Of a stretch of 64,000 nucleotides of DNA, positions 1-64,000 are shown one piece after another. A model generated the notes under the pieces. It was not told where the DNA came from. It worked only from the letters and a program-made list of their open reading frames with translations, and made no database searches. The translations under genes and the position numbers were made by a program. Location of the stretch: contig JAPMXV010000002.1 of NCBI GenBank assembly GCA_026936335.1, positions 248,001-312,000 on the forward strand, given 5' to 3'. Numbering within the stretch: position 1 is the first letter of the stretch; each line of letters opens with the position of its first letter. The DNA is from Mantamonas sphyraenae STR306 (taxonomy: Eukaryota > Protista > CRuMs).

Positions 1-3000
1 CGAATTCGACCGGCCTGGAAGGTGATGCGCAACTCGGAAAAGTCGCACACCGAACGACGCCTGCACGTCATCTTCTACGCTCTGCTCGTGCCCATCGATC
101 TCTTCATGGTCATTCCTGCCGTAATCACCGTTGCGCTCATCTGGCGAGCACGCAAGCTGCTCTTGGAGATTTGGCATGGCGAAGACTTTTGGCAGCTTTG
201 GGCGGCCGTCCTGTCCAACTTTTTCCTCACTCTGTTTGAGATTTTCGTGATGGGACCGCTCTTCCTCATCACATTTGTTTCCATCTATCGCACCATGGAT
301 CTCATCGGTCCAGTGATTGCCTCGACCAAAGGACTGCAGGGTGGCGTGACCTACGCGGACGCCGTCTCCATGCGCATGACCATCGACGACCGCAACAAGT
401 GCCACATGGTGTTTACTTGCCAGAAGACAGCCGCCATCGACGCAAGCCTGCGCACTGCGGAGATCACTGTGCAGTCTGGTGAGGGCTTGTGGGAAGGCGT
501 TCGCTCCAAGTTTGGCAGCTCCTCCGTCAACGTGGCCAAGATGATGATGCCTTTCAAGATGAACAAGAAGATGTTTGACATGGACCCGTACCACGCAGCG
601 GCCGTGGGGGACACCTTTGAGGTGGACTTTCGCACGGCGCCCGGGTATGACCGCGGAGATATGTTGTCGCTCCTCAACCACATGGCCAGGTACGAAACGG
701 GCAACGTGTACTTTCACTTTGGCCTGCCTGGCGGCAAGGGTGTGCTGACGGCAGCCAAAGATGAAGTTCGCCGACATGGAAACCGCGCTGCGTGAGAATC
801 GCGAGGTGAGCGACATCCAGGTACACCCGGATGCGTTTGTGCAAGAAGCCGACCCGTTTGCGTGGTACCCCGTGTACGTGCTGACGACAGCAGTGCAGTT
901 CTTCAAGCTTGTGCTTGACCTGATCATGTTGTGCGTGGCGCTGGCCACCACGGTGTGCTTCGTGTGGCGCGCCCCGATGCTGTGGGGACTGTTGTGTGAG
1001 GATGTGGACAAGTTTCCGCGTCGCAAGATCGCACGCGTGTTTGAAGAAGCGCGTGCACCGCTGCGCAAGGCGTTTCCGGTGTCATTGGACGCGTATGAGA
1101 TGCACAACGCCTTGTGGCGCAAACGCGTGTTTGCCGACCAGCACGAGGGACTGATCATGAGCCAAGAGGTGCACATGTTTGACATGCAGCGCAGCGGCAA
1201 CACCGACCGATGGATCAAGAGTGGTGAGCTGGACGGGGTTGCCGCGCAGGCACGTCACCGTGCCCAGAAGCGAGGCTTCCAAGAAAGCGAGGACAACCCG
1301 GAGCCACTGCGTGCCATGGGAGACTCGCTGCGCCTGCAAAACATGCTGGGAGAAGTGGAGACACAACTGGACTACCAGCGAATGATGTCGGGCACCCTCG
1401 ACGAGGACGCCTATCAAGTGCACAAGAGCAACTGGCGCAACGTGCGCCGCCTGAACGAAGCGCGTCTGCAGGCCGCAGCAGCTCGCTTCCAACAGTTGGG
1501 AGAGCGCGAGAGCCTGGGCTGCGGGAACGGCATCCGTTCGCGCGACCAAAAGACGATGCACGAGATCATCCTTGTGTCGCTGCTGTCGGGTGTGCTGGAC
1601 GTCCTGGGACTTGTGGGCTTGTGTGCGCTGATTGTGACGCTGTACCGCATGCCCGGCCTGATCAAAAAGCTGAAGGAGGGCCAAGGCGAGTCGGAGAAGA
1701 AGCGCGTGGTGTTTGGCGAGGTGAAGAACGTGCTGATCGACCTGGCTGCGTTTGTGGCCTCTGTGTTCCTGTTGGTGACACTGCTCAAGTCTTTGGACAT
1801 GTTCGAGGTGTGGACAGACGGCTACGAGCGGGGCGAGTTGAACGAGGCGCGCTGGAAAGTGTTTCCGCTGCTGGCCGAGTTTTACGAGGACTTTTGCGAA
1901 ATCATTGCCCAGCTCCTTTGCGACTGCGGCAACTTTTGCCTGTGCACGTTGGCCACGTGTGTGGGGTTCTGCGTGCCGGGTGCCCTCTTCTTCACGGTGC
2001 TGAGGGACAAAGAGAACGGCAACTGGTGCCAGAACTTTGTGGCGGTGTTGTGCTCCATTGGCTTCTGGGTGTTCTTCTTCCTCAGCCCGTTCGTCTTTTT
2101 GTACTCAGGCGTACCCGATTACTTGACGAGCGGCAGCATGGACGAGGCACGCACGAGCATCAACACGTTCCTGTTTGTGTACGTGGGCATCATCTTCTTC
2201 TTTGTGCTGCTGTCCCTGCCTGCACTGACGCGCGAAGGGGACATCAAGCAATTCCACGATGCGCCCGATCCGGCGAACCCGCCTGCGCTGACTTGGCCCA
2301 ACATCAACGCTCGCGTGCATCTGTTCCTGGACACCATCCAACTGTGTGCGTTTACGTTTAGCGTGGCAGATGCGATTCCTTGGCCCCTGCCTGTGCGGGA
2401 GTCGAGCAAGCAAGCCTCGGGCGTGGCCCTGTTTGACTTTGGAGTCAGCTCGGCTGGTGCAAGTGTGATTGTTGTGCTGGTGCTCATCCTGGCATGGTAC
2501 TACCTGACCACGTTCCCAGCGGTGGCCAAGGAGAGCTCGACTCGTCACGACCCGGAGACGTTTACAGAGAACAGTTCGTGGAAGTTTGCCATCCGTGTGC
2601 TAACGTCCACGTTCTACCTGACCATTGTGACGAACCTACTGAAGGCGCTCAAATGTGTGGTGGCACCAGACGGCCTGTCGCTTGTGTTGGAGGCGGACGA
2701 GTCGGTTACGTGCTGGCAGGGAGGTCATCTGGCCCTGGCTCTGCTGGCCATGCTTGCGATTGGCCACTACGTGCCCACCGCCTCTGTGTTGGCTGTGTTT
2801 TTCCACAATGTCAAGGACAACCAGAAACTGGATTTCCAGATCCTGGAGATTTACCACGTGATGTCCAACGTGATGAAGCTGTTCCTGAGCGGCGCACTCT
2901 TCTTCCTGGACACCAACACGTGGGCATACCTGAGTGCCCTGTTGGTGCTCAACCTGGTCATGCTGGTCGTCACGGCCAACTTTCCGACGATTGTGGGCAA

Positions 3001-5538
3001 CCCGGTGTGCGTGTACCCGTCGTTTTCAAACTGGAAGGCGGCGTCGTTTGGTGCAGGTGCATGGAGCGTGGTGTGCTCGATGATTGCGCTGGTGTTGGAT
3101 GACCCGAACAACTACGTTCCGGCCTACCTGTTGCTTGTCGGCTGGGCCATCATTTTCGTGGTGGTGTTTGTCGTCAATGTGTTTGTCAAGCGCAGGGTGC
3201 TGGCCGAAGCCAAGTCACGCGGTTTTGTGTCGCGTGATGATTGTAAGTTGTGTGTGAGGGATCGGTGAGGGAATGTGAGGATTCGACTGACACACGCACG
3301 TACGCACGACGCACGCACACAGTGGCCCAGCAGATGGAAACCATCATGGAGATGGTGCCAGGCACGTACAAGGTGCCCGGATGGAAACGACGCTACCAAG
3401 CGTGGACCAAGGCGCTGAAGCGATCGACGCATCCGGGTGCACTGTTGAAGCGTGCGCAAGAGCTGGAGCAGGAGCTGCAGGCACAAGCGTACGATCGCAC
3501 TGCGCTGGCCACACGTCGTGTACAGCGTGTTCAGGACCAACTGGATGAGCTGAAGAATGACGAGGAGCTCACAAACGCAAAGTTGCACAACGTGCTTGTG
3601 GAGCTGGCCAGTGTGCTCGGCAACACGGGCGCTGTGGAGGAGCATGCGGCCACGGGAGAGGGGGCCAACGGGTCGTCGTCGTCGTACGCGGTGCCGCACG
3701 TGAGTTCGACGCACGTGCATCCGAGCCTGACCGGCAACGCTCGCGTGAACAAGTCCAAGGCGTACGTTGTTCTGAACCAGGGTTGGCTCAAGTGGTACTC
3801 GGGCAAGAAGGCGGCGGAGAAGAAGCCCGAGGAACCGGAAGGGACGTTGGAGATGAGCAAGATCAACCGCGTGGTCACGGGCGACTCGTTGGTGCTGTTT
3901 GGCGTGTGCAAGGGCAAGGTTGCAACCCGGCATGTTCTGTTGATGACAACCGAAGATGACGTGCTGCTGTACTTTGACCACGAGGAGGAGGGCAAGCAAT
4001 GGTACAACGCCCTTCTGGAGGCCAGCTGGACCAGCAACTACGTGAGCACCGACGAGGCGTTTCCGTACGTGCTGATTGAAGTCCGTCGCGGCCTGGGCCA
4101 AGTGATTCAACCCGAGGCCCAGAGCGTGATTGCCACTGCGCCGTCGCCCGCATCCGGCAACAAGGAGGATGGCAAGGCAGACGTTGGCTCGTCGTCGTCT
4201 GCGCCGTCTGCTCCGCCCACGGCCACCACCAGCACCTCGGCGACTTCGCCTGCGCCGTCGGCACCCGTGGCACCCGAGGAAGATGAAGATGATGAAGAGG
4301 AGGAGGACAGCAGCGACAGCAGCGACAGCAGCGATGAGAGCGATCTGTCTCTGTCCGAGACGGAGAGCGAAGATTTGCTGAACGGAGGCTCGGGTGGCTC
4401 CAAGGTGCCCAAGAAGCTGCGCCGCAAAAAGGCACACCGTTCGAAGAAGAAGCGAGAGGAGCGTGCAAAGAAATTGCAGGAAGAGGAGCAGGGGCAGGGA
4501 GGCGGCGGCGGCAATCGCCTCGGAGGAGCTCTGCGGGGCCTGGGCAGGTTTGCAGCGAAAAAGGCCTTGGGACTGGACGAAGGAGAGCTGGACGAGTTGG
4601 AAGGCAAGATGCACGAGATGGTGGAGGCAGGACGAAAGCTGGTGGCGAGTGGAAAGGAAAAGGTCATGGAAGCAGAAACGAAGCTGATGAACAAGATGCC
4701 TGCAGCGAGGGCAGACCCGGAGATGCTCCAGGTGGCTGTGGACCTGTTTGGCCACTTTGGCTCCGGTCCACGCAAGTGGCTGGCCTTGGCTGATGGGGCC
4801 GACATCCTCGTAAGAACTTGGGACTACAAGTACGATCGCATTGTGTTTTCGCAGATGTACTCTGGCCCGTACACTGGCGTGCTTGAGCGTATGATGACCT
4901 TCCCCATGCACACCCAGTTTGGGTGGAGCCAGATGCAGCTGGTGGTGGTTGTTCAGGAGATGCCCGTCACCAACGACCAGGTGGGTTATCGACGCGACGA
5001 GGAGCATTTGTCCAGGCTGAACAGCATGAAGATGGATGCAGCCACGGTGCACTACTTTGAAGAAGCACCCCGTGCGCTGCATGTGGCCGAGGCCGACGAG
5101 GCTCGTGGAAGCATCAACACAGGAAGCCGGGAGCTGTTGCAGGTGGGGCCGATGGATGGAGGTGTGCAGAGTATGGAGGTGGGCGAAGGTGTGGGTCACA
5201 GCTCGGGGTCGGACGAGGGACGTGCTCACCAGCATCCGTCGTACGCGCACCAGCTGGTCGACCAGGAGCAGCAGCTGGCAAAGTCGATGTCTCTTGGCCG
5301 ACAGGTTGAAAACTACAACGATCACCGTCTGCTGCGTCTGATGAAGACGTATTCGTTGGAAACACCCTTGCCCCAACTGCACTACGAGGTGTGTGGCCTC
5401 AACGACGAACGCAAGGTGTTTGTGTTTGACGCCACGCACCTCAGCGGCAAAGCGGTCAACCTGCGCCTGACTTGCCATGGCGTGGACAACATTGCCGTTG
5501 TGGACGTGTTGCTGGTGGAGAACTTGGCTGCAAAGTGA
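1..5538 (+). CDS. Large multi-pass membrane protein (5'-truncated) with C-terminal coiled coil, PH domain and acidic linker; exons <1-3242, 3323-5538; probable +1 indel at ~758
   Basis: Frame is open from base 1. ORFs 22-795 and 761-3268 join if one A is removed in gccAAAgatg. Intron 3243-3322 (GTAAGT...CTGAC...CACACAG) joins ORF 761 to ORF 3250 in frame (T|TG=Leu). Many hydrophobic helices; PH-like segment VVLNQGWLKWY...PEGTLEM...EEEGKQWYNAL at ~3730-4030. Confidence 0.8.
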
Positions 5539-6021
5539 GGGAAGGTTCCCTGGTGATTGTGGTGACAATGAAGTGTGTTTTGCGGCAGATTTTGCTTCAT
5601 TCATTCGCGCGTCCATCTCAGAAAAAGGCTCAACGCGTCCAGTCATCTCATCACACCCTTCGCGCCAGAGATCAGCCTCTGCTGACGAGCAGGCACGTCG
5701 CCACACCACGACTGCGCAAGGAACGCGGCCACCCAAGAAATCACAACATGGGAAACCCCCCAAATTTCGCCATGAGAGGGGTTGCATGTGTGCACATAAG
5801 GGCAGGGTTCAACTTGCGTTTCGCAGGTGACGTCGCACACACTGCAGGCAGCATGCGGGCTGTAGGACGGGCGTGGGAAGGGTTGTGGGATTGGCCAAAA
5901 CGCGGAACCCTGTGTGACGGAATCGAACGCGACAGTGTGTTGCCGCATCCACATCCAAATGGAGGATCCATGCTCCAGTCCAACACAAGGGGTGGTGGTG
6001 CCAATGCAGCGATGAGGACAA

Positions 6022-9000
6022 TTACTTGTCGCCACCGGTGGTCGGGGCCACGGAGCCGCCCGAACGTGTGGACGCCCACCACTTCTTAAAGGCAGCCGCC
6101 TGGGTGTCCACCCACATCTTGAAGGGCGGGTGGTTGTAGTAGGCGACGACGGCGGCGACACCACCGACAAAGATGAGGGCGCCAAAGACGATGGCGATGA
6201 TCTCGCCCACGGTAAGACCGCGAGGGCCCTCGGGCACAGGCTCGGGGTCCTCCACCGTCACCTGCGGGTGGCAACCGGTCTCGGGCAGGTTGCTGCAGGC
6301 AAACGAGGTGCCGTTGCAAGCACGAGCGGCGGCCTCGCAGGCGCTGCGGCACACGGGCAGTGCGCCGTACTCACCATGGCAGGCCGGGAAGGCCGAGGCG
6401 CAGGCAAAGATCTTCATCTTGTTGGCACACAGCGTGGTGTTGAGGTCCACACGGCCGCCATAGCGGTTCTCCGCCTCCTTGTTCCAGTCAGCGAGCGAGG
6501 CCGAGGTGTATCCGATGGGCCACGTGACCGTGTCCGCACAGAAGCCCGTCGACGGGAATGCCTGGCAGCGCGCCATGTACTTCATGGCACGTACGTCACC
6601 CGAGATCTGGGCCGGCGACTCGAGAATGGTCTGGATGTTGTCGGCGCCGTAGGACGGGGAGTTGGGCATGAGGTTGGCCGGTTCCTGGTTGCCGCCAAAG
6701 ACCATCTCGCCCGTGTCGCTGCGTGCAATGGCGTACACCTGGCTGCTCGAACCGACAAACATGCGGCGCGGCTTGGCCGTCTTGGTGTCCACGGACAGCA
6801 GGTAGTCGCACTGCGAGTTGCCGTAGCACGAGGTGAACTGACCACCCACCAGCAGCGTGTCGCTGTCAATCATCTTCAGCGCATACACAGTGCTGTCCAT
6901 GGTGCGATCGCGGTCACCCAGGCCGCCAATGGCGCCCGTGGCGCGGTTCCAGCGCATCAGGTGGCGGTTGCTCGGATCGGCATATTTGTAGTAGTAGCGG
7001 CCGCCTGCATACACACCCCTGCCTGGCACGACGGTGCTGGACAGGACAAAGCTGTTGAGACCGTAGTCGGCGGGTTCCCATCCGCTGGCGCCGCGGTTCG
7101 GGGCGTACAGCGCGTAGTACGACTGCAGGGTCTGGCCGTTGTAGGCGCGAGTCATTCCTCCGCCCACAAACACGTTGCCCTCATACACAGCCACGGTTTC
7201 GACATAGTTGTCCAGACCGCCGGCGACGCTGGTGAACGTGTCGGTGACCGAGTTCCAGCGGACCAGGTAGGCGGTGTTGCGCAGCGAAAAGTCGCCCAGG
7301 GTGCTGAAGTAGCCGCCCACGTACACATCGTCGCCGTCCTTGGCAAAGCAGGACACTTGGTTGTTGGGCTCGGCACTCAGGCGCTTGAACTTGTCCGTGT
7401 CCATGTCGTACAGCACCAGGTAGCGTGCCGGCAATGTGAACGAACCACCAATCAGCAACTTGGAGGTGCCCACGCGCGTCATGGCAAGCACGTTGCCCGA
7501 GCTAAAGGTCAGACCGCCCACTGTGGTGGTGGTCGTCTGCGAGGTGGTGTTGTAGTAGCGGAAGCCCGAAGTGCCACCCATGAACACGAGATCCTTGTAG
7601 AACTCGAGGGCAAACACGGCGCCCGGGGCACTGAGACCCGTGGGTGAGATGTAGCCGCGGTTGTTCATGGGGTCAATGTAGCGCACGTTGTGCAAGAAGT
7701 AACCGCCGACCCAAATGTGGCGCGTGGTCGGGTGCTCGCGCACGGTACGCACGTTGCTGTTGAGGTTCGTGCCAGCGCCGGTGTACACCGACTCCCAGAT
7801 CTCGGTGGCCGGGTCGAAGCGCACAAGGTAGTGGCCGTTGTTGTCCACAACGCTGGTCTGTGTGTGACCGACGTACACCCACTTGCCGTCGCGAGTGGCC
7901 TCCATGGCGTACAGGTAGTGGCCGCTGCTGGTGGAGAACTGGTTGCTGCCCTGCTGCACTGCGATGGTACGCAGCACGCCCGAAGAGGAAAAGTTGCTCG
8001 GATGGAAGTGAGCCACACGCTGGGCCGGGCTGGTGATCTGATCGAAGCCGGCAAAGCTGCCGCCCATGTACACGTCGTCGCCGACCACCTCGAGGGCAAA
8101 CACGTCGTTGTCGATGCGCTGGAACGGGCTTTCCGTCAGCGGCATCCACTTCTTGGCCACGGCGTCGTAGTGCGCCACGCGGTACATGGGCTGTCCGGCC
8201 ACCGAAGTGAAGGAGCCGCCAATGTACACGTCGGTGGTGCCGTTGACGGCGATGGCGTACACGTTGCCGTTGACACGTGCACAGGCAAAGGCCTCGAGCA
8301 CAAAGTCACCACGCACGGCGCCAAATCGCGACATGATCAGGTCGACGTTGTAAAAGTTGCCACCCACCAGTGTCTGGCCCATGAAGGTTTCGATGGCGCG
8401 CACATCGCTGCTGAACTGGCGTGCGTACTTGCGTCCGGTGAAATAGGTGCCGTTGAAGGCAGCCAGACGTTCGGTGTTTGCCACGTTGGCGCTTGAGAAC
8501 TGACCGCCTGCGAGGTTGCCGTTGGCGGAGCCGCCGATGGCGTACACGCGCGAGTTGGGGCCGCTGAAGCTGCCGATGTTCTCAAAGTAACCGGTGGTGC
8601 GGTTGAACGGGGCCATGTTGGTGATGGTCACGCGGCCTTGGTTGCCGTTGGTGAAGGACCCGGCCACACACAGGGTCTGGTGGCCGTCGATCAGGGCACG
8701 CGTGACGGCGGTGCTGCCGCCGTCGAGGCGCAGCTCCTCGGGCTTGATGCCAAACCACTTGTTCTGGGCCTTGTTGTAGCGAGCGACGGCCGAAATGGGC
8801 AGGAGGTCGTTGGCCACGTTGCCCGTGGGTGCGTTGATCGCGATCGTGGCCTGTGTGGCCACGTAGACGTCGGTGGCGGTGACGTGCAGCTGGTAGCCAG
8901 TGCTTGTCAGGCCGTACCTGTCGGCAAGGACCGAATACGAGTTGGAGTCGCGGTTGTAGCGCGCAATGTTGCTCACGGCCAAGCTGTCGACGGAGCTGAA

Positions 9001-12000
9001 GCTGCCGGTAAGGTACACGTGGTTCGCGTTGTTGGGATCGACGACCACATCGTGCACGGTGCCGCTCGCGCCAAAGCCAATGCCGAGGCTGCGAATCTTG
9101 TCGGTGTCCGAGTTGAACTCGACAAAGCGGCTGGCACGCTGGCTGACCTGGGTGAAGCTGCCTCCCACATACAGCAGACCGTTGTGCACGGCGAGCGCAT
9201 ACACGTTGCTGTTGAGTTCCTGCGACACGCCAAGGGGCGAGAAAGTGCCCGAGGCCGGGTTGAAGCGAGTGACATACTGGCTGATGCCCATGCGAGGCAC
9301 GTCAGCAAAGCTGCCACCGAGGATGATGCTGTTGCCAACACGGACCATGGCATTCACGGTGGACGAAAGGCCATAGGTGTCCGTGCCGTCACGGAGACGG
9401 TTGTAAGCAGGGCGCAGGATCTTGTCGTTGACATTGTACTTGATCAGGTAGGACGACTCGTCGCCAAAGTCCGAGGCCTCGTAGAAGCTGCCGCCGACGT
9501 AGATGTCGTCGCCATAGCGGAGCATGACCTGCACGGTGCTCGAGGTACCGTTGCCGATGGCTTGAGTCTCGCCGGTGACCATGTTGACAGTGGCGAGGCG
9601 GTTGGCCGGCTTGGCGTCGGTGAAGGTTCCCTGGGACAAGGCCATGAGGCGGTTGTTGTACTCGATGAAGTAGTTGAAGCCCTGGTAGGTGTAGGGGCTG
9701 TCCTTCTTGAGGCGGAGACTGCTGGGATCAAAGATCATGGTAGGGTAGCTGCCGTCGTGGGCGGCCCAGACCTCGCCGCGGTGGAGGGTGAGGTGGTAGA
9801 TGGTGTAGTCGGTGCGCGTGCCGCCGCCCTCAATGGCTTCGACGGTGCCTGTGGTGAGGTCGATGCGTGCAACGCCCTCGGTGCCCGAGACACCTGCGCT
9901 CGCGAAATCGCCGCCGATGAACAGGTAGTTGTTGTGGATAAGGAGGGTGTACACACCGCCATCGACGCAGAAAGCGACGTCCAAGGAGCGCTGGTTGACA
10001 CTCGTGGAGTACACACCGCGGTTGGTGGCCATGTAGACGGTGCCCGCGTACTCAGCCATCTGGTAAGTGGCGATAGCGTTTTCGGGATCCTCCAGAGCAG
10101 GGCCGTAGGGGATCCATCCACCAGTTCCGATGTTGTAGCGAACCATCTGGTAGTAGGAGACGCGCTTGGTGGCCGGGTCGGTGTACTGGACGCATGCGGT
10201 GGAGTCACAGCCGATGTAGAGATCGTCGTTGACCACGAGCAGGGATCGCACGCTGGCAGACAGCCAGACGCTGCTGGAGCGAGCCAGGGGCCCAAAGTTG
10301 TTGCCGTCCCACACGACGACGTAGTCGCCGCCACGCACGGCCGGGATGATGCCACCCACAGTGCGGTGCTGGCCACCGACATACAGAGAGGAGCCATGGG
10401 TAGCAAGGGCACGCACGGTGCCATCCACACCCTGGCGCAACTGGTAGGTGTTTCCGTTGCGGATGCGAGCAATGTTGAAGCGAGGAGAAACGTTTGTGAG
10501 CGAGCTCATGGAGCCGGCAACAAAGAGGTCCTCGCCCATGGTGATGGCCACGTAGAGGTTCATGGCACCGCCGGTGGTGATGCGCTGCGAGTACTCCTGC
10601 CAGCCGTTCTCCTGCGGGTCGTACATGACGACTTCGGACGTGTCTTGGTCGTTGTAGAACGAGTTGAAGCTGCCGCCGACGTGGAGGGTGTCACCCACGA
10701 GTTCGGCAGCGTTGACGGTGCTGCTGAAGCCTCCGCCTACGCCGTGCCAACGATCGGCACCCTGGCTCCACTGGGCCAGATAGTAGTAGTCGTCCGAGTT
10801 GGATCCACTGAGACCAGCCACGAGGCGCGGGCCGTCCACGAGAATGGAGTAGACGGTGCTGCCGAGGAACAAGTTGCCGTCGAGCGAGACAAAGTCTTGG
10901 GTGCTGTTCTTGAAGCGTACGATACGCTGGGAGGTGACGCCGTCCCAGGAGTTGCCGCTGCCACCAAAGTAGATGTACTCGGAGCCGTTCTGGGTGTTGC
11001 ACGAGTACACCCAGCTGCTGCTTGCGGACGGACCGCTGCCAAGGTCGTACATGAGCTTGTTGCCCGTGTGGTAGCGCAGCAGGTAGTCGGCACTGAGGCC
11101 GGTGTAGCCTGTGAAGCCTCCACCGAGGTAGACGTCGTTGCCCTGCACGCAGAGGGTGCGCACGTCATTGTTGAGGTTTCCTTCGTCGGCACCGCCAAAG
11201 CCGCGGTCGATGAACTTGTCGCTGGCGAGGTCAAAGATGGCGAAACGGTTTGCAGTAAACGTGTCTGCGTAGGTGAACTCTCCACCGAGGTAAAGGAGCT
11301 CGGTGCCGGGCACCTGTGCGATGGCTTTCACGCGGTTGTTGAACACCACGGGCTGTTTGCGAGGCACGGTGGCGTTGTTGGTGTCGATGACAGTAAAGCG
11401 ATCGGTAAAGTCACCGCCGGCATAGACGATGTTGGGCTTGGTGCTAGAGCGGCGCACGCTGTAGACCGCGCCGTTGAGGGTGTTTGAGGTGAACAGGGGC
11501 TCGTACGCCTTTGCGGTCAGGTTGTACTTGGCGATGTAGTCGCCTGCCGAGGTGCCCATGTTGGTGAAGAAGCCGCCGAGGTACAGTTCGTCGCCGAAGC
11601 GCTGCACAGAGTGGATCTGGTTGTTGGGCTGGGTCAGGGTGGTAAGGTCGCCTGTGGCGGGGTCGTACTCGACGAGACCGTAGGCGTTGGCCTGCTGGCC
11701 GTTGAAGGAGCCAACGAGAATGAGGCGCTTGCCGTCTGCGGTGGGGACCATGTCGTAGACCTGGCCGCCGGAAAGGCGGCAAGGGACGTCAGACCACTTG
11801 TTGGTGGTCTCGTTGTAGCAGACAATCTTTTCGGTGGTGATCGAGGGGCCGGAAAGGTCGCGGGCGTTTGACTGACTGATGGAGCCTGCAATGAAGAGCT
11901 CCTTGGTGGGGTTTGCAAACGGATGGCCGTTGACGGAACAGGACGAACGGGCCGAAACCTTGCCCGACACACAGGCCACGGTGGGCATGGAGGCGTCGCA

Positions 12001-15000
12001 GAGGTCTGCGGCAGGGACGCCGCAGGATGAAGCCCAGTTGTCGCACTGGCTCTTGCACAGAGGCTTGGCGGCGTCCTGGTTGTCGCAGGTGGGGAAGAAC
12101 TTGTGGCAGAAGTACTCCTTGGCAGCGGCAGCGCATCCCTCACAGGTGGTGGTGGACGCGTGGGTGTGTCCGGCGGCGCGGTTGTTTGCCTCGCCCTGAG
12201 CGATGGCAGCAGAGACGCGGTGGTCTGCGCCGAGGGTGCTTGCGCAGAAGGCGCCCTGCTTGGGGTCAACGGGCACGCAACGAGTCACCTTTTGGTTGGG
12301 CACGGGTGCGCGCGGGCTGATTGCGTTGCGCTTGGTGCGCGCAGGCATGCAGTTGGACGTGGGCAGCGAGGCGCACGAGTCGGAGCGGGAGCAGGCCGTG
12401 TTGGATGCGCTGCAGACGCTCTGGCACAGAGGGGCGGCTCCGTTGGTGGTGTTTGCAAAGCAGGACGGGAAGCGCGTGCCACACACGTAGGCCTTGTATG
12501 CGGCGAGGCAGTCGGAGGACTTGCCCTCGGCAACGCGTGCGTCGTAGTCGGCCTTGGCGGCGAGATCGAGGCTGCGGTGTTGTGCGCTGAGGGCAGTGGT
12601 CGGGTAGTCGACGGAGCAGAACGGAGTCAACAGCTGGTTGGGAATGGAGCAGAGGCCTGCGGGGCCGGCCTTGGCCAGGGCGTAGACGGGTCCGTTGATG
12701 CCCTGGAAGCGTGCGACCTGGGCGGTGCCCGAGGGCGGGTTGAGCTGGACGCGAGCCAAGTAGGTGGACGGGATGCCACCGTACATGGTAAAGTCGCCGC
12801 CGAGCCACATGTCGGAGCCGTCGATGAGGATGGCGCGGACATTGCTGTTGAAGTCGCTGTAGGTGACGTTGGCCCAGGTCTGGGTGCCAGGGGTGTAGCG
12901 GGCCACACGTGCGTAGGGCGTGGTGAACGCGCCGCCGACGTAGACGTGGGAACCAGCAGTGGCGAGGGTGTACACGTCGTTGTTGGGTTCTGCGACGCCG
13001 TTGGGCAGGCAGTTGATCTGGCCCGTGGTGCTGTTGTAGTAGGCAAGGTACCTGCAGCTGAGTGCGTTAGAGCCCGTATCGGAGTTTGAGGTGATGGTCA
13101 GGAAGTTCTTGGCCGCGTGGTAGCCGATCCAGTAGACGGGGTTGTTTGCACCGCTGCGCTGCTGGTTGCTGTTGGTCAGGAAGCGGTCGGTGTAGGCACC
13201 TGCGGTGGTGTCGTACTCGGCCAAGTAGTTGCGGTTGCCGTTGGAGCCGATGCTGCTGAACGAGCCGCCGATCATGAGCTTGTCGCCCACAGGCTTGATG
13301 TGCCAAACAACGCTGTTTGCGCCTGCGACGCCGCCAGCGGCGGAAAAGGTGCCTGCGCTGAAGCGTGCAAAGTAGTCTGCGTTTGCGTCACCGTTGAGGT
13401 TGGTAAAGGCGCCGCCAAGGTAGACGTCGTTGCCGACAAGGGCAATGGAAGTGACGTAGTTGTTGGGGTTGACAGCGGCCTGGAGGTAGCTCCAGGCATT
13501 GACGGACCAGTCGTAGACGGCGACATACGAGGCAGGGACGGTGCCGGTGGAGGTAAAGTCACCGCCAGCGTAGATGAGGTTGCCCTTGACGGCAAGGGTG
13601 CGCACGTCGTTGTTGAGGGTGGAGTTTGCCAGCGCAGAGAAGGTCTGCGAGGTGACGTTGTACGAAGTGATGTACGCACCGTGGTTGGTAAAGTCACCGC
13701 CGAGGATGATGATCTCCGAGTTGAGCTTGGCAAGGGCACGGACGCGTGCGTTGAGGGGGCTGGTGGTCGGGGCGTGCCAGGTGCCGTCTGCCGGGACGTA
13801 GTAGGCAAAGTTGTCTGCGTTGCCCTGGTTGTCGGCGTTGGAAAAGTCGCCACCGACGTAGAGGCGGCCATTGTCGGCAAGGAGAGCGCGGACAACGGTG
13901 TTGAAGACGACGCCATTGTTGCCGATGCTGGGCTGCAGGGCCTGGACCTGGCGGTTCGCCATGTCGTAGGCAAACAGGTAGCGGGTGCCGTAGATGTTTG
14001 CGACGTCGTTTGAGAACTGACCACCGATGTACCAGACGTCACCCATGATGGCGTCGGCAAGCATGAGGTTGTTGGGACCGTAGCTGGAATCCGGGAACAT
14101 GGACTCAAACATGCTTGTGGCGCGGTTGTACAGCACGATCTCCTTGCTGTAGACGCGTCCGGTTTCTGTGAATGCGCCTCCGATGAAAAGGTCGTTTGCG
14201 TTTGCCGGGGACGGGGTCATGGCATAGACGGCGGAGCTGAAGTAGTAGTCCTGGTCGACGAAGCGCTGGGTGACCATGTCCATGATGGCAAAGCGGGAAC
14301 GTTGGTAGCTGTTGCGAGTGTAGCGGGTGGATGTAAAGTCACCGCCGAGGAAGACAGCCTTGTTGCCGTTGTACATGCCGACGTGGATGGCGCGCACGTT
14401 GTTGTTCAGGGTGTCGTTGCCGTTGCGTCCGTTGTAGGAGTCGAGGGCGTAGACGTTGTTTGTGTCGAGGTCGATGACACCGACGCGCTGGCAACGGGAG
14501 CAGTAGCCGAGCTGTCCAAAGGAGCCGCCGACGTAGAGGTCGTTGTTTGCGGTGTCGTGGTAGAGGGTGTACACGGTGCTTTGTGGTGTAGGCGTGGTTG
14601 TACGGTGTGCTGACGCCGTCCTGTGTGTGGCGCTGCAGGTAGTAGGTCTGGACGCCCATGCTGCTGCCCTGGCCCGCAACAAAGAGGTTGTTGTGGATGT
14701 CGTTGATAGCCCAAACGGTGCTTCCAATGTTGCCAGTGAGGACGCTCTGGATGTTGTCGTTTGCATCGACGCCTGCGAGGTAGCGGTGGGTGTAGTCGGG
14801 GTCACTTTGCGTAATGCCGCCTCCCACGAGGACGGTGTTTGCGTCGTACATGTCGAGTGCATATGCGGTGCCGCTGGGAATGCGGTCGTCGCGTGTCACG
14901 TATCGCCAGACACCAGTGCGTGCGTTCCAGATGGCGACGGGGCCGACGGGCATGGCTTGGTTGCCCGGGGTGGTCTGGAAGGCACCGGCGACAATGACGT

Positions 15001-16575
15001 TGTCGCCCTGGACGGCGATGGCCTGGACAGTGCCTCCGACGCCAGCGTAGTCGCCGCGACGGCCACCAAGGCGATGGTAGCGGTTGGTGTTGAAGTCGTA
15101 GCGGACGATGTAGTTGGAGCCGGGCACGTCTGTGAGGGCGCCGAAGGAGCCTCCGATGAAGAGGGAGGATCCGTTGAGGACGAGGGTGTAGACGGAGCTG
15201 GTGGGGCCCTCGCAGTTTGCGAGACGGCGGAAGGTGTCTGTGGCGTTGTTGTAGACGGCGATGTAGTCAAGGAGATAGTCGCCGTCGACGTTGGAAAAGT
15301 CGCCTCCAACAATGATTGTGTTTGCATCGCGGATGGCGATGGCGCGGACATCGTTGTTGAGGGCATTGTTTGCCAGACGGTTCCACTGCTTGGTGGAGCG
15401 AGTGTACTTGGCAATGTAGTTTGCGCCGGCGGAGGTGATGCCTGTGCCCTGGACACCGACAAAGAGGTCGTCGTTGCCGAGCATGGCAAGAGCCCAGACG
15501 TCGGTGTTGAAGGGCTGGGCGTTGTCGACGGCACGCATTGTGCCTGTGTTGACGCCGTCCCAGTAGGCGAGCCTGTCAGCGTTGACGTCGCCAGCAGCAT
15601 TGGTGAAGGAACCACCAATGTACATGCCGTTGGTTCCGTCGTTTGCCGGGGTAATGGCAAAGACGTTGCCAGACATGAGGGGCGTTTTGTCCAACTTGGG
15701 GGAGGACGAGTTTGCGGCGGCAAGACCGACGGCTGAGGTGGTCGGGTTGCTGCCCACGGTGGTGAAGGTACCACCGATGACGATACCAGGACTAGATGGG
15801 CTGCTGTAGATGGCGCGCACCTGGTTGTTGGTGTTGAAGTCGAGGTTGCGGACGTTTGTGATCTCGAGGGTGTCGAGCTTGAGGGCAAAGAGGTCCGAGT
15901 AGGTGAAGGCGTTGTTGGGGAGATCGCGAGTGACGCGAGAAAACGATCCTCCTATGTAGATGGGATTTGCAGCTGTGGAGAGGGGTTCGGTGAGGGATTG
16001 GCAGGGTGTGAGGGAGCGTTTTGGCGCAGGTTGACCGTTGGTTACATTGGGAAAACGGTTTGCGAGAGGGCACACTCAGAAGAGTGAGGGCGGGCAGACA
16101 CGGCCATGGTGGATGCCAGGAGGGTGCCGGGTGGGTAGTGGGCTGGCGTGGGGAATATGGGCGGCGGTGGTGGGCGGGTGTGGATGCGCGCATGGAGGAA
16201 AAAACGGAGGGGAGGGGAGTGTGCGCGCGTAAAAGAACCGGGGCGGCAAGATCGAAGCGGGGGGTGGGCACAAGCCATCCGTGATCGCAGCATGCAGGCA
16301 GAGGAGACGGGAGAGCAAAAGTGGGAGAACAAACGGGGATGCGGGTAATGCATGCATGGTGGCCAAAGGCGTGCTTGGCCAAGAGGCGAGGAGAACGGGC
16401 GCACAGAGTGTGGAGAGGAGCTGCATGAACGCTGTGGAAGAATTCGTGTTGCGAGAAGGGATCGCAAGAGGACATGGCAAGTGGTAGAGACGGGCAGGGA
16501 GAGGGACATACCCATGGCGAAAGCCGCAATGCCCAAAAGGAGCAGGATGGGAAGCGTTCGATTTGTTGTTCTCAT
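6022..16575 (-). CDS. Giant type-I membrane protein A (~3,340 aa): signal peptide, Rax2-like beta-propeller repeats, three Frizzled-type CRDs, one TM, short tail; exons 16575-16512, 15972-6022; probable +1 indel at ~14581
   Basis: Signal peptide MRTTNRTLPILLLLGIAAFAM. Intron 16511-15973 (GTATGT...CTCAC...CCACAG) is in frame (G|CT). Dozens of 'lyvGGxFt...vxal' blades. Cys-rich modules with C-x3-FP-x-C...P-x-C-x3-C-x6-C at ~12347-12651, ~11971-12279 and ~6271-6567. TM IIAIVFGALIFVGGVAAVVAYY. Confidence 0.85.
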
Positions 16576-16663
16576 GCGAATCGCTGCCGGTTTTGGTTGG
16601 GGCAGCCCGCGGCCAGCACGCAGGCGGCCACAGGGCTCTCGCGATGGCTGACAGAAGAGCAAC

Positions 16664-17430
16664 TCAGTCCTTGAGGATGCCGAGGATCTCGTCATCACGG
16701 TAGAGAACGTAGTCCTCCTCGTCCAGGGTGAGCTGGGCCCCGCCATACTCGGGCAGGATGACGCGCTGGTTGGGCTCAACGGACATGGGGATGAGGTCGC
16801 CATCACGAGTGCGAGCACCGGCACCTGCAGGGGTGGAGGAAGGGAGGGGAAGATGAGAATGATGGACATGGGCGAGAGAACGAGGCAAAGGTGCGCATGG
16901 GCGGGTGGTGTGTGTGTGAGCGGACGGAAGATTTTCGAGCGGTGACGGAAGTCGGAAATTGCAAGGGAAGCAGTGGCGCGGAAGGCAACGGGAGGTGTTG
17001 GAGAGACAGTGGACATGCGGGGAGCTGGGGAAATGGGAGAGAAGGGGCGTGGTGTGGACGGGGGTTGTGTAGTGGATGATGTGAAGACACGTACCGACGG
17101 CAACGACGACGCCTTCGTTGAGCTTGTTCTTGCCGGAGTCCGGCAGGAGCAAACCACCCTTGGTCTTGGTGGGAGCGACAACACGCTGGACGAGCACACG
17201 GTCAAGCAGCGGCACAAACTTGTTGGACTGGACAGGAGGCGACAGGGTGGGTGTGAGTCGCATGGGTGAGGGGTATGGTGTGAACGGAAACGAAGCGGAG
17301 GTGCGCATGTCAGGCAGTCCGGAGGACGGGGCGTGTGCAGTGAACACGTGCAGAGCTGCGACAATCACGTGACGGGAAAGGTGTGTGGACAGTGTGCTCC
17401 GGGTATAGGGAGCGGGCGTGCGCGTACCAT
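16664..17430 (-). CDS. HSP10: Mitochondrial-type 10 kDa chaperonin (Hsp10/Cpn10), 98 aa; exons 17430-17428 (ATG only), 17227-17095, 16824-16664
   Basis: FVPLLDRVLVQR...TKGGLLLP...GVVVAVG|AG...VILPEYGG...YRDDEILG is the GroES/Hsp10 signature. Introns GTACGC...TCCAG and GTACGT...TGCAG give a continuous 297-nt frame. Confidence 0.95.
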
Positions 17431-17621
17431 TTGGTTGACGAAAAACTGTTGAGCTGGGTGAGGCGGTGCGAGGGCGTGGACCATTGCAATTGTTGGTGGT
17501 GCATTGGGTTGGAGGAGAGAAGAGGATGCTGCATGTGGTCAAGGGGTCAAAAGGTGTGCCTGTGGTTTCGTGTGTGGTTCCCTGTGGCGTCGCCGCACTC
17601 AACATTTTTCATCGAAGAGCA

Positions 17622-20600
17622 ATGACAACACCACGCTCGACAGCCTTGCTGTTGGCCTTGTGCTGCATCATTGCTTCGACTATTGCAGCCTCTGACTATG
17701 TAGTCGGAGGAAGCTTTACGTATCTGAGGGAGACGAATCCGCCCACGACCAACCTGCGACAGGGTGTGGTGATGTGGGACACGGCAGCAAACACGCTGTC
17801 GACGTTCAAGGGGATCACCCCGAACAACTACGCTCTGGCCATTGTGGAGCGCAATGGAGGCGTGTACATCGGTGGACGCTTCTCGAGCTTCACGAACGGC
17901 ACGACGACGTCGATCCCGGCGCCGTACTTTGTGCATCATGGAAGCGGGGCGAATGCTGCATTCGACACGCCGCCTGGCGTGAATACGTTTGTGAACGCAA
18001 TCGCACCGGCGTTGGACAAGACCAACGGTGTGTACCTGGGTAAGTTTGTGTGTGTGTGTGATGCGATTGCACCCCATCCTGCGCTACGCCGGCAAAGGCT
18101 GCACAGCTGCAATTGGGAAATTGGCCCTAAAAAGGCTACTGCAAGTCCGCTGCACCCTGAGCTTGCGCACGGAGGCATGCGCATTGGCCGTGCATACACG
18201 TCGCCCAAAAGGCTTTGTTATCAAGGGGAGCCTTGGAGAGGGTAGAAGTATGCATGCCAAGCCAACTGCATTTGCAGGAGTCGCAGGCGCGCTGCGAGGC
18301 TGCACCACAGTGCACAATTTTGTGTGTCGCTGACAACCTGCCGCAACTCACATCCGCCCCCCTGCACACAGCGGGAGATTTTACATCCCCTGCCGGACGC
18401 GTTCAGTACTACAACCCGGCGACCAACACCTACACGGCCGTGTCAGGCTCTAATACGCTTGGCCAGGTGCTGGCCATGAGTACGTTGTCGTGAGCGCGCG
18501 AATTCGCCAGTTGCGCTCTTGTGGAAAAGTGAGGACAACACAGGCCGAGGATGGTCCAAACTAAAAACTAACACACAATGGTGCACGACACACAGCCATG
18601 GTGGGCACCAACGACCTCTTTGTGGGTGGCAACTGGAATAACGGACCGGGTAGCCCTGCATCCAACGATGTTGCTCGCTACACGATCAGCACGAACCAGT
18701 GGAACAGCCTGGGCGCTTCTCCGTCGCACATCAGTGGTACAGTGTTTGCTTTGGCCGCAAAGGATGCGCAGAACATCTTCATTGGAGGTTCGTTCACGTA
18801 CGTCCCCAACACGGCAGGCAACAACCTGCTCCGGTACAACAACGACACCAACGAGTTTATCCCCTTGACTGGATGCGACACGTTCGGAGGCGTTGTGTAC
18901 GCCCTCGCGGTCGACGGCAACACGCTGTGGATCGGATCGAACAGCGGCGTCTCGGGACATGTGTACGTACTTGGGTACGACATCCCGACACGGCGCTACT
19001 TTGGCCTGAAGGGCCAGGAATCGGGTAGCCACGTTGGTATCAGCAGCACTGTGCAAAGCCTGGCCGTGCGTGGCAACATCCTTGCCATTGGAGGCAACTT
19101 TGTTACAACGCGTGACAGCAATTCGCCCGCTCCGTATGTGGCACTGTACAACAAGGTCACGGGTGCATGGACGTACCCGCTGCCTGCAGACGGCCAATCT
19201 CTGCGATCCACGGCGTACGTTGTGGCCTGGCTCAGCGACACTCAGTTGCTGATCGGCTCGTCGGCGACGGTGGCTCCTGCGTTCAACCTTGTTCAGTACG
19301 CGGCGGCTGTCGGCAACGGTGGCAAGACAATGCAGCCTCTGGATAGCACGAGCGTCACACGCTCGGGCAACGTGCTCGACATGCTCAGCACGGCTGCTGG
19401 CGAGCTGTGGATTGCTGGTAGCTTTTCGACGCACGAGGCGAGCACCAACTATCTGTACAAGCGCACGTCGACCAACGCTATGGTGCAGCCCTTCCCCAAC
19501 GCTGCCATCAACGGCAACGTGCGTGAGCTGTACCACCACGCTGCATCGAACACGCTGTATTTTGGTGGCGATTTCTCAAGCGCGGGCGCGTGCCAGGACA
19601 CGCGCTGCCGCTACGTGGGTGCGATCAACCTGGCCACAGGCGCGTACTCGCCTGTGTTTGTGGAGCCGTACATGGCCAATGGTGGCGTGTACTCGCTCCA
19701 GCGGGTGAAGGACCCGCAGAACAACAACGACCTGCTCCTGGTTGGTGGCTCCTTTACCAGCCAGTACGGCTATTCTTACGGCAACGACTACTTTGTAGTG
19801 TACGATCTCACTGCCAACAAGTGGAAGACCGACGTTTGGGGCACCAACAACATTGTGTACGACATGGTGGCTGTGCCTGGCAGTACGACGGACGCCTACG
19901 TCGTAGGTTCCTTTACCCAGGGCAATTACCTGAGGAGCGGCAGTCTGCTGTCGTACTCGTACAGCATGGACCGCTTCCAGCAGTCCAACCCTGCCAACCA
20001 GGACCTGGCCGGCGACGTGTACACTGTGGCTATGCTGGCCAACACGGACCGTTTGGTGGTGGGTGGCTCGATGACCAGCGTGCGTGGCACAACTGAGTCT
20101 CGCTACCTTGCACAGTGGGTCATCGGCACGAACAACCCGATCCCGCTGTACAACGAAGGCACGTCCAGCAGCACGCCGTCCTTCAACGGCCAGGTTGAAC
20201 ATGTCATCAACCACAACGGACGCTACTTTGTGGCCACAGGGGCAACCAACATCAACAGCGTCGCCAACAACGACTATGTGGTGGAGTACCTGCCGGCTTC
20301 CAACACGTACGTGGCCCCGTGCATGGGCAGCGTGCCTTCGGCCGCAACATACCTGGCTGTGTCCGCTGACAACAAGTGGCTGTACATCGCCACGTCGACC
20401 AGCAACGCACGCGTGATTCGCTGCGACCTGACCAACAGCAGCAGCTCGTACGAGACAGTGTCGACGACGACGGTGAACAACGTCATCAACGTGATGGTGC
20501 AGGACAAGAACAACGCCAGCATCTGGTGGCTGGGAGGCCAGTTTTCCTCGCCGTACAACTACCTGATGCGTCTGGACACGTCCTCCATGTCGTACATCGC

Positions 20601-23600
20601 ATTGCCTGCTGGCATGGCCGCTCCTTCAGCCTCTGTGTACGGCATTGAGTACTACAACAACTGGTACTACATGACGGGTGCTTTTACAAACGCAGGTGGC
20701 TTTGCCTACTTTGCCAAGTTTGACGGCACGCAGTACCAGAACCCGCTGTCTGCAGGCAGCCCCAATGCGGTGCTTGGCAGTCCTTTTCTCCCAACTCGGG
20801 TGTGACTCTGGTGGGTACAACCGGCAAGGCCATCCTGACTGGATCGTTCACCAGCATCAACGGCAACAGCAGCTACCGCTATGTGGCCGAGGTCGATCTG
20901 AACACGGGCGTGCTGACGCCGCGCTTCATGCGCGACAACGTGGACTGGACTTCCGGCTCTGATTCTGCCTGCTACAACGCCTGGTGGATTGCGGGCAAGG
21001 ACCGTGTGTACATGTCCTGCAGCAACAGCAACAACTACCCAGGATCGACCACGGTTTCCTACTTTGGCGTGTATGACGGCGCACGCCGTCGTGTGCGTGC
21101 TGTGTCGCAGGCGAGCACGCAGCCCAACTCACAGATTGTGACCATTGCCCTCAAGGGCAACATGGTGTACCTGGGAGGCAGCTTCACCACGCCAGCCCAA
21201 CGCATCATGAGCTGGAACCCGGCCACTGACACGTTTGCCGCGCTGCCGGCCAACAACGGCGGCAGCGACAACACCAACGGTCAGGTGGAAAAGATCCTTG
21301 TGGACGGCAACAACCTGGTCATCGGCGGTAGCTTCACCACTCTGTTGAACAACGCCGACGCCGACTACTTTGCCGTGTGGAACACGACGACGGTGCTGCC
21401 GCCCGATGTCACCTCGCAGGGCACCGTGTACACCATCGTAAAGGCCAACGTGAACCTTGGCCTGAACGTGCAAACGCGCAACCCGGAGATGTGCGTGTGG
21501 GTCTGGACACCGCCTCGACCCCGTTCTGCGGCCCTCTGCTGGGCGGCAGCTACATGGTGTCGAACAAACTGGCGCTGCGCGACGCTGACCGCCGTGCCAT
21601 GTACGCCGCTCGTGGCGCTGCAGCCGCCTGCCAGGCGTGCACCGACGCAGCCAAGCAGCTGTACTGTGGCAAGTACCTGCCGCAGTGCAACTCGCCCAGC
21701 GACGCGGCGCAACCGGTGTGCAAGACCGAGTGCGACAAGTACGCCGACACGTGTGGCGTGGACAAGGCGCTGGTGTGCTCCAGCTATGCCACGGCCAACT
21801 GCCGCCAGAACGTTGTGACTGGCGGCAACCCGTGTGACATTGGTGGCAACGTCTTCAACGATCCGGCACGCGAGCTTGTGGTCGGTGGCAGCTTTTCCAG
21901 CACCAATGGCGACACCCTGCGCCAGAACCTGATGTCGTGCTACAACAGTGCCACCAACACGTGGCTGATGGATGGTTGCCGCGCCTCCGGCACCGTGTAC
22001 CATTCCCTGCCCACCGGCGACGGCAAGTTCTGGGTGGCTGGCAATTTCCAGTCCCAGACCAATCCGGCCATCAACTACCTGGGGTTGTTCAACCCGATGA
22101 CCAATGCCTTTGAGTCCCTGCCTGGCTTTGTGAACTCGAACCCGAACAACGTTGTGCGCAAGCTGGCCCTGCGTGGTGGCTCTCTGTACTTCTCGGGCGA
22201 CTTTACCAACGTGTACGGCTCGGGCGCCAACTACATTGCCCGTTACAACATCAGTGCCAGTCGGTGCACCGCGTGGCCACGGGCACGCAGCCGAACAACG
22301 GTGTGTACGACTTTGAGTGGACGACCGATGGCTCCATCATGTGGCTCGTGGGCACTTTCACCACCTTTGGTGGCATTGCCAACGCAAACCGCGTCGGTGG
22401 TCTGTTTGTGAACAACGGCACGCTGGTGCCGGGCCCCATGGGTTTGGACAACGTGGTGAACACCATCGCCAGGGTGGCCAATTCCGACACCTTTGTCCTG
22501 GGTGGTTCGTTCAACTACGACAGCACACAGGTGCTGCCCAACGCGGCCCGTCTGGTGGCGTACAACCCGGCGACGGACATGTTTGAGGAGCCTCTGCCTG
22601 GACAGAACTCGAACATCAACAGCGAAGTACGCACGCTCACTCCTGTGGGCACGGTCATGTTTGTGGGTGGTCGCTGGAGCAGTGCTTTCGGCTCGAGCAA
22701 CTACCGCGAGGCATTCATTCTGGACGTGCCCAAGAACACCGTAGATCGTGTGGGGTACCGTGGTACGGTGAACAGCGACGTTTACGCCAGTTGCCCGGGT
22801 GTCAATGCCAACGAGGTCATCTTTGGTGGTTCTTTCAGCCAGGTGGACTCGCGCACGGCCCGCTACGTGACCCGCTACAACGTAGCCACGCGCCAGGTTC
22901 TTCCCCTGTCTGACCCCAACAACCTGATGAGTTCTACGGTGTACTCCGTGGCGGTCGGTCTGCATCCGTACGAGACGCTTGCTGGTGGCTCGTTCAGCTC
23001 CAGGCTGGCTTTGCACGACGACATCTCATCCGGCTGGATGCGCCCCGGACAGGGTGTCTCGAGCACTGTGTGGACCATGACCAAGGTGGACGACTACAAC
23101 TTCCTGGTGGCTGGTGACTTTCAGTACACGTATGCTGGCCCGGAAGGCAGCGTGTTGGTGCTTGACGGCGACGACATCACCAAGGACATGCTGACTTCTA
23201 GCTCGATCCCCTTGCTGGATTATTCCAACACTGGCTCGAACTATGGCCACCAGGTGACGGCCAACGGGGCGATCTGTATGTTTCGGGTCGCTTCTACATC
23301 GTCTACCGCGACTACCAGAACGGTTTCTATGCCAACGGCATCGTACGTTTCACCAAGAACTCGCCTGAACCGCAGCTGCTTGGTGGAGGCATCTACGGCG
23401 GCGGTGTGAGCAACACACACATTTGGCGCGATCGTGTGGTCGTCACAGGCGGCTTCCGCGGCGCCTTTGGTGCTCCTCTGTCTGCATTTGCGGCTGTGTG
23501 GGATCCTTTGTCCATGTTCTGGACCGGTCTGGACCAACCCGAGCCCTTTAGGCTTGTGGGCGAGATCTCGCGATCGGTCCTGGATGGCTCGTGGCTGTAC

Positions 23601-26600
23601 ATCGCGTGCAATGACGCCGATGGATGTTTGCGCGAAAAGTTGGGCACTTCCAGCAAGCTGTACCACGCAGCCCGATACAACTTGGAGTCGCGTGTGTGGC
23701 AGCCCATTGGGCAACCGACTGTGTTTGGCCTGAGCATCTTCAGTGTGGCCATGCAGAGCGGCAAGATGTTCTTTGGCACAAACCAGGGTCTGTTTATGAT
23801 CCCCATGGACAACTTGCAGGCTCAGTTTGAGCGTGTCGCTTGTATCTCGCAGTCCATCAACGCCCTGGTGGCACATGACGGCGGTATCTACATCGGTGGC
23901 ACATTCAGCTACCTTGGCGACAAGCCGACAGACATCTTGGCGTTCTACAACGTCACTGAGGACAAGCTCGTCACCGGCTTTGCCGACGATGTTCACCGCG
24001 AGGGTCTTCTCTCCTCTGTTCAGCAGATGATGATTGATGCAAAGACGGGCAAGCTGATTGTGCGCTCGGTCAACCAATTTGCTTCGGTGGACCCTGGCAA
24101 CAACCATGCGGTGTCCATTCTGTCGAACCTGGATGTCGGCGGAATGACCATTTCGGGTTGGTCCTATGCAGGCGGTCGTCACTATGTGATGGGCGACGGC
24201 GACCTGAACCGCAAGACCTTGAACCGCGTTGCCATCACGAACCCGATCTCCGGTCAGTTTGTGCCCGTGGAGAACGGCACCAACTCGGGTGTGTACGCAT
24301 CGCTGCGTGTGGGCAACTCCATCTTCCTCGGTGGCGCGTTTACCGTGGCCGGCACGGTGTTCAACTCTGACCGCTTCGTGCGCGTGAACCTGGCTACCAT
24401 GAAGTTTGAGGCTGCGTATGACGGCAGCAACGGCAACGGGCTGCCCAACTCGGTGTGGAGCATGATTGAGCACAACGGCATGGTGTACCTTGGCGGTGAC
24501 TTTGGCGAGAATGTTCAGGGCAGGATTTCTGGATACGTGACCAAGTACGATCCCAGCACCGAGCGCATGATGCCCTTGACCACGAGCGCGTCAGTCACCA
24601 ACGGTGGACGTGTGTACGCACTGGCCTGGTACAACAACCGCCTCTACATCGGTGGCACCTTCACCAGCAACATTGGTCGCTTGACCCACAACGGCTTGGG
24701 TGAGTTCAGCTCGAGCAGCCCCAGCTTCAAGTCGTACGGTCTGTACAGCGGTGCCACGGTGTACTCTGTGGCCACCCATCCGACAAACAGCGACATCGTG
24801 TACGTGGGCGGCACCTTCAACGTGCCCGGTAGCAGCTCGACCAATCTGGCCAAGTACAGCCGCAGCACGCGCGTGTTCACGCCGCTGCTGCACCCGGACA
24901 CCGACGGTCTGGTCCGCTCTGTGATGGCCATGTCCAACGGTGACCTGTACATCGCTGGATCCTTCTCGCAAATTGTGAGCCTGGACTACATGTACGTGTC
25001 GACCGGCCTGGTGACACGCTACGTGGCTGCCACCAACAGCTTCGTGGACGTCACGGGACAACCGAGCAACTCGACGTGGTACTCTGGTCAGGGCTACGGT
25101 GCAGTCAGCAGTGGAACGTACACTTGCGCCTATGGCTCCATCTCGCACGACACACCCCGCACGGGTGCAGTTGCACGCTGGAGCTCTGCCACCAAGGAAT
25201 TCACCGCCTCTCTGCGTGGCGTGGCCAACGGTTTGGGCTCCACCGTGTACACTGTGTTTGGCACCGTGAACGGTGTGGCCGCAGGCGGCACCTTTAGTGC
25301 CCCTGAAGGCGTGGGCATGAAGGCCGGCCTTGGAGGACGCATTAGCATCTTCAACGGCACCTCGTGGGATACACCGGCCGAGAAACGCCGTGCTTTCACA
25401 AACACTGTGTTCTCTTCCATTCCGTACGGTGGTGCTGCCCTTGTGGGCGGAGGTTTCCAGACGGGCTATGCTCTGAACGGCATTGTGGAACTGCTGGACG
25501 GCTTCGATGCCAAGAGCCTGGGTTGCAACAACTTCAACTCCATCCTGGCCATCGAGCGCAATGGAACGGACCTGTATCTGGGCATGGACGGCACATCGTT
25601 TGGCCACGAGCGCTATGGCTCTGTGCTGCGCTACAACTTGGACACACGCGAAACCAAGAGCGTGTCGACGACGGGCGAGGACTACCTGCAGAACTCGGTG
25701 AACGCACTGCTGGTCAAGGGCAAGTACCTGTACATCGGCGGTAGCATGTCTGGACTCAGCACCGATGGCGACTTTGTGCGCTTTGTCGATTACGACCCGG
25801 CCACGGAGAAGTTTTCGCCGCTGCGACTGACCAACGTCATCGGCAACACCATTTTCGCGATGCACGAACGCACCGCCGAAGAGGTTGTGCTTCTGGGTGC
25901 GTTCTCATTCACCCTGCGCAGCCAGAACGTGCGATACGCAGTGTTGTACAACCCTGTGACGCGTCTGCTGTCGCCCATGGACTCGGGCGCGAACGATCAA
26001 CTCCCCAATGTTGCCTACTCTGCTACCGAGTGTGGTGGCTCTCTTTACGTGGGTGTCAGCGGTGGAGTGTACGAGTGGACCAACTCTCCCAACACTGGCT
26101 TCGTCTTTGTGGAGGGGTCGCCTACAGGCGTTGTCAACGCACTGATGTGTCACAACGGCATTCTGTGGGCTGGTTTGACGTCGTCGCCGTACTTGTACAA
26201 GTACAACTCGACGGCAAGCACCCCCTGGACGAATGGGTTTGGGTTTGCACAGAACCCAACTGCCAACGTCAACCCGAACTCGAGGATCAACACCTTCACC
26301 ATGATCAGCAACGACGTCATGTTCGTGGGTGGCGCCTTTTCCTCTCCGTACCGCTACGCTATGATGTTTGACATGAAGCGTGAGGTGTACATGCCGCTGA
26401 ACGGTGCTTATCTGACCGGCGAGGTGTTTGCGGCCCACAAGCGTGGCAACATGTTGTACCTGGGTCTGACCAACTCTGTGGTGGGCACACGCTCGTCGTA
26501 CGAGTCACACATTGTGCAGGTGGATCTGACGACGTACGAGTGGATGGCCATGGACAATGGTCTGAACTCGGACGTGCGTGCCATCACAAGCGACGCAAAC

Positions 26601-27737
26601 TACCTGTACGTGGGTGGTTCGTTCTCTGCGCACGGCGCTTTCACGCAGTCGAACCGTCTGCCGCTGCAGTACACTGCCAAGTACTCGTTCGCCACCAAGA
26701 TGTGGCTGCCGATGAGCCGTGCGCGCCTGGGAAGCACTGTGTATGCCATGCACGTGGCCCAGAACGGCAAGGTGCTGGTCGGAGGTCAGTTCAGCAACCT
26801 GGTCACCCAATCTGAGGGCTACCAAGGTCTGACTCGCTACAACGCTGAGACGGATCGCCTGGAGCCGCTGACTCTGTCGCTCAGCAACGACTTCCCGACT
26901 ACGGTGGAGCTGTTGCGCGACATGGGTGACTTTATGCTTGTGGGTGGCACCTTTACCAACGTGCTTGGTGTTTCTGCCTACGACCGTGCAGTGCGTGTGT
27001 ACTACGGTGACCATTCGATCCAGGCCATTGCCAACGTCGGGTCGTCCGTGTACGACGCCACCGTTTTGGACGGCAAGATGTACGTGGCGGGTGCTTTCAG
27101 CTCAAGCGTGGGCACTCTGGAGACTCGCAACGGGCAGGTGCGTCTGAGCACGCTGGAGGAGCAGTTTAGCGGTAAGGCAGGCCTCAATGGTCAGGTGCGC
27201 TCGATCAAGGGCATGGCACAGTGCCAGCCGTTTAGCGCTGTGGTGTCCAACGGCTTCTGCTCGGACACGGTGACGTGGCAGGTGGGCATGGTGTCCGGTG
27301 CGGACTACGGTGCGCTGGACAACGAGGCCAAGAGCCGCTTTGACAAGCGCAACAACAAGACGAGCGGCGACTGCGACAAGGCCATGAAGCTGTACGCGTG
27401 TGCATCGGTGTTCCCTGGCTGCCACGGCGAGACCGGAGCCGTGCCTGTGTGTCGCCAGACATGCGAGCAGGCCACCAACCTGTGCAACAACGAGTTTGCA
27501 TGCTCGGCCTTGCCATTGAACGACTGCTACCCGCAGACGCCTGTGCCCGCACGTGTGAAGCCGCCCGCGAACCCGTTCCTTGGCCTGACCGCTGGTGAGA
27601 TTGCCGGCATTGTGATCGGCAGTGTGCTCTTCTTGGGTGCTGTCGGCGCCGGTGTCATGTACTGGAAGAACCCCGCCTTCAAGTTGTGGGTGGACGGCAA
27701 GGTTGCCACCGCCAAGACCAAGCTGAACCGTGCCTAA
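17622..27737 (+). CDS. Giant type-I membrane protein B (~3,220 aa), paralog of A: signal peptide, Rax2-like propeller repeats, two Frizzled-type CRDs, TM, short tail; exons 17622-18039, 18372-18479, 18596-27737; four apparent indels (~20778, ~21498, ~22258, ~23268)
   Basis: Signal peptide MTTPRSTALLLALCCIIASTIAA. Introns 18040-18371 (GTAAGT...CACAG) and 18480-18595 (GTACGT...CTAAC...CACAG) are in frame. Successive ORFs 18598, 20802, 21377, 22264 and 23406 are collinear with protein A. CRDs at ~21492-21802 and ~27221-27527; TM ~27582-27665. Confidence 0.85.
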
Positions 27738-27874
27738 GTCTGTGTGTGGAGACAATGTGGAAATGATGGAGGACAGAAGAGGGGCTTGAGATCCAGCACA
27801 ACAAACGCCGTTGATTTCGCCCCCCACACACACAATGTAGTGCAAAGCGGGTCCCAACCCTGCGGCGAGCGTGA

Positions 27875-28924
27875 TCAAAGGACTTTCTTGAGCCCTGCAG
27901 TGGCCTGTTGATGGTAATCCTCGTCCTCTTCGGTGTTGTTGGGCAACTTCATGGCACTGTCGTACCACTTGCGTGCGTTGTCCTTGTCGCCAAGGAGCTC
28001 GTAGCACTTGGCAATCATCACCTGGTTGGCCTTGTACGATCCTGGGTCCTTGGACTCGGAGGCAAGAAAGTGCTTCAGGGCCTCGTCGTAGGTGGAAGTG
28101 GGCGGTTTGGCAAACAGCGTCTCGGCAACCTTGAGCTCCAGCCAGGAGAGTTTGGCGACCTCGAAGCACCACATGCCGATGAGGTGTTCCGGGGTGGCGT
28201 CGTCGTCCGGTCCGAGCTCGGCGCTCTTTTCAAAGGCGGCGCGCACGTTGTAGGATTGCTGGATGGTTGCCTTGGTGCCCTTTGTGCCGCTGAACTTGCT
28301 GAGGGTGATTCCCAGCCACATCTGCACCTTGTAGTTGTCCGGTGCGAGCTGGAGGGCGCTCTTGATGGTGCGATAGGCAGTTTCCAGGTACTCGAGTCCC
28401 TGCTCCTTCGGGGTACTCTTGAGCTTGAACATCTCGTAGTAGGCGCGAGAGAGACGCCACATGACGTCGGGCTGCTCCGGGTAGTCGCGGTTGAGCTGCT
28501 GCATGACCTCAAGCAGTTCCTTGCGCGTGTGAGTGCCACTTTCGTTGTCGTAGATGGCGTCGGCCCTGGCGAGGTCCTTGGCGGAGGGCTGGGCGTCGGC
28601 AAAGGCAACACTGCCTCCGAAGAGGGAAACGGCGGTGACGACGGCGGCTGCACGGGCTCCTGCACGAGACCAGGCACTGCCATGGACGCCGTGCGAGGAG
28701 GCAAGCTCACGCAGGACAGCGAGACCGGCTCGACTGGAGCTGGTGGTGGCCGAGGAGAAGAGGCGGCGGGTGGTGGACGAGGCAGCGACGTGTCGACTTG
28801 TCCACGCCGCCGAAGTAGTTTGCGTGGAGCCCACAACGGTGGTGAGGGCATGGCGGGTGGACGACGAGCTCGCAGCACGAGCCACAGGCTGCTTGGCGGC
28901 CTTGATGGAACGACGCACAAACAT
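27875..28924 (-). CDS. RMDN1: Regulator of microtubule dynamics (RMDN/FAM82) TPR-like protein with mitochondrial-type N-terminal presequence, 349 aa
   Basis: DVMWRLSRAYY, HLIGMWCFEVAKLSWLELKVAETLFAKPPTSTYDEALKHFL and YKANQVMIAKCY match the RMDN family. The N-terminus is R/S/A/T-rich and nearly free of acidic residues. Confidence 0.88.
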   Translation of the reverse strand: MFVRRSIKAAKQPVARAASSSSTRHALTTVVGSTQTTSAAWTSRHVAASSTTRRLFSSATTSSSRAGLAVLRELASSHGVHGSAWSRAGARAAAVVTAVSLFGGSVAFADAQPSAKDLARADAIYDNESGTHTRKELLEVMQQLNRDYPEQPDVMWRLSRAYYEMFKLKSTPKEQGLEYLETAYRTIKSALQLAPDNYKVQMWLGITLSKFSGTKGTKATIQQSYNVRAAFEKSAELGPDDDATPEHLIGMWCFEVAKLSWLELKVAETLFAKPPTSTYDEALKHFLASESKDPGSYKANQVMIAKCYELLGDKDNARKWYDSAMKLPNNTEEDEDYHQQATAGLKKVL

Positions 28925-29143
28925 GGAAGTGTGGTGGGTGGTTGGAAGGGGTTGCTGCGGGGATTGCGGGTTTGGGTGGCCAGCCAAGCGGGAGGAATGC
29001 AAAAGAGGATGAGATTGAGGGCAGAGGATGACGGGTTGGATGGCGCGCGCGGGCGGGGTGGATGGTGGATGGTGGATGGAGAAAGAGAGGGATGGGAGGA
29101 CGCAGGAAGGTGGGGCGCAGGTGGAGCCAAGAAGAAGGCCGTC

Positions 29144-29893
29144 ATGGAGTTCACCGGCAGCTCGTTCGATGGCGAGCGGGTACAAGGAAGGTAGGGGGTT
29201 GGAATGGAGAGCAGCAAAGTGTGTGTGAGTGCAAGGGAGTGGACAGAGCGTGGGACTGACCATGCACGGGTGGGTAACCAGGATGGAAGGGAAGGGCAAG
29301 TACACACTGGCAAACGGCACCGTGTTTGTCGGGGAGATGCTGGACGGCATGTTCCACGGAAAGGGCACATTGTACTTTCCCGAGAAGGGCAAGTACGAGG
29401 CCACGTGGGAGTACGGCGTGGAGGTGGAGGTAAGTACGCCGTTTTGGCCCAGGAGCCAAGAGACCGTTTGGCAAGCGTGGTTTCCATGCGGATTTGCACA
29501 GCGCACACGGGTCACACACGCTCACACACGCATGAACGTGTGCCACACACCACATGTGGACGCATGCGTGCACAGGGCAAGTACACATTTGCAGATGGCC
29601 TGGAGTATGAGGAGGAAGATTGGGGATACTGCAACGGCAACGATCGTCGTTTCTACACAGAACAGCTGCAGGGATTGCAGCCAGCGGGGTTTTCGCAACT
29701 GTCGAACCGCACGCCTGCGCCCACTATTCCAGAGGGCTGCTACGACACAGCCGATGGGTACTACGACCCGACGGACGGGTTTGTTCACGAGTACAGCGGC
29801 AAGGTGCTGCGCAACCCGGAGCATGCCGAGATCGAACACATCAAGCAAGGGGACTTTCGCATCGGACAGGATGAGGAGGAGCAGGAGCTTTGA
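29144..29893 (+). CDS. MORN5: MORN repeat-containing protein 5; exons 29144-29190, 29282-29429, 29576-29893
   Basis: Spliced product MEFTGSSFDGERVQGRMEGKGKY...GEMLDGMFHGKGTLYFP...GKYTFADGL...YCNGNDRRFYTE...PAGFSQL...CYDTADGYY is MORN5-like along its whole length. Both introns are GT-AG and in frame. Confidence 0.93.
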
Positions 29894-29993
29894 GCGGGAA
29901 ACAAAGTGAGAGAAGTTGGTGGACCGGAAATGAAAAAGTGGTTGTTGCCCAGCCCATCGACCATGATCGACGGATGGGTGGTTTGCCGCACGC

Positions 29994-31299
29994 TCAGCTG
30001 TACATCTTGATGAGCTCGTCGCTGACTGCAGACGGGGTCAGGACGCCGAGGTCTGTAAAGAGGAGATCGATGTACTCGGGCGGGGTGTAGTCAAACAGCG
30101 GGGTGATGCTCTCGACAGAGGTGACGGATTCGTCGGCAAAGGGCTCGGTACTAAAGTTGGAGTCGGGCAGGTCGCGCAGGGTGAGTGGGAAGCGACGGGC
30201 AAACTTGAAGCTCTCTGCAGCGACGTAGAAGGGCTTCTTCAGGACGCGTGCAACCATGGCGGTGGTGCACGTGCCCACCGTGTTGATGACACCACCGCTC
30301 TCGACTACGCCTTCTGCGCCCACCACCACAATGTCCACACTCTCCATGGTGATGGCCACGCTTGCGTCGACAATGAGGGTTACCGGGATGCCGAGCTCCT
30401 GCACAGCCTCTGCCATGGCGTATCTGTGAGTGTTGGTGAGGATGGGCGGGTGTGAGCGAGGACATCGGTGGGGTGGTGAGGCGTCTCCATCCTGTCTGAT
30501 GCTTCGGTGACCTCCAACAAGTGTGTGGCAAGGCGAAAAAGGGGCGGTGCATGGCCGGATCCGGTGCGCGCACTCTCACGGCGCAACAGTGCAACAACAC
30601 GCAGTGGCAAGGGCGTGGGCAGGGGTGGATGAGAATAGAGAGAGAGGGGGGAAAGTGCAGGGTGGAGGAAGGAAAAGCAGCAGGCGAGGGGCGAGGAACT
30701 GACCCGCTGTTGTCGGGCCGAGCTTCGCTGACAAACACCTCAAAGTTTGTCTTTTTGGCGGCCTCCTTGAAGAGGGCGAGGACGACGGAGGAGTAGCCGT
30801 GTGTGAGCACGACCATGTTGTCGCGCACAAACTTCTCGCCGTGGCTTGCAACGACGTCGCGCGTCAGGAGGGCGCTCTCGCTGAACTGCTCGCCACGCTC
30901 GATGAGGCGCTTCTTGCACATCTCAAAGTCGGGGATGTCGAGAGAGGTGCGAGTGACAAACTTAATAAACAACTCTGTGCCAGCCTCGACAGCAATCCAG
31001 TGCTCGCCAAAGTGGAGCTTGAGAGTGGCAGCTGCGGCCTTGATCTCCTTGTCCAGGCCCATCATGGTGCTCGCCTTGCTGCTGCGAATGACCAGAGCCA
31101 ACGCACGCATGGCCTTGGAAGCCACCGGCGTGTCGTCTTGGGCGTCTGCCACCCACTCGCTGAAGCTGTCCACCATTTCCTGGAAGTCCATGTTCACTGA
31201 TGCGCTCAGCGATTGCAGGTTTGCCGAGTCGCTGATCGACACAGACACAGCCATCTCCAGCGACGACGAGGCGTCTTCGTGCAAGAACGATGTCGACAT
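29994..31299 (-). CDS. EIF2B1: Translation initiation factor eIF2B subunit alpha; exons 31299-30704, 30423-29994
   Basis: VLTHGYSSVV, VFVSEARPDNSG|YAM, VVVGAEGVVESGGVINTVGT, KPFYVAAESFKFARRFPL, DYTPPEYIDLLFTDLGVLTPSAVSDELIKMY. Intron 30703-30424 GTCAGT...CTCACAG. Confidence 0.96.
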
Positions 31300-31419
31300 G
31301 GGTTGGTTGGTTGGTTGGGTGGGGGAGGGGGTGGGTGCATCGTGTCTTCCAACACAACACCGCACATGTCTGAACACGTCGCATTGCGTGTCAGAGGTGT
31401 TGAGCGGCGGGTGTCTGTG

Positions 31420-32586
31420 ATGGCCACCACACTCGTGTTGGTGGCATTGGTGCTGTGTGCACGTGTGCAGGCGCAACAGTGCGGGCCGGGAACACACTGG
31501 AACCCAAACACGGTGTCGTGTGTGGGCTGTCCAAAGGGGAAATACTCGGACACATCATCGAGTGCCACATCGTGTTCCCCGTGTGCAGCTGGGTCGGCTG
31601 CGAGCGATTTCAACCGAACGACGCCCTGTCCCTTGTGTGATCTGGGCACGTTTGCAAGCCACCCCGGGGCGTCTGCGTGCTCGCTTTGTGGGTAAGTTGG
31701 GGATCGACGACCAGTGGCAAATGGGCAGGGGGAATGGAATGGGAAAGGCGCTTGACGGTTGCACGCAGAATTGCGCGGGAACCCGGGGGGGATGGGGACG
31801 GTGTGGCAACTGACGCCGAAAACGTTCCGGGTGCGATCTTCCCTCGGGACGGACACACACAGCGCTGGGTACGTGGCGACGTCCATGGGACACACGTCGT
31901 GTACGCTTTGCCAGGCGGGCACCGTGTCGACGATTCTGCACGAGTCGTGTGATCGATGCCAAATGGGCCAGTATGCGCCCGCCGGTCGCTCGACTTGCCT
32001 TTCCTGTGAACCCGGGTCGTACAGTGGGCAAGTGGGGCAAGGAGCCTGCACAGCCTGCCCCAAGGGCACATTCAATCCAGAGTACATGCGCAGTGCATGT
32101 TTCCATTGCGTCGAGGGCAAGAGCAGCCCTGTAGGGGCGGTGAACGCGACGCAGTGCAGCGCCGCTTCCGCAGGGCAGGGCGACGGTACGCCTGCTGTTC
32201 GCAATCCAAACGAGGAGCTGGAGGTGGCGCTGGCCCTGACCTTTACATTTATCGGCATCAGTGCATTCTACCTGTGGTTCATTCGACGCAAGGACTCGCG
32301 GGTACGGCGCATCGTCACTGAACGCTGGGCACGACGCAAGGCTGCTCGGGAGGAGGCCACGCAGCAGAGAGCACTCATTGGCAGCCGGGACGGGGAGGAC
32401 GAGGAGGACGAGGAGATCGAGGATGGGGACGCGGGAAGCGGCGTCGGCAAGCATCGTCGTGGTTTGGACGTTGCCGACATGGCCGGCAGGACTGACAGTC
32501 TGCGGCCCAACTCGGATCACAGTGGCACAAGGGAGGTGCATGACACGGAGATGGGGCAAGACACGGCGACAGTGACACGTGTGTGA
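31420..32586 (+). CDS. Type-I membrane protein with GCC2/GCC3 (ephrin-receptor-like) cysteine-rich repeats; exons 31420-31691, 31863-32586
   Basis: Signal peptide MATTLVLVALVLCARVQA; repeated CxxCxxGxY/F units; TM VALALTFTFIGISAFYLWFI followed by RRK; acidic cytoplasmic tail. Intron 31692-31862 GTAAGT...CTGAC...CACACAG is in frame. Confidence 0.85.
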
Positions 32587-32642
32587 TTACTATGAAGCAG
32601 AATGAAGCAGCATTTTTCGACTCCTCTTGCTCCACTCCTCTT

Positions 32643-35600
32643 TCAATCATCCTCCTCTTCGTCGTCTTCCTCATCCTGCGGCCGCTGCTGCTGTTGGGGC
32701 TTACGGAGCAAATCGACAAACAGGTCGTGTGAAGCGCCGCGTCCCATGAGCTCGACAACGGTGCGCAGATTGGCCACGTCCGCGTCTCCTGTGGACGAGC
32801 CTGCTGCTGCACGCGGTGACGACGTGCCGCGCATGCCCACCATGGCCTGGACAGTGTCACTGACCACGGCGCTGTCGGACTGGCGATCACCCGCGTGCAC
32901 CTCCCAGTTGCTGGCGCGTGCAGCAACGCGCCAGTGAAACAGCACGTTGGCCATGAGGCGTTGTGTGTAATGGGCGCGTGCGTCCTCGATCCGCGCATCC
33001 ACTGCCTTTTTGCGTCGCACCAGCCTGCGCCAGCGACGAAAGATGATGCTGACCTTGCGCACCTGTCGCCTGCGGCTCATGCGTTCCACAGCGTGTCGCT
33101 TGCGCGCCAAAGCCAGCCAGCGAGAGAACACATCGCCGAGGATACGTGTGTGTCGCCGATCCATGAGCGCACGCACGTCGGGACGTGCCAGCTTGCCGTC
33201 GTCCAGGGCCACGAGGGCACGTCGCCATCGTGTCAGATACCGCAGGGTGACAAACTCCTGGTGACGCAGGGCAATGGCCATCATGGCCTGTGCACGCCAT
33301 TGCGTCTGGGTCAGCGTATACGCAAACCAGACCCCAAACAGCTCCGATGCCATAGCCACGGTTGTGCGCATGCTCCGCTCGCGCACAACTCGGCGTGCAT
33401 ACGCACCACGACGCCATGTGGCCATCACACGACGGCGCATTCTGGCTTGCCTGGCACGGTTGATGCGTGCCTGCGCTACTGCCATGCGCATGGAGCCCCA
33501 GGCGCGTGCGAGGACGCCCTGTTGCCAGTGGGCCAGCGCACGTCGCTGTTCACGTGCCAGGCGCACACGTGAGTGCCACGCCCTCAGAGTGGCACCCACC
33601 AATGCTGTGGCATGGCTACGTTGCGCACGACGACCCATGGCTCCCGCCCACCACGCGGCCAGCCACACGCGCGCACGTCGCACACGCCATTCGCGTGCCA
33701 ACGATTCGTCATGCTTGTGTTGCTTGCCTTTCACCGACGCATACGCATGCCACTGCGCCAACGCCTGTGTGACCTGCGCCTGTGTGTGCTGTGCTGCCAA
33801 GGCCTGTGCTTGTGCGCGTCCCCGTCGCACACGTTGCGTGTGTGCGTGCCACGCAGCTACGCACAGCGCTGCGCGTCCCTGTGTGTGTGTTTGACACAAG
33901 GCATCGGCTAGCGCACGGTCGTGATGAGCCTTGTGCACACGGCGCACCCACACATCCAACACATCCGCGGCGATGCGTCGGCTGCGCAGACGTGTCAGCC
34001 ACAGAGCACGCCAATGCACAAGGACATTCGTGGCTACACGTCTTGCCCATGCGCTGTCGCCACGTGCATTGGCCACCCGTTCCGTATGTGCTTCTGCATA
34101 CGCCGCACGCACGGCATCCCATGTGCCTTGCAGCACGCGGCGTCGATCGTGCGAGTCTGCGCTGTGCTTCTGTGCGCGTTTGCGCTTGCGCAAGCGTGCG
34201 TACCGTGCCAACACGCCCAGGGTTCGGCGCAAGCGGATGCGGTGCAAAAACACGTCCGCGAGCCGTTCTCCACGCCGCTGGAGCACAGACGTGTTCTTCC
34301 ACGCCACAAACACCGCGTGTTGCAGTGCCATGTTTTGTCGTCGCACGTGCAACGCCAACAGCATTTGCGTCTCTCGCTTGCGCAGCATCTCGCGTCGGTA
34401 TGTGCGCGCTTGCTGCACGTGCGTGTGCCACCCGCGCAGAGTGCGTCGTTGCAACCCCTCGGCGCTGTGCACCCGAAAGTGTGCCACCAGCGCTCGTTGG
34501 TGTTTCTGCACGGCTGTATACCAGCTCCAACCGCGCATGGCTCGTCGCTGTGACTGCTTGCGTCCGAGGAGCTTTGCACGCGTGTACTGTGCCATCCGTG
34601 CACCACTCGCCACGCCGTACGCACACGCCACGATTCCTCCACCCGCTTGCGTCGTCGTCCACGATCTGCTTGCTGTGCTGCCACCGCGTGCCAATGGCCC
34701 AGCCAGTAGCGACCTGTGCTGCGTGCGTGCAAACCCATCGCGGTGCGCATGATGTTGCGCACACGCACTCCTCGCAGCCACACGCCCAGCCACGTACGCG
34801 TCGTTGCCAGCTCCCATTGCTTGTTGCACGTCCCTTTGCCTGTGCCTTGGTTCGTCGCACAGCCACGTACGCAACCCACTCCCTCACCGCGTGTTCCTGG
34901 AGCACATGTTCGTGCCGTGCCACGGCGTGCTCCCACCGTGCATCTTGCACGTGTGCATCCCATGCACGCCAGCTTCGTGCCACCAGCATGTGGTGCCAGA
35001 CGCCGACTGCTCTGGCCAGCCGTTTGCGCGTCGCCACACTTGCTCCCCATTCGCGCCACACACGCGCCATGCGCAATCTGCGATGGGTTTCCAGCAGCCC
35101 TGCGTCGTGTGCATGCTTTTGCCCTCGCTTGGATGTGTAGCCTCGCCACGCGTGCCACGCCTCATCCACTCTGCGGCCTGCAAGCAATCCGGCGTACTTG
35201 GCAACCAATGCACGGTTGCGTGTGCGCCACGTCACAGCGTCCACCCACATCTGCCACGCGTTGTCGGCCGTCTCGCGCTTCCGTGCAGCCTTGGCCGTCT
35301 CCAGGCGCCTGCGCAAATCGGCCTTGTACGCAGCAAACTGTTGCCATGCGTCCATGCACGCAGTCAACGTACGATGCATGAGCTTGTTCAGCGAGGCTTG
35401 CACCAGACGCCTGTCATGTGCCTGCTTCGCCGCCACCGTTGCCCACGCCCCGAATAGGCTGCGCATCCACAGCATGCGCTTTGTGCGCACGTGTCGCGTA
35501 GCCTCCGCCTCAAACTCCAACGCCTGCTGCCACAGGGCCACCCACGAGCGAAATGCGCCCGCTGTGCGTCGGTGGTAGATCAAGCGGCTCACACGCTCCA

Positions 35601-38600
35601 CCACGTAGCGATGGTGCGCCTGCTGCGCCGCCCATTCCACCCATTGGTTGAACGCCCCGCGCATACTCATGTCCATCCAGAAGGAGACGGCGCGCTGCAG
35701 CCTCTGCCTGTGTGTGATCTGCGCCTGCGCCCATTCCCACCAGGCCCCAAAAGCACCTGCCAGCGCATGGCCCTCGCGCAGGTCGTCCATGCGATCCACA
35801 ACCTCTTCCAGGTACTCCACACGCCGCCACACGCGATACCACGCGTACAGCGCACGCTGAACCAGCCACACGCGATGACGCGTCGTGGCCGTCTCCTGCG
35901 CAACGCCCAACTCTGCCTGGTACGCTGCCTGTGCCACCCACGCGCTAAAATGCAGCTGCAGCGTGCGTGAGCTGAACCTGGCCAGCAGGTGGACATAGCG
36001 TGCGCGCAGATCCCGATTGTGCATCGTGCTTCCGTGCCACAGGTGCAGCAGACGCCGCAGCTGCCGTGTCATGCGTGCAGGCACAAAGCGAGCTAGAACC
36101 GCTGCGTGGTGCTTCTCTGTGGCCACAAACGTACGCCAACGCCGCATGGCGTGCGCCAATGTGTCGCGCGTCCAGTGTGCAACCGCACGCTGCATGATCC
36201 TGCGTGTCTCCTGTTCCTCTGCCACCCACTCACGCCACAGCAACAGATACTTGGTGCGCAGCTCGTGCTCCACCTGGTCCTTGACGAGCAGGTATGCCGC
36301 GTGCGACGCATGCGCCCATCGACGCCACTCGCCAAACACGACCTCGACACGCCTCTTGTTCGTTGCGGTCACCATGCGCAGCACCGCCTGCCTGTAGCGC
36401 TTCCGCGTGGCGTACACCTGTGCCCACACGTCGAAGCAGCCGCCCACGCGTCGAAGCCACTCAAACTTGGCCGCCTGACGGTTGCAGCGCTTGCTGAACC
36501 CGGCTGCATCAGCGTACTCGCGCCACGCCGCAAACACCCCACCCAGACGCCGCAGGTACCAAAATTCCTGCACCTGCGTGTTGACGCGCTTCAGGTAGGC
36601 CCTACGCGACGCCAGGCCGTGCCACGCGCTCATCACCATCTCCACCAGTCGCTCCGTGCGCCGCGCCTGCAGCATAAACAGACCGCGGCGCAGTGTGGCT
36701 CGCACGTGCGCAAACGAAGCCCACGCGTTGAAGCACCGCGACAGCGATTGGTTGCGCAGACGGCTCACGGCACTGCGGATCAGCTGCTTCTGTGCCACAG
36801 CGGCCTGCACCCACGCGTGCCACACGGCAAACGCTTTGGACAGGACCACCTGTCCGTGGTGGCCACTGGCCATGGCCCACACATACTTCTCTGCACGTTT
36901 GCGTCGCGTGTACTCCACCCAAACCATGAGCGCCCCGCGTTGCACCTCCAGCTCTCGCTCACGGATGCGCAGCACCACATCTCGGCGGTGGGCGGCCGTA
37001 CGTCGCGCCCACGTCCACCACGAGTTCCACGCCTGTGTTAGACGCCGCTCACGCCAGCGCGACACAAAGCGAGACATGCCTTCGCGCACACGCACGCGCC
37101 TGCGTGCAAACGCACGCCACGTCGCAAACGTGCGCTGTGTGGCGTTGTACACAAAGTACTGCATGGCTGTGGCAGCACGTCGTCGCATGATGGCTCGATA
37201 GTGCCACGCCGCAAGCGTCTCTTGAGCCGCTCGCCGTTGCCAACGTTCATCGGCCAGTTCGCGCAGCTCGGCCTTTGCACGCCGGTGGGCCACATACTCC
37301 ATCCAGTGCGCAAGGCAGCCGCGTTGGCTGTGGCCTTGCCAGCGACGCACAAACGCACGCAGACGCACCTGCGTGGACGTGCGCTGCATCCACAGCGCCA
37401 AGTGGAAGGCCGCCAGCCGTGTGTGGTATCCAGACAACACATTGGCCAGTTTGACACGCTCCTCGCGCCGCGCACGCTTCACACGCAGCCAAATGTAAAA
37501 CGCATCTTCCGCCATGCGCCAGTGGCGATCCATCACAAAGTGGTTCACGCGCACCTGCACGCGCACAACGGCACGCCACGCCGCAAACGCCGCGTCCAAA
37601 TGCCTGTGCATCAATCGCCGCACCACACGCGCCTGCACACTGCGCAAGCGGTAGTGCTCGCGCCAGCGCCCAAAGTGAGCGCCACACACGCGCAGGGCCA
37701 TGGCCGCATGCACCTCGTCGCGCACACGTCGCAGGCGCCGCTGGTGCCGGGTCCACCCCAGCCACGTGGACCACCCACGCAGCATCGTGCGCTGTTGGAT
37801 GCGTGTCAGAATGGCCTTGAGACGTCGGCACAAGACTGCATGGCTGCGCAGCGCATCCATCGCCCGTGCCAGCGTTGCGTGTTGCCATCGCAGCAGCATG
37901 GTGTGTGCACGCACCTCCACCTTGCCGCGGTACTCGCGCTGCTCCACCGCATGCGCACGCCACGCGGCAAAGCTATGCCACAGTTGCTGGTGCAGCATGC
38001 GACGCAGAGCCAACACACCCAGGTACGCAAGGCGCCATCGACGCAGAGCTGACAGTGCCCGTGCGCGGATGCGAGCCGCGTCCGCCTGTGCACGCAGATG
38101 CTCCTTGCGACGCCGGTGGTTCACATACGCCGTCCATTGGTCCAGTACCGCCAACACCTCGTGCTGCTTGAAAAAGGTCGCCGCACGCAGCAGCAGCGCA
38201 CGCTCGTGCACACTCTGCGCCACAAACGCACGCCACGTGTGCATGGCCTCGCCCAGAAGCTTGTTTGTCCACAGCACAAGCGCACGCTGCATGTTGCGTC
38301 GGTGGCTGCGGCGTGTGTCAAACGCGTGCCACCACGTCATCCATGCCGTGTGCACTGTGCCACGCTCGCGTGCTTCGTGCACCGCGCGCTCTGCACGCCG
38401 CTGCTCCAGCTTGCCACGCCACACACTCACACACTGCGCGGCTGCCTTGAGTCCCAGTTCTTTCTGCACGCGAGCCTGGTCAGCACGCAGCTGCGCGTGT
38501 GCACGCGTCACGTGCAGCCACCCTTCAAATCCAAAGACCAGTGTGCGATTATGCATGAATGCCACCGCACGACGCAGCGCACGTTGATCCTGCGCAAAGG

Positions 38601-41600
38601 CCACCCACGTGCGGAATGCACGCGCCTGTTCGTTGAACCGCAGATACGACGCCGCTTTGTGGATGTCTCGTCGGTACTGCGCCACGCTACGCCACGTTGC
38701 CACCCACTGCGACATGTGAGTCGCCACAATGGCGTGCCGCCGGTATGCGTCAGCATGGGCCTTGCGCACCTTTTTCTCCAATCGCATGTTTGCGTACGCC
38801 ATCCACGAGTTGAACGCACTCAGCGTCGCGCGCATACGCATGCGCCACGCCATGCGTCGCACCACGTTGCGATTGCGCACCAGTGTCACCCAGTGCTCCA
38901 GCCGCACGCGTCGCACCTTGGCCACGGTGCTTGCATACACACGTGCGTGTGCCTCACGCATCGCACGGTTCCACACAGCAAACCGTCGCCATGCATTCCA
39001 CGCGCTCATGGCCGCCAGATTGCGCATCCGCTTGACAATGCGCTTCATGCGCACCTTGCGGTCCCACGCTTGGTCCCAGGCCAGAAAGAAGCGCCGCATC
39101 ACACGCAAGCGATGCAGACTCGCCGTGGTGGCCACGTTGGCTCGTTCACGCACACTTCCGCGTGTAAACTGCCGCCACGAGTACATGCACCGTGACATGG
39201 CCATATTTTGCATGCGAAACACAAACCGTTCCATCACCCAGCGATGGTAGCGCAGCATTTCCACACGGTACACCCACGTGCGAAATGCCTGCGCTTCCCT
39301 GTATGCTCGGATGGACAGCACCACGCGGTGTGCGCGTCGCTTGGCGTGTTTGCGCCACATCACGTACTGCACCCACGTGCGAAACGCACGTGCAGTGCGA
39401 CGGGCCACCAGCAGCTGTGTTGCGTGTGCACGCACCGCTTGCTGATGTCCCACCAGCGCTTTCCAGCTGTTCCACGCACGCGCTTTTCCTTGCTGCATCC
39501 AGTACGCCAGCGTCCACCTGCGCACCTGCATCTCGTACACAAAGTCACACCACTCATTCCAAGCACGAGCAACCTCCATGTTCTGCATACGCTTCACAAA
39601 CCGCCGCATCACCGCCTGCTCGTACGCATGTGCATGCCACGCCCCAAAGCAGTGTGCCACACGCAAGTGTTTCATGCGATGCACAACCACGCGCAGCTTT
39701 TGCGTCGTGCGCACCGTTTCACGCCACGTCGCAAAGGCATTCTCCAGCCGCCGTTCGCGAAAGTCCGCCTGCAGCTCGCGAACACGTCGCTCCTGCACCG
39801 TCACTACGTGCCACGTGTCAAAACACATCCATGTGCGCCTGTGCCACCTGCGGTTCACCATGTCGTGCACATGCTCCTTGATCGCACGGTTGTGCACCAC
39901 AAACGACTTCCATGCGCCAAAATACAGCGTCAACGCACTCTCTGTGTACTGCGCCAGCGCACGCTGCATCAACGTGCGCGTGCGCACAACCTCGCGTACG
40001 TTGCTGTGCCACGTCTGGAGACCCCACGTCAACAGCCGCTGCGTGCGCTGCTGCGCTGCGGCTTCCAGCTTGCCCGCAAACTGCACCTTGAGCTGCGCCA
40101 CGGCAAGCCACTCGTGCATACGCCCGCGCAGAGTTGCCTTGCGCCACAGCGCACGCGCGGCACCGTTCATGCGGCCCTTTGCCTGCCTGTGCAACGTGTA
40201 CGCAATCCACTTTGACAGGCTTGCCGCCGCCTTCTTGTTTGTCCAGAACGACAGCACGCGCTGTGTCGCTTCGCGCTCATACACGAGCTGCTGCACGTTA
40301 CTGTGCCAACGCCGGAAGCCCATCGCCAGTGTGCGCTGCGTGAAGAACGCCAATGCACGCGACATCACATGCCGCTGGTGCTCGCACTTGGCAAACGTCG
40401 ACACCCAGGACGCCCACGTCTTGGCCAGCAGTCTGCGTGCGCTTGATTCGCGCACAGTCACCATCGTGCGCCACTCTTGCAACGCATACACCCACTCCTG
40501 CAGAAACTCACGCGCTTCGCGCATCTGTACACGCCTGCTCATCTCGGCTTGACGCGTGCGCAGCTGCACTTGCACACGCACCCACAGCTGCCACGTCGCA
40601 AACGCTGCACCCAGCATACGCCGCGACCAGCGCTGCACCACGACGCGCACCGCATGCTGCTGCCGCGCAAAGTCGTGCCATCCGCGAAACGCACGGCCCA
40701 CTGCGTGGTTGCGCATGCTGCTCAGAACGCGACCGATGATCTCCAGATGCCGCTGCCTGCGAATGGCGTACTGCCGCAACATCTTGGCCATGCCTCGTCG
40801 CACGAAGCGATCGTGCAGCGCCTCCGCCTGCACGCGTAGCTCGCGCTTGTGTCTGCGATGCTCCACGTACCTTCGCCACTGTAGCCACGCCTTGCTGTGC
40901 TGTTGCATGCGGAACGTCAGCACAGCGTGGCGCTGCAGCATGCGCAGACGCAGTGCGTCTTTCCATCGACGCAGATGTGCCAGCAACGCATGCTCGATGT
41001 TCTTCAACTGCACACTGGCCTGAGCCACTCGAAGCGTGCTCTGCCACGCCGCATACGCCTGGAGGTTGCCAAAAGCCTGCGACAGGGCCCGGTGCTCGAT
41101 GCGTGCAATGCACCGCCGCATCACAAACACCTGCCGAAGTCGCTCGTGCCAGCGGATCATCATGGACAGCACCAGCGTGTGCTGTCGCTTCCTTTCCACC
41201 TCTTCCGCACGCCTGCTCAACTCCACCTGGTACTGTGTCCACTCGTGCCAACTAGCAAACGAGCGGGCAAGCTGCGATTGCATCAGCCGCCCCACCGTCT
41301 GCGCCAGCAACTCCCTGTGCCGCACATTCTCTTGCACAAACTCCACCCACCGCTGCATGCATCTGCTCATCTCTCGCAGTTGCCAGTTCAGCAGCACGTT
41401 GCGCATGCGGCGGCGACGTTCCTTCTCCTCCAGCCAACGTGTCAGATAGCGCCTGCTGAGCCTGCGGTGGTACTCTGTCCACGCGTCCAGCACCACGGCC
41501 TTGTGTGTCACCAGCTCGCGCACATATGTGTGCAGCGCACGCAGCGTCTTGCGCATCACAAAGCCGTCGATCAAAGCAACCGTCGTCGTGCGCCACACTA

Positions 41601-44080
41601 TACTCGCCTGCGTCTCGTGCCGCCACAGCTGCAGCGTTTGCAACACCAAGCCGTCGGTGTAGAACGAGTCTGCCTCCTGTTTCGCGTGCCGGATCTGCGC
41701 ACGAGAGACCGTGTAATCCAGCCACGCCTGGAATGCAAGCACGCAAAGCCTGTTCTGCCAATGCACCAAGATGCGACGAGCTGTCATTGACCTCTTCGTG
41801 CTGGCCACCCACTCGCGCACCATGCGGCGAGCCAGCGATGTGGTTGCGCGCTCGCGCGCTTGCACATTCAGTACGCCCTTGCGATGCCTGTACACCCGAT
41901 ACATGCGCCACTGGCGCACGCAACGCAGCGACAACTGCGTGTTGTGATAAAACACGGCCCGGTGGAATGCGTCACGCCGCGCAAGAGCTTCCAGCCAGTG
42001 TGTGTAGTACATGGCCTTCACAACAAGGTGACGCTGCTGCTCGCGACGCCGCACACGCGCCCCCAGCGATTGCATGTACACCGCTGCGGCTTGCCATTCG
42101 ATCACATAGGTACGCAACACGCGCAGCTCCTGTTTGCGCTGCACACGCGCCACCTGCGCTGAATAATCGGCCACCCACGCCCGCCAGCGTTCAAAGTACA
42201 CTTTGGTCATGTTGCCCACCCAGTAGGACATTGCCTTGTGCAGCGAAGACTTTTGGTACCGCGCAGCCTCGCTGTTGATCACAAACGCCTGCCATCCCGC
42301 ACGCAACAGCCGGCGCCGTCGCACCTGCATTGCCCGCGTGCGTCGCCCGTGCGTGCGTTCGGTGTAGCCCCACCAGCCCATGAATGCTCTTTCGCACGTA
42401 CGCGTCTCCCAGAACGAGATGGCAACCATCCACGACTCTACAGCTCGTTCACGAAACGCAATCCTCTGGCGCACCCACGCCAGCCAGCGCCGAAACACCG
42501 TCGCCGTGATCTTGTATCTCCTGTACGCCTCTGCTTCCTCACTGGTCACATTGCCCAGCGAAACCCACTGCGGCTCCAACGCTCCGAGCCGCGACGGCAT
42601 GCTTGTCTCCACCGGGTTTTCTTCTCCTTCTCCCACGCGCATGCCGTCCACATCTGCCTGTGTCCACACACCCCTGCTGCTGCTGCTGTTGTTGTTGTTG
42701 TTGTTGTTGTTACTCCGGGTGTCGTTGTCGTCGGCAAAATCCAATGGCAGGGAGAAGCGTACGTGAGGCGAGGTCTGCAAGGGTATGGTCCCTCGCGCTG
42801 CTCGTGCTGCCTGCATCGCCTCATAAATGGTCTGCTGTACACGCTCCGTCCTGTCTGTCGCACTCATGGTGCTGCTCGTAAATGGCATGGCCGCTGTCTG
42901 TGGACCCTGCTCCGCCGCCTGCGCCTGCAATCCTGCCGACGCTTGCACTTGCGCATCCATGGCCATCTGTGCCTGCAACGCACGGATGGTGTCTGCTGTG
43001 TGTGCCCTCTGTTCAGAGCGATACCTCGCTTCGCTTTCCTGTCGCTCCTCTTCCAGCGCCACGTGGAATGACGGCCGTAGCTCGTCCATGGTCAGCCCGC
43101 GTGGCTTGTCCGCTCCATCCCGTGCTCCTTGGCGCATCAGTCCTTGTCGCACTCCCTCTTGCACCCTCTCATCATCACCTGTATCCACTCTATCGTCCGA
43201 TTCATCCTCCTCCTCCTCGTCCACCAAGTCCAGGCCGTGTACAGGCGTGCGCGGTGGAGGGGGATGTGCCACCAGCGATTCAAACTGCAAGTCGTGCAGG
43301 TAGTGGCGCCATGAGCGGAAGAACCGTCGCAGCGTCTGTTGCCGGTTGTATGCACTCGCTTTACTGCGTTTAGATGTTTTCTGTGCCCTCGCATGCCGTG
43401 TCCGCGTGTGTGTCAGCGCCAAGCGACCTCGCAAGAAAGAGCGCGGTGGCCGTTGCCAAAAAGTCCCACTTTCGCACAAAACAGCCCAACATACCTCGCA
43501 TGCCCGTTCGAACTTCACCTGCCAGTCCGGCTCCGGATCCAGAGACAGTTTGAGCAGGAAACGGTAGTAGTGTGTGTCGTCGGTCGAGTCGATCTGCAGC
43601 CGTGAGGCACGTTTTCCAGCCGGCGTCAGCACTCGGCGCCATGTCATTCGTCACACGCCCTCCTCTCTGCGCCCACGCTCCCGACTCACCCCATTTTCTG
43701 CAAGCACCCGCTCATAGGCCTGCAGGACATGCGACAGGCCCATTGGTTTGCTTCCGGGTCGTCTTCGGTACTCGTCTGTGGCCAGTTGAATGATGTCTGC
43801 CAGCAGAGACACGTCTGCGCACGCGCGAACGACCTCAACCTGTGTCAGCCCTCCCCGTCGCATTCACCCCATCCTCCTTCGTCCCTCGTAGTGTGCATGG
43901 CACACACGCAGGCAGCGCAATGCAAGCAATGGCCCTTCTTCCACCCCGAAAGTGTCACTCACCCTGCCGTGTGAACGGCCGTGCCTCCGCCTTCAACGCC
44001 TTGTATGTCTCGTACGTGGCCGCACGCGAGTCGTACACCGTGCTGGTGTCCACGTACACCCCGTGGCTACCTCCCAGCAT
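32643..44080 (-). CDS. SFI1: Giant Sfi1-repeat centrin-binding protein (~3,690 aa); exons 44080-43963, 43814-43690, 43593-43495, 43380-32643; two apparent -1 indels (~34823, ~34590)
   Basis: Spliced N-terminus ...LQAYERVLAENG|IDSTDDTHYYRFLLKL resembles the Sfi1 N-terminal block. About 3,200 aa of tandem A-x7-LL-x3-F-x2-W-like repeats follow. Three GT-AG introns are in frame. ORFs 33709, 34034 and 32643 hand over the repeat pattern. Confidence 0.85.
42674..42711. repeat. (CTG)n/(TTG)n trinucleotide tract encoding poly-Asn/poly-Ser in the giant Sfi1 protein
   Basis: ctgctgctgctgctgttgttgttgttgttgttgttgtt is visible in the sequence; it encodes NNNNNNNNSSSS on the minus strand. Confidence 0.9.
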
Positions 44081-44151
44081 GGCAGTACGTTCGAGCGCCC
44101 ACCCGAGTTTGTGTTGGCGCCAGAAGCGCCGACTGTTCCAACATCAAACGC

Positions 44152-45034
44152 ATGTGCTCCTGCCCGTCCTGGTTCAGCCCACGTCTGCTGGACCAGGTGC
44201 CCTTCGATCGACGCAAAACCAAACGCTGGGTCGATGCCACCGACGTGCCCCGCCTGCACAAGGTGCAACCCACAGACCTGCGCCCCTACGGCCCGTCACC
44301 ACGTCCCTTCCGCCACGGCCACGACGTCATGGACAGTGAGCCCGTGCACACACACACCACACAGTGCCAATGGCCCGAGTGCGATGCAGACTTTGACTCG
44401 GTCGCCGAATACGAGGCACATTACCGCTCGCAACACACAAACCACTGCGCCGACTGCAGCGCCGTCCTGCCCACCGCACACATGCTCGACCTCCACATCC
44501 AGGAAACACACGACTCCTTCTTTGCCCTGCTTGCTGAACGCAAGCCCATGTTCCACTGCATCCTCGCACATTGTACAGAAACCTTTGCCACGTCCGATCT
44601 CAGAGCCGGCCATCTCATCCACCACCATGGCTTTCCCGAAACCTACAACTTTGACCTTTCTCGATCACACACCTTTCATCCACTCCATCCCAGTGCCATC
44701 CGCAGGCGGAGCACTTCCACCGACGCAGGAGGCGACGACGCACTTTCTCTCGACGATGACGACGACTACCAAGACCACAAAGACAGATGTGACAACGATG
44801 AGTCGTATGAAGATGTCGATCAAGACAGCATGGCTCTCGCACAGGCATTCAGCAAGCTCAACATCGTCTATGCGGGCAAGGTGCCCGACACCATCTCCTT
44901 TGGTCGCAACTCCAATGCAGACGCTTGACCGAGCTGTTCGCTCCAACACACCCTCCCCTCACTCTCTTTCTCTCTCTCCGTCTCCTTTCTCTGTCATTGC
45001 CACCACAGGTCGCCGTAGCCACCCGCCGCGCTAA
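44152..45034 (+). CDS. ZNF511: ZNF511-like C2H2 zinc-finger protein; probable last intron 44903-45008 (unspliced stop at 44928)
   Basis: CQWPECDADFDSVAEYEAHY...HCADCSAVLPTAHMLDLHIQETHDSFFALLAERKPMFHCILAHC...HLIHHHGFP and C-terminal VPDTISFG match ZNF511. Start codon and last intron are tentative (atypical donor GTCGCA, good acceptor CCACAG). Confidence 0.85.
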
Positions 45035-45069
45035 GGCCCCCAACCAGATCGCCGCTCACCTGTTCAAAT

Positions 45070-47427
45070 ATGGACCACAGCAATCTGAAGGGCGCAGAGG
45101 CACTGCCCGTCGAGGTTTGGGTCAACATTGGCACACACCTGTCCTTCCACGACTTGCTGAGTCTTCGTGCATGCAGCAAGGTCTTGGAGGAGACCATGGC
45201 CGTGACGATCAACACGGTCCACCCCAATTTTCTACAGCGCCTTCTCAAAAGGAACAGCCGCCTCGCACGCGACGCAGACAGCGGGAAAGGCAAGGGCAGA
45301 GGCAAACAAAAGACGGACATCCGTCTGTGCCACATGCTGCTCACCATGTGCTACGACGATATTTGTGCACGTGACGTGGCCATGGAGAATTCCCAACTTG
45401 GAACCAACGACTGGCTCGAGCTCATGCACGAAATGCGCACTGACATGAACCGTCTCAGTCTCCGCGGCTCCACGTCTGTGCCTCCCATCAGCGAATGGAA
45501 GGAGGCTGCCTTCCCCTGGCTGAATACCCTCACCGAACTCAACATCCAGCGTGTTCGCTGGAAGTTCAACGACAAGGAGCTCGACCTGGCAACCCTCACA
45601 CCCAACCTGGTCGCCTTCCACACCTCCTCCCCGTTGCGCAAAAAGGACACTCTCCCTGCCTCTCTCCTCATCTACGACTGCTCCTTCCCGTCCAAGGCCA
45701 TCCTCAAGCGCAACGAACGCACCAAGCGCAACACAAAGGGCGGCAGGAACAACAACGGCGCCGAACCTGCTCCTCCACACCTCGCCATGCTTGCCAAACA
45801 ATGTCCCAACCTTCATACCCTCTCCATGCGAAACTATGGCCGCGGTCTCGCCCATCTCCTTGTCCCCGACGTGGAGGACCCCAGCAGCACCAAACTCGAC
45901 CATCTCGAGGTCCTTGACCTGCGAGGCACACGCATCCCTCCCCTTCGCTACCAATGGGCTCTGGCATGGCTCAAGCATCCGTGCATGCGCTCCCTCAAAC
46001 GCCTCCTCCTTGGTGCCGCCTTCCCCCTCGATGTCCACGACGTCTACAACGCCCTTTGTGATGCCTATGCATTCAACCCGGCCCTCAGCGCCCTCAACCT
46101 CAACCAGAGTGCACGATCGCCTGCATCCTTTGATCCCACCCCGCTGTTTGCAGTCAAGGGCGAGGCCCTCGACGAACTCCAGCTCCTTCACGTCGACATC
46201 TCCAACGACACCGCCCAATTGGTTGCTTCCCACTGCTCCCGCCTGCGCACCCTCACTCTCAGCCGAACCCACAGCCGACGCCTTGGCGCCTCGGGTATCT
46301 CCGCCTTTGCCACAAACTGCACGGGCCTCACACACCTCACTCTCCACCGCTTCGACAACGACATTGGTGCTGCCATTGCCTTGGCTGTGGAAAAGTGTCC
46401 CCTCGTGTCCCTGGACATCCGCTATTGCAGGCGACTCGGCACACTTCACACAGACTTTGCGTTCCTCACTCCGGACACCTGTGCCAGCAGCAAAACCCTG
46501 CGTGAGCTCGATTTGGGCAAGACCGACGTCAAGGAATCCATGGGCGTGCACATTGCTAGTCTGTTTCCCAAATTGCGCAAGGTCAACTTGGACTATGTCA
46601 ACACGCGGCACGGCGAACTCGTGCGCCACGTGCTCACCTTGCCCTCCCTGACTTACCTCTCGTTGCAAGGCTTGGGCACGCTGTGGGGTGAGCATCTCGT
46701 GTGCAAGAACCAACCTTTGCTTCCGGCAACGCTCGCCCTGGAGGAGCTGCACATGCAAGACCACACCGACCTTCATCTTGGATATGCAGACCTTCACCTG
46801 GGCACTCTGTTGCCTCACGTGCTCATCCGCTCGCCCCACTTGCAAACCATCAGTCTGACCATGAGTTTTGCATACGCCTACCCCTTCACGCGCTTGGGCC
46901 AAGTGCACACTCCACTCTACGAGGTACAGGTGGCCATCCTCATGGATTACCTCAACGACACGCGCATCCTCGATGCAGACATCGACATCACCGATGGGGA
47001 AGAGATGCTGTCCTTTCGGAACCTCGTCAAGGGCGAGGTGCTGCCCAACCTGCCCAACGCTCGCGGCGTGGCCCTCACCCTCAGCTACGACCATGACACA
47101 GACGCACGCATCGACAACGAGCTCATCGCTGCCTTTCGCGAGCACTGCGTGGTGCAGGAGGAGAAACCCAGAGTCCGAAAGCGTGATTATGTTCGCGCAC
47201 GTGCGGGAATGGTCAGGCAGCTGAACTTTGACAGCGTTGGCGACGCTGCCATCCAATGCTTTGCATGGCTCCTCGTTCTCTTTCTCAACATGGGCGTCCT
47301 CTGGGTCCTCACGGGCTCCGACTTTCGCGCCCCCTTTGCCTGGTTTGGCTTTGACACCTCGTCCGCCTCACAGGCTACCGAGTCCCTGGTGACCGAGGGT
47401 GCAGACGTGGGTGTGACATTGGAGTGA
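45070..47427 (+). CDS. F-box/leucine-rich-repeat protein with a C-terminal hydrophobic segment, 785 aa
   Basis: F-box LPVEVWVNIGTHLSFHDLLSLRACSK; repeated LxxLxL units (CPNLHTLSM, LEVLDLRG, CSRLRTLTL, LRELDLGK); hydrophobic AAIQCFAWLLVLFLNMGVLWVL near the end. Confidence 0.85.
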   Translation: MDHSNLKGAEALPVEVWVNIGTHLSFHDLLSLRACSKVLEETMAVTINTVHPNFLQRLLKRNSRLARDADSGKGKGRGKQKTDIRLCHMLLTMCYDDICARDVAMENSQLGTNDWLELMHEMRTDMNRLSLRGSTSVPPISEWKEAAFPWLNTLTELNIQRVRWKFNDKELDLATLTPNLVAFHTSSPLRKKDTLPASLLIYDCSFPSKAILKRNERTKRNTKGGRNNNGAEPAPPHLAMLAKQCPNLHTLSMRNYGRGLAHLLVPDVEDPSSTKLDHLEVLDLRGTRIPPLRYQWALAWLKHPCMRSLKRLLLGAAFPLDVHDVYNALCDAYAFNPALSALNLNQSARSPASFDPTPLFAVKGEALDELQLLHVDISNDTAQLVASHCSRLRTLTLSRTHSRRLGASGISAFATNCTGLTHLTLHRFDNDIGAAIALAVEKCPLVSLDIRYCRRLGTLHTDFAFLTPDTCASSKTLRELDLGKTDVKESMGVHIASLFPKLRKVNLDYVNTRHGELVRHVLTLPSLTYLSLQGLGTLWGEHLVCKNQPLLPATLALEELHMQDHTDLHLGYADLHLGTLLPHVLIRSPHLQTISLTMSFAYAYPFTRLGQVHTPLYEVQVAILMDYLNDTRILDADIDITDGEEMLSFRNLVKGEVLPNLPNARGVALTLSYDHDTDARIDNELIAAFREHCVVQEEKPRVRKRDYVRARAGMVRQLNFDSVGDAAIQCFAWLLVLFLNMGVLWVLTGSDFRAPFAWFGFDTSSASQATESLVTEGADVGVTLE

Positions 47428-47507
47428 GAAGAGCCGACACGCGCACAAACCCAAAGCAAATCCCACTTGACCTTTCTCTCCCTCCCCCTCTCTCTCTCTC
47501 TCTCGCC

Positions 47508-49727
47508 ATGGACAGCGGCACCATCTTCCAGCACGGGCTGGAAAAGTGTGCACGGCAGCTGCTCGAGCGAACACATGGGGCACTGTGGGCAGACACAGAG
47601 GCTCCGGGAGGGGTCAGCCTGGCGCAGCTAAAGGCAGAGGTTGCAACCCTGCCCGAATTGACACGGCTGCAGCAGCTTCTTGTCGACAGGCTTCCAAGCA
47701 GCAGCGAACTGTCACACTGGCCTCACATGTACATACACAGCATAGAGAGCCCCGAGTACACGGTCCAGCTTCCGCTTGCTCCGCTGCAGCTGCCGTCGAC
47801 TCAGCAGCAACCGCAAGGCGCGTTGGCGCCAACGGACGACGTCCTCGCCGCTGTCTTTTCCACCTGGAGGCACCACGTCCACGCAGTCGCTCAAAGACGC
47901 CACCTCAATGTGACGGCCAGCTTGCATGCAGCCACACACAGCCAGGCACGTGCTTGGGCCGCCTGGAAAGCCGTCCTGGTTGCCGGCGGCCGGTTCCGCC
48001 TAGCCTGGGCCTTTGTCAACTGGAGGACCTGTGTACAGCGACGCAAGGTCGATGCCGCAGCCACGCACCTTCACTTGCGTCTGGTGGCCCACGAAGCACT
48101 GCTGTGCTGGCGCCAGGCGCTGGCCAAGCGCAAGGCGGTGACCATCCTGCTTGCCCACCAGCACACGGCGATGCTGCGTCGTTCGGCCTGGCGACATTGG
48201 GCTCAACTTGCACGCGACCGCAGGATACACAGGGCGGTGTCTGTGCACACCAACCACAGCCTGGCCAAGGCAGCATGGGCTCACTGGCACGTGTGCACCG
48301 TGGCTGCGCAACACAGTCGAGCCGCAGACGCCTTTCGTCGTCGCCACCTTTCCCACCGCGTGTTGCACACCTGGATTCAGCGTCGCCTGCACTGTCTCCA
48401 ACTTTCCAAGCGAGGCCAGGCTTTTGCACGCCATGCCGCGTTGCAACAGGGCTTCCTTCGTTGGGCCCTGGCCGCCTCCCAGGCCGAACTCGACCGCGCA
48501 CGTGTCTCTGCCGCCGACCAGTTTGCCCAACGCAAGCGAGGCCTTATTTATTTCCGACGCTGGCGACGAAGGTGGGCTCTCGTCGCTCTGCTGCGTGTCT
48601 GGGGTCACCGGATGCGTCTGCGCTTGGCAATCGACACGTGGCACACCTACGCCCTCGACCAACAGCGCACTCGCTATTGGATGGTCTTTGCTCTTGCTTT
48701 TCGCCGACGCCAGCTCCTTCGTCCTGCTCTCCTGGCCCTACGCAACAACAAGGACGAAAGTCACGCCGACCACCTCCATCACGCCCATCTACGTCGTCAC
48801 TACTGGCATTCCTGGCTCCACGCGTACACAGACCGCCTCCAGGCCGAGCAACACCTCCTCGTTGCGCATCGCTTCTACCTCGAGCGGGTGCAGGTCGGCC
48901 TCCTCTCGCGTGCCTACCTGCACTGGTGGCATTGGGCGTTTGAGCAACGCCACCATCGCCGTCAGCTCCAGGCTGCCGAGTTTCGCCATGCGCAAAGCAT
49001 TCGCACGCGTGTGTTGCCCATCTGTTGGTCCGCCTGGCGTGCGTACGCCCAACGCATTGCGCTTGCTCGCCATCGCCTGGGGTTGGTGGCGGCCGCACGA
49101 AACCGCGCCCTCCTCCAACGATGCATCGCCACCTGGCGTCGTTTCCACCAGCACGTCTTTGTCATCCACACCATGAACGAGATGGCCCAGCTGTACATCC
49201 AGGGCAAGGAAGTGCAGCTCAAGCAGCGCGTGTGGCAACTCTGGTCGCTTGCCTACCGTCTCGAACGACAACGCAAGTGGACTGAAGCCGTCCAGTTTGC
49301 CCAAGAGACTCTTTTGTACAACTGCTTCCATGCATGGATCCAAGGCATTCACGTCAGCCGCTTCATGGATCGGCTGCACACACGCCGCTATCTTCGCCCA
49401 GCCATGACTCAGTGGCAGCGCCATGCCTTGTATGTGCCCGAACTCAAGCGCAAGATGGCCATGCTTCATTACCAAAAGACACTGCTGCTGCATACATTGC
49501 GCCTGTGGCACCAAGTCGCCCACCATCCGTGGTTGGAGTTTGGCTACAGCACACCCACTCGATCGCGTGTGATTGTGCCCGACGAGGACGATGATGATGA
49601 CGATGACGATGACGGTGTCAATCCAGGCTGGCTCGAACAGTTCCTCCTCAGCGACAAGAAGCAACGCACTGCAATGCTGAGTGAAGCAAACACGGGATCT
49701 CCTTCGTCACCGGCGCGACGAGGATGA
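47508..49727 (+). CDS. Second Sfi1-repeat-like protein (~739 aa)
   Basis: Intronless ORF with recurrent A...LL...F/W-x2-W repeats (AVFSTW, AWAAW, AFVNW, YFRRW, CFHAW) and an acidic tail. ATG in gccATG after a CT tract. Confidence 0.75.
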   Translation: MDSGTIFQHGLEKCARQLLERTHGALWADTEAPGGVSLAQLKAEVATLPELTRLQQLLVDRLPSSSELSHWPHMYIHSIESPEYTVQLPLAPLQLPSTQQQPQGALAPTDDVLAAVFSTWRHHVHAVAQRRHLNVTASLHAATHSQARAWAAWKAVLVAGGRFRLAWAFVNWRTCVQRRKVDAAATHLHLRLVAHEALLCWRQALAKRKAVTILLAHQHTAMLRRSAWRHWAQLARDRRIHRAVSVHTNHSLAKAAWAHWHVCTVAAQHSRAADAFRRRHLSHRVLHTWIQRRLHCLQLSKRGQAFARHAALQQGFLRWALAASQAELDRARVSAADQFAQRKRGLIYFRRWRRRWALVALLRVWGHRMRLRLAIDTWHTYALDQQRTRYWMVFALAFRRRQLLRPALLALRNNKDESHADHLHHAHLRRHYWHSWLHAYTDRLQAEQHLLVAHRFYLERVQVGLLSRAYLHWWHWAFEQRHHRRQLQAAEFRHAQSIRTRVLPICWSAWRAYAQRIALARHRLGLVAAARNRALLQRCIATWRRFHQHVFVIHTMNEMAQLYIQGKEVQLKQRVWQLWSLAYRLERQRKWTEAVQFAQETLLYNCFHAWIQGIHVSRFMDRLHTRRYLRPAMTQWQRHALYVPELKRKMAMLHYQKTLLLHTLRLWHQVAHHPWLEFGYSTPTRSRVIVPDEDDDDDDDDDGVNPGWLEQFLLSDKKQRTAMLSEANTGSPSSPARRG

Positions 49728-50603
49728 TGATGATGATGACGACGATGAACGCTGCTCTTGCTTGATCTTGGGTGGTCTGTATGTGCCTGGCATCGTCTTG
49801 CGCTTCTTCTTCTTGTGCTTTCCCTTGGTCTGTGCCTGTTGAAAGTCGCGCCAGCTGCTCACCCGCGCCTCCCGCTTGTTCTCCCAGTCCTGCTCCTTCT
49901 TCAGCACCTCCTGGTATTTGTTCTCCACCGCAATTTCCTGCTCCCTTTTCCTTTTGTTGCTCTCCGATGTGCGCTCTGTGTGCACAATGGAGAGTGTGTG
50001 TGTGTGTGCGAGTTCGGGGGTCAGTTTCCGCGCACGTCCACGTCCACGCATCGCACTCCTCCACTTACGCAATTCCTTCTGTCGGTTCATCTCGATTTGT
50101 GCAAACAGTTTGCACGTCTCCACCTCCAGCAGCTTGTTGTACACCTCTGGCTTGTCCTCGTCAATCTCTGCGTCCGCGCGTCCCGTCGCCGCCCGTTTGG
50201 CCTCCACCGTCTTGCGCACGTTGTCCCGTGCCTCTTGGACCACGGCTGCACAAAACTTGCGCTGTTCTTCGTCCATCAGAAGCGAGTGGGCACGGTTAAC
50301 CGCGTCAAACGCGTCCTTGGCGTGCTCCAGATTCGGATTCTTGTCTGGATGCACCATCATTGCCAGTTTGCGGAAGCTGCGCTTGATTTCCTTATCCTCT
50401 GCATCGAGTGACACGCCCAGCACATAGAATGGGTTCAGATTGAAGTATTTCGCTCCAGGCCGAAGCAGGTGCGCAATCACTTTCTCCTTCTCCACCTGCT
50501 TGGCCATCTGCGCCATCTTTTTCTGCTCCTCTGCCAGATTCACCGCGGCCGCTGCCGCCACGGCTGCTTCCCCTGCCGCAGGCGCTCCTGTTGTGCTGCT
50601 CAT
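49707..50603 (-). CDS. DNAJC8: DnaJ homolog subfamily C member 8 (SPF31); exons 50603-50069, 49975-49707
   Basis: LLRPGAKYFNLNPFYVL, J-domain HPD motif (VHPDKNP), WENKREARVSSWRDF, YRPPKIKQEQR. The 93-nt intron 50068-49976 (GTAAGT...CACAG) is in frame. Confidence 0.93.
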   Translation of the reverse strand: MSSTTGAPAAGEAAVAAAAAVNLAEEQKKMAQMAKQVEKEKVIAHLLRPGAKYFNLNPFYVLGVSLDAEDKEIKRSFRKLAMMVHPDKNPNLEHAKDAFDAVNRAHSLLMDEEQRKFCAAVVQEARDNVRKTVEAKRAATGRADAEIDEDKPEVYNKLLEVETCKLFAQIEMNRQKELRKWRSAMRGRGRARKLTPELAHTHTLSIVHTERTSESNKRKREQEIAVENKYQEVLKKEQDWENKREARVSSWRDFQQAQTKGKHKKKKRKTMPGTYRPPKIKQEQRSSSSSSSSSSSRR

Positions 50604-50676
50604 GAGTTGCCCTGGCCACGCCTGCGCCACGTCCGCGCCATCGCCCACAACTTGCTCCCTTGCTCCTGCTCTCGCC

Positions 50677-51806
50677 ATGACAGTTGGAGCTCGCACCTAC
50701 GAGCAAGCCGAGGAGCTACAGATGGATGTCATCACCTTTGGCACACTTGCAGGCCTGTACTGCCTCCTCTTCAGCACCTCCACCTACTTTCTCCTGCGCA
50801 AGGGTATGGAGGCCCTTGAATGGTCCAACACACACACCTTTTACGTCTTTTTCACCATTGCCTCTCTCATGTGAGTTGCCCATTGTCTCGCTGCCTCCAC
50901 TGTCCCGCTGCGTGTGCCCCGTCTGCACACATCCACGCGCACTTTTCCCGCGACGCTGCCCAGCCGGCCCCCTTGTGGCTACGCTGCGCACACCGCGCCT
51001 CTCCAGGCCCATATTCCATGTGCACGCATCGACTTGGTGCCACTGGGTGTGTGTTTCAGTTCACCCTGCCTGCCTTGGTATGCACACGTGCTGACTCTTG
51101 CGCCACCGCACACGGTTTTCGGCACCCTCTGCGTTCCCCCACCCGCAGGCGCACCGCCTTCCTGGTCATCTTCAGCCTCTCGCTGCTGGGCATGATCAAG
51201 GCCACCATGAGCGCCATCCTGTTTCTCAACACCTTTCCATCCGTCCTCTTCTTCATCTGCTACCTGCAGCTGCTCTTTCTGTGGTGGTCCATTGTTGCGC
51301 CTTCCAACCACGCTCGCCTCTGGGTCCGCTTCCGCAACACCCTCATCGGCATCCTCACCATCTTTTTCGCCCTTTTTACATGGACTGCCATCGAGACCGG
51401 CAACCTCCTCTTTACAGAAGGCACCGTGCGCGACTCGTTTGTCGCTGGCCAGGTCACCCTGCTCTGCTTCCTTACAGGCACCTACTTTGCCTCTGCGTTT
51501 GCCTTTATGTACACCAAGAATTCGGTGCAGGAGACGCTTCTGGCTGACCAGGCACAGACGGGCACCTCTCGCGCCATGCTCCTTGCAAAGGTCAACCGCA
51601 TCAGCCTCGTCTGCGCTGTCTGCTTCACTGTCCGCGGCATCGTCACTGTCGCCTTTGCCTTTCTCAAGCTCGGCAACAATTGGCTCACCATGGGTGGGTA
51701 CTACCTCTTCCTCGAGCTTATTCCCCTCAGTCTCATCCTCTACCTCCTCAAATTCGGTGCAACACCGTCCTCGGGTGCTCATCGCCCGCTCATCAACAAG
51801 AATTGA
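50677..51806 (+). CDS. THH1/TOM1/TOM3 (GPR137-like) multi-pass membrane protein; exons 50677-50870, 51149-51806
   Basis: About 7 TM helices; FPSVLFFICYLQLLFLW, CAVCFTVRG and YYLFLELIPLSLILYLL are typical of this family. Intron GTGAGT...CTGAC...CGCAG is in frame (AT|G). Confidence 0.8.
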
Positions 51807-51876
51807 AGCATGCCAGCCAGCATCAGCATCACACACACATCTCCAAATGTACATTTCTTTTTTGCTGCTCTGTGCC

Positions 51877-52338
51877 TCATTCAAACAGCGCCGCCAGCTC
51901 AGCTGCCTCTTGAGCCATCTCCTCCTCGGTACGATTCTTGCTCTCCTCATTGTCCACCCACACTCGCTCCTCCTTGTTCTCCAGGTCGACGTAGATGTCG
52001 TCGTTGTCTTCGTAGTCCCCCTTGCGCCTGGGAATGACGTGCGTGTGCACGTGCGGCACAGTCTGCCCTGCTTCCGGCCCGTCCTGGCATACAATCGTCA
52101 GCGACGTCGCGTCGTACTGTTTCTCCAGCACAGGCGCAATCTTGCGCGTCAACATGAGCATGTCCGCTGCTTCTTCGTCCGTCATGTCTGCGTACCGTGC
52201 CACCACGCGCTTCGTGATCACAAGCACATGTCCAGGCTGCACCGGACGCAGGTTCACAGTGGCAAAGCAGTGCGAACTACGCAGAAATACTTGTGTGTCT
52301 GTGATCACATGCTTGCCAAACCGTTGTTGGGAGGACAT
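51877..52338 (-). CDS. FHIT: Bis(5'-adenosyl)-triphosphatase (fragile histidine triad protein)
   Basis: RFGKHVI...VF...FATVNLRPVQPGHVLV, QDGPEAGQTVPHVHTHVIPRRKGDY, NDDIY, RTEEEMAQEA. Confidence 0.95.
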   Translation of the reverse strand: MSSQQRFGKHVITDTQVFLRSSHCFATVNLRPVQPGHVLVITKRVVARYADMTDEEAADMLMLTRKIAPVLEKQYDATSLTIVCQDGPEAGQTVPHVHTHVIPRRKGDYEDNDDIYVDLENKEERVWVDNEESKNRTEEEMAQEAAELAALFE

Positions 52339-52475
52339 CACCGCCTGGAGTGGACAAAGGAGGGGGGATTTGCACTGGCTGCCCTTGCGCTGCCAACGTT
52401 CCATTCGCCGGCTCCGGACGACACCGCAACCCGTTCCGACGTCGCACACACACACGTGTCTCATCGCACCATCCA

Positions 52476-53173
52476 ATGTCGTCCAGCAATGAGGAGCAAA
52501 TCAGCAAGGAGGAAGGCGCGACGGTAGTGGTCCGTGTCGTCAAATCCTTTGCCTACCGCAACATCAAGCATATGGTGTTCAAGGACCTGGATTTGGATGC
52601 TCTCACTGCACAGCAGCTGCGCGAAATGATCGACGCCAGTGAGTCACCACCTGCCCTGAAACCTCCTCCGCATTCTCTGCTCACACGCTCGCTCTTGTTC
52701 TTCCCTGTCCTTGGCCGCTGCCCACACCCGCCCTTCACCCCCTCCCGCCAAACTGCCTCCTCTGCCTCTCTCAGGGATTCAGAGCGAAGGCGCCTTTCGA
52801 GCATTCCGCAAGGCTACTTTTGGTGCGTTTTCGCCCTGGGGTTGTTGGGGAATCGAAAACCCTGGAAAATCTGCGATTGGGCCCCCGTGAGCTTTCCCCT
52901 TGCTGACTCTGCCCGCGAACCCCCCCCCCGCGCCATGGTCCACTCTCACTTGCCCTCTGGTCTTTCGAAACAGACACTCTCAAAATCAACCACCAGCCCG
53001 GAGGCTTCAAGGACAACAATCTGGCCATTGCCCTCGTTGAGGACGAGAAGCATCACGTGCTCGACTGGGACACTTCCCTTGCCGACAACGGCGTCGTCGA
53101 CGAGACCGAGCTCTCCTACTACAACGACGAGGACTATGCCTCGTATGTCTCTAATCCAGAGGTGAAATGGTGA
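52476..53173 (+). CDS. UPF0538 / C2orf76 / Aim29-like protein; exons 52476-52638, 52775-52822, 52974-53173
   Basis: Spliced product ATVVVRVVKSFAYRNIKHMVF...AFR...F|DTLKI...GFKDNNLAI...LADNGVVDETELSYYNDEDY...NPEVKW*. Two GT-AG introns are in frame. Confidence 0.88.
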
Positions 53174-53199
53174 GCTCAAAACCACACCAATGGACCCTT

Positions 53200-53371
53200 T
53201 CAGTCGTCTTCATTGTCGATGTTTGCGAACCCACTCGTGCGCACAAGCTGCTGCCGTTTCCGCGATGCACGCAGCTCCAACGATGGCTTCACCGTCTTTC
53301 GTGTGCTCACTTTGCGATTCCACAGCACCTCGTCGCTCTGAAGAGCCCCGGATCCCACTGTGCTGCTGTTG

Positions 53372-53402
<31 letters not shown>

Positions 53403-54504
53403 CCCCACTGCTCCCTTCCTTGTCCATCAGCAGCTTCTCCCACGCCGTGGCATTCTCAAACGCCATCTTCTGTTCCCTGGTTGCACGCACGTCCTCCAGC
53501 CGCCTGCCGTTCTTGTTGCGCAACACCCCGTCTTGCAGCGCAAGATCTGCTCCGGCTTCGCTCTCAAATGTCACAATGTCAAACGCACGCTTTGCAGGCG
53601 CCTGCGTATCCTTTCGCCGGAACCGGTTGCTGCGCTTCTGCTCCTCCACTTCCCGCAGCTTCTGCCTCTCCTCCACAAAGCGCCGCTCCTTGTTGAACTT
53701 GCGCTGCTTTGCACGCACGCTCGCCGTCTTGCGCAGGTTGTACTCTTCAAACTTTTGCGCGTCCGTCACCGTGTGCGACGTCATGTTGTAGAACGACGAC
53801 AGCGAGTCCTTGAAAAACTCGGGCTCTGCCTTCTTCTTATGCCTGCGCTGAGGCTGTGTCTCCTCTGCCGCCTGCTTTGCTGCCTCTTCGTCCAGAGTCT
53901 CTGCAAGCAGCTTTTTGTGCATACCCTCCACAATTCGCTTCCCGCGCCTCCTCGCTGGCTTCTCCTGGATCTCGTTTTCCCTCCTCATCCACAGGCGGCG
54001 CCAGCGGGTGCGGCGACGGCTTCTTCGCAAGCGACACAATGTCGTAGTTTGCCCGCGATGCCGCCAACTCGGCCCGCATGTTGCGCGGCCTCTGCGTCAC
54101 AGGATTCCTCTCTTGGCCATTGATAATGTCAAACGACTCCTGCTGCTTCGCCTTGACCTGCAACCGCCCCAGACGTGGTTTCCGGTGCGACGTTCCCAAA
54201 CAACGGTCAGTTCCACCTCGCCCCAGCCCCTGCGCCACTCCTCCCTCGTCTCGTTTCCACACAACAAACGCTCACACAATGTGGACACGCGCCATATCCA
54301 CGGCCCCACGCCCGTCGCTCTTGTCGCCCTTACCTTTTGCAGGTTCTGGAACCGCTGCGTCGACTTGGCTGCCTCCCGAGAATCATTCTGCGACACCAGC
54401 TCCTCAAATCGATGCTGCGTGATTCTCTCCACAGGCTTGGTCTCAAACTGCACCGTCTTTTTCTCCGCTTCAATGTTGCGGATGTAGTCTGCCCACGAAG
54501 ACAT
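53200..54504 (-). CDS. Uncharacterised charged/coiled-coil protein with repeated [FY][DN][IM]xx motifs; exons 54504-54334, 54157-53200; probable +1 indel ~53980
   Basis: Start MSSWADYIRNIE; intron 54333-54158 (GTAAGG...CTGAC...TGCAG) is in frame. ORFs 53837 and 53200 join by removing one G in gagGGAaaa. Confidence 0.65.
53360..53402. repeat. (GCT/GTT)n trinucleotide tract encoding a poly-Ser/Asn linker
   Basis: tgctgctgttgctgttgctgctgctgctgctgctgctgctgc is seen directly. Confidence 0.9.
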
Positions 54505-54548
54505 GGAATGGCGTCGTTTGTTTTGTTCTCCCCTTCGCCCGCACGACC

Positions 54549-56082
54549 TCACGCATCCAACATCTTCCACTGCACAAGCTCCTTCAGCGCATACTCCAAC
54601 ACATGCTTGGCATCACGCCTGTCCTCGGGCAAATTCTCTGTGATGCCCAGGATATCGCCGCACTCGCGGATGTAATACTCCAGATCGCTGTCGTCGCACT
54701 TGTTGGTCACCTGTGCCAGGCGCACTCCCTCGGACGCAAACTGTTCGTCCAGATCAAAGAGCTCCAGCGCAGGAGGAGGCGGCTCGCGGATGGCAGGCGG
54801 AAACACAGACGGTGTAAACGGCGGCAAGGGCTTCTCAAATTTGGGCGTGATCAGCGCCAGCGGCTCGTGCTTGATGTGAAGCTTGCTGTACAGCTGCACG
54901 GACTCGGGCACCAGGTCCGTGTCGAATTTAAACAGTTGGTCGTCAAACATTGACGTGAAATCCCGCGGCAGCTCCTCGCTCTCCTGCTGCAGGCATGTGC
55001 GAAGCCGCTCCGACAGCGCCGCCGTGTCGGGGAGGTACAAGTAGTCCGACACTTCAGGATCCTCAGCGTCCATGGCGTTCAGCTTCATGTCCTCTTCCTT
55101 GAACAGCCACTTGAACAGCACCTCGGCCAACACGGCGTTCTGCTGCTCCTCAAACCAGTGGTCCTCAAACACGTGTGTGGATCCCAGCACCATGAGTCTC
55201 CCGCCGCTCAATTTGTGCTCGTAACAGCCGCACACGCTCTGATTCAGCGGGTACGACACCTTGCCGCTCGAAAGCAGCGTCACTGCAGGCTGCGTCACGC
55301 TCAGCGTTGCGCCATATGGGTACACAAACGCCAGATCGTCCCTGTGTGTGTGCGTGTGTGCTCGTGTCAGCGAGGCGTTGGCCAGTGACCTCTGCATGGC
55401 GCGGAGAAACCAGGACGATCTCGCTGCCGACGCGCGCCAAAAAAAACGCATCACCCGGCAAGGGTGCCTCGCGGCCGCCGACGGCCCATGGTCACTCGCA
55501 CGGCCATTCGAACCTACTCGGATGCAACTTTGTTGGATACACTTGCGCCCACGCGCAGGATCTCCCTGTTGGTGATGCCCTTGGTGATGCAAACCTCCTG
55601 AAAAGGGGATTTTGCGCGCGCGCCAAGCGCTCAGGAGTGTGAGTGTTCCCATGCGCACACACGCCGCTGTGGTCTGGCCACGGCCCTGTGCTTGGCCCAC
55701 TCCCCACACACCCACTAACCTTGGGGTGCAGGTATTTGTAGTACACGGTACGCACTACCGCGTCCGAGTTGACGGAAAGGTAGAAGCGTTTGAGAAAGTC
55801 GTTGAGGTTGTTCTTGGGGCCTCCCTCGCCCGCCATAAACAGCACCGAGCCTCCATTTTCAATATACGACTGCATGCTATCCATTTCTTCGTCTGCAAAG
55901 TCGCCGGCTGCCCCGCAGCTGACCAGCAGCGACGTCTGCGAGAGCACCTGCTCGTCGATCTCCTGCTGATTCCCTCGCACCTGGTGGCTGTTCCTCAGCC
56001 ACCGGGTCAGCCGCTTGAACCCGTTGCCCGTGTGGAACACCTCGTTCTTGCTTTGGTTGAACGTGACCGTGCTCCCGCTCAT
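54549..56082 (-). CDS. IFT52: Intraflagellar transport protein 52; exons 56082-55720, 55597-55518, 55341-54549
   Basis: VTFNQSKNEVF...GFKRL, GGSVLFMAGEGG, NSDAVVRTVYYKYLHPK|EV, FVYPYGATLSV, LSSGKVSYPLN, LITPKFEKPLP, PPPPALELFDLDEQFASE, LAQVTNKC, DLEYYIRECGDILG. Two GT-AG introns are in frame. Confidence 0.96.
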
Positions 56083-56816
56083 GCTGAGTTGGACGAGGTT
56101 GTGTTGGCCGAGGTTGTGCGTGTGCTCCCGCCCGCCACGTGCAACGCCTCCAGCTGTCGCAATCTCCGGTCCATCATGTTGATGTAAATCACTTGCTTTC
56201 CTCGTGCCTGCCTGTATGCTTGTTTCTCGAATTCCACCAGGGCATCGGCCGCCTCTTGTTGTGCTTGGGCTGTGCGTGCCACTGTGCGCAGCCTCTCGTC
56301 CACAAGCTGCTCGAGCTTGCCCTGTCTGATTTGCCGTGGAATCAACCAATTCTGGCCCACAGCTTGGATGCGTGGCAACTCGATCAGGTACGGGACGCCG
56401 TCGTCTGTGCGAAGCACCTCTTTGTCGTGCTCCAACACAATGTTGGCCGGTGTGTCCATGGCCACCTTGCCAGTGCGCACTTTGGTGTGTGTTTTCTCTG
56501 CTGGCACGGTCATGGCCAAGTCACGTTGGCTCAGAGGCAACTCAGGCAGCTCACTGTTCTTGTCGAGTTTCATCAGTTCCTTCCACGCCTCCGTGTCCTG
56601 CTTCTGGCTACTGTGCACCAGTGACCGATCTGTGTGCGAGCTATTCTGTGTTTCCAGCTCTCCAATGGACTGAAGTGGCTTGGTGCTGCCCACACGCTGC
56701 CTCTTGTGCTCGCTCTCGTTTGATGAGACCTCTTTGTCACGCTCACGCTTGCCCCCAGCGTCCACGTGCCTCTCCAGCGCATCCAGAAAGGTCAGCGGGC
56801 CTTTGGCCCCTTCCAT
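56079..56816 (-). CDS. Uncharacterised protein with a REXO1/SRI-like helical domain, no exonuclease domain
   Basis: IPRQIRQGKLEQLVDERL...EAADALVEFEKQAYRQARGKQVIYINMMDRRLRQL resembles the helical block N-terminal to the REXO1 nuclease domain (recognised from memory). Basic N-terminus (KRERDK, KRQR). Start may be 56816 or 56843. Confidence 0.6.
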   Translation of the reverse strand: MEGAKGPLTFLDALERHVDAGGKRERDKEVSSNESEHKRQRVGSTKPLQSIGELETQNSSHTDRSLVHSSQKQDTEAWKELMKLDKNSELPELPLSQRDLAMTVPAEKTHTKVRTGKVAMDTPANIVLEHDKEVLRTDDGVPYLIELPRIQAVGQNWLIPRQIRQGKLEQLVDERLRTVARTAQAQQEAADALVEFEKQAYRQARGKQVIYINMMDRRLRQLEALHVAGGSTRTTSANTTSSNSA

Positions 56817-56944
56817 CCATTCGCCCACCCAACTGGACCACATGAGTTGTGTTGGGCCTGGACGTGCGCATCCCGGCGCAACCCGAATTCACCTCCGTTC
56901 CTGCATTGGTGTGTTGACCTACGTCTGTGCTGCAAGTCGCCACA

Positions 56945-57871
56945 ATGCGCTCGCTGCTCATAGCCACCTTCTGCATGGCCATTCTGATGTTTACCCTGCA
57001 GGCAAACGGCATCAGCGGCCACACGGCCAGCAGCAGCTCAGTCGACGACACCGTGTGTCCGCATGGCGGCCGGTTTCCCCTGCTAAAGGACGGCACACCC
57101 GACTTTGAGCCCACTCTGCTGAAAATGAGCATCGGCGAAGTGTGGATTGGCATCCTGCTGACGGTGGGCACGGCGGTAGCGGTGGCCCCTCAGCTTGTCC
57201 ACCTTTTGCGCACCCAGTCCAGCGCAGGGCTCTCCCACTGGTCTCTGTTTATGAATCTCATCACACAGTACCTCAGCATTCTTTCCCTTATTGTCATGAA
57301 GGCGCCGCAGCTGCTTGCCTGCCGTCAGGTTGGCCTGTGGCGCTGCAGCCCATCACTGCTCTCTCTAGCCCAAGGGCTCATCCTCTGGCTCGTCTCACTG
57401 CCCATCTATGTCCTCTTTCTCCGCTACTGCAAGAACAAACGAGAGCGGGCCGAGGCGGAGCGCGTGTACTATGTCCACGTGTGCATCTGCGTCCTGTGCA
57501 TGGCTTTCTCCGTCTACCTTCTCGATGCCGCTGGCCCATGTGCAGACGCCACTCGTCTGTGGGCACATACTCTCGGCGTCATCACCACCATCCTCACCAC
57601 CCTCCAGTTCCTTCCCCAGATCCAACTGACCCGTACCACGGGCCAGGCGGGCGCCCTCAGCCTGACTGCCATGTTCATTCAGCTCCCTGGCACGGTGGCC
57701 CTCACCCTGTACATAGCCGTCACCCTCAAGGAGCACATCAACGTTTGGATCTCCTACGCCGTCTCTGCCGTCCAGCAGGCCTATCTCATGTGGCTTGTCC
57801 TGCGCGGGCCTTCTGCTGCAGCGGCCGGCGACAAGTCCAACCGCAAGCGCGCCATTGCCCGAGACGTTTGA
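56945..57871 (+). CDS. PQ-loop repeat (SLC66-family) transporter with N-terminal signal sequence
   Basis: Two PQ motifs (VAPQLVHLLRTQSSAGLS; QFLPQIQLTRTTGQAGALS) and 7 TM helices. Confidence 0.88.
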   Translation: MRSLLIATFCMAILMFTLQANGISGHTASSSSVDDTVCPHGGRFPLLKDGTPDFEPTLLKMSIGEVWIGILLTVGTAVAVAPQLVHLLRTQSSAGLSHWSLFMNLITQYLSILSLIVMKAPQLLACRQVGLWRCSPSLLSLAQGLILWLVSLPIYVLFLRYCKNKRERAEAERVYYVHVCICVLCMAFSVYLLDAAGPCADATRLWAHTLGVITTILTTLQFLPQIQLTRTTGQAGALSLTAMFIQLPGTVALTLYIAVTLKEHINVWISYAVSAVQQAYLMWLVLRGPSAAAAGDKSNRKRAIARDV

Positions 57872-57896
57872 GACACACACACACACAAACACACAC
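57872..57896. repeat. (AC)n microsatellite
   Basis: gacacacacacacacaaacacacac lies directly after the PQ-loop stop codon. Confidence 0.85.
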
Positions 57897-58027
57897 GTAC
57901 AATGAAAAACATGGGTTTGGTTGAGAGTGCCAGTGGTGTGCAAACGCGGGCGGGGCCTGTGGGGAAAAAGCAGGTCGCTGTCGCTGGCCAGCCCCCCCGA
58001 CCCAACCCAAAATCCCACGCGGCTGCC

Positions 58028-61000
58028 ATGAGCTTACTCAACGGCAACCTCAACATAGGAGCGCACTCGTTCCAGACGGTGACGTTCAGTGGGGTGCCTT
58101 CGTGTGATACGTGTGGAGACGTGATGTGGGGCCTTCGCAAACAAGGGATGAAGTGCCTGTACTGCGGCTACGCGACACATCACAAGTGTGCGGACGACAG
58201 TCCGACAAACTGCACGGGTGTGGTGGTGGCCAAGGAGAACAAGGAAAAGAAGAAGAAGAAGAAGAAGAAGAGCAAGAAAAACTCGGGGGATGCAGAGGGA
58301 AGCGACGAAAAGGAAACGGGCTCAAAGAAAGGCCAACTCGGCGTGCCCTCGCTGGGCAAGCAGTCTGCAGGCTCGCTTGCGCGACGCATCAGCATCGGCA
58401 GTATGCTGTCGCCACGCAATGCCGGAAGGGACAACAGCAACAGTAACAACGACGCGCCCAATAGTGCGCCCACAAAGACCCTACGCACCAGCACCTCTGC
58501 TGGCGACATCCGCCGTTCCTCCTTGGAAGCAGACGGCTCGGATGCTGCGGGCAGCTTTGGACTGGGCAGCTCACCAGGCACGACTTCCACCCTCTCGTCG
58601 AGTGTCGGCAGTGCGGGCTCCGCGTCGAGCGGGCCATTCAGTGCCACCCTTGGACGCAAAAGCGCCCTCAGCCTTTTCGGCCGCCAACGCACGTCCAGCA
58701 GCGTCGACTCGACCGGATCCCTGTCTCATACGCCGCCGCGGCTAGGCAAGTCTGTGCTGCGGCGAAACACGGACGATGTGAGCGCCGCCTCGGTGGCGGC
58801 GGTGGCCAGTCAAAGTGTTAGCGACGGCGGCGGCGGCGAAAAGTCGTCGTCGCTGGAAGACGACTCGCTGCTGAATAAGAGACGGCACGGCGTCGATTCC
58901 AGTGACGACGAATCGGCCAATGAGACATTCAAGAGCACAAGCGAAACGAGCAAGAGCTCCGGGGTGCCGCCGCTGCAGCGCAGCGCAACGATGAGCTCGG
59001 CCACCTTTCGCAAGAAGCAGCTGGAGCTGGAGTTTGCGAAGCTCAAGAAGGAGGCAGGTGAACAGGCGGAGCGAGAAGCAGAGGCAGCCAAGGCGAAACA
59101 ATCGCGCACAGAGACAGTGGACACAACCATGAGCGAGCTGAGCGTGGAGGACACCGACGAATTTGCGGAAACGGAAGGCGACACAGACGACGAGACGGAC
59201 GGCACACACGGCGATGCGACGGACGACGAGGACGATGACATCACAGACGACGAAGAATCGGATGGCGAGGAAGAGGAAACGGAACCCAAGCCGAGGATCC
59301 TGTGGAACAAGGCGTTGCAAGTGGGGCAGGACAAGGTGGTGGCCTTGTCGCAAGCCAACGGGATGATCGAGGCAGGAGACCATGACGCCGCTCTGGAACT
59401 GCTTTCCACAGTGGAGTGGAGTCGTGCACGCGAGTTGGAAGCCAAGGTGCTGCAGCAACGAGGAGACATAGAGGCGGCCATGGACAAGCTGAAGGAGGCC
59501 CTGCAGCTAAGCCAGCACGAGCTTGCTGAAAAGACAGCGTACTTGCGCACTGCACAGGAGCTCGTGGAGTACCAAGAACGCGTCGAGACACGCCTGGGCA
59601 AGCAGTTGGAGCGCTCAGAGCGACTGAACAAAAAGACTCAAGGCCAGTTGCGCGAGGGCCTGCGCAAGCTCAACCTGCTCGAGTCCAAGGACAAGCGCAA
59701 GAAGATGGAACAGAGCAAACAGTTTGCCACCGCCCTGTCGCAGCTGACAAACACGCTGCAGCAGTTCGAAGACGGTACAAGCGAGGAGGTAAGGAGCGGC
59801 GACGGGGATTGGCTCGTGGTAGGGATGGCCGAGGCACGCCGGGACATTCACTCACACTCACACGCACGCACACACACACACACACTCTCTCGTTCGCACA
59901 CAGGCGGAGAGTGGCTCATCGTCAGGGTTCCAGGAGTTGAACGTCAAGGACAGTGTGGAAAAGAAGAAGAAGCGGTATGTGGTGTGAAATAGCATGGAAT
60001 CGGAGGAATGGTGGTGGTAGTAGTAGAAGGTGTGACGGACGTGCGTGCGTGCGCTGACACGGAGATGCGGGCGTCGCTGTGGGGGGAAACGTCAACCACA
60101 CAGACTGGAAATGAGTGCAGAGCAAGGACGGCTGTTGTGGGAGAAACTAGACAACCAGGCTGTGGACCGTGGACCCACGGGTCTGGAAAACGCGCAGTAT
60201 CGCACACGCGAAGAAAAGTACAAGATGCTGAATGTGGAAACGGAGCTGGAGGAGATTATTTCCATCAAGGGCGGCAACGTGGCGGACGACCAGCACATTT
60301 GGGCGGAACCAGACAGGGATTTGTTTGGATCGTGCATCGATCTGGTCATGAACGGCAACGAAGTGAGCCATGCGTCTGTAAACAGGCTTGTGGAACACGT
60401 GACGTCGCCGAACAACCACGAGGAAGTCAAGGTGGTGGTGCTCAACTACCGCACATTTATCTCGCCGCTGAAAATGCTGTGGAAGCTGGTGCAGCGATGG
60501 AATGTGCCTCCAGAAAACGACGCCGAGGTGCTGGAGATTGTGCAACACCAGGTGTACGAATTCCTGCTGGTGTGGCTCAGCGATCAACCGGAAGACTTTC
60601 GCCAGGACGGCGAACTGGAGCACTACCTGCGCATGTTTTTGGAGGAGCAGATGCGCGACGGAGGGCACGAGACGTGGGCAGAGCGGCTGATCTTTGTGTT
60701 TTGGAGGCTGAGGCGTCGATGCCCGAGCCCATTCTGGACCTTGCGCCGCTGCCTGACACGCCAAAGAATGTGCTGATGCCCTCGCTGGAGTGGCATGAGG
60801 TGAAGCCCGAAGAACTTGCGCGTCAGCTGACCATCAAGGATTGGGAATCGTTCAAGGAGGTGAAGGGCACGGAGTTTCTTAACCTGGCGTGGAGCAAAGA
60901 GTCGCTGCAGCACATGGCCCCCAACCTACTGGCGTGCATTATGCGATCCAATGGTGTGTCCAACTTTGTGATCAAGTCAATCATGGAGGCGGAAACGGCG

Positions 61001-61540
61001 AAGCAGAGGGGCAAGCTGATGTCTCTGTTTTGTTCGCTGGCTGCGCAGCTGAAGAAGATGCACAACATGGCCGCCATGGCGTCTGTGGTGGCAGGTCTGA
61101 ACAACCAGGCCGTACATAGGCTGAAGTTCTCACGCAAGCACCTGAAGCGGTCGGACTTGAGCGACCTGAAAAAGTGCGAACGAGTGATGAACCCCGAGGG
61201 GGCGTACAAGAGTTTCCGAGAAGAGGTGAACGCCGCCCTGGCCAGTGGCGAATCTGTGATTCCCTTCTTGGGTGTGTTTTGCTCCGATCTGACCTTTGTG
61301 GAGGACGGCAACCCAGACACGAAGGACGGCCTGGTGAACTTCCACAAGAAGGTGCTCATCTACCGCATCATCGACTTTGTGGCGCGTTGTCAACGCCACC
61401 CGTATAACCTGGTGGAGGTGCCGCAGATTTCGCGCTTCTTTGAGAGCTCGGCACTTCCCTACGAGCTGGACGAGGAGGAGACCTACCAGCGCTCGCTGAC
61501 GTACGAGCCTCGCGGAGCAAAGGCCAAGGACATTGCATGA
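58028..61540 (+). CDS. Ras guanine-nucleotide exchange factor with N-terminal C1 domain, TPR-like/coiled-coil middle, REM and CDC25 domains; exons 58028-59788, 59904-59974, 60104-61540; apparent indel ~60700
   Basis: C1: HSF...CDTCGDVMWGLRKQGMKCLYCGYATHHKC...C. REM: LNYRTFISP...LVQRW...FLLVWL. CDC25: ELARQLT...APNL...GLNNQAVHRLK...IPFLGVFCSDLTFVEDGNPD...VNFHK. Two GT-AG introns are in frame. Confidence 0.9.
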
Positions 61541-62296
61541 CGCAGCTGCGTCAATGCTGGGCCCAGAAGGCGGAAGAGAGATGAGAGATGTGAGGGGAGA
61601 GGTGATGGATCTGTTTCAAGAGAATTTTCATTTTTGGCTTTGGTTTTGCATGCGTCCTGCATCCGCGACGGTGTTTCCGTGTGGTTGGGAAGCAGGACAA
61701 GGCGGGAGGGCGGGTGGGTGGGTGCATGCAAGCAGTGACGATGTGGTGAGAGGGGTCGAGGCTGAGGAGCGAAGCGGGTGTGGTGGCCAAGGGCAAAGGA
61801 AATGCAGGGCAGAGCCGGGAAGGAACAAGCCGAGTGCACAGACACACTATGCACAGAGGGGAGGCAAGCAGGCAAAGAAGGATGGAAGTGCAGGGGTATG
61901 TGCCCCGTGTGATTGCGTAGCGAGCCTCAGGACATCATGGAAACAGAGGATGCAGCACGTTCCTTGCGGAAGCGGCGTTTCGGTCGACGCACCCATTACA
62001 CGGGGCTTTTAAAAAAAGGTACTCTGCGAGAGCCACTCGATGCAGTCGACATCACCAGGTTATCTCCATGCAAAGCACAGAAACCGGTTTTCCGAGTGCA
62101 AGCGATACGGGCCTCGGGTAAAATTGTGTTGTTGGTCGGCCTCGCGCTGAGCGCAAGACACGTAGGTCATCAATTGCACAGACACTGCATGGAGTGTGAT
62201 GGTGTGGAGCACAGGCTGGCAGATCGGAGACTGCGAGCATGAGAGAGAGAGAGATGCGAGAGAGAGAGCAAGTGCGCGTTCCGTGGCAACACGACG

Positions 62297-64000
62297 ATGG
62301 AGGAGGACGAACCGCAGCTGACGGCAGAGCAGCAGGCAGCGCTGGACGCGAAGAAGGCCATGCTTTTTGGCGGGGCAGTGGTGACATCCACGCCACAAGA
62401 AAGCGGGGAAGACGAGGACGGACGGGAGAGTGACGACGAGGACGCAGGGGAGGGCAAGGAGAAGCGGAGCGGAGTGGTGAACTCGTTGTTGGCAAGCACA
62501 AAGGCGGCTGGCAAGGAGACAGAGAGGCGGAGTGACGAGGACGAGGCGGACGGAAGCTTCCTGGAAGGCACAGGGTTCCTGGACTTTGATGCGCTGGACA
62601 TGACGACGGACGAAATCGACCTGGCGGAAATCGACGGTGAGTTGCGGCCCAGCCCTCCCTCGGAGAAACCAAGCGACCACTCACACGGGATCCACACACG
62701 CACACACAACTCACGTAGAGGACATGAAGCGCTTCCAAGAGGACGACAAGGTGAAGGAGGCGCTGCTGTCGGGCGTGGACATGCGTCAGTACCTGAAGAA
62801 AGTGGAGACGGAGCTGCACGCGGCTGAAAAGGAGAGCGTGGACGAGTGTACGTGCACACGGGGACGGGGACACAGCACATCTTCACTCCCATGGAACTCT
62901 GACACCCTTGTGGACACACACACACACGCACACGACACACACACACACACGCACGTGCACGCACAGACATTCGAGAGAGCGAAAACCTCGCTACACTCCA
63001 CGGACAGATCCGAGAGTGCGACGACATCCTGGCTGTGATGGAGGGCATGCTGTCGCAGTTTCAGGAGAACCTGGGCAACATCTCGTCGGAAATCAAGTAC
63101 TTGCAGGACGAGTCGTTCTCGATGAACATCAAGCTGAAGAACCGGCGTGCGGTGGAAGGGGACTTGGGCCATTTCGTGCAGGAAATCCTCATCTCGGAGG
63201 AACTGGTGGACACAGTGTGCAACCAGCCCGTGGACGACGAATTTGTGGACAGTCTCAAGGCCCTGGACCAGAAGCTGCGCTTCATCAATCACCACAGCGA
63301 GCGTGAGGCGCGTGCGGCTGAAGACGTCGCCCAGGAAGCCGAGTTCCTGCGCATTAAGGCAGCCACCAAGATCCGCGAGTACCTGCTGGATCTGTTTGGG
63401 TCGCTCAAGAAGCCACGCACCAACATCCAGATCCGACAGCAGAACACGCTGCTCAAGTACGCCTACATGATGGTGTTTCTGGAGGCGCACGCCAAGGATG
63501 TGGCCCTGGAGATCCAGCAGGTGTACGCAGACACCCTGTCGCGCATCTACAGCGGCTACTTTGCAAACTACATCAAGAGCATGTCCAAGATCCAGTACGA
63601 GGTGTGCGGCAAGAACGACCTGTTGGGCGTGGTCGAGCAGCAAAGCGGTCTCAACCTCAGCAAGCTGTTTGGCGGCAAGCAGAACTTTAAAAAGGGCAGC
63701 GCGTTTGCACTTGGAGGGCGAGACAAGATTGTAGGTTGGAGGGAGAAGGGGAGAGGTGCACATGCGTGTGGCTGACACTCACGCTTCACTTGCTACTTCT
63801 ACGACAGCTGGACGAGATCGACACACCTGCAATTGTGTCGCACATAGCAGAGCAGAAGGACAAGGTGCCGTACGAGGCTGTGTTTCGCTCTGTACACCAG
63901 CTGTTGATGGACGCAGCCACGAGCGAGTTTCTGTTTGTGCTGGAGTTTTTCCGCAGCAAAGAGGTGTTCAACGACGTGTTTGCAAAGTCGCTGGCTCTGG
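62297..64000 (+). CDS. VPS52: GARP/EARP complex subunit Vps52 (3'-truncated); exons 62297-62636, 62719-62847, 62967-63730, 63808->64000
   Basis: VKEALLSGVDMRQY...VETEL...SVDE|YIRESENLATLHGQIRECDDIL...MEGMLSQFQENLGNISSEIKYLQDES...IKLKNR, TNIQIRQQNTLLK, PYEAVFRS...LLMDAATSEFLF. Three GT-AG introns are in frame. Confidence 0.95.

Follow-up and report, generated by a model that had tools for sequence, protein, structure and literature searches.

The + strand of a stretch of nuclear DNA from Mantamonas sphyraenae is G-rich in some parts and C-rich in others, which raises the question of whether this asymmetry follows the genes or records a process that acts on the chromosome as a whole. The window is the whole stretch of 64 kb, positions 248001-312000 of chromosome C2 in the Mantamonas sphyraenae assembly, and it was analysed together with C2:1-200000, giving 264 kb of one chromosome from a genome of about 66 small chromosomes (PMC10492846). 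The assembly comprises 78 contigs, of which 59 bear two telomeres and 14 bear one (~132 ends). As a measure we used S4, the GC skew of the + strand at fourfold-degenerate codon sites. Twelve genes of both orientations, verified with Pfam, were used for a codon check. A literature search found no published description of Mantamonas skew, and the words "skew" and "strand" are absent from the text of the Mantamonas genome paper.

Whole-sequence GC skew per kb lies between +0.1 and +0.37 at ~1-18 kb of the window and between +0.07 and +0.27 at 27-33 kb, turns to -0.08 to -0.29 at 33-58 kb and returns to +0.04 to +0.21 beyond 58 kb, in agreement with the preliminary description, which had the + strand C-rich over ~32.6-57.9 kb and G-rich thereafter. 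This pattern far exceeds chance: the standard deviation of 2-kb bins is 0.158 compared with 0.059 for shuffled 200-bp blocks (0 of 500 shuffles reached 0.158), and the fourfold sites are strongly heterogeneous across the window (chi2=1084, df 31). Hand counts reported for four introns proved exact on recount, namely 17041-17080 in the minus-strand HSP10 gene (G22/C2), 31701-31740 in a plus-strand gene (G17/C6), 55681-55720 in the minus-strand IFT52 gene (C21/G6) and 52681-52740 in a plus-strand gene (C30/G9). The skew is stronger than was first read by eye; over the 264 kb, S4 ranges from about -0.9 to +0.86, with extremes that recur at comparable size (-0.85, -0.81, -0.77, +0.70, +0.86 and -0.63).

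Features of the window, with + strand skew at fourfold sites (S4) and the genes that lie in them
Feature	Positions	S4	Genes and codons
Weakly C-rich tail	1-760	-0.22 in first ORF; step of +0.53 at ~760	
Broad rising ramp (C to G)	1333-12146	about 0 to +0.7; no reversal at 6 or 9.3 kb	two plus-strand genes; minus-strand 2946-aa Rax2/Fz gene (Pfam)
G-rich maximum	12147-16710	+0.7 to +0.86	minus-strand genes only: Rax2/Fz, second Rax2-like ORF; 74-85% C-ending codons in own sense
Falling transition (G to C)	16711-19819	+0.79 to about 0; 26% non-coding	minus-strand HSP10; its two introns G-rich on + strand (G128/C27, G88/C33)
Near-zero plateau	19820-25769	-0.11 to +0.14	plus-strand Rax2/Fz paralogues
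Short rising transition	25770-28088	about -0.1 to +0.5	
Small G-rich crest	28089-31262	+0.2 to +0.56	minus-strand RMD1-3/TPR and IF-2B; plus-strand ORFs with equal + strand sign
Falling ramp	31263-38909	+0.4 to about -0.4; zero crossing ~31.5-33.5 kb	extends into minus-strand 3312-aa ORF
C-rich domain	38910-54497	-0.25 to -0.63	plus-strand F-box/LRR and THH1/TOM1, 76% C-ending codons; minus-strand giant ORF and DnaJ, about 68% G-ending codons
Rising transition	54498-59481	-0.6 to +0.4; zero crossing ~58 kb	IFT52 (minus), PQ-loop (plus), C1-domain gene (plus)
G-rich domain	59482-64000	+0.13 to +0.68	plus-strand genes; RasGEF, 67% G-ending codons

Mapped at neutral sites, the sign changes previously placed at ~0.7, ~32.6 and ~58 kb are real. 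Two smaller switches, from G to C at ~6 kb and from C to G at ~9.3 kb, are absent, as the + strand stays G-rich throughout this region (whole-sequence skew +0.05 to +0.15, S4 +0.22 to +0.54), and the apparent dip is due to codon position 1 in a minus-strand gene. The G-rich span proposed for ~9.3-32.6 kb holds except at 18-27.5 kb, where skew is lacking (about 0 for the whole sequence, S4 -0.11 to +0.16). We rejected a recent inverted duplication as the origin of this zero-skew block because its genes share just 24-28% identity with the Rax2/Fz gene next to them.

S4 is unrelated to gene orientation over the 264 kb (r=-0.03), and the effect of the sense strand on fourfold GC skew is -0.007±0.024. 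Adjacent genes agree in S4 to the same degree when they are opposed (r=0.69, n=37) as when they are co-oriented (r=0.70, n=77), and 28 of the 37 opposed pairs share its sign, which bears out the initial proposal that the skew domains are independent of gene orientation. Non-coding DNA behaves alike: in 4-kb bins its skew correlates with that of fourfold sites (r=0.84), and regression gives a non-coding skew of 0.01 + 0.59*S4 - 0.003*orientation. The comparison of these two classes of site, which had been suggested for the locus, thus finds skew persisting at both without following the transcribed strand. Because it is equally present at fourfold sites and in non-coding DNA belonging to unrelated genes, mutation is favoured over selection as its source. 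Pfam-verified genes on either strand carry the sign of their domain; in the 12-gene set, the + strand share of G among G/C-ending fourfold codons is 0.24-0.33 in the C domain and 0.52-0.85 in the G domains. Genes of mixed orientation occupy the domains with no directional-cluster structure, and the mean S4 step is -0.005 at divergent and +0.024 at convergent gene pairs. Promoter geometry showed no association with skew switches in the 264 kb, and S4 transitions run smoothly through giant ORFs, inside which they are as frequent as at promoters. Transcription-coupled mutation or repair, or R-loop skew, including directional gene clusters of the trypanosomatid kind, is common among eukaryotes (PMC3787257, PMC3315797) and could claim the small sense-strand component of AT skew at fourfold sites (+0.065±0.028), but with neither fourfold nor non-coding GC skew responding to orientation, with orientations mixed in the domains and with steps untied to strand-switch junctions, it is a highly implausible source of the skew. 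On this basis we read the skew as a single strand asymmetry of effectively neutral sites that acts genome-wide and independently of transcription.

We then considered the chemistry of the bias. G and C exchange 1:1 while GC4 is constant at 0.71-0.75, and A follows G weakly (fourfold AT skew = 0.04 + 0.34*S4). Because A, not T, accompanies G at fourfold sites, the asymmetry is of the purine/pyrimidine type, unlike the bacterial G+T type. Codon position 2 is also shifted with the skew (slope 0.19), and rising zones have a slightly higher GC4 (0.751 versus 0.718; r=0.215, p=0.017 without correction for autocorrelation). Against contigs assembled from public reads, the window shows 40 listed differences with a transition/transversion ratio of about 0.9, and the Mantamonas genome can therefore be called transversion-rich. 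Depth is flat in these contigs, 6 kb of which could be placed. Counts of trinucleotide contexts (e.g., TpC) are confounded by the skew of flanking bases, and no conclusion was drawn from them. Loss of repair genes as a reason for the strength of the skew is unsupported at the level of domain presence: the genome has matches to 6 MutS_V, 4 MutL-type, 1 UDG and 3 Y-family polymerase domains, and no family was missing among the mismatch-repair, uracil-glycosylase and Y-family polymerase domains searched.

The skew profile is graded. Per 200 kb it is fitted by 35 constant levels or by 21 linear ramps, the ramps performing slightly better (BIC-like score of 1003 versus 1023). About 21 transitions, each 1-18 kb wide (median 3-5 kb), fall within the 264 kb; like transitions are 10-42 kb apart, the alternating G-rich and C-rich stretches measure 5-25 kb each, and single steps amount to 0.4-1.24. 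G-to-C transitions are 3.1 kb wide compared with 5.0 kb for C-to-G (p=0.10), and the non-coding share is 0.235 at G-to-C switches versus 0.08 at C-to-G switches (p=0.002), the latter lying in coding-dense surroundings and in several cases within giant ORFs. The shape expected of origins, sharp there and gradual elsewhere, is visible only weakly, with slope skewness of -0.24 (CI -0.59 to 0.13) and -0.47 (CI -0.87 to -0.05). The 264 kb contain no tRNA genes, at switches or elsewhere, and the one AT-rich island that might mark an origin lies outside every transition.

The left end of C2, the one chromosome end that was read, gives a clue to polarity. Its + strand is C-rich through 72 kb with a single polarity, and S4 forms a plateau of -0.7 to -0.85 between 4.5 and 15 kb from the telomere, a shape that a local process acting on the kb scale would not give. 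The terminal 4.5 kb have a skew of -0.32, weaker than the following 10 kb, which fits neither polarity simply. The telomere argues for a leading strand rich in G, whereas the G-to-C switches, sharper and richer in intergenic DNA, argue for one rich in C, which would require origins beside telomeres. The two clues point in opposite ways. A leading strand need not be G-rich, since S. cerevisiae, K. lactis and C. albicans have one rich in C and A (PMC3459929), and with G-to-C switches being the sharper class, either class of switch may hold the origins.

In the preliminary description, replichores were proposed to be sharply fixed and bacteria-like: the leading strand would be G-rich, C-to-G switches would be point origins, and termini would lie midway between them. 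The three sign changes at neutral sites agree with such an arrangement, as does the telomere of C2, the polarity of which fits outward forks with a G-rich leading strand. Nevertheless, we hold it to be improbable, as the profile has many graded levels and two of the three proposed origin-terminus pairs depend on the absent switches at 6 and 9.3 kb. Nor is the midpoint rule for termini clearly followed: falls lie at relative positions of 0.73, 0.46, 0.75, 0.45, 0.67 and 0.29 between rises, and their mean |r-0.5| of 0.157, compared with 0.25 if uniform, comes from six geometrically constrained values. In the window, the fall at ~34 kb has a relative position of 0.23 once the rise at ~27 kb is counted. 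Moreover, the C-to-G transitions, where point origins were placed, are the broader and coding-dense ones, G pairs with A rather than T, and the premise that C-to-G marks an origin is not established for eukaryotes and fails in the yeasts.

Another architecture-linked strand process, apart from fork direction, could be imagined, such as a chromatin- or telomere-oriented bias in damage or repair, or selection on strand composition. Its appeal is that described replication skews resemble this one in neither amplitude nor the pairing of G with A and that the terminal 4.5 kb of C2 and the zero-skew block are not simply explained. We know of no strand-specific process of such kind, and the equality of skew at fourfold and non-coding sites speaks against selection, leaving this explanation a slim chance.

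A footprint of recombination and double-strand-break repair would arise if transversion alleles were converted strand-specifically, with a different strand single-stranded and in heteroduplex on each side of a hotspot, so that the skew flipped at hotspots and G+C stayed unchanged. Mismatch repair corrects purine-purine mismatches better than pyrimidine-pyrimidine ones, with C-C the worst. Repair dependent on mismatch type would be expected to give the purely transversion-type asymmetry found here, which is strongest for G/C, with A/T shifted less but likewise towards purines, and leaves GC4 constant. The slight rise of GC4 in rising zones also points this way, as do the dense crossovers implied by the number of small chromosomes. 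However, a hotspot signal should fade within a few kb, whereas plateaus of |S4| 0.7-0.85 extend over at least 10 kb and the single sign over 72 kb from the telomere far exceeds known resection and heteroduplex tracts; transitions are equally frequent within giant ORFs and at promoters, which is also at odds with it. We therefore regard recombination as an unlikely source of the skew.

The reading that we prefer is that the strand skew is probably a fossil record of the direction of replication forks, about 10 times that of yeast or human in amplitude. A mutational difference between leading and lagging strands would accumulate as a skew footprint, so that local skew would reflect the long-term mean direction of forks, and several initiation zones of partial efficiency alternating with termination zones would produce graded ramps and plateaus. 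The underlying bias would be of the transversion type, enriching purines, chiefly G, on one strand and pyrimidines, chiefly C, on the other at constant G+C. The recurrence of extremes of like size suggests saturation where replication is fully one-directional; with |skew| saturating at about 0.8, pyrimidine-to-purine and purine-to-pyrimidine changes would differ about five-fold between strands, and saturated skew would imply a replication programme that is stable over evolutionary time. In yeasts and human, skews linked to replication are established for third codon positions and intergenes (PMC3459929), and domain-wise, transcription-independent skew at fourfold and non-coding sites is the expected look of a replication-direction footprint, which supports this reading. 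Against it stand the steps of 0.4-1.24, about ten times the 9% jump of S. cerevisiae, human and eubacteria (PMC3459929), and the pairing of G with A, since bacterial and human skews pair G with T and yeast skews pair C with A.

Vertebrate mitochondria likewise have near-saturated fourfold skew with gradients along the molecule, but they are a single replicon driven by transitions (deamination), whereas the Mantamonas skew is nuclear, spread over many domains and of the transversion type. A nuclear likeness is found in the budding yeasts S. cerevisiae, K. lactis, L. kluyveri and C. albicans, where skew is present at third or fourfold positions and intergenes and varies between origins tens of kb apart (PMC3459929, PMC3590768) without gene enrichment on the leading strand, as in Mantamonas. 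The yeasts differ in their jump of about 9% compared with steps of 40-124%, in a leading strand rich in C and A where Mantamonas has G with A and C with T, and in having origins that are mapped experimentally. In human N-domains, skew is proportional to mean fork direction, as inferred here, with rising and falling segments and plateaus, and initiation zones are broad rather than point-like (PMC4729899, PMC3320577). N-domains nevertheless measure 0.1-3 Mb compared with 5-25 kb, have an amplitude of about 10% with a clear transcription component, which is zero in Mantamonas, and co-enrich G and T. Bacterial replichores are similarly independent of orientation at neutral sites and readable by eye, but they show a two-level step with one origin, one terminus and a G+T leading strand (PMC10030826), in contrast to the many levels and G+A association in Mantamonas. 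The sole comparably large eukaryotic nuclear jump that we found cited is the GC-skew flip of 74% at centromeres of C. albicans and Yarrowia, which in C. albicans is argued to be non-replicative (PMC3459929); it spans about 3 kb on each side of one centromere per chromosome, whereas the Mantamonas skew tiles the arm to the telomere.

In a more specific form, which we put forward tentatively and would rate somewhat below an even chance, the nuclear skew may be near-saturated, about 10 times that of yeast and human, and amount to a fossil map, at kilobase resolution, of some 1,000 zones where replication starts or ends in a deep-branching eukaryote. The mutator behind it would be unusual, of the transversion type and favouring purines on one of the replicative strands. 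It is tempting to speculate further that the sharper intergenic G-to-C switches would be the origins, in which case every chromosome would be replicated inward from telomere-adjacent origins. Replication origins are difficult to map in eukaryotes other than yeasts and animals, and a skew so strong would permit them to be read from sequence, extending origin reading to CRuMs, a lineage near the base of Amorphea. The skew also implies a roughly five-fold difference between complementary transversions, an asymmetry for which we know of no mechanism. Finally, within a domain the choice of synonymous codons is opposite for genes of the two strands, and in the Mantamonas genome a bias will enter measures of codon usage, gene finding trained on a single region and phylogenetic models.

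The GC skew of the whole sequence reaches extremes of +0.37 and -0.29 per kb in the window, and the four hand counts of intron G and C on which the preliminary description had based alternating strand domains all proved exact on recount. In 2-kb bins the standard deviation is 0.158, versus 0.059 when 200-bp blocks are shuffled (0 of 500 shuffles as high), and the lag-1 autocorrelation of 0.79 is lost on such shuffling. ORF segments were called by codon log-odds, true frames being recognized by GC3 > GC1 > GC2 and G-rich first positions, and the measure S4 sets G against C at their third positions that are fourfold degenerate, always read on the + strand. At these coding-controlled neutral sites the skew is stronger than in the whole sequence, with S4 ranging from about -0.9 to +0.86 and marked heterogeneity (chi2 4365, df 131). 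All statistics refer to 264 kb of one chromosome, namely the window and positions 1-200000 of its contig, C2. The assembly comprises 25,061,354 bases in 78 contigs with 59% G+C; C1 and C2 carry TTAGGG repeats at both termini, and C2 runs from telomere to telomere over 439,802 bases. Only one case of 150-bp windows below 42% G+C occurs in the 264 kb, thus the base composition, skew apart, is very even; ARAGORN found no tRNA genes in all 264 kb.

The skew is blind to gene direction. Across 116 ORF segments, S4 and orientation are uncorrelated (r=-0.03), neighboring segments agree equally well when co-oriented (r=0.70, n=77) and opposed (r=0.69, n=37), and adjacent opposed genes give a sense-strand effect of -0.007±0.024. 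Pfam matches confirm the orientation of twelve window genes; in the G-rich domains, plus and minus genes show codon-ending preferences opposite to those tabulated for the C-rich domain. Non-coding skew tracks S4 across 4-kb bins (r=0.84), with a regression of 0.01 + 0.59*S4 - 0.003*orientation, and in HSP10, a minus-strand gene, the two introns count G128/C27 and G88/C33 on the + strand. Under coding control the skew neither disappeared nor followed the transcribed strand, the two outcomes that the preliminary description had named as contradicting it; a transcription-coupled origin is excluded because both S4 and non-coding skew ignore gene orientation, and the skew is without a transcriptional component.

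Coordinates of features on C2 and in the window
Feature	Position	Strand	Observation
ORF series beside left telomere	C2:1139-42505	+	nine successive ORF segments, all directed away from the telomere; several very long (2008, 2916, 2655, 2812 codons); hardly any non-coding DNA between
Terminal gene	C2:1139-4015		S4 -0.32, far weaker than -0.8 over the next 10 kb
Non-coding gap	C2 ~4.0-5.3 kb		1.3 kb; contains the step from -0.32 to -0.8
Low-G+C case	C2:106729-106960		below 42% G+C
Single gene	C2:109279-110499		S4 -0.37; neighbors on both sides +0.3 to +0.6
Single gene	C2:161466-162512		S4 -0.21; neighbors on both sides +0.3 to +0.6
Rax2/Fz cluster	window 6022-27737	both	at least six large ORFs; four with Rax2-type beta-propeller domains, two of them also with a C-terminal Frizzled (Fz) cysteine-rich domain
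3312-codon open frame	window 33709-43647	-	coding signature; no Pfam hit with E up to 0.001; traversed by the fall in S4 and by the onset of the C-rich plateau
F-box/LRR, THH1/TOM1, PQ-loop genes	C-rich domain, window ~33-58 kb	+	67-76% C-ending codons
DnaJ, IFT52, 3312-aa ORF	C-rich domain, window ~33-58 kb	-	67-69% G-ending codons

The shape of the profile departs from the fixed, bacteria-like replichores first proposed. Reversals placed at ~6 and ~9.3 kb are absent at neutral sites, where S4 ranges from +0.22 to +0.54; raw skew dips there owing to a gene on the minus strand whose first codon positions are rich in G. Likewise, the + strand at 18-27.5 kb, described as G-rich, is unskewed (S4 -0.11 to +0.16). 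Recent duplication does not account for this zero-skew block, because the Rax2/Fz genes are old paralogues, only 24-28% identical to each other. Instead of two states, 35 constant levels or 21 ramps are needed per 200 kb, the ramps being slightly better (BIC-like score 1003 versus 1023; 283 versus 288 for the window alone), and, measured between 20% and 80%, the 21 transitions are 1-18 kb wide. Nor is the predicted midway placing of termini between origins demonstrated: expressed as a fraction of the interval from one rise (C-to-G switch) to the next, falls (G-to-C switches) sit at 0.73, 0.46, 0.75, 0.45, 0.67 and 0.29. The two sign-opposed single genes may lie in segments that moved or were inverted recently and are still short of re-equilibration.

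Over the first 72 kb from its left telomere, C2 is C-rich on the + strand. S4 forms a plateau (-0.7 to -0.85) between 4.5 and 15 kb, climbs slowly to -0.1 by 36 kb and drops again to -0.8 at 43-48 kb, and the alternation goes on beyond, with like transitions spaced 10-42 kb apart. The repeated extremes near 0.8 look like saturation.

As to the chemistry of the bias, between the sextile of bins richest in C and the one richest in G the share of C at fourfold sites drops from 0.58 to 0.20 and that of G grows from 0.13 to 0.56, at a steady G+C of 0.71-0.75; A increases from 0.127 to 0.153 and T decreases from 0.161 to 0.093 (AT skew = 0.04 + 0.34*S4). Purines therefore collect on one strand and pyrimidines on the other, a split which, we infer, is obtainable solely from strand-asymmetric transversions. 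This pairing of G with A differs both from the G+T pairing seen in bacteria and human (PMC10030826, PMC3459929) and from the C+A pairing of yeasts (PMC3459929). Comparison of window 8001-14000 with contigs built from three public DNA runs gives ~47 differing sites (0.8%); among 40 listed differences, 19 are transitions and 21 transversions (A/T, the largest class, 11; C/G 4; A/C 4; G/T 2), with six changes clustered at 10799-10804. For this one 6-kb stretch of unpolarised changes, the spectrum is unusually transversion-rich. Every repair domain family searched (mismatch-repair, uracil-glycosylase, Y-family polymerase) was found in the genome. In the 264 kb, skew at codon position 2 also tracks S4 (slope 0.19). 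Compared with proteins from the pyrimidine-rich strand, those from the purine-rich strand contain 3.5 times more Glu, are richer in Arg, Lys, Trp and Met, have roughly half as much Pro and are poorer in Thr, Ser and Tyr, a contrast confounded by gene-family content.

A purine/pyrimidine bias at constant G+C would follow naturally from asymmetry in recombination or heteroduplex repair, yet such a source cannot easily produce 10-kb plateaus and a 72-kb arm of single sign. Some other process of chromosome architecture, of no known kind, is a further contender of low probability, as the amplitude and base pairing of the skew fit no described replication skew: steps here are 0.4-1.24, compared with a jump of ~0.09 in S. 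cerevisiae, and for the 74% skew jump at centromeres of C. albicans a non-replicative origin has been argued (PMC3459929). On balance, we favor the skew as a probable footprint of replication direction, because replication is the known kind of process to combine strand specificity, blindness to transcription, continuity across tens of kb and a direction that is necessarily uniform close to the end of a chromosome. In yeasts and in human, skews of this type at third codon positions and in intergenes are well documented (PMC3459929, PMC4729899). The ramps would then trace fork direction between zones of initiation and of termination, rather than delimit fixed replichores. We found no published account of Mantamonas skew in the literature, and the terms 'skew' and 'strand' are absent from the paper on the M. 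sphyraenae genome, a FALCON assembly (PMC10492846).

The polarity of such a footprint was initially set by the premise that C-to-G switches mark origins, the leading strand being G-rich, which yeasts contradict with a C- and A-rich leading strand (PMC3459929). Simple telomere logic, with forks running outward, also gives a G-rich leading strand. Counting against it, falls are narrower than rises (3.1 versus 5.0 kb, p=0.10), are marginally steeper, and occupy DNA with a threefold higher non-coding fraction (0.235 versus 0.08, p=0.002), rises often passing through giant ORFs. In most eukaryotes, origins are intergenic and localised. The weak skew of the terminal gene is simply explained by neither polarity. 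Origins at rises can also accommodate the switch-width and non-coding data, in a picture resembling that of human cells, whose initiation zones are broad and for the most part non-transcribed (PMC4729899). We rate the two polarities about even. If origins are intergenic and localised in Mantamonas, they would coincide with the G-to-C switches, pyrimidines would be enriched on the leading strand, and efficient origins would sit at the ends of chromosomes; origins at C-to-G rises would instead require the giant ORFs of Mantamonas to be poorly transcribed.

What the first reader, a model, noticed from the sequence alone, without database searches (positions are those of the whole stretch)
6022..27737. 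Head-to-head pair of giant Rax2-like beta-propeller / Frizzled-CRD single-pass receptors
Seen: two collinear paralogs (~3,340 and ~3,220 aa), divergently oriented with ATGs ~1 kb apart. Each has a signal peptide, ~1,200 aa of GGxF-type blades, internal CRD(s), ~1,800 aa more blades, a juxtamembrane CRD, one TM and a short tail with no catalytic domain. Established: fungal Rax2 is a type-I propeller protein acting as a cortical polarity landmark; Frizzled-type CRDs bind lipids or lipidated ligands. Inference: this propeller+CRD combination, which I cannot match to a described family, may be a heterodimeric surface sensor, adhesin or polarity landmark of a flagellate. It conceptually puts an LRP-like propeller array and a Fz-like CRD in one chain. 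The copies are strongly diverged yet both retain all modules, implying an old, maintained duplication.
Basis: partly seen in the sequence, partly recalled or inferred. Interest (0 to 1): 0.85.

Follow-up and report, generated by a model that had tools for sequence, protein, structure and literature searches.

The report
Giant propeller–Frizzled-CRD surface proteins, Mantamonas
Two neighbouring genes of the gliding marine flagellate Mantamonas sphyraenae encode intact, very large single-pass surface proteins (about 3,300 residues, roughly 45 propeller blades plus Frizzled-type cysteine-rich domains), a domain combination found so far only in Mantamonas and of untested function.

Summary
The window matches the Mantamonas sphyraenae assembly (25.06 Mb, 78 contigs). 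Gene A (minus strand, 16575 to 6022) gives 3,337 aa. Gene B (plus strand, 17622 to 27737) gives 3,222 aa. Both have a signal peptide, about 21 Rax2/DUF5122-type blades, internal Fz CRDs (two in A, one in B), about 21-26 more blades, a 10-Cys membrane-proximal Fz CRD, one TM helix and a 25-37 aa tail.

The ATGs are 1,047 bp apart, but a Cpn10 gene fills that gap, so the two genes do not share a simple bidirectional promoter. All four frameshifts in B are assembly errors: contigs of three public runs restore the frame. One spliced contig confirms B's first intron, which indicates transcription.

The CRDs are Fz-type by Pfam, by a PDB profile search and by Foldseek. The blades match only part of the Rax2 model, and their nearest relatives are bacterial.

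The genome has four paralogs; the scan had already flagged the other two, on other contigs. One of them carries TIG repeats and a TRP-like multi-pass domain. The only close homolog elsewhere is a Mantamonas plastica transcript orthologous to A, so the A/B split predates that speciation. No paper describing this architecture was found.

Function is inferred, most likely surface adhesion or sensing. Heterodimerisation is unsupported.

The parts
16512..16575 (-). Gene A exon 1: ATG and signal peptide (21 codons plus 1 nt)
   Evidence: Hydrophobic N-terminus and a GTATGT donor. The spliced product matches the N-terminus of M. plastica P0023.
15973..16511 (-). Gene A intron 1 (GTATGT..CAG, 539 nt)
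   Evidence: Inferred from the sequence and from the in-frame join. Supported by collinearity with the M. plastica transcript-derived protein. Not checked with reads.
6022..15972 (-). Gene A exon 2, including the stop codon. It holds one assembly frameshift at the AAA run near 14581.
   Evidence: ORFs 6022..14862 and 14339..16075 are collinear with B and with P0023. Reading the frameshift as an assembly error is an inference.
12652..15972 (-). A: N-terminal array of about 21 Rax2/DUF5122-type blades
   Evidence: Pfam Rax2 and DUF5122; custom blade HMM built here.
11761..12651 (-). A: two internal Fz-type CRDs (24 Cys)
   Evidence: Pfam Fz E 1.3e-10, 42.2 bits, two stretches; Cys cluster.
6616..11760 (-). 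A: C-terminal array of about 26 detectable blades
   Evidence: Custom blade HMM. The AF2 model of the last 1,121 aa is all-beta. Its best Foldseek hits are tandem propellers such as BT4663 and BT4673.
6262..6588 (-). A: membrane-proximal 10-Cys Fz-type CRD
   Evidence: Pfam Fz. All ten Cys are invariant in 5 homologs. PDB profile hits are only Fz-type CRDs. The top 50 Foldseek hits are all Fz-type CRDs.
6025..6204 (-). A: TM helix (6136-6204) and 37-aa cytoplasmic tail carrying the conserved P-x-F-K-x-W-V-D motif
   Evidence: Hydropathy; conservation; genome search.
16664..17250 (-). Intervening Cpn10/HSP10 gene with an intron. Not part of the family, but it sits between the two ATGs. The upper bound is approximate.
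   Evidence: Pfam Cpn10 E 2.8e-23, in two stretches; translation.
17622..18038 (+). Gene B exon 1: ATG, signal peptide and first blades
18039..18370 (+). Gene B intron 1 (GT..AG, 332 nt)
   Evidence: A spliced contig in run X3 skips exactly this stretch (table 5).
18371..18479 (+). Gene B exon 2
18480..18595 (+). Gene B intron 2 (GTACGT..ACAG). Inferred; not seen spliced.
   Evidence: The frame needs it, and the splice consensus fits. Two contigs (X3 record 6, X4 record 10) run into it unspliced.
18596..27737 (+). Gene B exon 3, including the stop codon. It holds four assembly indel errors, at 20780, 21493-21494, 22256 and 23265.
   Evidence: Contigs of X1, X2 and X3 (and X4 at the last site) carry +1, -2, +1 and +1 nt at these places (table 4). 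The corrected CDS is open for 3,222 codons.
21490..21980 (+). B: single internal Fz-like CRD (14 Cys)
   Evidence: Cys cluster. The Pfam Fz match is weak, E 0.0017, on a piece cut by the frameshift. It aligns with the second internal CRD of A.
27222..27527 (+). B: membrane-proximal 10-Cys Fz-type CRD
   Evidence: Pfam Fz E 4.7e-7, 30.8 bits; alignment A1.
27591..27734 (+). B: TM helix and 25-aa tail with N-P-A-F-K-L-W-V-D

Best explanation
A and B are two intact, anciently diverged members of a four-gene, so far Mantamonas-specific family of giant type-I cell-surface glycoproteins.

Each protein projects about 45 Kelch/Reg_prop-class blades of the Rax2/DUF5122 type. That is enough for about six or seven propellers, though the number of blades per propeller was not determined. 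The blade array is interrupted by one or two Fz-type CRDs. It is anchored by a conserved module made of a membrane-proximal Fz CRD, a TM helix and a short tail.

The most likely role is extracellular binding. The proteins would act as a surface adhesion or recognition array, for substrate, prey or glycans, on this gliding bacterivorous flagellate. The conserved CRD-TM-tail module would pass that contact to a cytosolic or membrane partner.

Shown here: the gene structure, the intactness of B, the domain identities, the paralogy and orthology pattern, the conservation gradient, and transcription of B.

Inferred: surface location, ligand binding and any signalling.
For: - Gene models and open frames.
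- Signal peptide, single TM helix and short tail.
- Blade and CRD identity.
- The last 1,121 aa of A fold as an all-beta model. Its best structural matches are the tandem-propeller periplasmic sensor domains of Bacteroides hybrid two-component systems, which sense glycans, followed by other multi-propeller ectodomains.
- The CRD, linker, TM helix and tail are the most conserved parts. A and B are 44-54% identical there, against 25-29% in the blades. The anchor module is therefore under stronger constraint than the binding array.
- The tail motif is shared by A, B, the contig-74 paralog and the M. plastica ortholog.
- The contig-37 paralog carries the same ectodomain followed by 4 TIG domains, DUF7630 and a TRP-like multi-pass region. 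The Pfam TRP match is weak, and the ESM Atlas score is 0.96. In one family member, then, this ectodomain is physically joined to a putative channel.
- Mantamonas is a marine gliding flagellate (PMC10492846).
- Expression: a spliced contig for B, and complete transcript ORFs for the A ortholog in M. plastica.
Against: - There are no localisation, binding or expression-level data.
- Both AF2 models have low confidence (pLDDT 61 and 57).
- NxS/T sequons are few for such large ectodomains: 24 in A and 15 in B.
- The sensing inference rests on one paralog and on structural analogy.
Confidence: 0.5

Rival explanations
1. Passive coat. The proteins build a glycocalyx or spacer layer on the cell or flagellar membrane, like the giant repeat protein FMG1B of Chlamydomonas cilia. 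They would have no specific ligand and no signalling role.
For: They are huge repetitive ectodomains with a minimal tail. The blades evolve fast, at 25-29% identity between A and B. FMG1B is a membrane-anchored giant repeat protein that forms the ciliary coat, and its loss did not significantly change gliding (bioRxiv 10.1101/2024.09.28.615573).
Against: The tail motif and CRD are strongly conserved across 28%-identical paralogs, which points to a specific partner. One paralog is fused to a TRP-like multi-pass domain.
Confidence: 0.25
2. Rax2-like cortical landmark. The proteins would mark cell poles or division sites and recruit polarity GTPase modules, as fungal Rax2 does with Rax1.
For: Pfam Rax2 PF12768 is the top family. 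The type-I topology is the same as in Rax2.
Against: The reported best-scoring matches are repeated partial hits, covering only positions between about 1 and 157 of 254. The other families listed at E up to 0.1 were Fz, DUF5122, Kelch-type motifs and weak chance-level hits. These proteins are about three times the size of yeast Rax2 (about 1,200 aa, from my own knowledge). Fz CRDs are not known to me in fungal Rax2. The nearest blade relatives are bacterial DUF5122/T9SS proteins, not fungal Rax2.
Confidence: 0.08
3. A and B form a heterodimeric receptor whose Fz CRDs bind a lipid or a lipidated ligand.
For: The genes are adjacent and divergent. Fz CRDs are known from the literature to bind lipids and to dimerise (PMC5458758, listed).
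Against: A Cpn10 gene separates the two genes. The B-type paralogs on contigs 74 and 37 have no adjacent A-type gene. The complex prediction gave no support, which is not evidence against binding. No Wnt-like ligand was sought or is known here.
Confidence: 0.07
4. Gene B is a decaying pseudogene, as its four frameshifts would suggest.
For: The assembly shows four frame changes within 2.5 kb.
Against: Contigs of three or four independent runs restore the frame at every site. One of those runs is near-identical to the window (4 base differences). A spliced contig also exists. The assembly was built from PacBio reads polished with Racon and Pilon.
Confidence: 0.02

Closest known systems
Mantamonas plastica EP00003 P010540-P010543 (P0001 and P0023; uncharacterised transcriptome ORFs of 3,224 and 3,286 aa)
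   Same: The whole architecture is shared: signal peptide, blades, two internal CRDs, blades, membrane-proximal CRD, TM helix and the same tail motif. It is 39% identical to A overall and 59% over the CRD-TM-tail module.
   Different: It comes from another species and is the ortholog of A only. No B-type counterpart was found there. It lacks A's R-T-K-R insert.
Fungal Rax2 (cortical bud-site and cell-end landmark; Pfam PF12768)
   Same: Both are type-I membrane proteins with the same blade type in the ectodomain and a short tail.
   Different: Only part of the Rax2 model is matched, repeatedly. The Mantamonas proteins are about three times larger and carry Fz CRDs. No partner or landmark function has been shown for them.
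Bacterial DUF5122 ('delta-60') / Reg_prop propeller proteins, including the twin-propeller sensor domains of Bacteroides BT4663 and BT4673
   Same: They are the closest sequence relatives of the blades outside Mantamonas (25-40% local identity) and the best structural matches.
   Different: They are bacterial, with T9SS, Ig or kinase contexts, and have no Fz CRD. The Mantamonas genes have introns, signal peptides and a eukaryotic TM anchor.
Fz-type CRDs of Frizzled, Ror2, MuSK and sFRP
   Same: The 10-Cys pattern, the helical core and the Pfam Fz match are shared. The aligned Cys positions from the third Cys onward, as far as the alignments reach, fall on cysteines of FZD2 and FZD8.
   Different: The Mantamonas CRDs are not attached to a class-F 7TM domain, a kinase or a netrin domain. 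Lipid or ligand binding is untested. Sequence identity is only about 20-25%.
Giant protist proteins with a membrane-proximal Fz-like CRD: Thecamonas trahens AMSG_05495 (P0045), and the unnamed P0126 and P0150
   Same: They are about 3,300 aa long, with an Fz-like CRD just before a C-terminal hydrophobic anchor.
   Different: Their ectodomains have no Rax2-type blades. Only the CRD region is alignable.
Chlamydomonas FMG1B ciliary coat glycoprotein
   Same: It is also a giant, membrane-anchored repeat ectodomain on a gliding flagellate.
   Different: It is built of Ig-like repeats with a multi-helix TM domain, and it is not homologous to these proteins.

Membership tests
Fz domain (Pfam PF01392; Frizzled-type CRD) | Pfam model matched above the gathering score | tested here: met
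   - A: 52.6 bits against a cut-off of 32.1.
- A's internal CRD pair: 42.2 bits.
- Contig-74 paralog: 37.2 bits.
- M. plastica ortholog: 56.1 bits.
- B's membrane-proximal CRD is just under the cut-off, at 30.8 bits, E 4.7e-7.
Fz domain (Pfam PF01392; Frizzled-type CRD) | Ten conserved cysteines | tested here: met
   Ten Cys are invariant in all 5 membrane-proximal CRDs. In the printed alignments to FZD2 and FZD8, the aligned Cys positions from the third Cys onward fall on cysteines of those proteins.
Fz domain (Pfam PF01392; Frizzled-type CRD) | Mainly helical Fz CRD fold | tested here: met
   The AF2 model has three core helices, with pLDDT 61. The top 50 Foldseek PDB hits are all Fz-type CRDs, with probability 0.6-1.0 (at or above 0.9 for the top 38). 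The E-values are only about 4e-3 and the TM-scores 0.4-0.58. The feature is met at moderate confidence.
Fz domain (Pfam PF01392; Frizzled-type CRD) | Hydrophobic groove that binds a lipid or lipidated ligand | not testable with these tools
   The model confidence is too low, and there is no ligand data.
Rax2 (fungal landmark protein; Pfam PF12768) | Full-length match to the Rax2 C-terminal propeller model | tested here: not met
   The hits are significant (E 3e-54), but every reported best-scoring stretch is a partial match within positions of about 1-157 of 254.
Rax2 (fungal landmark protein; Pfam PF12768) | Protein of about 1,200 aa, with Rax2 as the only fold and no CRDs | tested here: not met
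   The proteins are 3,337 and 3,222 aa and carry 2-3 Fz CRDs. The size of yeast Rax2 is from my own knowledge.
Rax2 (fungal landmark protein; Pfam PF12768) | Type-I topology with a C-terminal TM helix and a short tail | tested here: met
Rax2 (fungal landmark protein; Pfam PF12768) | Works with a Rax1 partner at cell poles | not tested
   No Rax1 search was run, and no localisation data exist.
LRP5/6-type YWTD propeller receptors | YWTD (Ldl_recept_b) blades with EGF spacers | tested here: not met
   No such Pfam family was listed at E up to 0.1. LRP2 and LRP4 appear only as generic tandem-propeller structural matches, with TM-scores of about 0.15.
Class F GPCR (Frizzled/Smoothened) | CRD followed by a Frizzled-type 7TM domain | tested here: not met
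   A and B each have a single TM helix. The multi-pass paralog on contig 37 resembles TRP/Flc-type proteins, not Frizzled 7TM receptors.

The most novel reading that the evidence does not exclude
In CRuMs, and possibly in the common ancestor shared with Amorphea, the Frizzled-type CRD may have served as the membrane-proximal coupling module of giant surface sensors long before Wnt and Frizzled existed. In Mantamonas it would link a multi-propeller 'antenna' either to a short adaptor-binding tail (A, B and the contig-74 paralog) or directly to a TRP-like channel (the contig-37 paralog). That would make the family a polycystin-like contact or mechanosensory system for flagellar gliding and prey capture. 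Giant proteins of Thecamonas and of other, unnamed sources, with different ectodomains but the same CRD-anchor arrangement, would be parallel uses of the same module.
Probability: 0.15. Interest if true: 0.75.

Novelty: new variant of a known kind. Interest (0 to 1): 0.45.

Why it matters
Mantamonas belongs to CRuMs, a deep-branching lineage near the base of Amorphea (PMC10492846). Fz-type CRDs are best known from animal Wnt, Hedgehog and receptor tyrosine kinase signalling. Here they sit in a protist, in a new context: inside and at the foot of giant propeller arrays. Their membrane-proximal position recurs in unrelated giant proteins of Thecamonas and of other, unnamed sources. That gives a concrete, testable handle on what the CRD did before animal signalling arose. 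It also identifies candidate surface molecules for adhesion, gliding or prey recognition in a lineage with no functional data. On the practical side, this locus carries at least four read-verified indel errors in the published assembly, so automatic gene models here are probably broken.

Tried and rejected
- Complex prediction of the A and B CRD-TM-tail modules gave 'no answer' (score 0.00). This is not evidence for or against binding.
- A metagenome scan with the CRD-TM-tail alignment found no relative.
- An ESM Atlas search with B's C-terminal 1,442 aa gave only weak (0.81) bacterial DUF5122/Rax2 clusters.
- A homology search with B's first 727-aa exon piece found only bacterial or metagenomic propeller proteins. 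It found no eukaryote and no B-type M. plastica fragment.
- The custom blade HMM run against the 149 other CRD-bearing hits found no second propeller-plus-CRD protein.
- A paper search for Rax2 together with Frizzled listed no paper holding both terms.
- PDB sequence search of the contig-37 paralog's multi-pass C-terminus gave nothing significant.
- The pseudogene reading of B was rejected on the evidence.
- Short introns as the cause of B's four frame changes were also rejected. The junctions are gap-free against the contig-74 paralog, and DNA contigs carry the missing or extra bases.
- The AF2 model of the last 1,121 aa of A was too uncertain (pLDDT 57) to count blades per propeller or to place the CRD relative to the propellers.
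Full report
**Source organism**

The window is G000:C2:248001-312000 of a 25,061,354-base genome in 78 contigs, with GC of about 60%. These figures match the FALCON assembly of Mantamonas sphyraenae: 25.06 Mb, 78 primary contigs, GC 59.19%, PacBio reads polished with Racon and Pilon (PMC10492846). The only close homolog elsewhere is from Mantamonas plastica (EukProt EP00003). Mantamonas is a marine gliding flagellate of the CRuMs supergroup.

**Gene A (minus strand)**

- The 2,946-codon ORF 6022..14862 is preceded by a 578-codon ORF, 14339..16075, in another frame.
- Both ORFs carry Rax2-type blades and are collinear with gene B.
- The frame change lies at an AAA run near 14581. Removing one A gives a junction of the same length as in the M. 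plastica ortholog and the paralogs. I infer an assembly error; reads did not verify it.
- An upstream 64-nt exon (16575-16512) encodes a signal peptide and ends at a GTATGT donor. The acceptor CAG at 15973 joins it in frame.
- The resulting N-terminus matches that of the transcript-derived M. plastica protein.
- The product is 3,337 aa.

**Gene B (plus strand)**

- The ATG is at 17622, and the CDS runs through two introns (18039-18370 and 18480-18595) to the stop at 27735-27737.
- The assembly shows four frame changes in the last exon. Against the intact paralog on contig 74, these junctions are gap-free.
- Logan contigs of runs X1-X4 were laid on 17450-23449. Every contig covering the sites differs from the assembly exactly there: one base put in after 20780 (after 20782 in X2), two bases left out at 21493, one put in after 22256, and one put in after 23265 (table 4).
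- Applying these changes gives an uninterrupted 3,222-codon CDS. Its junctions align with the paralogs.
- Gene B is therefore intact. The 'four same-direction frameshifts' are residual indel errors of the long-read assembly.
- A 237-nt contig of run X3 skips 18039-18370 (GT..AG). This confirms intron 1 and shows that spliced RNA of B exists (table 5).
- Intron 2 is inferred only. Two low-depth contigs run into it unspliced.

**Arrangement**

However, a Cpn10 gene with an intron lies on the minus strand between them (Pfam E 2.8e-23). A's ATG is 89 bp downstream of the Cpn10 stop codon. B is thus divergent from Cpn10, and A follows Cpn10 in tandem.

**Architecture**

- Both proteins start with a signal peptide.
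- About 21 blades follow in A (17 detected in B).
- Next comes a Cys-rich insert, with 24 Cys in A and 14 in B.
- About 26 further detectable blades follow in A (25 in B).
- A 10-Cys module, one hydrophobic helix and a tail of 37 aa (A) or 25 aa (B) end the protein.
- The blade consensus from a custom blade HMM built here is of the L-Y-V-G-G-x-F type, with a period of about 55-60 aa. That HMM finds 47 blades in A and 42 in B.
- Pfam calls the blades Rax2 (PF12768; E 3e-54 in A, 1.9e-30 and 1.4e-14 in pieces of B), along with DUF5122 and weak Kelch or Reg_prop matches.
- Every reported best-scoring Rax2 stretch covers only positions within about 1-157 of the 254-position model. The similarity is therefore at the level of repeated blades, not of the whole Rax2 domain.

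**Are the Cys modules Fz domains?**

- Pfam Fz scores 52.6 bits in A, against a cut-off of 32.1.
- A's internal pair scores 42.2 bits in two stretches.
- B's membrane-proximal module scores 30.8 bits, E 4.7e-7.
- In an alignment of the five membrane-proximal modules, all ten Cys are invariant.
- A profile of that alignment hits only Fz-type CRDs in the PDB: FZD1, 2, 4-8 and 10, Ror2, sFRP3 and MuSK. The best E-value is 5.4e-5, and the alignments place the query cysteines, from the third Cys onward, on cysteines of FZD2 and FZD8.
- An AF2 model (pLDDT 61, three core helices) returns Fz-type CRDs as all of its top 50 Foldseek hits. Probability is at or above 0.9 for the top 38 and falls to 0.6 by rank 50. 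E-values are about 4e-3 and TM-scores 0.4-0.58.

**The propeller part**

An AF2 model of the last 1,121 aa of A is all-beta up to the CRD, but it has low overall confidence (pLDDT 57). Its best Foldseek matches are the twin-propeller periplasmic sensor domains of Bacteroides hybrid two-component systems BT4663 and BT4673 (E about 1e-16). Generic tandem propellers follow, including LRP2, LRP4 and WD40 pairs. The number of blades per propeller could not be determined.

**Family and distribution**

- The genome holds four members: A, B, a 3,046-codon open frame on contig 74 (7975-17112, minus strand), and a 4,327-codon open frame on contig 37 (278377-291357).
- Overall identities: A to B 28%; B to the contig-74 paralog 45%; B to the contig-37 paralog 38%; A to M. 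plastica P0023 39%.
- A therefore has an ortholog in another species that is closer to it than B is. The A/B duplication predates that speciation.
- B, the contig-74 paralog and the contig-37 paralog form a second subfamily with a single internal CRD.
- Conservation is uneven. Between A and B the blades are 25-29% identical. The membrane-proximal CRD is 50%, the linker 54%, the TM helix 48% and the tail 44%.
- The motif (N/H)-P-x-F-K-x-W-V-D follows the TM helix in A, B, the contig-74 paralog and the M. plastica protein.
- After its membrane-proximal CRD, the contig-37 paralog continues with four TIG domains, DUF7630 and at least five hydrophobic helices. That C-terminal part resembles TRP-C-terminal/Flc-type multi-pass proteins: ESM Atlas score 0.96 with 226 of 256 shared features, and a weak Pfam TRP match.

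**Outside Mantamonas**

- Searches of 5.8 billion proteins, with the C-terminal 597 aa and with the CRD-TM-tail alone, found only the M. plastica protein as a CRD-bearing relative. All other hits were bacterial or metagenomic DUF5122/Rax2 repeat proteins without Fz.
- A profile search of 1.84 billion representatives found one strong hit, the same M. plastica protein (E 5.8e-100). After it came many weaker Fz-CRD proteins.
- None of those 149 other hits has these blades.
- Three of them are giant proteins (3,282-3,434 aa) with an Fz-like CRD just before a C-terminal hydrophobic anchor but with unrelated ectodomains. They are Thecamonas trahens AMSG_05495 and two unnamed proteins.
- A metagenome scan found nothing.
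- No paper holding both 'Rax2' and 'Frizzled' was among those listed.

**Function**

Nothing here measures function. I commit to surface adhesion or recognition with coupling through the conserved anchor module, at confidence 0.5. The grounds are:

- The type-I topology and the very large propeller array.
- The propeller array's nearest structural analogs, which are bacterial glycan-sensing twin propellers.
- The stronger constraint on the CRD-TM-tail module.
- The natural fusion of the same ectodomain to a TRP-like multi-pass domain in one paralog.
- The gliding, surface-associated lifestyle of the organism.

The main rival is a passive coat like Chlamydomonas FMG1B. A Rax2-like landmark role and an A-B heterodimeric lipid-ligand receptor are possible but lack specific support. 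The complex prediction gave no answer, and the other two paralogs, on other contigs, have no A-type gene beside them.

**Verdict**

Both genes are intact, B on read evidence and A on inference. The architecture is undescribed as far as these searches reach, and it is confined to Mantamonas. It is built from known modules, so I rate it a new variant of a known kind, of moderate interest. The scan had already flagged the two other paralogs on other contigs.

Noticed in passing
window 16575-17622: A complete Cpn10/HSP10 gene with an intron lies on the minus strand between the two giant genes. Gene A's ATG is only 89 bp downstream of the Cpn10 stop codon, so A's 5' end and promoter must overlap the 3' end of Cpn10.
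   Followed up: partly
window 20780, 21493, 22243, 22256, 23265: Four indel errors and one base difference (22243 T>G) are shared by all covering contigs of runs X1-X3. They cluster within 2.5 kb of the published assembly, which suggests a locally unpolished patch. Gene models here are probably broken in the public annotation.
   Followed up: yes
G000:C37:278377-291357 (L013-L017): A fourth paralog forms a single 4,327-codon open frame: blades, internal CRD, blades, CRD, then 4 TIG domains, DUF7630 and a TRP/Flc-like multi-pass region. It lies near a contig end.
   Followed up: partly
G000:C74:2052-4742 and G000:C37:291504-294755: The contig-74 and contig-37 paralogs both lie within about 20 kb of contig ends. 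Each is flanked by copies of the same gene, with near-identical C-terminal peptides. This suggests subtelomeric segmental duplication.
   Followed up: no
P0045 (Thecamonas trahens AMSG_05495), P0126, P0150: These are giant proteins of about 3,300 aa without Rax2 blades, but with an Fz-like CRD immediately before a C-terminal TM or GPI-like anchor. The Thecamonas model also carries an N-terminal cap-methyltransferase domain, which may reflect a gene-model fusion.
   Followed up: partly
It is therefore not conserved.
   Followed up: partly
window 17469-17633: The stretch just upstream of and across B's ATG (17622) shows several small indels and base differences between the contigs of runs X1 and X2. 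These are probably allelic variation in a diploid.
   Followed up: no
G000:C42:535091-535372, C52:386373-386597, C20:92117-92344: Only three further weak Fz-like CRD matches exist in the whole genome outside this family.
   Followed up: no
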